Origin: Paramoeba atlantica | Lineage: Eukaryota > Protista > Discosea | Assembly: GCA_977017575.1 (NCBI GenBank) | Contig: CDRNVI010000162.1 | Coordinates: forward strand, 1 to 29,546 | Direction of reading: 5' to 3' | DNA length: 29,546 bases | In this document: positions 1-29,546 of the stretch, piece after piece | Layout: every line of letters begins with the position of its first letter | Position numbering within the stretch: the first letter of the stretch is position 1 | Made by a program: the position numbers and the translations under genes | The notes under the pieces: generated by a model | What the model saw: the letters and a program-made list of their open reading frames with translations, nothing else | The model's database searches: none | Told to the model about the DNA's origin: nothing

Positions 1-510
1 AGAGTTTCATAAATATTTGCCGTATAAATTTTTTACTCAAATTTTTTTATCAAGGAAATCAAAATTAATTTAATGAATTAGCCGTATTTTTGGAATAAAA
101 AAAATTCCATTAAAATATCGAACACATTCATAAAAAAAATTTTAGAACCTAGATAAAAATTAGTAAATAAATTTATATAAAACCAAATATTAAAAACTCA
201 AGAATATTAAAAAATAAAAATTAAATTTATAAAAAGTTTTCAATTCACCTAATTCTTTAGTCGATAAATTATGTTTACCCAATTAATAATTTATGTCTAA
301 GAATGAAAATTAAAATTAAAATTTAATAGTTTTAAAACTATAAATATAAATTTATAACTTACTAATCATTGAAATTAAAAAAAATAATTTCGAAATGATT
401 TGAAAAGTATAAATTAAAAATTTAAAAGTTTAAAATTTAAAATTAAAATTTAAATTTATTTTTAGTCGATAAATTATGTTTACCCAATTAATAATTTATG
501 TCTAAAAACT

Positions 511-830
511 AAAGAACAAGCATAGTTTAGTCTTATTCCGTGTTAAGTCCTCAACCCTTAAGTCGGACTTGTCACTACATTTTATATTCTAACTTTATTT
601 ACTTAAAATTAACCTAAGAATAAATTTTAGAGTATAAAGCTGAATATATTCCACTGACCCTCGACCTAGTTCATTTTTATCTTTACTTATTTTTATTTTC
701 ACAATAGCAATAGAAAAACTAATTTATTTTTTATAATTTTATTAAACTTTTTTTTATTTACTTTAGCTCCTTGAACACAATAATCCGCAAAACTAAATCT
801 AAAAGATTAATTAAAAATTATGAAAATAAA
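511..830 (+). repeat. Dispersed repeat block B (copies 511-830, 3358-3678, partial 7434-7626, diverged 7641-7875)
   Basis: Near-identical text beginning aaagaacaagcatagtttagtcttattccgtgttaagtcc. Each of the three near-identical copies directly follows a 215-bp-repeat core. Confidence 0.92.
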
Positions 831-924
831 ACACAAAAACATCAGTACAAAGTCCTGTATTTTCGCCATTTAAAAATCGCGAAAAAATTTTTACATGCTC
901 TCCAGATTTATTTAATTTTTTATT

Positions 925-1003
925 CACGATTTTATTGGAAAAATAACACTACGAAAGCGATTCAAAAAAATTCGCATCAGTGTTAAATTTCCAACAAAAA
1001 CGG
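925..1003. repeat. Representative of the dispersed TGGAAA..TTTCCA hairpin family (near-identical copies 12843-12921, 13929-14007, 14116-14194)
   Basis: Arms ttttattggaaaaataacact / agtgttaaatttccaacaaaa flank an inner gcga..A-run..tcgc stem. Confidence 0.9.
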
Positions 1004-1054
1004 AATAAATAAATTACATAATCTAGAAAGCAATGTAAAAATTCGTATTAACCT

Positions 1055-2225
1055 TTTGTCCTTTTACAACTCATTGGGAACACCTCCATTGCCAAAAAAG
1101 TATGGAAGTGCCCCCAAATTCTGTTGGAAAAGTAGCACTAAAAAATTTGAAATTTGAAAAGATTTTTTACATGTTCTCACGATGTGTTTTCTGTTGGAAA
1201 ATTAACTGTGTTTACTTGAAAAATAGCAAAGTAACACATGTTAAATTTCCTACAGAAATCACGATCTGGAGATCAAAGTAAAAACTCCAGTATCCTCGTC
1301 CTTTTGCAACCCATTTGGGTGGGTACCATCCAAAAAATGATGGAAAACACCATCCGAAAAAAAGATGGAAACCCACCAAATTCTGTTGGAAAAATGACGG
1401 TAAATTTTCAATTTACAAATATTTTTCGTCATGTTTCTCGCTGATTATGTAAAACGTCGAAGAAAACGACTTCTATAAAAATACTTCTGCCGGAAAAAAG
1501 CTCAAAACAGCGCATTTTTTTCGGCAGGCGGCATTTTTAAAAAGTCACTTTCTCCGAGGTTTTTCGACAAAACATCGAAAACATTTTTTACATGATCTGC
1601 AGATGTATTTTTTTGTTGGAAAATTAACTGTGTTCGCTTGAAAAATAGCAAAGGAACACATGTTAAATTTCCTACAAAACTACGATCTGGAGATCAAAGT
1701 AAAAACGATAGTATCCTTGTCCTTTTGCAACCCATTTGGGTGGGTACCATCCAAAAAATGATGGAAAACACCATCCGAAAAAAAGATGGAAACCCACCAA
1801 ATTCTGTTGGAAAAATGACGGTAAATTTTCAATTTACAAATATTTTTCGTCATGTTTCTCGCTGATTATGTAAAAACGTCGAAGAAAACGACTTCTATAA
1901 AAATACTTCTGCCGGAAAAATCTCAAAACAGCGCATTTTTTTCGGCAGGCGGCATTTTTAAAAAGTCACTTTCTCCGAGGTTTTTCGACAAAACAGCGAA
2001 AACATTTTTTACATGATCTGCAGATGTATTTTTTTGTTGGAAAATTAACTGTGTTCGCTTGAAAAATAGCAAAGGAACACATGTTAAATTTCCTACAAAA
2101 CTACGATCTGGAGATCAAAGTAAAAATTATAGTATCTTTGTCCTTTTGCAACTCATTGGGGCACCACCAAAAAAATGATGGAAACACCCCAAATTTTGTT
2201 GGAAAATGACACTGAAATTTTCAAT
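1055..2225 (+). repeat. ~421-bp tandem repeat (two full copies ~1189-1610 and ~1611-2031, partial copies on both sides)
   Basis: gttggaaaattaactgtg at 1193, 1615 and 2036. The duplicated ORF-track peptides end at 1444 and 1865 (offset 421). Confidence 0.92.
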
Positions 2226-2300
2226 TTGCAGATTTATTTTTTACAACTTTTCGTCGATTTCTAACAATCGTCGTAGAAAATGACTTTTTTTCCTTTTTTT

Positions 2301-2575
2301 TACACGATTCTGTTGGAAAATGACAGTGTAAGTCGGTAAAAAAACCTTCCTCACTTTTATTTTCAACAAAAACGGTTAAAAATAGGGAAAAAAATCTATT
2401 TCTCCGAGGATTTTTAGAAAAAGCCAAAATGCTCATTTTGGAGAGTTCCAGCTGAAAATGGCCGTTGTGTTCTTCCTTTTTTTTAACACGATTCTGTTGG
2501 AAAATGACAGTGCAAGTCGGTAAAAAAACCTTCCTCACTTTTATTTCCAACAAAAACGGTTAAAAATAGGGAAAA
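2301..2575 (+). repeat. Duplicated hairpin element (2301-2390, 2486-2575; third copy 10546-10630)
   Basis: acacgattctgttggaaaatgacagtg(t/c)aagtcggtaaaaaaaccttcctcactt..caacaaaaacggttaaaaat occurs three times. Confidence 0.9.
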
Positions 2576-2817
2576 ACACAGTGCCCTTTAGCGGACACTC
2601 CAATATGAGATTTTTAACTTCATTTTCCGATATGTCATCTGCTTTGTACCAAAATCCGATGGTCGATTATCGATAAAAAGAGTTAAAAATTAAAAAATAA
2701 AAAGTTCTATAAATTTTAATTTACCTAATATATAAAATTTATTAACCTTTCTGTTTATTATTTTATGTTTGTTTTCTATGAATGTAACATTTCCGATATG
2801 TTATCTTCTTTGTACCA

Positions 2818-3188
2818 AAATCAGATGTCGATTATCGTACATGTTCATTACATGAAAACAACATAGATACAATAAACAAGAAAGAATCATTAAAAGTATT
2901 TAATAAAATTATTATAAGATCAATAAATTTTTTTACCCAATCAAAATTAAATTGAACAATAATAAATTATATAAATAATTTTAATAAAAAACATTATATT
3001 TAATTTTACTTTTTTTCGTGGGCTATAATAAAGTGGTATAACCTTTTATTCTCAGCATTTCTTTTAGCGAGTTCCTTTAAATAATGGGAACGCTATAACG
3101 AAATGTTTCCCACGAAAAATAAGAATATATTCTATTTTATTATTATGTTTTCATGTAATGAACATGTACGATAATCAACATCGGATTT
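2818..3188. repeat. Nested inverted repeats (43-bp outer arms, 11-bp and imperfect inner stems)
   Basis: 2818-2860 is the reverse complement of 3146-3188 with 2 mismatches. tttttcgtggg 3012-3022 pairs with cccacgaaaaa 3109-3119. An inner hairpin spans 3056-3105. Confidence 0.85.
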
Positions 3189-3782
3189 GAGGTAAAAGAA
3201 CACTCAATCCTTATAGTTGCTTAATCTGTATGTTTTATTACGAAAACAATATAATAAAAAGTAAAATTAAAATAAAATGAAAATTAAAATTAAAATTTAA
3301 ATTTATTTTTAGTCGATAAATTATGTTTACCCAATTAATAATTTATGTCTAAAAATTAAAGAACAAGCATAGTTTAGTCTTATTCCGTGTTAAGTCCTCA
3401 ACCCTTAAGTCGGACTTGTCACTGCATTTTATATTCTAGCTTTATTTACTTAAAATTAACCTAAGAATAAATTTTAAAGTATAAAGCTGAATATATTCCA
3501 CTGACCCTCGACCTAGTTCATTTTTATCTTTACTTATTTTTATTTCCACAATAGCAATAGAAAAACTAATTTATTTTTTATAATTCTATTAAACTTTTTT
3601 TTATTTACTTTAGCTCCTTGAACACAACAATCCGCAAAACTAAATCTAAAAGATTAATTAAAAATTATGAAAATAAAATAGATACAAAATCAAAGTTTTT
3701 AAGCCTCGTCTTAGAATAAATAAAAACTTATCTAAATTCACCAACTCTATTTTTTATAAAAAAATATAAAAATATGAGTCGG

Positions 3783-4520
3783 ATGATTTTAGAGAGTTTA
3801 TGTTTATTCTGAAGCTCCTGTATTCATCACATGAATGTTCTGATCAGGAGTTTGTATAGGGTTTTTAACCCTACAAACCTACAGCTTCAAAACATGAATG
3901 AATTGAATAACATTTTCAATGTCCTGTGCTTACTGGCTCTGATTGGATAAATCTTATCAGATGCACAGAGCACAGTGTATTCAAATTCATCGTTCCTATT
4001 ACTCTCTGTTTCTTTGGTTCATTCTAAGTGAAGTTCTGTTGTTTGGCTCGTTACTTTACGTACTCAACTATACAAACTTAACTTCTCTTGAATTCATTCC
4101 TTTTCACTTTTTACCTTTAGAATTCTCGCAAGCGATCCTTCATTCCTTTTGCTCCTTTAATTTTGTTGCCTTCGACCTAACAAGTGTCGTGGCAAATTCT
4201 TGATTTCTTGCTGCCTCAGGCACGACAGCTAACGCTTGTCTCTACTCGATGGCCGTAAACTGGCACATCTTCGAGAACATCCATCGCCTATATTCCGTTA
4301 CATTGGCATGAATTTTCATATGCCATCAATGAACGGAATTTTATTCTTTTCCTATAACCGCTAACACAAACACCTGTTGCTCTTCCTCCATATGCCTAGA
4401 ATCTGTTCATTTCATTCATTTGATCTTAGGCTGTGGAGCCTTTTTCTGCTTAAAAAAGGAAAAAGGGGAGGCAGGTGATTTGGGGGGTAGCGGTTTGAGG
4501 ATGTGATGATTCTTGTTTAA
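3783..4520 (+). CDS. cox3: Cytochrome c oxidase subunit 3 cryptogene, kinetoplastid-type (TGA=Trp; 5' frameshift edit; pre-edited 3' domain ~4451-4520)
   Basis: With TGA=Trp the frame runs from 3793 through the homologous region without TAA/TAG (8 in-frame TGA between 3832 and 4330). It gives RVYVYS..FLWFILSEVLLFGSLLYV (Glu at 4030)..SLEF..ANSWFLAASGTTAN..HQWTEF..HFIHLILG (4408-4431). These match trypanosomatid COIII motifs FLWFIISE, INTFLLFVSGLFVN, NQVWEF and HFSHVFLG, with similar spacing. The last helix (YWHxVD) is recoverable only by U insertion. The 3' end (TAA 4518-4520) is approximate. Confidence 0.9.
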
Positions 4521-4550
4521 AAGAAAAGACGAATCATCAAAGAATAAAAG

Positions 4551-5010
4551 ATGGGAGTTTTTGTGAGATTTGTAGGAGAGTGCGATGATGTTTCAGCCTT
4601 CTGCTATCCTCATTACTAGTGATGAAGGTTACCCAATGCTTCCCACTAGTATTCGGATTCGCATCCTGCAAACACATGGATGCGATCTGATTTATTTTAG
4701 GGAGCTTCATATTAGTAATACTTGTATTTCGCTTAATTATGTTGTTATTTGGACATAATGAATTATGTTTTGATTTAATACGTATGGGCAGGGTAGAGGA
4801 ACGAGGATAGAGGGATAGAGGTAGAGGTTAGAGGTGAACGATGCAGCTGAGATAATGAGATGAGATGGTAAAGGGGAGCTTAGGTACGACACAACGAGGG
4901 CGGGAAGTTGTGTGAGTACCTGGACGCTATATTGAGGTTGGGGCGGAGATGTAGGTGAATGTGTCAAGTATGTGAGATGTGGGACGCATCGTGATGCTTC
5001 AAGGGGAGAG
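4551..5010 (+). CDS. cox2: Cytochrome c oxidase subunit 2 cryptogene (unedited core ~4586-4783; pre-edited 5' end and pre-edited C-terminal half)
   Basis: The unedited frame 4586-4783 reads WCFSLLLSSLLVMK..FASCKHMDAIWFILGSFILVILVFRLIMLLFGHNELCFDLIR. This is collinear with trypanosomatid COII (..DFISSKFIDTYWFVLG..LLRLCLLLYF..FDLCK). The following G/A-rich 4784-5010 decodes by U editing to IVGFQWYW, YLIGDLRILQ, KLWVSxVDVIHSFT, DCIPGR and YGQCSEICGxxHxxMP. The start ATG at 4551 and the end at ~5008-5010 are inferred. Confidence 0.88.
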
Positions 5011-5199
5011 ATCTGCGATTAAAAGCTGCCCATACGAAAATCAAAAAAATAACATCAAAATTTCCCAAAAATAAACAGAGTTAAATTTTATTATCACATA
5101 TTTTTTTAATACCTGTAATTTATTAAATATTTAATTACAAAAATAATTTAAAATATTATCTATAAATAACCGTATAATAAAAAATAGTAGTTAAAAAAA

Positions 5200-7430
5200 T
5201 TAAACTTAAATTAAAATTAAAATTTAAAAGTTTTAAAACTATAAATATAAATTTATAACTTATTAATCATTGAAATTAAAAAAAATTAATTTCGAAATGA
5301 TTTAAAAAGTATAAAAATTAAAAATTTAAAAGTTTAAAATTTAAAATTAAAATTTAAATTTATTTTTAGTCGATAAATTATGTTTACCCAATTAATAATT
5401 TATGTCTAAAAATTAGCAAGAAACAAGAATAAAATTAAAATCAAAATTTAACAATTTTAAAACTATAAATATAAATTTATAACTTACTAATCATTGAAAT
5501 TAAAAAAAGTAATTTCAAAATGATTTAAAAAGTATAAATTAAAAATTTAAAAGTTTAAAATTTAAAATTAAAATTTAAATTTATTTTTAGTCGATAAATT
5601 ATGTTTACCCAATTAATAATTTATGTCTAAAAATTTTTACAAAATTAGCAAAAGTAATAAATTAAAATTAAAATTTAAAAGTTTTAAAAGTATAAATTAG
5701 CTGGTACAAAAATGGTAAGTTTCTCTGCCGGAAATCCACCGAAAAGACGGTTTTTCCGGCGCAAACTCCAATTTTGTTACCAACCGGTACAAAAAGGGTA
5801 GTCTCCCTGCCGGAAATCCACCGAAAAGACGGTTTTTCCGGAGGGAACTCCCATTTTGTTACCTATAATTTATAACTTACTAATCATTGAAATTAAAAAA
5901 AATAATTTCGAAATGATTTGAAAAGTATAAATTAAAAATTTAAAAGTTTAAAATTTAAAATTAAAATTTAAATTTATTTTTAGTCGATAAATTATGTTTA
6001 CCCAATTAATAATTTATGTCTAAAAATTTTAAAGCACAAAATTAAAATTAAAATTTAAAAGTTTTAAAACTATAAATATAAATTTATAACTTACTAATCA
6101 TTGAAATTAAAAAAAATTAATTTCGAAATGATTTGAAAAGTATAAATTAAAAATTTAAAAGTTTAAAATTTAAAATTAAAATTTAAATTTATTTTTAGTC
6201 GATAAATTATGTTTACACAATTAATAATTTATGTCTAAAAATTTTAAAGAATAAAATTAAAATTAAAATTTAAAAATTTTAAAACTATAAATATAAATTT
6301 ATAACTTACTAATCATTGAAATTAAAAAAAATAATTTCGAAATGATTTGAAAAGTATAAATTAAAAATTTAAAAGTTTAAAATTTAAAATTAAAATTTAA
6401 ATTTATTTTTAGTCGATAAATTATGTTTACACAATTAATAATTTATGTCTAAAAATTTTAAAGAATAAAATTAAAATTAAAATTTAAAAATTTTAAAACT
6501 ATAAATATAAATTTATAACTTACTAATCATTGAAATTAAAAAAAATAATTTCGAAATGATTTGAAAAGTATAAATTAAAAATTTAAAAGTTTAAAATTTA
6601 AAATTGAAATTTAAATTTATTTTTAGTCGATAAATTATGTTTACACAATTAATAATTTATGTCTAAAATTTTAATTAAATAATTTTATTAAACTTTTTTT
6701 TATTTACTTTAGCTACTTGAACACTACAGTTCGCTAAACTAAATCTAAAAGATTAATTAAAAATTATAAAAATTAAAAAATAAAAAACACAAAGAATAAA
6801 ATTAAAATTAAAATTTAAAAGTTTTAAAACTATAAATATAAATTTATAACTTACTAATCATTGAAATTAAAAAAAATTAATTTCGAAATGATTTGAAAAG
6901 TATAAATTAAAAATTTAAAAGTTTAAAATTTAAAATTAAAATTTAAATTTATTTTTAGTCGATAAATTATGTTTACCCAATTAATAATTTATGTCTAAAA
7001 ATTTTAAAGAACAAAATTAAAATTAAAATTTAAAAGTTTTAAAACTATAAATATAAATTTATAACTTACTAATCATTGAAATTAAAAAAAATTAATTTCG
7101 AAATGATTTGAAAAGTATAAATTAAAAATTTAAAAGTTTAAAATTTAAAATTAAAATTTAAATTTATTTTTAGTCGGTAAATTATGTTTACACAATTAAT
7201 AATTTATGTCTAAAAATTTTAAAGAACAAAATTAAAATTAAAATTTAAAAGTTTTAAAACTATAAATATAAATTTATAACTTACTAATCATTGAAATTAA
7301 AAAAAATTAATTTCGAAATGATTTGAAAAGTATAAATTAAAAATTTAAAAGTTTAAAATTTAAAATTAAAATTTAAATTTATTTTTAGTCGATAAATTAT
7401 GTTTACCCAATTAATAATTTATGTCTAAAA
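5200..7430 (+). repeat. AT-rich tandem array of ~214-215-bp units (about 9 units, one interrupted)
   Basis: Core gtcgataaattatgtttac(c/a)caattaataatttatgtc starts at 5369, 5590, 5983, 6198, 6412, 6626, 6958, 7173 and 7388. The regular spacings are 214-215 bp. Further cores occur at 260, 465, 3312, 10903, 11142 and 11319. Confidence 0.95.
5703..5863. repeat. Pair of ~80-bp GC-richer hairpin elements inserted in the AT-rich array
   Basis: 5703-5781 and 5786-5863 share ctgccggaaatccaccgaaaagacggtttttccgg. Each folds back on itself (ggtacaaaa/ttttgttacc; ccggaaa/tttccgg). Confidence 0.85.
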
Positions 7431-10208
7431 ACTAAAGAACAAGCATAGTTTAGTCTTATTCCGTGTTAAGTCCTCAACCCTTAAGTCGGACTTGTCACTA
7501 CATTTTATATTCTAACTTTATTTACTTAAAATTAACCTAAGAATAAATTTTAGAGTATAAAGCTGAATATATTCCACTGACCCTCGACCTAGTTCATTTT
7601 TATCTTTACTTATTTTTATTTTCACAAGCACTTTTACAAGAATAGTTTAGTTTAATTCCGTGTTAAATCCTCAATCCTTAAGTCGGATTTGTCACTCCAT
7701 ATACGATCAAACTTTATTTACTTAAATTTTTACAAAGATAGTAAAATTAAAAGTATAAAGATGATCTAGCTCACCAGTTTTATTTAAATTAAAATCTTAC
7801 ACAATGATTTTATATTTATAAACTACTCGCTTCCATCGACCCTCGACCTAGTTCATTTTATCTTTACTTATTTTTATTTTCCAATATTACAGGCATTTCT
7901 TGCATAAACTCGCGTTTAAATGTGATCTTATAATAATTTTAGTTTTTTCTTAACAAAACCTATAAATATTATCCAAAATAAAAAATTTAATTTGATAATA
8001 TTGAGGTTTTTTAAGCACAAAATTAATAAAGTCACTTTAAACGGCGATTTTTGGAATTTTAGTTTTCTTAGAAAAAACATATAATATTCTCCTAAATAAA
8101 AATTTTAATTTGATAATATTGATGTTTTTTTAAACACAAAATTCACGGTTCGAACCCTTTTTGTGCACTTTTTTTGGAATTTTACCACTTTTTTCCACTT
8201 TTTTTCACTTTTTTTGTCATTTTTGCGTCAAAAAATGATTAAAAAGCAGTTAAAAATAGGGAAAAAGGGCAAAAATACGACACTTTTGAGCATAAAACAA
8301 AAAAATATGCCAACGTGTCAAAAACGTGCACCAAAGTCACTCAAGAGTGACAGGTCATTTTCCGACAAAGGAAAATTCCCTAAAAAAAAACTACCAGGTG
8401 TCGAACCCCTCAAGAAATGCTGTAATATTATTTTTTTTGCCTTCAAGATCTGGAGATCATTCATTTTTATTCTAAAGACCATCGCTTTTCGCTGTTTCGA
8501 CGAAGTCAAAGCCGTTTTGCTACCTTTTTTAATCACCTGTTTTTAATTTCTAACTTTTTTGTACCAAAGACCCCCCATTTTTCCACAAAAGAGTGCAAAA
8601 AAAAAACGGGCTCTTGGACAAGCAGTTGAAAAGTCACAGTTTTTTACTAAAAAGGTAGGAAAAAGGCACGAAAAACGACGAAAAATGAAAGAAATCCAGA
8701 AAAAACGCCAAAAAAATAATAAAACAGCATGTTTTTTGTGATTTTATGTCAAATTTCCACCATAAAACGTTGCAACACCACAAATTTCTAAAAAAAATTT
8801 GAAATTATTTGTGCTTGTCTTACGTTTTGGCTGGTGCAATTTATCATAATCGAACAAAAAACAAAAAAATTTTTCACTGATTTTTGGCGACCCGACGTTT
8901 TCGGGGCAAAAAAATACGCCAAAAAATCAAAACGTAGAAAATAAAAAAATTTGGTCTACGTTTCCTGAAGGCGTGAAAAAATTTTATCAAAAAAAATTTT
9001 TTTTTTCTCGAGCAAACGAGAAAAATCAAAAAAAAAATTGACAGGCCGTTTTGTGATGATTTTAATTTTTTGCAATTTTGGAACCACGACGATTCCTGAA
9101 GTCAATCGCAAAAACCGTTCCAAAATAATTAAAATTTCACCAAAAATCTCGAAATGCTCAATCCCATGGTGACCCCTGGGTTTTTTGATGCATACGAAAT
9201 TTTTTTTTTTGTATCTTCGGCAGGCGATTTTCGAAGATAATGAATTTTTCTCTTCTTGGCCTGGAGCCGCAAATCGTGGATTTCGACCGCGGTTCCGTTT
9301 TTTTCAAAACTAAAAAAATCTTTATTTGCACGGCAAAACTCGTATTGACAATTTCTCTTATCAGGCTTTTCCTTGATAAAGCCGAGAAATTTAAATCGAA
9401 TCACGGCAAAATCTGAGATTTTGAAACAAAATGCCTGTGAACGATTTCAATAGTTTTTGTGCAACTCTAAAAAATTTTTTAAGTCCAAAGAAACATTTTT
9501 TATTGGGAAATTAGCAGTAATTTTTGTATCACCTAAAAAAACGCCTCGCGCGTCCGTATACGGGACACATATGTGCGCTCGCGTGCGCGTATGACGTGCG
9601 TCTACTACTTTTCCTTTAATTCTGCGCCTCTCATTCGACTTTTCGCCTAACAACGGGATAGGGACAAAAAAGTGACTTGGTCTCCAGATCAAAAAATCTG
9701 GAAGTCTTTTTTGCACCCGTGTTTTCGAGAAATCTTTGATAATCGCAGACTTAAAAAGGAAAAAAAAGACATCGCGAGGTGATCAAAAAAATTACAAGCC
9801 AATCAATAACAAAATGACGAAAAATCCGCAAAAACGGACTGTCACCAATTTTTATACTTTAAAATTTTAACACCCAAAAAACCCCTGTTTTCTCGTGCTT
9901 GCACACAAGTTTATACACAAAAAAATGTAAACTTGATGAAGCAATTTTCGAGAAACCCGAGTTTTTAGTGTTTATAAAATTTCAAATAATTCCCAAATAA
10001 CCCAACTTTTTTTTACAATTTTCTGTGGAAAAATAACTGCAGACACTCGAAAATATTCTGTAAAAAAACAGTAAATTTTCCTATGAGCTCTCAGTTATTT
10101 TCCAACAGAGAATTACTAAAAAAAGTAAGGGCATTTTAGGAATTAAAAACAATAAAAAATCTTCAAATAAAAGCGTTTTTGATGGAAGAATGATAAATTT
10201 ATACTTTA

Positions 10209-11290
10209 TATATAATATTTTTTACCATATTTAATTACAAAAATAATTTAAAATATAGTTTATAAATATTATTAAAAAGTATAAATAATCTCATTCACCC
10301 TCAATAAAATTCGTATTTCATAGAAATACCTCCTGCCCGAAAAAGCGCCAAAAAGCGCTTGTTCCGGCGGAAATTCGTCCACAGTTCCCTGTTTTTACAC
10401 GATTCTGTTGGAAAATGACGGTAACACCAAAAGAGGTCCGTCATACCTAACAGAAACGGCAAAACAGGAAATGTTAAACATTTTTCCGCCGGAAAATACG
10501 TCTTTTTATCATTTTCTCGGCAGGAAATTGGGAGTCCCTTTTTAACACGATTCTGTTGGAAAATGACAGTGTAAGTCGGTAAAAAAACCTTCCTCACTTC
10601 TATTCCCAACAAAAACGGTTAAAAATGGGGTTTTAAAAATCCCAATTCCTCCGTAGAAAATCGCAAAAAAAGACTCTTTTCTGGCGTAGGAGACTCAACT
10701 GCCTGGAACACGATTCTCTTGGAAAATAGCAGTGATTAGTAACATTGGATTTTGAGCCAAAAAGCATCAAATCCATTAGTTTACAATCACTGTTAATTTC
10801 CAACAGAAACGGTCCGTCTTCTCGCCCCGAATTTTGTATAAAAAACGCTTTAAATAAGAGAATTTTTATTCGTTTTATATCAAAATTTATTTTTTATTTT
10901 TAGTCGATAAATTATGTTTACCCAATTAATAATTTATGTCTAAAAATTCAAAAAATTGAAATTAAAATTAAAATTTAAAAATTCTAAAACTATAAATATA
11001 AATTTATACTTGATATATAATATTTTTTACCATATTTAATTACAAAAATAATTTAAAATATAGTTTATAAATATTATTAAAAAGTATAAATTAAAAATTT
11101 AAAAGTTTAAAATTTAAAATTAAAATTTAAATTTATTTTTAGTCGATAAATTATGTTTACCCAATTAATAATTTATGTCTAAAAATTTAAAGGACAAAAT
11201 TAAAATTAAAATTTAAAATTATATATAATATTTTTTACCATATTTAATTACAAAAATAATTTAAAATATAGTTTATAAATATTATAAAAT
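10209..11290 (+). repeat. Second AT-rich repeat zone: ~80-bp unit (10209-10285, ~11012-11090, ~11221-11286) interleaved with 215-bp-repeat cores
   Basis: atatataatattttttaccatatttaattacaaaaataatttaaaatatagtttataaatatta occurs three times. Cores are at 10903, 11142 and 11319. Confidence 0.85.
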
Positions 11291-11421
11291 TTAAAATTAA
11301 AATTTAAATTTATTTTTAGTCGATAAATTATGTTTACTCAATTAATAATTTATGTCTAAAAAAAGAAAAAATAAAAAGAGCAAGCGAAAAAGCAAGACAA
11401 AAATAAAAAGCACGGCAATTC

Positions 11422-11509
11422 CTGCTAAGATTTCTACGAAATTCAAGCAGTAAGATCATGATAAGATTTCTACGAAATTCAATCATGAAGCATACACTAT
11501 AGTGTATGC
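11422..11509. other. Twin hairpins followed by a perfect 20-bp palindrome
   Basis: ctgct-aagatttctacgaaattca-agcag (11422-11450); tcatgat-aagatttctacgaaattca-atcatga (11456-11488); gcatacactatagtgtatgc (11490-11509). Confidence 0.85.
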
Positions 11510-11727
11510 AAATTATTACAAAAATAATAATTTTAAAATTTTTTCTTCGAAATTCAAAGAAGAATTTACTTGAAAAAAAATAAATTTCTATGTTTACATA
11601 GGGGATGTAAACTGAAATTTATAATTATATTTCGTTGAATTAAGAGAATAATTAAACGAAACTGTTACTCGGCAAAAATAAGGGAATTTTTGAGTAACAG
11701 ACCGTTCAAATTGAAAACAAAAAAACA

Positions 11728-11867
11728 ATTTGCACGGCAATTCTTGGGGTTTTTACGCCTCACGGCTTCGTGATCGGATAAAGAGCAGGAGCGAGAGCAA
11801 GAGTTTGTAGGCGGTAGATGATATAGGTGTTCCCGGTGCGAGTTTATTTTTTCTCTATATTCCTTAG
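11728..11867 (+). CDS. rps12: Probable pan-edited ribosomal protein S12 cryptogene
   Basis: Purine-rich island. Its non-U skeleton decodes in order to T-P (acg cct 11755-11760), xxP, xSGNR, VCxVRL, SN and GGRVKxLPGVRY (ggc ggt aga 11810-11818; ccc ggt 11832-11837). Compare S12 TPKKPNSALRKVCRVRLTN..GGRVKDLPGVRY. Several U deletions are needed and the conserved Asp reads as Gly. Boundaries are approximate. Confidence 0.55.
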
Positions 11868-11869
11868 TT

Positions 11870-12110
11870 GTGGCAATTTGGGATAGCGAAGTAAAATTTT
11901 TAAAGTTTGCTATCGACAATTGCTCTTCTCTTTTTTATTTTGCCGCACATCGCTAATTGATCCCAATAGACGATTGCATTAAGAAAGGATCGTTAACTTC
12001 ACTATATGAACAGACATAAGATTCAGTAAGATCCATTCATATCTCTCTGCTTCTTTTAATGGCCTGTAGCATACTCCCCATTTCCACAATCCGTATGCGC
12101 TCAGACCTAT
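11870..12110 (+). rRNA. Possible divergent mitochondrial LSU rRNA domain V fragment
   Basis: Motifs occur in LSU order: GGGATAGCGAAGTAA..TATCGACAAT (11880-11920), ATCCCAAT..AAAGGATCGTT (11960-11995), TCAGACC (12101-12107). Several local stems are present, such as gatagcgaa/tttgctatc and ttgggat/atcccaa. The ACCTCGATGT core and the A-loop are poorly matched. Confidence 0.3.
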
Positions 12111-12625
12111 ATACCCGCGCCTCGTCGCGTGTGTAAGGCGTGCGCGAGATCATCGCTCACGCCGGCGCGCGTGTCCGAGTTCAGCAAGGATTTTTGCTAA
12201 AATCCGGGGGAGCTGAATCTTCTTACGCTCGCGCGAGAAAATTTTTCCAACAAAATTAATTTTCTCGTTTACGTCAAAAATCCTACAGACCAAAATTTAC
12301 TCTTTCAAATTTCCCAAAAAAAAGAAATGTAAGGTATGCCGTTTTCCGAGTGAAGGGTCTACCGGAAAGTTGGCGCCTTATCTTTCTTTTTTTGTATAAT
12401 TTTTAAGGCATTTTGGTGCCAGAGATTTTTGACAGAATTCCTGAACTCCCACGCAGGGATACGTACGCGATCGAATGACGCGCGTGAGAAGTTTTTTTTG
12501 TAGGAAGGTGACTGGCCCAAAAAAGCGGCACGCGGGCCAAGTCATTTTCCAACAAAAAAATCCATTCGCGCGCGCAGGATCCCTAACGCGGCCGGATCGT
12601 GCACGCGAGTATCCCTGAAAATTTG

Positions 12626-14390
12626 CACGATTTTATTGGAAAATTAGCAGTGTAAAAGTGGTCAAAAAAAGACTCACATTCACTGCTGATTTCCAGTAAA
12701 AACGGCAATTCGTGCGCCCTATTGGAAAACTGATAGTGCGTGGCTGTCAAAAAAGCCTGCCATCACTGTCACATTTCCTATAGTAGTTCAGTATTTTGCA
12801 TGATTTTGTAGGAAAAATAACAGTGCGTAAATTTTTATTATTCACGATTTTATTGGAAAAATAACACTACGAAAGCGATTCAAAAAAATTCGCATCAGTG
12901 TTAAATTTCCAACAAAAACGGAATAAATAAAATTACATCCCTGTTAATTTTCCAACACAAACAGCAAAATAAAGGCACTATTTTGTTGGAAAATAACAGT
13001 GAATTTTCACACGATGCTCTTGGAAAAATTACAGTGAGAAAAAAATAAGACTCACTGATTTTTCCAATAGCAAACGGTTCCAATACTGATAAATTTCCAA
13101 CAAAACATACAAAAAAAAGTGAAAAAATTGCAAATTTCCCAAATATCGGAAGTTTTACTAGATTATCTGTTGGAAATTTAACGGGTACCCTCCGAAAAAA
13201 CGCCGGGTCGACTCCGTTAGTTTTCCTACAGTCAGTAACCCTTCCTGCAAAAAAAATCGCCACCCCCGAATAAAGAATCGAATTGGCGAATTTCTTTGTG
13301 GGAAAATTAGCAGTAAAATTTTCATGTTACAATCATAAAAATGCAATAGAAAAAATTCCTTACAGGAAAATACACGGCAAAAATTGATTCCCAAATTTTT
13401 AGCCTGTGCCGGAAATTTTCTTCGTCGCTCGATTTGTTTCGGAGGCAAAAAACGAAACAAAAACGAAAATTCTACTGTAGATTTTCCTGTAAGGAAATTT
13501 TCTATTTTACATTTACAAATCCGTCAATCAGGATTTAGATTGTAAATCAAAATTTAAAATTTTTCCACACTTAATTTTTTCACTAAACTGTTGGAAAAAT
13601 GACTGTAAAAAAAATTAACAAAAATAAATTTTTTTTCTAAAAACACAGTCAATTTTACAATACAGCTAAGGGAAAAAATTAACAAGGTTTTGAAACTCTC
13701 ATCAGTAAATGTAACTGTAAATGACCTATTTTTTTATCACGTTTTTGTGTAGGAAAATTATCGCTAAAAGGCTTATAAAAAAATAACCCAATTTATAGCG
13801 TTAAGTTTCCAACAAAACGGATCAAAAAAAAGATACATACCAGTTAATTTTCCTGATAAGAGAGCAAAACCTAAATCTATTTACACGATTTTTGTTGGCA
13901 AAATCACAGTGCATGATTTTATATCTATCACGATTTTATTGGAAACATAACACTATGAAAGCGATTCAAACAAATTCGCATCAGTGTTAAATTTCCAAAA
14001 AAAACGGATCCACATAAAATACAAGCACAGTAGAAATTCCAACAAAAAACGGAAAACGATAAATTTTTTTGCACGATTTTATTGGAAAATGTAGTTATCA
14101 TAAATTTTTACTATTCACGATTTTATTGGAAAAATAACACTACGAAAGCGATTTAAAAAAATTCGCATCAGTGTTAAATTTCCAACAAAAACGGAATAAA
14201 TAAAAATAAACGATACTAACAAATTTCCAATAAATAACGGCAAAAGAAAAGGCTTTTTTGGTCCATTTTGTTGGATAAACGACAGTGTCTTGATTTATTT
14301 TAGTTTCCCGCACGATTTCTTGGAAAAATCACAGAAAACGGCCTGCAAACATAAATCAATTACAGTCAATTTCCCAACAAAATACAAAAA
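12626..14390. repeat. Dense cluster of TGGAAA..TTTCCA hairpin elements
   Basis: Successive fold-back elements with conserved arms and different interiors, e.g. 12626-12705, 12720-12784, 12843-12921, ~13019-13067 and ~13168-13231. Confidence 0.8.
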
Positions 14391-17300
14391 ACCCGTTTAA
14401 TCTTATATAAAACGCCGGAAGTTTTTCAACTTTTTAGATTTTAATGTCTCCGAAAAACGCCCAAAAACAGGCTGTCGACGAAAATCTCCTACGTTTTCTA
14501 CCGCGCGGACGTGTCAGATTAAACCCTATTATGACGAACGGATGCGCGATCGCGCGCACGCTGTGCACGTTCGTGTTAGGATTTCTAAACCTATAAATCT
14601 TAATCCAAAGGAGGATTTTTGAAATCCTAACGGTGAGCATACGGCAATTTTTTACATGGAACTCGAAAAATACGGTTCCAACGGGTACTTTGCAGGTTTT
14701 GCCGTGGTTCAACAAAAGTACTCGGCAAAAATGTGCAAAGTGCGATCAACCGGTTCGCTAGAAAAATGCCTTCGGAAGCGATTCCGAGTTTTGCCGCGCA
14801 AAAAATTTGACAGGCCGTATTATTGAATACTTTTTTAACACCTTAAAATTGTAATTTTTTAAATAATCAGAGTTTCATAAATATTTGCCGTATAAATTTT
14901 TTACTCAAATTTTTTTATCAAGGAAATCAAAATTAATTTAATGAATTAGCCGTATTTTTGGAATAAAAAAAATTCCATTAAAATATCGAACACATTCATA
15001 AAAAAAATTTTAGAACCTAGATAAAAATTAGTAAATAAATTTATATAAAACCAAATATTAAAAACTCAAGAATATTAAAAAATAAAAATTAAATTTATAA
15101 AAAGTTTTCAATTCACCTAATTCTTTAGTCGATAAATTATGTTTACCCAATTAATAATTTATGTCTAAGAATGAAAATTAAAATTAAAATTTAATAGTTT
15201 TAAAACTATAAATATAAATTTATAACTTACTAATCATTGAAATTAAAAAAAATAATTTCGAAATGATTTGAAAAGTATAAATTAAAAATTTAAAAGTTTA
15301 AAATTTAAAATTAAAATTTAAATTTATTTTTAGTCGATAAATTATGTTTACCCAATTAATAATTTATGTCTAAAAACTAAAGAACAAGCATAGTTTAGTC
15401 TTATTCCGTGTTAAGTCCTCAACCCTTAAGTCGGACTTGTCACTACATTTTATATTCTAACTTTATTTACTTAAAATTAACCTAAGAATAAATTTTAGAG
15501 TATAAAGCTGAATATATTCCACTGACCCTCGACCTAGTTCATTTTTATCTTTACTTATTTTTATTTTCACAATAGCAATAGAAAAACTAATTTATTTTTT
15601 ATAATTTTATTAAACTTTTTTTTATTTACTTTAGCTCCTTGAACACAATAATCCGCAAAACTAAATCTAAAAGATTAATTAAAAATTATGAAAATAAAAC
15701 ACAAAAACATCAGTACAAAGTCCTGTATTTTCGCCATTTAAAAATCGCGAAAAAATTTTTACATGCTCTCCAGATTTATTTAATTTTTTATTCACGATTT
15801 TATTGGAAAAATAACACTACGAAAGCGATTCAAAAAAATTCGCATCAGTGTTAAATTTCCAACAAAAACGGAATAAATAAATTACATAATCTAGAAAGCA
15901 ATGTAAAAATTCGTATTAACCTTTTGTCCTTTTACAACTCATTGGGAACACCTCCATTGCCAAAAAAGTATGGAAGTGCCCCCAAATTCTGTTGGAAAAG
16001 TAGCACTAAAAAATTTGAAATTTGAAAAGATTTTTTACATGTTCTCACGATGTGTTTTCTGTTGGAAAATTAACTGTGTTTACTTGAAAAATAGCAAAGT
16101 AACACATGTTAAATTTCCTACAGAAATCACGATCTGGAGATCAAAGTAAAAACTCCAGTATCCTCGTCCTTTTGCAACCCATTTGGGTGGGTACCATCCA
16201 AAAAATGATGGAAAACACCATCCGAAAAAAAGATGGAAACCCACCAAATTCTGTTGGAAAAATGACGGTAAATTTTCAATTTACAAATATTTTTCGTCAT
16301 GTTTCTCGCTGATTATGTAAAACGTCGAAGAAAACGACTTCTATAAAAATACTTCTGCCGGAAAAAAGCTCAAAACAGCGCATTTTTTTCGGCAGGCGGC
16401 ATTTTTAAAAAGTCACTTTCTCCGAGGTTTTTCGACAAAACATCGAAAACATTTTTTACATGATCTGCAGATGTATTTTTTTGTTGGAAAATTAACTGTG
16501 TTCGCTTGAAAAATAGCAAAGGAACACATGTTAAATTTCCTACAAAACTACGATCTGGAGATCAAAGTAAAAACGATAGTATCCTTGTCCTTTTGCAACC
16601 CATTTGGGTGGGTACCATCCAAAAAATGATGGAAAACACCATCCGAAAAAAAGATGGAAACCCACCAAATTCTGTTGGAAAAATGACGGTAAATTTTCAA
16701 TTTACAAATATTTTTCGTCATGTTTCTCGCTGATTATGTAAAAACGTCGAAGAAAACGACTTCTATAAAAATACTTCTGCCGGAAAAATCTCAAAACAGC
16801 GCATTTTTTTCGGCAGGCGGCATTTTTAAAAAGTCACTTTCTCCGAGGTTTTTCGACAAAACAGCGAAAACATTTTTTACATGATCTGCAGATGTATTTT
16901 TTTGTTGGAAAATTAACTGTGTTCGCTTGAAAAATAGCAAAGGAACACATGTTAAATTTCCTACAAAACTACGATCTGGAGATCAAAGTAAAAATTATAG
17001 TATCTTTGTCCTTTTGCAACTCATTGGGGCACCACCAAAAAAATGATGGAAACACCCCAAATTTTGTTGGAAAATGACACTGAAATTTTCAATTTGCAGA
17101 TTTATTTTTTACAACTTTTCGTCGATTTCTAACAATCGTCGTAGAAAATGACTTTTTTTCCTTTTTTTTACACGATTCTGTTGGAAAATGACAGTGTAAG
17201 TCGGTAAAAAAACCTTCCTCACTTTTATTTTCAACAAAAACGGTTAAAAATAGGGAAAAAAATCTATTTCTCCGAGGATTTTTAGAAAAAGCCAAAATGC

Positions 17301-18650
17301 TCATTTTGGAGAGTTCCAGCTGAAAATGGCCGTTGTGTTCTTCCTTTTTTTTAACACGATTCTGTTGGAAAATGACAGTGCAAGTCGGTAAAAAAACCTT
17401 CCTCACTTTTATTTCCAACAAAAACGGTTAAAAATAGGGAAAAACACAGTGCCCTTTAGCGGACACTCCAATATGAGATTTTTAACTTCATTTTCCGATA
17501 TGTCATCTGCTTTGTACCAAAATCCGATGGTCGATTATCGATAAAAAGAGTTAAAAATTAAAAAATAAAAAGTTCTATAAATTTTAATTTACCTAATATA
17601 TAAAATTTATTAACCTTTCTGTTTATTATTTTATGTTTGTTTTCTATGAATGTAACATTTCCGATATGTTATCTTCTTTGTACCAAAATCAGATGTCGAT
17701 TATCGTACATGTTCATTACATGAAAACAACATAGATACAATAAACAAGAAAGAATCATTAAAAGTATTTAATAAAATTATTATAAGATCAATAAATTTTT
17801 TTACCCAATCAAAATTAAATTGAACAATAATAAATTATATAAATAATTTTAATAAAAAACATTATATTTAATTTTACTTTTTTTCGTGGGCTATAATAAA
17901 GTGGTATAACCTTTTATTCTCAGCATTTCTTTTAGCGAGTTCCTTTAAATAATGGGAACGCTATAACGAAATGTTTCCCACGAAAAATAAGAATATATTC
18001 TATTTTATTATTATGTTTTCATGTAATGAACATGTACGATAATCAACATCGGATTTGAGGTAAAAGAACACTCAATCCTTATAGTTGCTTAATCTGTATG
18101 TTTTATTACGAAAACAATATAATAAAAAGTAAAATTAAAATAAAATGAAAATTAAAATTAAAATTTAAATTTATTTTTAGTCGATAAATTATGTTTACCC
18201 AATTAATAATTTATGTCTAAAAATTAAAGAACAAGCATAGTTTAGTCTTATTCCGTGTTAAGTCCTCAACCCTTAAGTCGGACTTGTCACTGCATTTTAT
18301 ATTCTAGCTTTATTTACTTAAAATTAACCTAAGAATAAATTTTAAAGTATAAAGCTGAATATATTCCACTGACCCTCGACCTAGTTCATTTTTATCTTTA
18401 CTTATTTTTATTTCCACAATAGCAATAGAAAAACTAATTTATTTTTTATAATTCTATTAAACTTTTTTTTATTTACTTTAGCTCCTTGAACACAACAATC
18501 CGCAAAACTAAATCTAAAAGATTAATTAAAAATTATGAAAATAAAATAGATACAAAATCAAAGTTTTTAAGCCTCGTCTTAGAATAAATAAAAACTTATC
18601 TAAATTCACCAACTCTATTTTTTATAAAAAAATATAAAAATATGAGTCGG

Positions 18651-19388
18651 ATGATTTTAGAGAGTTTATGTTTATTCTGAAGCTCCTGTATTCATCACAT
18701 GAATGTTCTGATCAGGAGTTTGTATAGGGTTTTTAACCCTACAAACCTACAGCTTCAAAACATGAATGAATTGAATAACATTTTCAATGTCCTGTGCTTA
18801 CTGGCTCTGATTGGATAAATCTTATCAGATGCACAGAGCACAGTGTATTCAAATTCATCGTTCCTATTACTCTCTGTTTCTTTGGTTCATTCTAAGTGAA
18901 GTTCTGTTGTTTGGCTCGTTACTTTACGTACTCAACTATACAAACTTAACTTCTCTTGAATTCATTCCTTTTCACTTTTTACCTTTAGAATTCTCGCAAG
19001 CGATCCTTCATTCCTTTTGCTCCTTTAATTTTGTTGCCTTCGACCTAACAAGTGTCGTGGCAAATTCTTGATTTCTTGCTGCCTCAGGCACGACAGCTAA
19101 CGCTTGTCTCTACTCGATGGCCGTAAACTGGCACATCTTCGAGAACATCCATCGCCTATATTCCGTTACATTGGCATGAATTTTCATATGCCATCAATGA
19201 ACGGAATTTTATTCTTTTCCTATAACCGCTAACACAAACACCTGTTGCTCTTCCTCCATATGCCTAGAATCTGTTCATTTCATTCATTTGATCTTAGGCT
19301 GTGGAGCCTTTTTCTGCTTAAAAAAGGAAAAAGGGGAGGCAGGTGATTTGGGGGGTAGCGGTTTGAGGATGTGATGATTCTTGTTTAA
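18651..19388 (+). CDS. cox3: cox3 cryptogene, copy 2
   Basis: Corresponds to 3783-4520 at +14868 (ATG 18651, TAA 19386-19388). Confidence 0.9.
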
Positions 19389-19418
19389 AAGAAAAGACGA
19401 ATCATCAAAGAATAAAAG

Positions 19419-19878
19419 ATGGGAGTTTTTGTGAGATTTGTAGGAGAGTGCGATGATGTTTCAGCCTTCTGCTATCCTCATTACTAGTGATGAAGGTTAC
19501 CCAATGCTTCCCACTAGTATTCGGATTCGCATCCTGCAAACACATGGATGCGATCTGATTTATTTTAGGGAGCTTCATATTAGTAATACTTGTATTTCGC
19601 TTAATTATGTTGTTATTTGGACATAATGAATTATGTTTTGATTTAATACGTATGGGCAGGGTAGAGGAACGAGGATAGAGGGATAGAGGTAGAGGTTAGA
19701 GGTGAACGATGCAGCTGAGATAATGAGATGAGATGGTAAAGGGGAGCTTAGGTACGACACAACGAGGGCGGGAAGTTGTGTGAGTACCTGGACGCTATAT
19801 TGAGGTTGGGGCGGAGATGTAGGTGAATGTGTCAAGTATGTGAGATGTGGGACGCATCGTGATGCTTCAAGGGGAGAG
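19419..19878 (+). CDS. cox2: cox2 cryptogene, copy 2
   Basis: Corresponds to 4551-5010 at +14868. Confidence 0.88.
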
Positions 19879-20067
19879 ATCTGCGATTAAAAGCTGCCCA
19901 TACGAAAATCAAAAAAATAACATCAAAATTTCCCAAAAATAAACAGAGTTAAATTTTATTATCACATATTTTTTTAATACCTGTAATTTATTAAATATTT
20001 AATTACAAAAATAATTTAAAATATTATCTATAAATAACCGTATAATAAAAAATAGTAGTTAAAAAAA

Positions 20068-22298
20068 TTAAACTTAAATTAAAATTAAAATTTAAAAGTT
20101 TTAAAACTATAAATATAAATTTATAACTTATTAATCATTGAAATTAAAAAAAATTAATTTCGAAATGATTTAAAAAGTATAAAAATTAAAAATTTAAAAG
20201 TTTAAAATTTAAAATTAAAATTTAAATTTATTTTTAGTCGATAAATTATGTTTACCCAATTAATAATTTATGTCTAAAAATTAGCAAGAAACAAGAATAA
20301 AATTAAAATCAAAATTTAACAATTTTAAAACTATAAATATAAATTTATAACTTACTAATCATTGAAATTAAAAAAAGTAATTTCAAAATGATTTAAAAAG
20401 TATAAATTAAAAATTTAAAAGTTTAAAATTTAAAATTAAAATTTAAATTTATTTTTAGTCGATAAATTATGTTTACCCAATTAATAATTTATGTCTAAAA
20501 ATTTTTACAAAATTAGCAAAAGTAATAAATTAAAATTAAAATTTAAAAGTTTTAAAAGTATAAATTAGCTGGTACAAAAATGGTAAGTTTCTCTGCCGGA
20601 AATCCACCGAAAAGACGGTTTTTCCGGCGCAAACTCCAATTTTGTTACCAACCGGTACAAAAAGGGTAGTCTCCCTGCCGGAAATCCACCGAAAAGACGG
20701 TTTTTCCGGAGGGAACTCCCATTTTGTTACCTATAATTTATAACTTACTAATCATTGAAATTAAAAAAAATAATTTCGAAATGATTTGAAAAGTATAAAT
20801 TAAAAATTTAAAAGTTTAAAATTTAAAATTAAAATTTAAATTTATTTTTAGTCGATAAATTATGTTTACCCAATTAATAATTTATGTCTAAAAATTTTAA
20901 AGCACAAAATTAAAATTAAAATTTAAAAGTTTTAAAACTATAAATATAAATTTATAACTTACTAATCATTGAAATTAAAAAAAATTAATTTCGAAATGAT
21001 TTGAAAAGTATAAATTAAAAATTTAAAAGTTTAAAATTTAAAATTAAAATTTAAATTTATTTTTAGTCGATAAATTATGTTTACACAATTAATAATTTAT
21101 GTCTAAAAATTTTAAAGAATAAAATTAAAATTAAAATTTAAAAATTTTAAAACTATAAATATAAATTTATAACTTACTAATCATTGAAATTAAAAAAAAT
21201 AATTTCGAAATGATTTGAAAAGTATAAATTAAAAATTTAAAAGTTTAAAATTTAAAATTAAAATTTAAATTTATTTTTAGTCGATAAATTATGTTTACAC
21301 AATTAATAATTTATGTCTAAAAATTTTAAAGAATAAAATTAAAATTAAAATTTAAAAATTTTAAAACTATAAATATAAATTTATAACTTACTAATCATTG
21401 AAATTAAAAAAAATAATTTCGAAATGATTTGAAAAGTATAAATTAAAAATTTAAAAGTTTAAAATTTAAAATTGAAATTTAAATTTATTTTTAGTCGATA
21501 AATTATGTTTACACAATTAATAATTTATGTCTAAAATTTTAATTAAATAATTTTATTAAACTTTTTTTTATTTACTTTAGCTACTTGAACACTACAGTTC
21601 GCTAAACTAAATCTAAAAGATTAATTAAAAATTATAAAAATTAAAAAATAAAAAACACAAAGAATAAAATTAAAATTAAAATTTAAAAGTTTTAAAACTA
21701 TAAATATAAATTTATAACTTACTAATCATTGAAATTAAAAAAAATTAATTTCGAAATGATTTGAAAAGTATAAATTAAAAATTTAAAAGTTTAAAATTTA
21801 AAATTAAAATTTAAATTTATTTTTAGTCGATAAATTATGTTTACCCAATTAATAATTTATGTCTAAAAATTTTAAAGAACAAAATTAAAATTAAAATTTA
21901 AAAGTTTTAAAACTATAAATATAAATTTATAACTTACTAATCATTGAAATTAAAAAAAATTAATTTCGAAATGATTTGAAAAGTATAAATTAAAAATTTA
22001 AAAGTTTAAAATTTAAAATTAAAATTTAAATTTATTTTTAGTCGGTAAATTATGTTTACACAATTAATAATTTATGTCTAAAAATTTTAAAGAACAAAAT
22101 TAAAATTAAAATTTAAAAGTTTTAAAACTATAAATATAAATTTATAACTTACTAATCATTGAAATTAAAAAAAATTAATTTCGAAATGATTTGAAAAGTA
22201 TAAATTAAAAATTTAAAAGTTTAAAATTTAAAATTAAAATTTAAATTTATTTTTAGTCGATAAATTATGTTTACCCAATTAATAATTTATGTCTAAAA
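20068..22298 (+). repeat. AT-rich ~215-bp tandem array, copy 2
   Basis: Corresponds to 5200-7430 at +14868. Confidence 0.95.
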
Positions 22299-25200
22299 AC
22301 TAAAGAACAAGCATAGTTTAGTCTTATTCCGTGTTAAGTCCTCAACCCTTAAGTCGGACTTGTCACTACATTTTATATTCTAACTTTATTTACTTAAAAT
22401 TAACCTAAGAATAAATTTTAGAGTATAAAGCTGAATATATTCCACTGACCCTCGACCTAGTTCATTTTTATCTTTACTTATTTTTATTTTCACAAGCACT
22501 TTTACAAGAATAGTTTAGTTTAATTCCGTGTTAAATCCTCAATCCTTAAGTCGGATTTGTCACTCCATATACGATCAAACTTTATTTACTTAAATTTTTA
22601 CAAAGATAGTAAAATTAAAAGTATAAAGATGATCTAGCTCACCAGTTTTATTTAAATTAAAATCTTACACAATGATTTTATATTTATAAACTACTCGCTT
22701 CCATCGACCCTCGACCTAGTTCATTTTATCTTTACTTATTTTTATTTTCCAATATTACAGGCATTTCTTGCATAAACTCGCGTTTAAATGTGATCTTATA
22801 ATAATTTTAGTTTTTTCTTAACAAAACCTATAAATATTATCCAAAATAAAAAATTTAATTTGATAATATTGAGGTTTTTTAAGCACAAAATTAATAAAGT
22901 CACTTTAAACGGCGATTTTTGGAATTTTAGTTTTCTTAGAAAAAACATATAATATTCTCCTAAATAAAAATTTTAATTTGATAATATTGATGTTTTTTTA
23001 AACACAAAATTCACGGTTCGAACCCTTTTTGTGCACTTTTTTTGGAATTTTACCACTTTTTTCCACTTTTTTTCACTTTTTTTGTCATTTTTGCGTCAAA
23101 AAATGATTAAAAAGCAGTTAAAAATAGGGAAAAAGGGCAAAAATACGACACTTTTGAGCATAAAACAAAAAAATATGCCAACGTGTCAAAAACGTGCACC
23201 AAAGTCACTCAAGAGTGACAGGTCATTTTCCGACAAAGGAAAATTCCCTAAAAAAAAACTACCAGGTGTCGAACCCCTCAAGAAATGCTGTAATATTATT
23301 TTTTTTGCCTTCAAGATCTGGAGATCATTCATTTTTATTCTAAAGACCATCGCTTTTCGCTGTTTCGACGAAGTCAAAGCCGTTTTGCTACCTTTTTTAA
23401 TCACCTGTTTTTAATTTCTAACTTTTTTGTACCAAAGACCCCCCATTTTTCCACAAAAGAGTGCAAAAAAAAAACGGGCTCTTGGACAAGCAGTTGAAAA
23501 GTCACAGTTTTTTACTAAAAAGGTAGGAAAAAGGCACGAAAAACGACGAAAAATGAAAGAAATCCAGAAAAAACGCCAAAAAAATAATAAAACAGCATGT
23601 TTTTTGTGATTTTATGTCAAATTTCCACCATAAAACGTTGCAACACCACAAATTTCTAAAAAAAATTTGAAATTATTTGTGCTTGTCTTACGTTTTGGCT
23701 GGTGCAATTTATCATAATCGAACAAAAAACAAAAAAATTTTTCACTGATTTTTGGCGACCCGACGTTTTCGGGGCAAAAAAATACGCCAAAAAATCAAAA
23801 CGTAGAAAATAAAAAAATTTGGTCTACGTTTCCTGAAGGCGTGAAAAAATTTTATCAAAAAAAATTTTTTTTTTCTCGAGCAAACGAGAAAAATCAAAAA
23901 AAAAATTGACAGGCCGTTTTGTGATGATTTTAATTTTTTGCAATTTTGGAACCACGACGATTCCTGAAGTCAATCGCAAAAACCGTTCCAAAATAATTAA
24001 AATTTCACCAAAAATCTCGAAATGCTCAATCCCATGGTGACCCCTGGGTTTTTTGATGCATACGAAATTTTTTTTTTTGTATCTTCGGCAGGCGATTTTC
24101 GAAGATAATGAATTTTTCTCTTCTTGGCCTGGAGCCGCAAATCGTGGATTTCGACCGCGGTTCCGTTTTTTTCAAAACTAAAAAAATCTTTATTTGCACG
24201 GCAAAACTCGTATTGACAATTTCTCTTATCAGGCTTTTCCTTGATAAAGCCGAGAAATTTAAATCGAATCACGGCAAAATCTGAGATTTTGAAACAAAAT
24301 GCCTGTGAACGATTTCAATAGTTTTTGTGCAACTCTAAAAAATTTTTTAAGTCCAAAGAAACATTTTTTATTGGGAAATTAGCAGTAATTTTTGTATCAC
24401 CTAAAAAAACGCCTCGCGCGTCCGTATACGGGACACATATGTGCGCTCGCGTGCGCGTATGACGTGCGTCTACTACTTTTCCTTTAATTCTGCGCCTCTC
24501 ATTCGACTTTTCGCCTAACAACGGGATAGGGACAAAAAAGTGACTTGGTCTCCAGATCAAAAAATCTGGAAGTCTTTTTTGCACCCGTGTTTTCGAGAAA
24601 TCTTTGATAATCGCAGACTTAAAAAGGAAAAAAAAGACATCGCGAGGTGATCAAAAAAATTACAAGCCAATCAATAACAAAATGACGAAAAATCCGCAAA
24701 AACGGACTGTCACCAATTTTTATACTTTAAAATTTTAACACCCAAAAAACCCCTGTTTTCTCGTGCTTGCACACAAGTTTATACACAAAAAAATGTAAAC
24801 TTGATGAAGCAATTTTCGAGAAACCCGAGTTTTTAGTGTTTATAAAATTTCAAATAATTCCCAAATAACCCAACTTTTTTTTACAATTTTCTGTGGAAAA
24901 ATAACTGCAGACACTCGAAAATATTCTGTAAAAAAACAGTAAATTTTCCTATGAGCTCTCAGTTATTTTCCAACAGAGAATTACTAAAAAAAGTAAGGGC
25001 ATTTTAGGAATTAAAAACAATAAAAAATCTTCAAATAAAAGCGTTTTTGATGGAAGAATGATAAATTTATACTTTATATATAATATTTTTTACCATATTT
25101 AATTACAAAAATAATTTAAAATATAGTTTATAAATATTATTAAAAAGTATAAATAATCTCATTCACCCTCAATAAAATTCGTATTTCATAGAAATACCTC

Positions 25201-26595
25201 CTGCCCGAAAAAGCGCCAAAAAGCGCTTGTTCCGGCGGAAATTCGTCCACAGTTCCCTGTTTTTACACGATTCTGTTGGAAAATGACGGTAACACCAAAA
25301 GAGGTCCGTCATACCTAACAGAAACGGCAAAACAGGAAATGTTAAACATTTTTCCGCCGGAAAATACGTCTTTTTATCATTTTCTCGGCAGGAAATTGGG
25401 AGTCCCTTTTTAACACGATTCTGTTGGAAAATGACAGTGTAAGTCGGTAAAAAAACCTTCCTCACTTCTATTCCCAACAAAAACGGTTAAAAATGGGGTT
25501 TTAAAAATCCCAATTCCTCCGTAGAAAATCGCAAAAAAAGACTCTTTTCTGGCGTAGGAGACTCAACTGCCTGGAACACGATTCTCTTGGAAAATAGCAG
25601 TGATTAGTAACATTGGATTTTGAGCCAAAAAGCATCAAATCCATTAGTTTACAATCACTGTTAATTTCCAACAGAAACGGTCCGTCTTCTCGCCCCGAAT
25701 TTTGTATAAAAAACGCTTTAAATAAGAGAATTTTTATTCGTTTTATATCAAAATTTATTTTTTATTTTTAGTCGATAAATTATGTTTACCCAATTAATAA
25801 TTTATGTCTAAAAATTCAAAAAATTGAAATTAAAATTAAAATTTAAAAATTCTAAAACTATAAATATAAATTTATACTTGATATATAATATTTTTTACCA
25901 TATTTAATTACAAAAATAATTTAAAATATAGTTTATAAATATTATTAAAAAGTATAAATTAAAAATTTAAAAGTTTAAAATTTAAAATTAAAATTTAAAT
26001 TTATTTTTAGTCGATAAATTATGTTTACCCAATTAATAATTTATGTCTAAAAATTTAAAGGACAAAATTAAAATTAAAATTTAAAATTATATATAATATT
26101 TTTTACCATATTTAATTACAAAAATAATTTAAAATATAGTTTATAAATATTATAAAATTTAAAATTAAAATTTAAATTTATTTTTAGTCGATAAATTATG
26201 TTTACTCAATTAATAATTTATGTCTAAAAAAAGAAAAAATAAAAAGAGCAAGCGAAAAAGCAAGACAAAAATAAAAAGCACGGCAATTCCTGCTAAGATT
26301 TCTACGAAATTCAAGCAGTAAGATCATGATAAGATTTCTACGAAATTCAATCATGAAGCATACACTATAGTGTATGCAAATTATTACAAAAATAATAATT
26401 TTAAAATTTTTTCTTCGAAATTCAAAGAAGAATTTACTTGAAAAAAAATAAATTTCTATGTTTACATAGGGGATGTAAACTGAAATTTATAATTATATTT
26501 CGTTGAATTAAGAGAATAATTAAACGAAACTGTTACTCGGCAAAAATAAGGGAATTTTTGAGTAACAGACCGTTCAAATTGAAAACAAAAAAACA

Positions 26596-26735
26596 ATTTG
26601 CACGGCAATTCTTGGGGTTTTTACGCCTCACGGCTTCGTGATCGGATAAAGAGCAGGAGCGAGAGCAAGAGTTTGTAGGCGGTAGATGATATAGGTGTTC
26701 CCGGTGCGAGTTTATTTTTTCTCTATATTCCTTAG
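26596..26735 (+). CDS. rps12: Probable rps12 cryptogene, copy 2
   Basis: Corresponds to 11728-11867 at +14868. Confidence 0.55.
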
Positions 26736-26737
26736 TT

Positions 26738-26978
26738 GTGGCAATTTGGGATAGCGAAGTAAAATTTTTAAAGTTTGCTATCGACAATTGCTCTTCTCTT
26801 TTTTATTTTGCCGCACATCGCTAATTGATCCCAATAGACGATTGCATTAAGAAAGGATCGTTAACTTCACTATATGAACAGACATAAGATTCAGTAAGAT
26901 CCATTCATATCTCTCTGCTTCTTTTAATGGCCTGTAGCATACTCCCCATTTCCACAATCCGTATGCGCTCAGACCTAT
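26738..26978 (+). rRNA. Possible LSU rRNA fragment, copy 2
   Basis: Corresponds to 11870-12110 at +14868. Confidence 0.3.
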
Positions 26979-29546
26979 ATACCCGCGCCTCGTCGCGTGT
27001 GTAAGGCGTGCGCGAGATCATCGCTCACGCCGGCGCGCGTGTCCGAGTTCAGCAAGGATTTTTGCTAAAATCCGGGGGAGCTGAATCTTCTTACGCTCGC
27101 GCGAGAAAATTTTTCCAACAAAATTAATTTTCTCGTTTACGTCAAAAATCCTACAGACCAAAATTTACTCTTTCAAATTTCCCAAAAAAAAGAAATGTAA
27201 GGTATGCCGTTTTCCGAGTGAAGGGTCTACCGGAAAGTTGGCGCCTTATCTTTCTTTTTTTGTATAATTTTTAAGGCATTTTGGTGCCAGAGATTTTTGA
27301 CAGAATTCCTGAACTCCCACGCAGGGATACGTACGCGATCGAATGACGCGCGTGAGAAGTTTTTTTTGTAGGAAGGTGACTGGCCCAAAAAAGCGGCACG
27401 CGGGCCAAGTCATTTTCCAACAAAAAAATCCATTCGCGCGCGCAGGATCCCTAACGCGGCCGGATCGTGCACGCGAGTATCCCTGAAAATTTGCACGATT
27501 TTATTGGAAAATTAGCAGTGTAAAAGTGGTCAAAAAAAGACTCACATTCACTGCTGATTTCCAGTAAAAACGGCAATTCGTGCGCCCTATTGGAAAACTG
27601 ATAGTGCGTGGCTGTCAAAAAAGCCTGCCATCACTGTCACATTTCCTATAGTAGTTCAGTATTTTGCATGATTTTGTAGGAAAAATAACAGTGCGTAAAT
27701 TTTTATTATTCACGATTTTATTGGAAAAATAACACTACGAAAGCGATTCAAAAAAATTCGCATCAGTGTTAAATTTCCAACAAAAACGGAATAAATAAAA
27801 TTACATCCCTGTTAATTTTCCAACACAAACAGCAAAATAAAGGCACTATTTTGTTGGAAAATAACAGTGAATTTTCACACGATGCTCTTGGAAAAATTAC
27901 AGTGAGAAAAAAATAAGACTCACTGATTTTTCCAATAGCAAACGGTTCCAATACTGATAAATTTCCAACAAAACATACAAAAAAAAGTGAAAAAATTGCA
28001 AATTTCCCAAATATCGGAAGTTTTACTAGATTATCTGTTGGAAATTTAACGGGTACCCTCCGAAAAAACGCCGGGTCGACTCCGTTAGTTTTCCTACAGT
28101 CAGTAACCCTTCCTGCAAAAAAAATCGCCACCCCCGAATAAAGAATCGAATTGGCGAATTTCTTTGTGGGAAAATTAGCAGTAAAATTTTCATGTTACAA
28201 TCATAAAAATGCAATAGAAAAAATTCCTTACAGGAAAATACACGGCAAAAATTGATTCCCAAATTTTTAGCCTGTGCCGGAAATTTTCTTCGTCGCTCGA
28301 TTTGTTTCGGAGGCAAAAAACGAAACAAAAACGAAAATTCTACTGTAGATTTTCCTGTAAGGAAATTTTCTATTTTACATTTACAAATCCGTCAATCAGG
28401 ATTTAGATTGTAAATCAAAATTTAAAATTTTTCCACACTTAATTTTTTCACTAAACTGTTGGAAAAATGACTGTAAAAAAAATTAACAAAAATAAATTTT
28501 TTTTCTAAAAACACAGTCAATTTTACAATACAGCTAAGGGAAAAAATTAACAAGGTTTTGAAACTCTCATCAGTAAATGTAACTGTAAATGACCTATTTT
28601 TTTATCACGTTTTTGTGTAGGAAAATTATCGCTAAAAGGCTTATAAAAAAATAACCCAATTTATAGCGTTAAGTTTCCAACAAAACGGATCAAAAAAAAG
28701 ATACATACCAGTTAATTTTCCTGATAAGAGAGCAAAACCTAAATCTATTTACACGATTTTTGTTGGCAAAATCACAGTGCATGATTTTATATCTATCACG
28801 ATTTTATTGGAAACATAACACTATGAAAGCGATTCAAACAAATTCGCATCAGTGTTAAATTTCCAAAAAAAACGGATCCACATAAAATACAAGCACAGTA
28901 GAAATTCCAACAAAAAACGGAAAACGATAAATTTTTTTGCACGATTTTATTGGAAAATGTAGTTATCATAAATTTTTACTATTCACGATTTTATTGGAAA
29001 AATAACACTACGAAAGCGATTTAAAAAAATTCGCATCAGTGTTAAATTTCCAACAAAAACGGAATAAATAAAAATAAACGATACTAACAAATTTCCAATA
29101 AATAACGGCAAAAGAAAAGGCTTTTTTGGTCCATTTTGTTGGATAAACGACAGTGTCTTGATTTATTTTAGTTTCCCGCACGATTTCTTGGAAAAATCAC
29201 AGAAAACGGCCTGCAAACATAAATCAATTACAGTCAATTTCCCAACAAAATACAAAAAACCCGTTTAATCTTATATAAAACGCCGGAAGTTTTTCAACTT
29301 TTTAGATTTTAATGTCTCCGAAAAACGCCCAAAAACAGGCTGTCGACGAAAATCTCCTACGTTTTCTACCGCGCGGACGTGTCAGATTAAACCCTATTAT
29401 GACGAACGGATGCGCGATCGCGCGCACGCTGTGCACGTTCGTGTTAGGATTTCTAAACCTATAAATCTTAATCCAAAGGAGGATTTTTGAAATCCTAACG
29501 GTGAGCATACGGCAATTTTTTACATGGAACTCGAAAAATACGGTTC

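What the first reader, a model, noticed from the sequence alone, without database searches (positions are those of the whole stretch)
1..29546. A 14.9-kb gene-poor kinetoplastid-type mitochondrial chromosome: the maxicircle appears split
Seen: an apparently exact 14,868-bp head-to-tail repeat in which only ~1.4 kb (cox3, cox2, probable rps12) is recognisably protein-coding. Established: trypanosomatid maxicircles carry about 18 protein genes plus 9S/12S rRNA in one cluster, and a kinetoplastid encoding cox2/cox3 also needs cox1 and cob. Inference: this is one circle, or a rolling-circle concatemer, of a multipartite mitogenome, with the other genes on sister circles that may share the repeat backbone. 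The C-rich codon use of the unedited cores and editing at both gene ends resemble non-trypanosomatid lineages (separate 5' and 3' edited domains are known from Trypanoplasma and Perkinsela).
Basis: partly seen in the sequence, partly recalled or inferred. Interest (0 to 1): 0.85.

Follow-up and report, generated by a model that had tools for sequence, protein, structure and literature searches.

The report
Gene-poor circular-mapping kinetoplastid mitochondrial chromosome
The window is two exact head-to-tail copies of a 14.9-kb mitochondrial DNA unit from an early-branching (Perkinsela-like) kinetoplastid that carries only cox3 and cox2 among about 13 kb of repeats and hairpins, so the other essential mitochondrial genes must lie on other DNA.

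Summary
Observation confirmed. The window is 1.987 copies of a 14,868-bp unit, with 14,678 of 14,678 positions identical. An ENA contig of 40,689 bp holds the same array, cut at different points, with three cox3 copies and no flank in the 28 kb I read.

cox3 is real. It has nine in-frame TGA=Trp codons, and a profile with two relatives hits only COX3 chains in PDB (best E 2.8e-5). cox2 lies directly downstream. One relative has the same linkage, the T-stripped skeleton is conserved, and a U-indel-aware decode of the CuA region gives z=5.6.

The "probable rps12" is not supported: its decode scores z=1.3, the same as a negative control. No cox1 or cob ORF, atp6-sized skeleton, rRNA or tRNA was found.

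So this is a circular-mapping chromosome (monomer circle or concatemer) of a multipartite kDNA.

There are precedents. Perkinsela's six genes lie on three unjoinable scaffolds ending in tandem repeats, and Papus has several circular-mapping maxicircles. The gene linkage here differs from both published Perkinsela strains. I rate it a new variant of a known kind, of moderate interest. The scan noted no comparable molecule on other DNA of this genome.

The parts
1..14868 (+). Complete repeat unit, copy 1 (28% G+C; A and C in excess on the + strand)
   Evidence: Exact period of 14,868; composition profile
14869..29546 (+). Copy 2, truncated at unit position 14,678. Every feature listed here recurs at +14,868.
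   Evidence: 14,678 of 14,678 positions identical
3775..4525 (+). cox3. Short 5' edited stretch, unedited core 3793-4449 with nine in-frame TGA=Trp codons, and a 3' purine-skeleton (pre-edited) domain at about 4450-4525.
   Evidence: ESM atlas: 100 of 100 named hits are COX3. Profile A2 against PDB: 21 of 21 hits are COX3, best E 2.8e-5. The T-stripped skeleton is identical to relative L002 over 35 letters although T content differs.
4530..5020 (+). cox2. 5' edited stretch at about 4530-4588, unedited transmembrane core at about 4589-4780, and a 3' pan-edited domain at about 4781-5020 that hides the cupredoxin/CuA half.
   Evidence: A homologous core lies directly after cox3 in relative L004. 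T-stripped alignment to L004 scores 104 against shuffles of 43.4 +/- 6.9. A U-indel-aware decode of 4884-5004 against the bovine COX2 CuA segment gives z=5.6, with a negative control at z=0.6. Domain sizes match Perkinsela cox2 (PMC4669381).
11728..11867 (+).
   Evidence: Composition scan. Decode against E. coli S12 gives z=2.0 and z=1.3, no better than a wrong-target control at z=1.4.
408..848 (+). Block B, copy 1 (about 440 bp, 90-100% identical among copies)
   Evidence: Families D3, D8 and D11
3255..3695 (+). Block B, copy 2, immediately upstream of cox3
7331..7700 (+). Block B, copy 3 (partial, with an extra copy of the 65-nt D11 element)
5059..7450 (+). AT-rich satellite of about 215-bp units directly downstream of cox2. 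Further copies lie at 222-671 and 10874-11474. An 82-bp x2 G+C-rich insert lies at 5703-5863.
1156..2188 (+). 421-bp tandem repeat, 2.5 copies, each carrying hairpin elements
923..2562 (+). Hairpin cluster 1. Elements are 70-120 nt, with outer arms CACGATTyTrTTGGAAAA ... TTTCCAACArAAACGG, variable paired interiors and A-rich loops.
10007..10815 (+). Hairpin cluster 2
12479..14388 (+). Hairpin cluster 3 (the densest)
2673..2709. Not sent to any search tool after and not interpreted.

Best explanation
The window is a circular-mapping 14,868-bp mitochondrial (kDNA) chromosome of an early-branching kinetoplastid. The organism is most likely a Perkinsela-like prokinetoplastid living in a paramoebid amoeba. 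The molecule is written out almost twice because it is either a small circle or a head-to-tail concatemer.

Its only recognisable genes are cox3 and cox2, adjacent on one strand. Both need U-insertion/deletion editing at their ends, and the whole CuA half of cox2 is encrypted. The other 90% or so is non-coding: an AT-rich 215-bp satellite, three copies of a 440-bp block (one directly upstream of cox3), a 421-bp tandem repeat, and about 15-25 co-oriented imperfect hairpins.

cox1, cob, atp6 and the rRNAs are absent from the unit, so they must sit on other mitochondrial molecules. That makes the coding genome multipartite.

Shown: the periodicity, the two genes, the editing signature, and the absence of the other genes. 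Inferred: the physical form, the existence of sister chromosomes, the host organism, and one-strand polycistronic transcription.
For: Exact period. A 40,689-bp ENA contig holds the same array cut at other positions, with three cox3 copies spaced 14,867 and 14,868 bp apart and no foreign flank in the 28.2 kb read.

cox3: nine in-frame TGA codons and no other stop; ESM features give 100 of 100 COX3; a profile with relatives P0003 and P0009 hits only COX3 chains in PDB.

Editing signature: T-stripped skeletons are conserved between relatives while T counts differ. For the cox3 3' domain this is a 35-letter identity. For the cox2 3' domain the score is 104 against shuffles of 43 +/- 7.

cox2: the CuA-region decode gives z=5.6 with a clean negative control, and L004 shows the same cox3-cox2 linkage.

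Nothing else found: no other long code-4 ORF, no skeleton of 300 nt or more, no tRNA, no rRNA.

All asymmetric hairpin arms lie on the gene strand: 13 to 0 and 9 to 0.

Literature: Perkinsela has six mitochondrial genes on three scaffolds that end in short tandem repeats and could not be joined (PMC4669381). Papus has several circular-mapping maxicircles with 1-4 genes each (PMC7859406). First-stage notes place kinetoplastid-type nuclear windows and an amoebozoan mitochondrial genome in the same assembly (unchecked).
Against: A monomer circle, a concatemer and an array inside a larger molecule therefore cannot be told apart.

The last 12.5 kb of the ENA contig was not read directly. The window and the ENA contig may come from the same reads.

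No sister molecule was retrieved.

Gene linkage (cox3-cox2) differs from both published Perkinsela strains (cox1+cox2; cob+rps12-cox3). The unedited cox3 core (about 657 nt) is longer than theirs (about 522 nt). The organism assignment is therefore tentative.

The 2015 RNA run with the same species label holds none of the cox3 words.
Confidence: 0.65

Rival explanations
1. The 14.9-kb unit is not an autonomous chromosome. It is one tandem-array domain of a much larger mitochondrial molecule, in the style of a megacircle or a long linear molecule, that elsewhere carries cox1, cob, atp6 and the rRNAs.
For: Both linearisations hold a non-integer number of units above one (1.99 and 2.74) and end inside the array. 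Trypanoplasma borreli carries its gRNA genes on long molecules with terminal tandem repeats (PMC9679448). Perkinsela kDNA totals about 120 Mbp and its structure is unknown (PMC6334171).
Against: No junction to any other sequence appears in 29.5 kb of window or 28.2 kb of the ENA contig. The copies are identical, which suits high-copy circles or rolling-circle products. Precedents in Prokinetoplastina are small circular-mapping molecules.
Confidence: 0.2
2. The doubling is purely an assembler artefact of a 14.9-kb monomer circle. No concatemer exists in the cell. This is a sub-case of the main reading and bears only on the physical form.
For: The copies are exactly identical. The two assemblies cut the circle at different places. 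The three differences in the terminal copy of the ENA contig are 1-nt deletions in short runs of one base, which look like consensus errors at a contig end.
Against: 2.74 units in one contig is more than the usual overlap duplication. This cannot be judged without reads.
Confidence: 0.35
3. A nuclear insertion of mitochondrial DNA (a NUMT array), or a diplonemid-type chromosome carrying a single gene fragment.
For: None specific. Tandem NUMT arrays exist in some eukaryotes, and diplonemids have many small gene-poor circles.
Against: No nuclear flank was seen. The cox3 frame is intact, with nine TGA=Trp codons. Skeletons are conserved with relatives. cox3 is present as a near-complete gene (219 codons unedited), not a module of 40-540 nt, and two genes are linked.
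Confidence: 0.03

Closest known systems
Perkinsela sp. mitochondrial genome (David et al. 2015, mBio, PMC4669381)
   Same: Very few genes. cox3 and cox2 are edited in separate 5' and 3' domains by U insertion/deletion. The cox2 layout is almost the same size: 55 + about 204 + 227 nt there, about 59 + 192 + 240 nt here. Gene regions are bounded by short tandem repeats that broke short-read assemblies. No rRNA is recognisable. The DNA is AT-rich.
   Different: Linkage differs. Both published strains have cox1+cox2 (opposite orientation) and cob+rps12-cox3; here cox3 is followed directly by cox2. The unedited cox3 core is longer here (about 657 against about 522 nt). The topology there was unknown and later described as three linear contigs with telomere-like ends; here the unit closes on itself exactly.
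Multiple circular-mapping 'maxicircles' of Papus ankaliazontas (Tikhonenkov et al. 2021, PMC7859406)
   Same: Protein genes are spread over several circular-mapping molecules of a few to about 14 kb, with 1-4 genes each plus non-coding sequence. Both are prokinetoplastids with U-indel editing.
   Different: Papus has 14 genes including complex I, most of them pan-edited. Its circles came from short-read seed-and-extend assembly, and the authors warn that circularisation may be an artefact. A backbone shared between chromosomes is documented there and could not be tested here.
Trypanosomatid maxicircle
   Same: A mitochondrial coding molecule with cryptogenes, TGA=Trp, no tRNA genes and a large repetitive non-coding region.
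   Different: Trypanosomatids have one circle of 20-40 kb with about 18 protein genes and 9S/12S rRNA in a conserved cluster. Here there are two genes (perhaps three), no rRNA and no universal minicircle sequence.
Diplonemid mitochondrial chromosomes
   Same: Many small, gene-poor circular chromosomes dominated by non-coding 'constant' sequence, and a huge total mtDNA mass.
   Different: Diplonemid circles carry a single gene fragment that is trans-spliced. Here two near-complete genes sit side by side.

Membership tests
Kinetoplastid mitochondrial (kDNA) coding DNA | Mitochondrial genes read with TGA=Trp | tested here: met
   The cox3 core 3793-4449 has nine in-frame TGA codons and no TAA or TAG. 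Its profile hits only COX3 chains.
Kinetoplastid mitochondrial (kDNA) coding DNA | Cryptogene signature of U-insertion/deletion editing: the purine/C skeleton is conserved between relatives while T content varies, and it decodes to conserved protein only after U indels. | tested here: met
   cox3 3' domain: identical T-stripped skeleton over 35 letters against L002. cox2 3' domain: T-stripped score of 104 against shuffles of 43 +/- 7, and 45 with T retained. CuA decode z=5.6. Edited transcripts themselves were not seen.
Kinetoplastid mitochondrial (kDNA) coding DNA | No mitochondrial tRNA genes | tested here: met
   ARAGORN finds none in the window.
Trypanosomatid-type single maxicircle | About 18 protein genes plus 9S/12S rRNA in one cluster | tested here: not met
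   Only cox3 and cox2 are present. There is no other long ORF in code 4, no rRNA by Rfam or motif search, and no further skeleton of 300 nt or more.
Trypanosomatid-type kDNA circles | Universal minicircle sequence GGGGTTGGTGTA at the replication origin | tested here: not met
   No match with up to 2 mismatches.
Multipartite prokinetoplastid maxicircles (Papus type) | Circular-mapping molecule with 1-4 genes | tested here: met
   Exact head-to-tail closure; two linearisations with different cut points; two confirmed genes.
Multipartite prokinetoplastid maxicircles (Papus type) | Sister molecules carrying the other genes and sharing a conserved non-coding region | tested here: inconclusive
   A protein search with a backbone ORF family, a hairpin-pattern scan and a cox3-profile scan of JGI metagenomes all found nothing. 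The source assembly itself cannot be searched by DNA with these tools.
Perkinsela mtDNA as published | Gene linkage cox1+cox2 and cob+rps12-cox3 | tested here: not met
   Here the cox3 3' domain ends at about 4525 and cox2 starts at about 4530 on the same strand. The published order is from PMC4669381, Fig. 2 legend.
Perkinsela mtDNA as published | Separate 5' and 3' edited domains flanking an unedited core in cox2 and cox3 | tested here: met
   G-rich, T-poor stretches at 4416-4612 and 4747-5029 flank the cores. Sizes compared with Table 1 of PMC4669381.
rps12 cryptogene | The skeleton decodes to ribosomal protein S12 better than chance | tested here: inconclusive
   Decode of 11715-11880 against the E. 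coli S12 core gives z=2.0 (T-free model) and z=1.3 (T-aware model). The wrong-target control gives z=1.4.
Guide-RNA genes on the same molecule | Stretches complementary (with G:U) to edited mRNA or to anchor regions, above controls | tested here: not met
   No signal above reversed-sequence controls for decoded cox3 and cox2 segments, anchor zones, or published CCAP1560/4 edited fragments. A skeleton-only search has no power. The true edited sequences are unknown, so this is a weak negative.
NUMT array | Nuclear flanks and decayed reading frames | tested here: not met
   No flank in the window or in the 28.2 kb of the ENA contig that was read. The cox3 frame is intact.

The most novel reading that the evidence does not exclude
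The 15-25 co-oriented hairpin cassettes have conserved outer arms (CACGATTyTrTTGGAAAA ... TTTCCAACArAAACGG), interiors that vary in sequence but stay paired, and A-rich loops. On this reading they are genes or processing units for a new class of small mitochondrial RNAs, for example hairpin-precursor guide RNAs that serve genes on other chromosomes. This chromosome would then merge maxicircle and minicircle functions.
Probability: 0.1. Interest if true: 0.85.

Novelty: new variant of a known kind. Interest (0 to 1): 0.55.

Why it matters
The physical organisation of prokinetoplastid kDNA has been open since 2015. Perkinsela packs about 120 Mbp of DNA into its mitochondrion for six genes. Its coding scaffolds ended in tandem repeats that could not be joined, and they were later read as linear, telomere-capped molecules.

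A unit that closes exactly on itself and places a 215-bp satellite and repeated blocks right beside cox3-cox2 offers a simple explanation: those 'ends' may be internal satellites of circular-mapping or concatemeric chromosomes.

It also gives a concrete, testable template (block B, the satellite, the hairpin motif) for finding the remaining chromosomes. With them one could ask whether splitting of the maxicircle is ancestral to kinetoplastids and related to the diplonemid condition.

Tried and rejected
No read evidence was obtained.

Short stop-free pieces of cox3 and cox2 gave nothing in Pfam, PDB phmmer or the word-indexed protein search. The ESM atlas was uninformative for the cox2 core.

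rps12: the decode test was not significant.

Guide RNAs: a skeleton-only alignment has no discriminating power, with real and reversed sequences scoring alike. Decoded cox3 and cox2 segments, anchor zones, published CCAP1560/4 edited fragments and T-stripped arm-versus-gene comparisons gave nothing above controls.

rRNA: the peptidyl-transferase motif, the 530-loop pattern and Rfam at E<=10 gave only hairpin-driven miRNA noise.

Sister molecules: nothing found.

MAFFT plus RNAalifold could not align the variable hairpin interiors, so I made no covariation count; single-sequence folds were used instead.

Genes called on the ENA contig all contain TGA codons, so they could not be looked up by reference.

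A cox2 assignment for the region downstream of cox3 in L002 was considered, but the alignment was unconvincing and I dropped it.
Full report
OBSERVATION

At an offset of 14,868 bases all 14,678 comparable positions of the window are identical, and no other offset near it gives more than 50% identity. The window is therefore 1.987 exact head-to-tail copies of one unit. The unit is 28% G+C, with A and C in excess on the + strand almost throughout.

The same array exists in a public ENA assembly, ERZ24900291, contig ctg3782c, 40,689 bp. Locus L001 is 100% identical to window 8787-29443. Locus L003, which reaches one end of that contig, equals window 1274-14810 except for three 1-nt deletions relative to the window, all in short runs of one base, at window 3289, 3602 and 4555. 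cox3 copies on that contig sit 14,867 and 14,868 bp apart, and a third identical place was reported but not displayed. The contig is therefore about 2.74 units.

The window and the contig are cut at different unit positions (1 and 1274), and I saw no foreign flank. That argues against a linear monomer with fixed ends. I did not read the last 12.5 kb of the contig directly. The two assemblies may rest on the same reads.

GENES

With TGA read as Trp, an ORF of 260 codons (3793-4572) appears, with nine in-frame TGA codons in its core. Short stop-free pieces were invisible to Pfam, PDB phmmer and the word-indexed search. Other tests were positive:
- The ESM atlas placed an 86-residue piece among COX3 clusters only, 100 of 100 hits.
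- The exhaustive representative search returned the code-4 product of this very gene (P0001) and a relative, P0003 at 46%. The word-indexed profile search added a second relative, P0009 at 35%.
- A profile of the three hit 21 PDB chains, all cytochrome oxidase subunit 3, with best E 2.8e-5 and collinear over about 190 positions.

cox3 is established.

Its 3' end runs into a G-rich, T-poor stretch. With T removed, this stretch is identical over 35 letters to the corresponding stretch of relative L002, although the two differ in how many T they encode. In L002 the T-richer version reads straight through as a COX3-like helix 7. That is the comparative signature of U-insertion/deletion editing.

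Directly downstream (about 4530-5020) lies a second gene, with a 190-nt unedited core between two purine skeletons:
- Relative L004 has a homologous core in the same position after its cox3.
- The T-stripped 3' skeletons of the two align with a score of 104, against 43.4 +/- 6.9 for shuffles (maximum 68). With T retained the score is only 45.
- I wrote a protein-guided decoder that allows free or penalised U insertion and deletion. It recovers the H...C.E.CG..H..M pattern. The same DNA against an S12 target gives z=0.6.
- The sizes (about 59 + 192 + 240 nt) match Perkinsela cox2 (55 + about 204 + 227 nt; PMC4669381, Table 1).

cox2 is well supported.

The 'probable rps12' (11728-11867) is a real G-rich, T-poor patch. 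Its decode against the S12 core gives z=2.0 and z=1.3, no better than decoding it against the wrong protein, which gives z=1.4. The test shows how easily purine skeletons can be 'decoded' into anything. I leave this identity open.

WHAT IS ABSENT

There is no further long ORF in code 4; the next longest are built from repeats. There is no other T-poor skeleton of 300 nt or more that could be atp6, and no tRNA. No rRNA appeared by Rfam at permissive thresholds or by conserved motifs, and the universal minicircle sequence is absent.

From established knowledge, cox1 and cob are mitochondrially encoded in every aerobic eukaryote studied. They must therefore lie on other mitochondrial DNA.

THE OTHER 90% OF THE UNIT
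- An AT-rich satellite of about 215-bp units starts just after cox2 (5059-7450) and recurs at 222-671 and 10874-11474.
- A 440-bp block occurs three times at 90-100% identity, one copy ending 65 nt before cox3.
- A 421-bp tandem repeat lies at 1156-2188.
- A family of imperfect hairpins, 70-120 nt long, falls in three clusters.

The hairpin outer arms are conserved (CACGATTyTrTTGGAAAA ... TTTCCAACArAAACGG). The interiors differ in sequence and length but remain paired, and the loops are A-rich. As single-stranded DNA, ten of twelve hairpins fold far better than dinucleotide shuffles, with z from -3.1 to -7.8. The asymmetric arm motifs occur 13 and 9 times on the gene strand and never on the other strand, so every element is co-oriented with cox3 and cox2.

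I could not obtain a structural alignment for a covariation count.

I tested the obvious idea that the hairpins are guide-RNA genes. A skeleton-only search has no power. Searches with decoded cox3 and cox2 segments, anchor zones, edited fragments published for Perkinsela CCAP1560/4, and T-stripped arm-versus-gene comparisons found nothing above controls. Guides for this chromosome's genes are probably encoded elsewhere. The role of the hairpins is unknown; processing signals in a one-strand polycistronic transcript, or single-strand DNA structures during replication, are the readings I favour.

ORGANISM AND PRIOR KNOWLEDGE

First-stage notes on the same genome describe many kinetoplastid-type nuclear windows and an amoebozoan mitochondrial genome with 5' tRNA editing (unchecked). 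That is what a Paramoeba-Perkinsela holobiont would give.

David et al. 2015 found six genes in Perkinsela on three scaffolds that ended in short tandem repeats and could not be joined. Tikhonenkov et al. 2021 summarise these as three linear contigs with telomere-like caps. They proposed several circular-mapping maxicircles for Papus, while warning that the circles might be assembly artefacts. No paper in the library describes these molecules from long reads.

The present unit differs from both published Perkinsela strains in two ways. The linkage here is cox3-cox2, whereas they have cox1+cox2 and cob+rps12-cox3. The unedited cox3 core is also longer here. It is therefore another lineage, and my assignment to Perkinsela is tentative. 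One relative from an unrelated ENA assembly (L004) shares the cox3-cox2 linkage.

VERDICT

The multipartite conclusion is a strong inference, not a demonstration, since no sister molecule was found. rps12 is unproven.

Noticed in passing
window 923-2562, 10007-10815, 12479-14388: All hairpin elements are co-oriented with cox3 and cox2. The asymmetric arm motifs occur 13 to 0 and 9 to 0 on the + strand, and all loops are A-rich on that strand. This strand-specific arrangement points to a function in transcripts or in single-stranded replication intermediates rather than to inert palindromes.
   Followed up: partly
window 408-848, 3255-3695, 7331-7700: A block of about 440 bp is present three times at 90-100% identity. 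One copy ends about 65 nt before cox3. It is a candidate promoter, origin or 'conserved region' that could serve as a probe for sister chromosomes.
   Followed up: no
window 5703-5863: Two 82-bp G+C-rich units, each an internal inverted repeat, are embedded in the AT-rich 215-bp satellite.
   Followed up: no
L003:3280 (window 4555): In the terminal copy of the ENA contig, a 1-nt deletion in a G run puts cox3 and the cox2 core in one frame. Gene calling then produced a 296-aa 'fusion' protein (P0005). This is probably a consensus error at a contig end, but real heteroplasmy is not excluded.
   Followed up: partly
L004:650-1050 (minus strand) and L004:1-600: In the distant relative, the region upstream of cox3 is purine-rich and T-poor on the opposite strand, which looks like a pan-edited cryptogene. 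Beyond it lie tandem units of about 25 nt that begin CACGATTCTG on that strand, the same 10 letters that open many hairpins in the window. This may be chance.
   Followed up: no
Supplement File S3 of PMC4669381 (not in the window): Three published Perkinsela CCAP1560/4 guide-RNA candidates, for atp6, cox1 and cox3, share constant flanks around a variable core of about 20 nt, although the paper reports no common flanking motif. These flanks have no match in the window.
   Followed up: partly
window 4610-4625: A 16-nt self-complementary stretch (2 G:U pairs) lies inside the unedited cox2 core. It was found while searching for anchors.
   Followed up: no

Follow-up and report, generated by a model that had tools for sequence, protein, structure and literature searches.

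The cox3 locus and the molecule that carries it

The window (the whole stretch of DNA that was analysed, 29,546 nt) carries on its plus strand a cox3 locus that comprises a candidate ATG with a short 5′ zone (3774-3792), an open core of 220 codons (3793-4452, 660 nt, frame mod 3 = 1) that encodes COX3 through helix 6 and ends ...ESVHFIHLILGCGAFFCL, a purine-rich skeleton of 38 nt (4453-4490), and a short in-frame tail (4491-4520). The gene is read in code 4, in which TGA specifies Trp. The core appears to be unedited, whereas the skeleton, on the basis of its composition and of its identity to a relative once T's are stripped, is predicted to be a domain edited by U insertion and deletion; the loop between helices 6 and 7 and the greater part of helix 7 should be encoded there.

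The window is a 14,868-bp unit in doubled form, i.e., positions 1-14678 are identical to 14869-29546, and this doubling yields a second, identical copy of the cox3 3′ tract on the plus strand at 19319-19388 (equivalent to 4451-4520). The unit probably represents a mitochondrial chromosome that is either circular or repeated in tandem. A further copy of the unit within the same 40,689-nt contig, which encodes protein P0006, differs by one inserted or deleted nucleotide close to the T5 run (approx. 4551-4555), which shifts the downstream frame. Thus, unit copies are not all identical, owing either to heteroplasmy or to homopolymer error. P0006, which is the second member of the protein cluster of the window, was considered as a possible edited product and was rejected as a genomic copy with a 1-nt frameshift.

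The locus is deep in two sequencing runs. A contig from run X3 (depth 277) covers 3720-4712 with no differences from the DNA, and the window DNA can therefore be regarded as sound. With a query of 1,321 letters, runs X3 and X4 gave contigs over the cox3 locus that are identical to the DNA, and run X5, which is labelled 'RNA?', gave no contig matching the locus. In run X4, an 887-nt contig matches the window exactly over 3720-4511 and then continues with 24 letters (AATCTAAAGTGGAAAATAGGAGTT) that are absent from the window, and no contig of this run crosses 4512-4558. The departure at 4511/4512 may stem from a discontinuity in the assembly graph, or it may mark a molecule that is a variant or a recombinant.

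The core is a very divergent COX3. The window's ORF and its TGA-free pieces had no Pfam match when used alone, and the pieces had no PDB match either; in the ESM Atlas, COX3 (PF00510) accounted for 99 of the best 100 clusters matched by an 86-aa piece of cox3 (best score 0.92). A full scan of 1.84 billion protein representatives returned four matches, two of which are real, namely the window's own ORF and P0003, encoded on metagenome contig L001; the remaining two were rejected as low-complexity false positives. Two word-index searches added only P0005, encoded on metagenome contig L002, and a scan of metagenome proteins gave no further cox3 relatives. L003, the single match to a degenerate DNA pattern for ESVHFxH, was rejected as a chance match. 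The protein identity to the window cox3 is 40% for L001 and 35% for L002. P0003 spans positions 5-212 of the Pfam COX3 profile, P0005 matches positions 80-208 of 258 (E = 5.4e-5; 23.6 bits, with a cut-off of 23.8), and a profile built from all three species (window, P0003, and P0005) matched 21 solved COX3 chains, with a best E of 2.6e-5. Because the COX3 homology ends at approx. profile position 208-212 of 258, i.e., at approx. residue 214 of 261 in the bovine protein, helices 1-6 are encoded in the DNA and the loop together with helix 7 (approx. 45-48 aa) is missing.

At the other end of the gene, a single ATG precedes the core (3774); it is not in the frame of the core, which is closed upstream by a TAG at 3790-3792. 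The removal of one nucleotide or the addition of two is needed to join this ATG to the core frame. The loss of one U or the gain of two within ...AGTTTATGTTTATTCT... would give MSRMILES-YVYSEAPVFITW, an N-terminus of a length like that of L001. In L001, the ATG is in frame, and the N-terminus is similar in length to that predicted for the window. By analogy with the cox3 genes of Perkinsela and Apiculatamorpha spiralis, positions 3774-3800 are probably a small 5′ editing site.

The purine-rich tract at the 3′ end of cox3

The recognisable COX3 part of the frame terminates in ...HLILGCGAFFCL (tta 4450-4452), and past 4452 the same frame continues as KKEKGEAGDLGGSGLRMWW... (also KKEKGEAGDLGGSGLRMWWFLFKRK...) until TAG 4573. 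Homology is lost at the same residue in the three species (GAFFCL, GSFLLL, and LFGWLW). An earlier note on this DNA had stated that homology in the genomic frame stops before the tract, and the same end point in the window and its two relatives bears this out; its listing of the skeleton is likewise exact in every letter. The listed letters begin with six A's (4452-4457), two G's (4458-4459), five A's (4460-4464), four G's (4465-4468), A 4469, two G's (4470-4471), C 4472, A 4473, and two G's (4474-4475), and they continue with T 4476, G 4477, A 4478, three T's (4479-4481), six G's (4482-4487), T 4488, A 4489, G 4490, and CGG 4491-4493, followed by TTT, GAG, GAT, and G. Between 4453 and 4503, the composition is A16 G24 C2 T9, i.e., 78% purine. 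A tract at the 3′ end of cox3 that is rich in G and A, poor in C and T, and breaks the frame of a conserved gene is as expected of pre-edited DNA.

Segments that are G-rich and C-poor are rare on the plus strand of the 14.9-kb unit, on which there are five only (4446-4521, 4548-4592, 4774-4888, 4921-4987, and 11787-11830). Besides the one at cox3, three of the four fall at putative cox2 or rps12 cryptogenes. The segment at 4548-4592 lies between the cox3 tract and the putative cox2 one, and it is perhaps the 5′ edited domain of the gene after cox3. The segment at 11787-11830 is the sole one away from the cox3/cox2 block and coincides with an rps12-like tract.

The gene that follows cox3 (4521-4807; 1748-1960 in L002) is conserved in frame mod 3 = 2 (...LFGHNELCFDLIRMGRVEERG in the window vs. 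...LLWEHSDVCFDVIRLGQGLEKRG in L002). It then enters a G-rich domain in which the T-stripped letters match those of L002 (AACGAGGGCAGGGAGAG, 4778-4798). The order of cox3 and this gene and their spacing of approx. 295 nt are the same in the window and L002.

The comparison with L001 sets the tract apart from the core and is the strongest argument against its being mere spacer. In the core, DNA identity between the window and L001 is 52%, and agreement is 63% where both letters are other than T. In the 3′ tract, agreement of the non-T letters is complete (35 of 35; Fisher p = 4e-7 vs. the core), and the two sequences differ at eight scattered sites of T insertion or deletion and by no substitutions. 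The non-T letters of the tract are better conserved between the two species than the coding core. Editing by U insertion and deletion predicts conserved non-T letters together with free T counts, and the pattern seen in the window and L001 fits this prediction. When T's are stripped, window 4459-4503 and L001 746-806 are identical over 36 consecutive letters, and no other exact run common to the two loci exceeds 15 (the maximum over 100 shuffles is 20); it should be noted that a purine-rich alphabet eases T-stripped matches as well as decodings, and that three species are non-independent samples. With T's kept, the longest run in the tract common to the window and L001 is 13 letters. L002 is nearly T-less across the tract, retains CAGGGAGGGGGGAGCGG at the collinear place, and has a 17-letter T-stripped block in common with the window. 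T-stripping has also been used to find pan-edited genes in prokinetoplastids (PMC7859406).

It might be argued that cox3 is a truncated or decaying pseudogene and that the tract is a non-coding spacer or a regulatory or replication element. A genomic ORF that lacks helix 7, a start codon that is out of frame, a protein that has no Pfam match of its own, and an RNA-labelled run in which the locus does not appear are all compatible with such decay. However, the open core of 220 codons is conserved across three species, in all of which homology stops at one and the same residue, the depth of the locus is high in two runs, and the non-T letters of the tract are not only more conserved than the core but also spell the missing motif. 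Decay of the gene is thus very improbable.

Restoration of helix 7 and the extent of the edited domain

Downstream of the cox3 core, none of the three forward frames contains a helix-7-like peptide or the YWHFVD motif. The missing segment of COX3 can be restored collinearly by added U's, which yield YWHFVDVVW in all three species, and this sequence is the motif of the C-terminal helix of COX3 in bacterial and mitochondrial chains. The motif skeleton in the window, A-GG-CA-GG-GA-GGGGGG (4469-4487, plus strand), can be spelled uAu uGG CAu uuu GuG GAu GuG GuG uGG. A T-stripped regular expression for YWHFVDVVW matches the window at 4469, L001 at 768, and L002 at 1641; elsewhere in the unit, the spelling is found at one other place in approx. 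19,000 T-stripped positions, and it is possible in 2.0% of composition-preserving shuffles of the tract. At the Trp position, L002 has GA instead of GG, which is synonymous in code 4 (UGA/UGG). The canonical HFVD requires the deletion of t4476 and of two of the three T's at 4479-4481, and L001 also has T's at both of these sites (one and four, respectively). A reading that uses insertions only gives HLVD, with an altered spacing to Trp.

The proposal that helix 7 is hidden in the purine skeleton had been accompanied by a residue-by-residue list. At the level of sequence, the YWH-x-V-D decoding of the tract is supported, since it can be spelled in three species, whereas the list as a whole is compatible with the letters but is one of several decodings that fit. 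The peptide that the earlier note gives as trypanosomatid COIII, when used as a probe, found its counterpart in the final helix of solved chains of COX3 (...YYWHFVDVVWIGLF..., ...LYWHFLDVVWIF...), and there was no kinetoplastid COX3 among the solved structures that it matched.

Directly 3′ of the tract, CGG TTT GAG GAT GTG ATG ATT CTT GTT TAA (4491-4520, plus strand) provides nine in-frame codons, RFEDVMILV*, with TAA at 4518-4520, as a candidate C-terminus and stop for cox3. The corresponding tail of L001 is CGG TTT GAG GAG TTT TTA GCT GAT TTT TAA (RFEEFLADF*), with the TAA at the same 27-nt distance. The block AGCGGTTTGAGGA (4489-4501, plus strand, 13 nt) is identical, T's included, to L001 793-805 and is the longest raw exact match in the region. 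This identity suggests that AGCGGTTTGAGGA is an unedited block and a candidate anchor of the first guide RNA; it likewise suggests that the last 30 nt (4491-4520) are translated as encoded. It is reasonable to assume that these 30 nt are probably the C-terminus and stop codon of cox3, and the edited domain may comprise only the 38 nt at 4453-4490. An edited 3′ domain of approx. 70 nt (4451-4520) had been envisaged; its beginning agrees with the start of the purine tract at approx. 4453, whereas its end should perhaps be moved back to 4490, the tail being already in frame in both the window and L001. The nine-codon tail is lacking in L002, and because the latter does not share it, the boundary at 4490 is placed by inference.

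In L001 (746-830), no stop interrupts the genomic frame between CAT (approx. 772) and TAA (822-824), and this frame has the phase of the tail (HGDFGVLERFEEFLADF*). Editing in L001 may be needed only upstream of this His codon, or several of these T's may be deleted.

Such an open frame raises the question of whether most of the 3′ end is translated as it stands in the DNA, into a C-terminus that has diverged, or whether a ribosomal frameshift, or just one or two minor edits, would suffice to reach it. The L001 frame H-G-D-F-G-V-L-E-R-F-E-E..., which runs from that CAT to the TAA in the phase of the tail, and the tail that the window and L001 have in common would both be in keeping with this. 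However, the stretch in the window is open in neither the core phase nor the tail phase without many added nucleotides, the peptides read directly from the DNA are hydrophilic (KKEKGEAGDLGG...) in the place of an expected membrane helix, and the distant L002 is almost T-less at the tract, which together render translation as encoded quite improbable.

A second possibility is that helix 7 comes from elsewhere, i.e., that the gene is split and completed by module trans-splicing of the diplonemid style or by U-appendage in a block, so that the tract would be a module junction. The molecule is indeed an unusual multi-copy 14.9-kb unit, and in euglenozoan mitochondria there are systems with fragmented genes and U-appendage (PMC3035467). 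Nonetheless, the collinear skeleton can itself encode the motif, and it does so only with interspersed U's; moreover, the T's that vary between species are distributed over eight scattered sites rather than in one block, and an in-frame tail and stop lie directly 3′ of the tract. Diplonemid modules are also far shorter than the 660-nt cox3 core, which counts against a module junction. A source of helix 7 outside the tract is, within this context, extremely improbable.

To judge from the nucleotide sequence, the tract very likely belongs to a mitochondrial cox3 cryptogene from an organism of kinetoplastid type and constitutes its 3′ domain before editing, in which helix 7 would be restored by U insertion. 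We infer that editing occurs, as well as its extent, the guide RNAs, and the exact mature sequence. The primary transcript would consist of the unedited core (3793-4452) followed by a G/A-rich, C-poor, and T-poor segment from 4453 to approx. 4490, or possibly to 4520. Anchored on the adjacent unedited block on the 3′ side (around AGCGGUUUGAGGA), guide RNAs that originate from other loci would direct the insertion of roughly 55-80 uridines, and perhaps the deletion of a few, in the 3′-to-5′ direction. Such editing would create approx. 45 codons for the helix 6-7 loop and helix 7, including YWH(F/L)VD, and would bring the core into one frame with the tail, which closes at TAA 4518-4520. As the core is in frame mod 3 = 1 and the tail in frame mod 3 = 0, the net gain of U's must be 1 mod 3. 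To fill approx. 45-48 codons, roughly 55-75 added U's would be needed, a figure of the same order as the estimate of approx. 80 in the earlier note. If editing has this 3′-to-5′ polarity, an edited 3′ domain beside an unedited core would not be explained by replacement of the gene with a partially edited cDNA.

Searches for guide RNAs covered both strands of the 14.9-kb unit. A free-U dynamic-programming search with log-odds scores gave a best score of 22.3, which is within the shuffled null of 16-24 (up to 23.8), and, with an anchor required, no more than 12 letters were guided, compared with a null of up to 35; such searches have low power in purine-rich, AT-rich sequence, and guide genes may sit on molecules other than the unit. 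Permissive free-U alignments were swamped by AT-rich repeats.

The unit also contains approx. 50 copies, in both orientations, of a motif of approx. 26 nt (CACGATTYTRT-TGGAAAA-TRACAGTG) at 925-2560, 10026-10800, and 12081-14330. Often, two copies approx. 50 nt apart pair as an imperfect hairpin whose interior varies and whose loop is A7. When these TGGAAA/TTTCCA hairpin copies were considered as guide-RNA cassettes for the cox3 tract, no significant complementarity was found. An anchored match within one such hairpin (approx. 14147) was rejected as a chance match, with nearly all of its pairs being wobble pairs.

Relation to the cox3 genes of kinetoplastids

The closest published counterpart is Perkinsela sp. 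(David et al. 2015, mBio), which has six mitochondrial genes, among them cox2, cox3, and rps12, and whose cox3 consists of an unedited core with separate edited 5′ and 3′ regions (PMC4669381). The 5′ region comprises 45-54 nt, and the 3′ region comprises 89-97 nt in its pre-edited form, with 93 U's inserted and two deleted (PMC4669381). The cox3 gene described here resembles that of Perkinsela in its unedited core and predicted edited ends, the comparison being made with the published table rather than with the sequence. The estimated gain of U's is of the same order as the 93 in Perkinsela. However, the unedited core is longer (660 nt vs. approx. 520 nt, as deduced from that table), and the predicted 3′ domain is shorter (38-68 nt vs. 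89-97 nt). The gene order differs as well. In Perkinsela, rps12 and cox3 are close neighbours on a scaffold that also carries cob, and cox2 accompanies cox1, whereas in the window the putative cox2 comes after cox3 and the rps12-like tract is found approx. 7 kb from there.

A similar arrangement has been reported for A. spiralis, the Cox3 of which is listed with '5′ and 3′ editing' that takes the transcript from 762 to 795 nt (Tikhonenkov et al. 2021, PMC7859406, Table S2); in this species, editing is typically located at the termini of transcripts (PMC7859406). As far as can be compared by description, its Cox3 has 79 insertions and 46 deletions, and its mtDNA is reported to be probably linear and of approx. 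19.5 kb. In the same study, Papus ankaliazontas was found to have several circular-mapping 'maxicircles' of approx. 2-13.6 kb, each with one to four genes and a conserved non-coding region (PMC7859406). The 14,868-bp unit, with cox3, a putative cox2, and an rps12-like tract, resembles these maxicircles, whereas Cox3 of P. ankaliazontas is pan-edited (377 to 771 nt; PMC7859406), unlike the ends-only editing predicted here.

In T. brucei and L. tarentolae, COIII transcripts undergo U insertion and deletion directed by guide RNAs (PMC10118304). The gene and the presumed mechanism are the same as in the window, but the extent of editing differs: it covers the whole COIII transcript in T. brucei and only the 5′ end in L. 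tarentolae, and it is predicted at the ends only in the window. The combination of an unedited core and an edited 3′ end had been put forward as a departure from both species, which it is; however, it is not new, having been published for Perkinsela (PMC4669381) and A. spiralis (PMC7859406). The cox3 pattern is already known in kinetoplastids and opens no new question.

A bolder reading, which we regard as unlikely, is that the molecule belongs to a prokinetoplastid-like lineage that has yet to be described and that may live as an endosymbiont in an amoeba, with mitochondrial genes on multicopy 14.9-kb circles and with the conserved-arm hairpin arrays as guide-RNA genes. In such a lineage, cox3 would be in an intermediate state of editing, with short edited domains at both ends. 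If this were true, the window, L001 (with more genomic T's), and L002 (with almost none) would constitute a graded series that bears on the shrinkage or growth of edited domains.

Returning to the reading of the tract as a pre-edited 3′ domain, its confirmation would bring to three the documented lineages whose cox3 combines an unedited core with editing confined to the ends. The window and its two metagenomic relatives would then represent a small series with the same helix-7 skeleton and different numbers of genomic T's, and such a series bears on the expansion or erasure of editing domains. For annotation, confirmation would mean that cox3 is not a pseudogene here and that G-rich, C-poor segments mark the domains of cryptogenes on this chromosome.

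Follow-up and report, generated by a model that had tools for sequence, protein, structure and literature searches.

A Probable Pre-edited 3′ Domain for the CuA Half of COX2 in a Kinetoplastid Mitochondrial cox2 Gene

Results

The window, by which we mean the whole 29,546-base stretch of DNA that was analysed, comprises a 14,868-bp unit twice over, the two exact copies showing 0 mismatches at an offset of 14,868, and an ENA contig (ERZ24900291 ctg3782c, 40,689 bp) carries the same sequence, with identity over 20.6 kb. Because the 14,868-bp copies are exact and the 40,689-bp contig is identical, the unit is, on sequence grounds, a gene-poor mitochondrial chromosome that is either circular or tandemly repeated. 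Besides cox3 and cox2 it contains AT-rich spacers (~10% GC), a tract rich in purines near 11.7 kb and ~9 kb of moderate-GC DNA laden with repeats; an Rfam scan of the entire 14.9-kb unit returned no match. The setting is that of kinetoplastid mitochondrial DNA, in that TGA is read as tryptophan, cox3 lies upstream of cox2, and the N-terminal half of cox2 is homologous to kinetoplastid COX2. Among the repeats of the window is a hairpin element present in ~12 full copies and additional partial ones (925-2560, 10400-10810 and 12630-14330), which has the arms TTGGAAA and TTTCC(A/T)A, variable inner stems and a loop consisting of an A-run, and often follows CACGATT(C/T)T.

Directly upstream of cox2 on the forward strand lies cox3 (3793 to 4520), an open reading frame in translation table 4 that reads as mostly unedited, with a conventional part from 3793 to ~4450 and a purine-rich 3′ tail at ~4451-4520. 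By tblastn its product is 27-40% identical (E values of 1e-17 to 1e-45) to the cox3 of kinetoplastid metagenome loci and of locus L050; the protein collections searched contained no named homologues, and a near-identical cox3 protein (P0001) comes from ENA ERZ24900291. L050 (positions 59-820 of a 1.4-kb contig from another ENA assembly) encodes a cox3 that is 40-46% identical to that of the window; behind it comes a G-rich tail of the same sort (GGTGATTTGGGG...GCGGTTTGAGGA), and no cox2 lies downstream. A further locus, L049, is nuclear or retroelement-related by appearance. At the exact junction of the 3′ tail of cox3 with the cox2 region, 4504-4518 and 4525-4539 form an inverted repeat of 15 nt with 87% complementarity and a 6-nt loop, which may be a processing hairpin.

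The middle of cox2 (~4580-4783, forward strand, with an approximate 5′ limit) encodes two transmembrane helices without need of editing, uses TGA for tryptophan, and ends, in the cox2 frame, with F-D-L-I-R at 4769-4783. When 4571-4783 is translated with table 4 and aligned with the N-terminal halves of 13 kinetoplastid COX2 proteins of metagenomic origin, local BLOSUM62 scores of 63-86 are obtained, against ~28 ± 5 for shuffles (z of 6-11.5). Upstream of this middle part, the purine-rich tract at 4521-4579 on the same strand is a putative, as opposed to an established, short 5′ edited domain of cox2; the wider interval 4440-4579 contains 31% G and 6% C. Decoding of the 5′ region towards the COX2 N-terminus gives a z of 0.2 relative to shuffles, a value to be read with the method's uninformativeness for hydrophobic N-termini in mind.

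Past 4783 the genomic frame continues for eight codons (MGRVEERG) and then meets a stop at 4808-4810. The composition switches at the same place, from 25% A, 17% C, 19% G and 39% T in 4580-4783 to 29% A, 10% C, 41% G and 20% T in 4784-5010, and returns to ordinary values after 5010. Both the frame break and the switch in composition are directly established, and they bear out an earlier reading of this DNA from its letters (hereafter, the sequence-only reading), according to which homology in the genomic frame ends after FDLIR where the DNA becomes G/A-rich and U-poor. The tract that begins there (4784-5010, forward strand, 227 nt) has the look of a G/A-rich, T-poor skeleton of a pre-edited 3′ domain, predicted to encode the CuA domain (115 residues) and a stop codon. 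It is followed by a 3′ flank (5011-5046) of ordinary composition, presumed to be the 3′ UTR and to serve as anchor site of the first guide RNA.

The sequence-only reading had proposed that the T-less skeleton of this tract be aligned with kinetoplastid COX2 and scored against shuffled skeletons. References were collected from metagenome contigs by means of a degenerate DNA pattern in which codons for F-Q-W-Y-W and for C-S-E-L/I-C-G stand 245-275 nt apart in this order. The pattern search yielded 29 loci, nearly two-thirds of them plainly kinetoplastid cox2, from which 13 distinct C-terminal halves were obtained; a Pfam check of three reference proteins matched each of them to COX2 (PF00116) with 76-98 bits (cut-off 22). 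A scan of viral contigs for GFQWYW.Y returned 18 chance matches and no cox2. The skeleton, consisting of 4784-5045 with every T removed (209 letters), was then aligned by a dynamic programme with a BLOSUM62 profile of the 13 references, each codon being composed of zero to three skeleton letters plus inserted U, with stops forbidden and gaps allowed.

The best reading of the T-less skeleton is gapless, comprises 115 residues, consumes 179 skeleton letters and ends at 5008. Its score of 461.9 (z ~10) compares with 379.9 ± 8.2 (maximum 420) for 2000 mononucleotide shuffles and 380.6 ± 7.8 (maximum 409.5) for 2000 dinucleotide shuffles, such that none of the 4000 shuffles reached 421. Among the remaining controls, the reversed skeleton scored 367.6, the reversed profile 382.4, and 300 column-shuffled profiles 385.7 ± 7.6 with a maximum of 411. 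Like the frame break, the highly non-random, gapless collinearity of the skeleton with COX2 is directly established, and the outcome of the proposed comparison, 461.9 versus 380 ± 8, clearly favours a cryptogene domain.

The signal is also specific to this place on the chromosome. When the computation was repeated in 1190 windows along the two strands of the 14.9-kb unit, the top score belonged to the one at 4776 (456) together with its neighbours, and the best unrelated window lay in the purine-rich region near 11601 (score 403). On variation of the start position the score forms a plateau at 4780-4786 and then drops steadily. The region holding the runner-up (11601-11870; 403 versus 462) is itself purine-rich.

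The agreement extends to the positions at which the reference proteins do not vary. The decoded reading reproduces 52 of the 55 invariant reference columns, against a mean of 39 and a maximum of 46 in shuffles; for the non-hydrophobic invariant columns the corresponding figures are 27 of 30, a mean of 17.6 and a maximum of 22. Over the full length it equals the consensus of the profile at 87 positions out of 115. Since the decoding was optimised towards the COX2 profile, neither single residues nor the numbers of U at ambiguous sites can be relied on. Each of the 13 references used singly gave a z of 6.5-12.3, the best fit being to L019, L027, L039 and L040 (z of 11-12.3, at 88-93% of their own self-scores). 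In a check that dispenses with protein, the T-less domain was compared with the T-less DNA of conventional cox2 genes, giving a z of 2.2-6.4.

The conserved blocks recovered along the skeleton include GFQWYW, GDLRLLQ, VDVIHSFT, VDCIPGR and YGQCSELCGVLHGFMP. The sequence-only reading had placed them alike, and the unbiased dynamic programme arrived at the same positions; where that reading had invoked U insertion only, its solutions are exact when worked through by hand, with 4784-4797 giving IVGFQWYW, 4829-4846 giving YLIGDLRILQ and 4914-4927 giving DCIPGR. The CuA ligands were sought as the histidine of the DVIHSF block, as C-x-E-x-C and as H-x-x-M, and since the conserved blocks are recovered, all of them are present in the decoded reading, in VDVIHSFT and CSELCGVLHGFMP. 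Given that the decoding was fitted to COX2, the ligands are thus readable from the skeleton, which does not imply production of the protein.

With the encoded T residues retained and a penalty set on deletions, the decoding leads to the same protein blocks, with 139-143 predicted U insertions and 21-23 predicted deletions. The predicted edited domain measures 345 nt plus the stop and would arise from 227 nt by a net gain of 121 U, which falls within the 100-130 estimated in the sequence-only reading. The skeleton letters immediately following 5008 are A-G (5009-5010, forward strand), which a single inserted U would convert into a UAG stop. We take this as the predicted 3′ limit of editing, to within ~12 nt on either side; the limit is a soft one because the C-terminal tail of COX2 is poorly conserved.

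The pre-edited RNA is predicted to form a long-range stem that brackets the whole domain and appears in both the minimum-free-energy and the centroid structures. Its 5′ arms (4768-4776 and 4781-4791, forward strand) lie at the 5′ edge of the domain and pair with arms in the 3′ flank at 5038-5046 and 5026-5036, respectively. The duplex energy is -26.5 kcal/mol, compared with -10.1 ± 2.7 for shuffles, none of 2000 being as good, and 4768-4791 is the best partner site of the 3′ flank along the transcript. The stem is strongest in the pre-edited form; after the predicted editing, with its last block completed, it would be weaker, at -18.4 kcal/mol. No extra A or G stands opposite insertion sites, and because it is without such guiding purines the 3′ flank stem is not a cis guide. 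The stem might still act in cis as a clamp, marking or protecting the cox2 message before editing or timing the completion of editing, or be an evolutionary relative of the trypanosomatid cox2 3′-UTR cis-guide, a conjecture that we regard as unlikely.

Public sequencing runs were inspected over 3700-5300. Apart from a 2015 run labelled 'RNA?' (X5), in which none of this locus was present, they were of unspecified kind and came from a single study. In runs X3 and X4 contigs collinear with the DNA pass across the domain into the AT-rich spacer at comparable depth, and because they do so both runs look like DNA libraries. As X3, X4 and X6 are all DNA-like, U editing is neither seen nor contradicted by these runs. 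In X6, the largest run, the contigs are interrupted at 4511/4559 and 4789/4839, close to where the purine-rich tracts have their borders, and those of the smaller and deeper X3 and X4 are contiguous across the same points; low depth, variants or a mixed library are candidate causes of the breaks.

A search of the 14.9-kb unit for guide RNAs matching the decoded message gave no candidates above background by any of four approaches. Exact runs of Watson-Crick and G:U pairs in the unit reached at most 19 nt and lay within conserved hairpin arms, and for the hairpin element as such complementarity to the decoded cox2 message was not above chance. Alignment with free U-indels over the unit was swamped by AT-rich DNA, with equally high scores in the null; 28- and 36-nt windows of the unit with up to three mismatches did no better than the null; and alignment of the unit to the decoded message with penalised U-indels gave 43 against 36-57 in the null. 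Guides, if any, may reside on other molecules, or the predicted U counts may be too imperfect for guides to be found with them.

Discussion

Taken together, the data argue that 4784-5010 very probably represents the 3′ domain, in pre-edited form, of a cox2 cryptogene in kinetoplastid mitochondrial DNA. This domain would span the entire extramembrane CuA half of the protein, from just after the second helix to the stop. That editing takes place, that it is directed by guides and precisely how many U each site receives are what we infer beyond the collinearity of the skeleton. Under such a scheme cox2 would be transcribed as written, with the middle (~4580-4783) requiring no change; from just past FDLIR to the stop the DNA would store only the A, C and G letters of the message and some surplus T. 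Editing would add ~140 U and remove ~20 encoded U, yielding a frame of ~345 nt for a complete CuA domain and making the UAG stop from the A-G at 5009-5010. By analogy with the kinetoplastid system, it would proceed in the 3′ to 5′ direction, beginning at an anchor duplex formed in the 3′ flank from 5011 on, and overlapping guide RNAs would presumably specify the insertions and deletions.

A different account, which we consider improbable, is that the tract descends from an edited domain and now belongs to a decaying or non-productive cryptogene that yields no functional protein, the working copy or the function being located elsewhere. Three invariant columns are indeed unmatched, neither an RNA nor a guide RNA showing processing came to light in the runs and the unit searched, and our inspection covered one chromosome of what is probably a multipartite mitochondrial genome. 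Against decay, 115 codons are read without a gap, with 52 of 55 invariant positions and all CuA ligands in place and a stop following immediately. Were even one A, C or G lost or gained, this collinearity would break, and no such change is seen; the never-edited upstream half is intact and in frame.

Very improbable is a second account, in which the CuA half is restored at the RNA level by other means, for example by trans-splicing of modules together with U-appendage or substitution editing in the manner of diplonemids, in place of guide-directed U insertion and deletion in one transcript. Euglenozoan relatives do possess other systems of repair at the RNA level, and the search for guide RNAs in the window came up empty. 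The skeleton, however, is continuous and complete, lies on one strand and directly follows the unedited half, and it differs from a conventional message only by U added or removed, which is the kinetoplastid U-indel signature and is seen likewise in Perkinsela cox2.

It is harder still to credit a split gene, of which the mitochondrion would encode the membrane half only, as a cox2a-like unit ending near 4783-4810, with the CuA half supplied by another gene and the purine-rich tract being non-coding. Known split cox2 genes are divided at roughly this point, soon after the second helix, with a nuclear cox2b in chlorophycean algae and apicomplexans, and the genomic open reading frame here stops soon after the second helix as well. 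A non-coding tract, on the other hand, would not hold the ordered, gapless non-U letters of a CuA domain at a z of ~10. Finally, chance resemblance, whereby a purine-rich tract under free U insertion reads as a hydrophobic, U-rich protein, would suit the high absolute scores of shuffled skeletons (~380) and the method's want of discrimination at the hydrophobic N-terminus (z of 0.2), but is effectively refuted, since none of the 4000 shuffles, the reversed skeleton, the 300 column-shuffled profiles and the 1190 other windows approaches the real score and the best other purine-rich, cryptogene-like tract attains 403 versus 462.

The proposed pre-edited domain invites comparison with the cox2 of trypanosomatids, in which Benne and colleagues are reported to have described, in 1986, the insertion of four U at the frameshift in KVDCIPGR under a cis guide located in the 3′ UTR. 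Both cases concern one and the same gene, and that four-U site falls inside the domain in the window. In trypanosomatids, though, a single site receives 4 U, whereas by our estimates ~100 sites would here receive ~140 U over the CuA domain. The trypanosomatid cis guide, moreover, pairs with the edited site and bears guiding purines, whereas the 3′ flank here pairs better with the pre-edited 5′ edge and does so without guiding purines.

A closer likeness is found in Perkinsela, whose cox2 comprises an unedited middle, a 5′ domain of 55-57 nt and a 3′ domain that measures 227 nt in CCAP1560/4 and 177 nt in GillNOR1/I, with 151 or 148 U, respectively, inserted and 28 or 26 deleted in the 3′ domain and a protein of 209 aa (David et al. 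2015, mBio; PMC4669381). Both the size of the 3′ domain and the editing load are similar in the window (227 nt, ~140 insertions and ~22 deletions), these being predicted here and experimentally established in Perkinsela. The contrast drawn in the sequence-only reading, with trypanosomatid cox2 and its four Us, accordingly holds for trypanosomatids only, given the 151 or 148 Us of the Perkinsela 3′ domain (PMC4669381). A large 3′ edited domain in cox2 is therefore not unprecedented, having already been found in Perkinsela (PMC4669381), and the pattern, known there since 2015, is no new concept. Gene order differs: in Perkinsela cox2 is found with cox1, and cox3 belongs to rps12-cox3-cob (PMC4669381), whereas here cox3 lies directly upstream of cox2. 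Identity of the window with Perkinsela CCAP1560/4 was considered and rejected, as the T-less skeletons of published cox2 and cox3 mRNA snippets are absent from it. Two cox2 snippets and one cox3 snippet gave no T-less match within three substitutions in cox2 or cox3, and the sole three-substitution match lies at 11793-11813, outside both genes.

In Papus ankaliazontas most mitochondrial mRNAs are pan-edited, and cox3 is so heavily edited that its transcript is more than twice the length of the gene (PMC7859406), in contrast to the cox3 of the window, which is mostly conventional. Papus ankaliazontas, Apiculatamorpha spiralis and Trypanoplasma borreli resemble the arrangement predicted here in that, outside trypanosomatids, respiratory genes are edited in distinct 5′ and 3′ domains or throughout, a comparison that for the latter two is drawn from general descriptions only.

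Among the metagenomic references, the arrangement is reversed in those that fit the skeleton best. In L019, L027, L039 and L040 the CuA half is conventional and the 5′ part is purine-rich and pre-edited-looking, the opposite of the window; these loci are not close relatives, because their cox3 is only 27-30% identical to that of the window. A larger set of loci (L019, L027, L029, L036, L038, L039, L040 and L047), all from one clade of uncultured kinetoplastids, has a conventional CuA half and a G-rich N-terminal region devoid of an open reading frame, which in these cox2 genes looks like a long 5′ edited domain. Set beside uncultured kinetoplastids in which the 5′ part is apparently edited, the window suggests that edited domains shift freely along one gene.

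The window would add a further kinetoplastid lineage in which the catalytic CuA half of cox2 is present in the DNA only as an editing skeleton. Annotation performed without U-aware decoding would call this cox2 truncated, and the decoded cox2 offers a precise target for RNA-seq and small-RNA data. One of the metagenomic loci, L043 (184-474), carries a trypanosomatid-like cox2 with a frame break immediately after KVD, at the classical 4-U site, and its FQWYW-to-CSELCG spacing is 274 nt, compared with 276 nt in unbroken genes.

Follow-up and report, generated by a model that had tools for sequence, protein, structure and literature searches.

The window, that is, the whole 29,546-nt stretch of Paramoeba atlantica DNA that was analysed (positions 1-29546, the cox2 features below being on the forward strand), comprises a 14,868-bp unit 1.99 times over, the copies being identical (0 mismatches). 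Either the molecule is circular and was read round, or the units form a perfect tandem array. The best explanation of the window is a Perkinsela-type kinetoplast chromosome of 14,868 bp that carries cox3 and then cox2. The cox3-like gene appears as a long frame at 3793-~4440, with TGA read as Trp, and has after it purine-rich tracts such as occur in kinetoplastid cryptogenes; cox2 comes directly after cox3, and an rps12-like tract lies ~7 kb upstream of cox3. No tRNA genes were found in the window, nor did it match any Rfam family.

The unit also contains long A/T-rich 215-bp tandem repeats and many inverted repeats. One field of ~215-bp A/T-rich tandem repeats occupies 5059-7380, beginning ~12 nt past the 3' arm in the cox2 flank described below, and copies of a 300-bp dispersed repeat (408-707, 3255-3554, and 7331-7630) bound this field. 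The strongest long-range pairing of the unit is a perfect 31-bp inverted repeat (2830-2860 / 3146-3176, -43.7 kcal/mol), which is located upstream of cox3 and adjoins the dispersed repeat copy at 3255-3554. Many strong hairpins and inverted repeats with arms of the TTTCCA/TGGAAA type, such as TTCTGTTGGAAA and ATTTTCCAACA, are found at 12100-12700, 10300-10800, 12900-13500, and 14080-14240, and these loci could be gRNA-type cassettes.

The gene that follows cox3 is cox2, composed of an unedited core (…FGHNELCFDLIRMG) and a purine-rich 3' domain. The never-edited core (4589-4788) is open in frame 2 with TGA as Trp (table 4) and reads …CKHMDAIWFILGSFILVILVFRLIMLLFGHNELCFDLIRMG. We take this translation to resemble the TM2 / FGH…FDL…G(F)QWYW region of COX2, where the second membrane helix leads up to the universal G-x-QWYW motif. 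Pieces of the core gave no match in Pfam, for which they are too short. The 3' pan-edited, purine-rich domain (4789-5019) was decoded with free placement of U. More specifically, all T's were stripped from 4781-5046 and we sought the peptides that can be reached by placing U's freely in what is left. On this T-stripped text, QWYW can be decoded from one site only, C4789 (4789-4797), and the copper-A (CuA) pattern GQC[ST]E.CG..H..MP can be reached at 4961-5001. When the T-stripped text was shuffled, QWYW was reachable in 158/300 cases and the CuA pattern in 6/300, so that QWYW alone is weak evidence. The identification of the gene as cox2, proposed in the initial annotation, is supported by the decoded COX2 motifs and by the layout, which is that of a Perkinsela-type cox2 cryptogene: a never-edited core flanked by 5' and 3' U-indel domains, with COX2 motifs that can be decoded only by placing U's.

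The two ends of the 3' domain can be placed rather closely. At its 5' end, an AUG (4784-4786) is followed by GG and then by CAG, and QWYW falls into the FDLIRMG frame only if 1, 4 or 7 U are added between G4788 and C4789. Edits that keep the frame include GGG+UUUU+CAG, which gives M-G-F-Q, and GGG+U+CAG. Among these, GGU-UUU-CAG (M-G-F-Q) is presumably the best fit to COX2 at the 4788/4789 border. The edit from GGGCAG to GUUGGUUUUCAG that had been proposed earlier does not keep the upstream FDLIRMG frame and is not supported. At the 3' end, TAA at 5020-5022 is the putative stop codon of cox2; the C-terminal decoding is ambiguous, and the TAAAAG context of this codon is the same as that found after cox3 at 4517-4522.

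Several searches for relatives of these reading frames and for the guide RNAs of cox2 were negative. A phmmer search with a 39-aa piece of cox2 against 1.84 billion representatives returned 0 hits, and exact look-ups of the ORFs of the window gave no match. The same was true of word searches with the antisense ORF 4737-4967, an 86-aa piece of cox3, and the frame-1 piece of cox2, of metagenome scans, for which the cox3 protein and a degenerate FGHNELCFDL pattern served as queries, and of comparisons with viral contigs and the PDB. For guide RNAs, a dynamic-programming (DP) search run without a known edited sequence had no specificity, controls scoring as high as the real strands. With the inferred edited text of the CuA region, a single 17-nt match was obtained, located inside a repeated arm of the TTTCCA family, and the TTTCCA/TGGAAA-type hairpin loci showed no convincing match to the inferred edited cox2 text. 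Nothing convincing was found either for gRNA anchors against 5000-5050 or in GU-tolerant searches of the unit.

The feature of main interest is a complementarity between the two borders of the 3' domain. On the 5' side, arm B (UUUUGAUUU, 4768-4776) belongs to the never-edited coding text, in the codons for C-F-D-L, and arm A (CGUAUGGGCAG, 4781-4791) contains the 5'-most editing site (G4788/C4789), the next site, after G4791 (CAG^U^GG), adjoining it. On the 3' side, arm A' (CUGCCCAUACG, 5026-5036) is a G+C island (7/11) within an A-rich flank, and arm B' (AAAUCAAAA, 5038-5046) pairs with 4768-4776. Both pairs of segments are exact reverse complements, which bears out the 20-bp long-range pairing described initially: 11 + 9 Watson-Crick pairs with no G-U, separated by a 4x1 internal loop (AAUA 4777-4780 opposite A5037). 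The arms also lie where they had been said to lie. The 5' arm straddles the border between unedited and edited text, as the obligatory U's fall at G4788/C4789 and QWYW is read only from 4789, and the 3' arm begins 3 nt after the TAA that is the likely stop. The 3' pan-edited domain carries at its 5' border 24 nt whose complement is found in the first ~25 nt past the cox2 stop, and each arm comes to within 3 nt of a border of the decoded domain. A second, identical copy of the whole feature occurs at 19636-19914 (offset +14,868), with its 11-mer arms at 19649-19659 / 19894-19904.

The duplex has a predicted energy of -26.5 kcal/mol for its core and -31.4 kcal/mol with an A/U-rich extension. The arms are mutual best partners across the 14,868-bp unit, where the next best pairings reach -21.7 and -17.7 kcal/mol, and the 11-mer is present at these two places only per unit, against 0.05 expected matches. 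After dinucleotide shuffling of the 3' flank or of the 5' border, the real energy was matched in 4/5000 and 2/5000 cases (0.04-0.08%), and mononucleotide shuffles reached it in 0/1000. Judged on sequence, the complementarity is real, well placed, and statistically unusual within a Perkinsela-type cox2 cryptogene.

The simplest alternative is chance complementarity between a U-rich coding segment and an A-rich 3' flank, with one 11-mer match in the 29.5-kb window that happens to sit at the borders. Inverted repeats are indeed frequent here, the unit holding 67 perfect ones of at least 11 nt within 400 nt, and the 9-bp arm, U-rich against A-rich, comes cheaply. Nevertheless, nearly all of the 67 are A/T-only, whereas the 11-nt arm pair ties for the top G+C count among them (7/11). 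Farther out, the collinear blocks 4735-4750/5047-5062 and 4685-4702/5063-5079 do not exceed what chance would give, 796/2000 shuffles equalling them, and an inverted homology extending past the 20 bp was rejected on this ground. A gapped alignment of the two 150-nt regions is equalled by 13/2000 shuffles, and some shuffles reach -32 to -35 kcal/mol. Chance would also fit the full-length fold, from which the stem is missing, and the lack of a bracket at other domains, both described below. Against it stand the uniqueness of the 11-mer, the location of both arms at most 3 nt from the domain borders, the low frequency of equally good border-to-flank shuffles, and the fact that the two arms prefer each other to any other partner in the unit. 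Pure chance appears unlikely for this border pair, at about 1e-3 to 1e-4 by our estimate, a margin that is not overwhelming for a feature picked by eye. All in all, we consider a fortuitous match a possible, if somewhat unlikely, explanation.

The perfection of the pairing raises another alternative, namely a neutral scar at the DNA level. A template switch or a recombination junction would have placed a small inverted duplicate of 4768-4791 at the boundary between the gene cassette and the A/T-rich tandem repeats, with no role in the RNA. The fact that 20/20 pairs are Watson-Crick suits such a copy as well as it suits an RNA stem, and this counts against the stem. Likewise, the reverse complement of 5026-5046 is 4768-4791 save for the replacement of AATA by T, the element is located ~12 nt ahead of the 215-bp tandem-repeat field that starts near 5059, the molecule is rich in repeats and inverted repeats, and the kDNA of Perkinsela has been described as structurally disordered (PMC12936278). 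A random junction, however, is not expected to have break points that match the borders of an edited domain and a stop codon, and no other sign of duplication is seen around the arms. An origin of this kind is unlikely in our opinion.

Editing affects the stem less than was first thought. The initial annotation held that the pairing matches only the pre-edited RNA and that the final edits would break it. Editing does abolish the perfect match, but 17-20 of the original 20 pairs may remain, and the modelled edits cost 3-6 kcal/mol, leaving a duplex of -23.8 kcal/mol with +1 U or -20.6 kcal/mol with +4 U, compared to -26.5 kcal/mol before editing. These values bear on the suggestion that the stem is a completion switch, present only while the last block is unedited, whose loss would tell the machinery of tailing or translation, for instance, that editing of the 3' domain is finished. 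The 5'-most obligatory U insertion falls inside arm A, the next site adjoins it, and editing lowers the stability of the stem, all of which would be expected of a switch. In Trypanosoma brucei, post-editing A/U-tailing is coupled to editing status (PMC6329795), and the 5' domain of Perkinsela cox2 is edited before its 3' domain, an order which is unexplained (PMC4669381). On the other hand, -20.6 to -23.8 of the -26.5 kcal/mol are kept, with 17-20 pairs intact, so that the stem would behave as a dimmer rather than as a switch. In addition, completing the 3' domain does not complete the editing of cox2, which has a 5' domain of its own, and other domains are without such a bracket. We find a completion switch improbable.

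Whether the stem is predicted to form depends on the RNA that is folded. For RNAs starting at 4700 or 4760, RNAfold predicts that it is dominant, with P 0.99 for arm A and 0.77-0.92 for arm B, and enforcing it costs ~1 kcal/mol for RNA starts from 4625 onward. In the full pre-mRNA (start 4525-4600), its probability is P<1e-3 and its enforcement costs +7 to +12 kcal/mol; in a joint cox3+cox2 RNA, P is again <1e-3 and the cost rises to 23 kcal/mol. The stem has to compete with another helix, formed by a C/U-rich part of the cox2 core (4590-4625) and the G/A-rich beginning of the domain (4795-4830), in which 4604-4617 matches 4797-4810 at 86%. The full-length penalty is partly methodological, because the 4590-4625/4795-4830 helix would cross the bracket, forming a pseudoknot, and RNAfold forbids such crossing. 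G-rich pre-edited RNAs can furthermore form G-quadruplexes (PMC4951716), which also counts against the stem. Since the outcome depends on the context, these folding models neither confirm nor exclude the stem.

A separate observation is the strong complementarity, G-U pairs included, of purine-rich pre-edited tracts to never-edited, pyrimidine-rich coding text in their own or a neighbouring gene. This is the case for 4590-4625/4795-4830 and for 4465-4497/~4560-4600, and these pyrimidine/purine helices dominate the full-length fold predictions.

We looked for a similar bracket at four other edited-domain borders in the window (cox3 5', cox3 3', cox2 5', and the rps12-like gene) and found none. 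This counts against the stem, and a bracket as a general feature of edited domains was rejected. Local hairpins are nonetheless found at the 3' ends of the other genes. At the cox3/cox2 junction, the hairpin 4504-4539 (UGAUGAUUC…GAAUCAUCA) has an energy of -11.2 kcal/mol (z -3.0, 0/200 shuffles), with a TAA in its apical region and a 3' arm that follows the cox3 TAAAAG and folds back on the final codons. The hairpin 11872-11924, which comes right after the rps12-like cryptogene, is an imperfect 7+9 bp stem of -17.3 kcal/mol (z -2.7), with UAA in the loop. It could be that cox3, the rps12-like gene, and cox2 each have their 3' end in a duplex, cox2 by way of a distant partner. Support for this idea is weak, because local hairpins are common on this molecule, where 9-14% of 60-nt windows fold that well (z<=-3 or z<=-2.5), and we did not retain 3' hairpins as a general rule.

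Our best guess, which we put forward tentatively and from the sequence, is that the complementarity corresponds to a 3'-end or domain-closing stem in pre-edited, and partially edited, cox2 RNA. What the sequence shows is the complementarity, where it lies relative to the decoded gene, how rare it is, and the energy of the duplex with and without the modelled edits; the presence of both arms in one RNA, the formation of the stem in vivo, and any function are our inference. Such a stem would close the ~234-nt domain into a loop and would place in a duplex a 3' terminus that is otherwise unstructured, the cox2 3' flank (5020-5085) having no local structure by itself (0 kcal/mol). The most plausible job for it would be to protect or define the 3' end of the cox2 mRNA, and a related option is that it would make the 3' start site of editing less accessible. 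With the last, 5'-most U insertion, a bulge of 1-4 nt would arise in the stem, which would be weakened by ~3-6 kcal/mol and not abolished. In terms of length, the arms need 24 nt past the stop, and the total UTR of the cox2 mRNAs published for Perkinsela is only 31-80 nt (PMC4669381), which speaks against the stem.

A more elaborate version of the 3'-end or domain-closing stem can be envisaged, to which we give little credence at present. The helix would clamp both ends of the 3' pan-edited domain, hide the 3' start region, and gate editing, and the last edits would loosen it progressively, coupling editing status to the fate of the 3' end. Gated editing of this kind could explain why the 5' domain precedes the 3' domain in Perkinsela cox2. 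The ordering of separate editing domains, and the way in which finished editing is sensed before tailing and translation, are open questions in kinetoplastid mitochondria. If true, a cis helix joining the borders of a pan-edited domain in an early-branching lineage would offer a directly testable handle, made of two short arms. Should the helix be due to chance or to a DNA scar, nothing would set the locus apart from an ordinary cox2 cryptogene of the Perkinsela type.

The closest known gene is cox2 of Perkinsela CCAP1560/4, which is 486 nt long before editing, with edited regions of 55 and 227 nt (David et al. 2015, PMC4669381). Both genes have a short 5' edited region, a never-edited core of ~204 nt (4585-4788 here, 486-55-227 there), and a 3' pan-edited domain of ~230 nt coding for the CuA half. 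The gene order differs, as cox1 and cox2 share one Perkinsela scaffold and cob, rps12, and cox3 another (PMC4669381), whereas cox3 is directly followed by cox2 here. The edited fragments of CCAP1560/4 (File S3, PMC4669381) showed no alignment to the window, even after T-stripping. Together with the different gene order, this indicates that the window comes from a different lineage. The words 'inverted', 'UTR', and 'in cis' are absent from the main text of PMC4669381.

Another known system to be considered is the cis-acting guide RNA in the 3' UTR of trypanosomatid COX2, of which the present element could be a counterpart or a relic. This guide is established for T. brucei (Golden and Hajduk 2005, cited in PMC12936278), and the two elements share the same gene and the same place, just downstream of the stop, as well as complementarity to the edited region of their own mRNA. 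The known element, however, templates 4 U insertions and matches the edited text, whereas that of the Paramoeba window matches the pre-edited text, has no guiding purines, and spans a border 234 nt upstream. A guide would be anchored immediately 3' of its editing site; the pairing with 4768-4791 lies instead 5' of and across 4788/4789 and 4791/4792. A guide would also offer A or G opposite the U's to be inserted and match the edited text better; here arm A is paired with the pre-edited text in 11/11 Watson-Crick pairs, no A/G is available to template the inserted U's, and edits create a bulge. Moreover, reading on guide-wise from either arm meets mismatches at once. The repurposed cis-guide that had been suggested initially is thus rejected on sequence logic, and a cis-guide in either orientation is essentially excluded.

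The stem also bears some resemblance to structures that modulate editing. Structure around anchor-binding sites lowers the access of gRNAs (Reifur et al. 2010, PMC2923197), and in this and other examples (KREH2/HFE, PMC10359474 and PMC11514453; the A6 roadblock, PMC11754742) the substrate is structured near the start site or along the domain, as it would be here. The known structures are local stems at anchor-binding sites or products of non-canonical editing, whereas the candidate described here joins the two ends of a domain; our literature search gave no example of a genome-encoded helix that links a whole pan-edited domain end to end. A further parallel is offered by the duplex-defined 3' ends of T. 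brucei (DSS1/MPsome), where the 3'-5' exonuclease DSS1 stalls 3-4 nt before a duplex and thereby sets the 3' ends of mRNAs (Sement et al. 2018, bioRxiv 10.1101/350256). A duplex over the 3' region of cox2 would likewise stall trimming, with a potential of -26.5 kcal/mol and a formation that depends on context. The difference lies in the partner, which in T. brucei is an antisense transcript acting in trans. Here it would be a remote segment of the cox2 RNA itself, as the unit offered no strong partner other than the one in cis.
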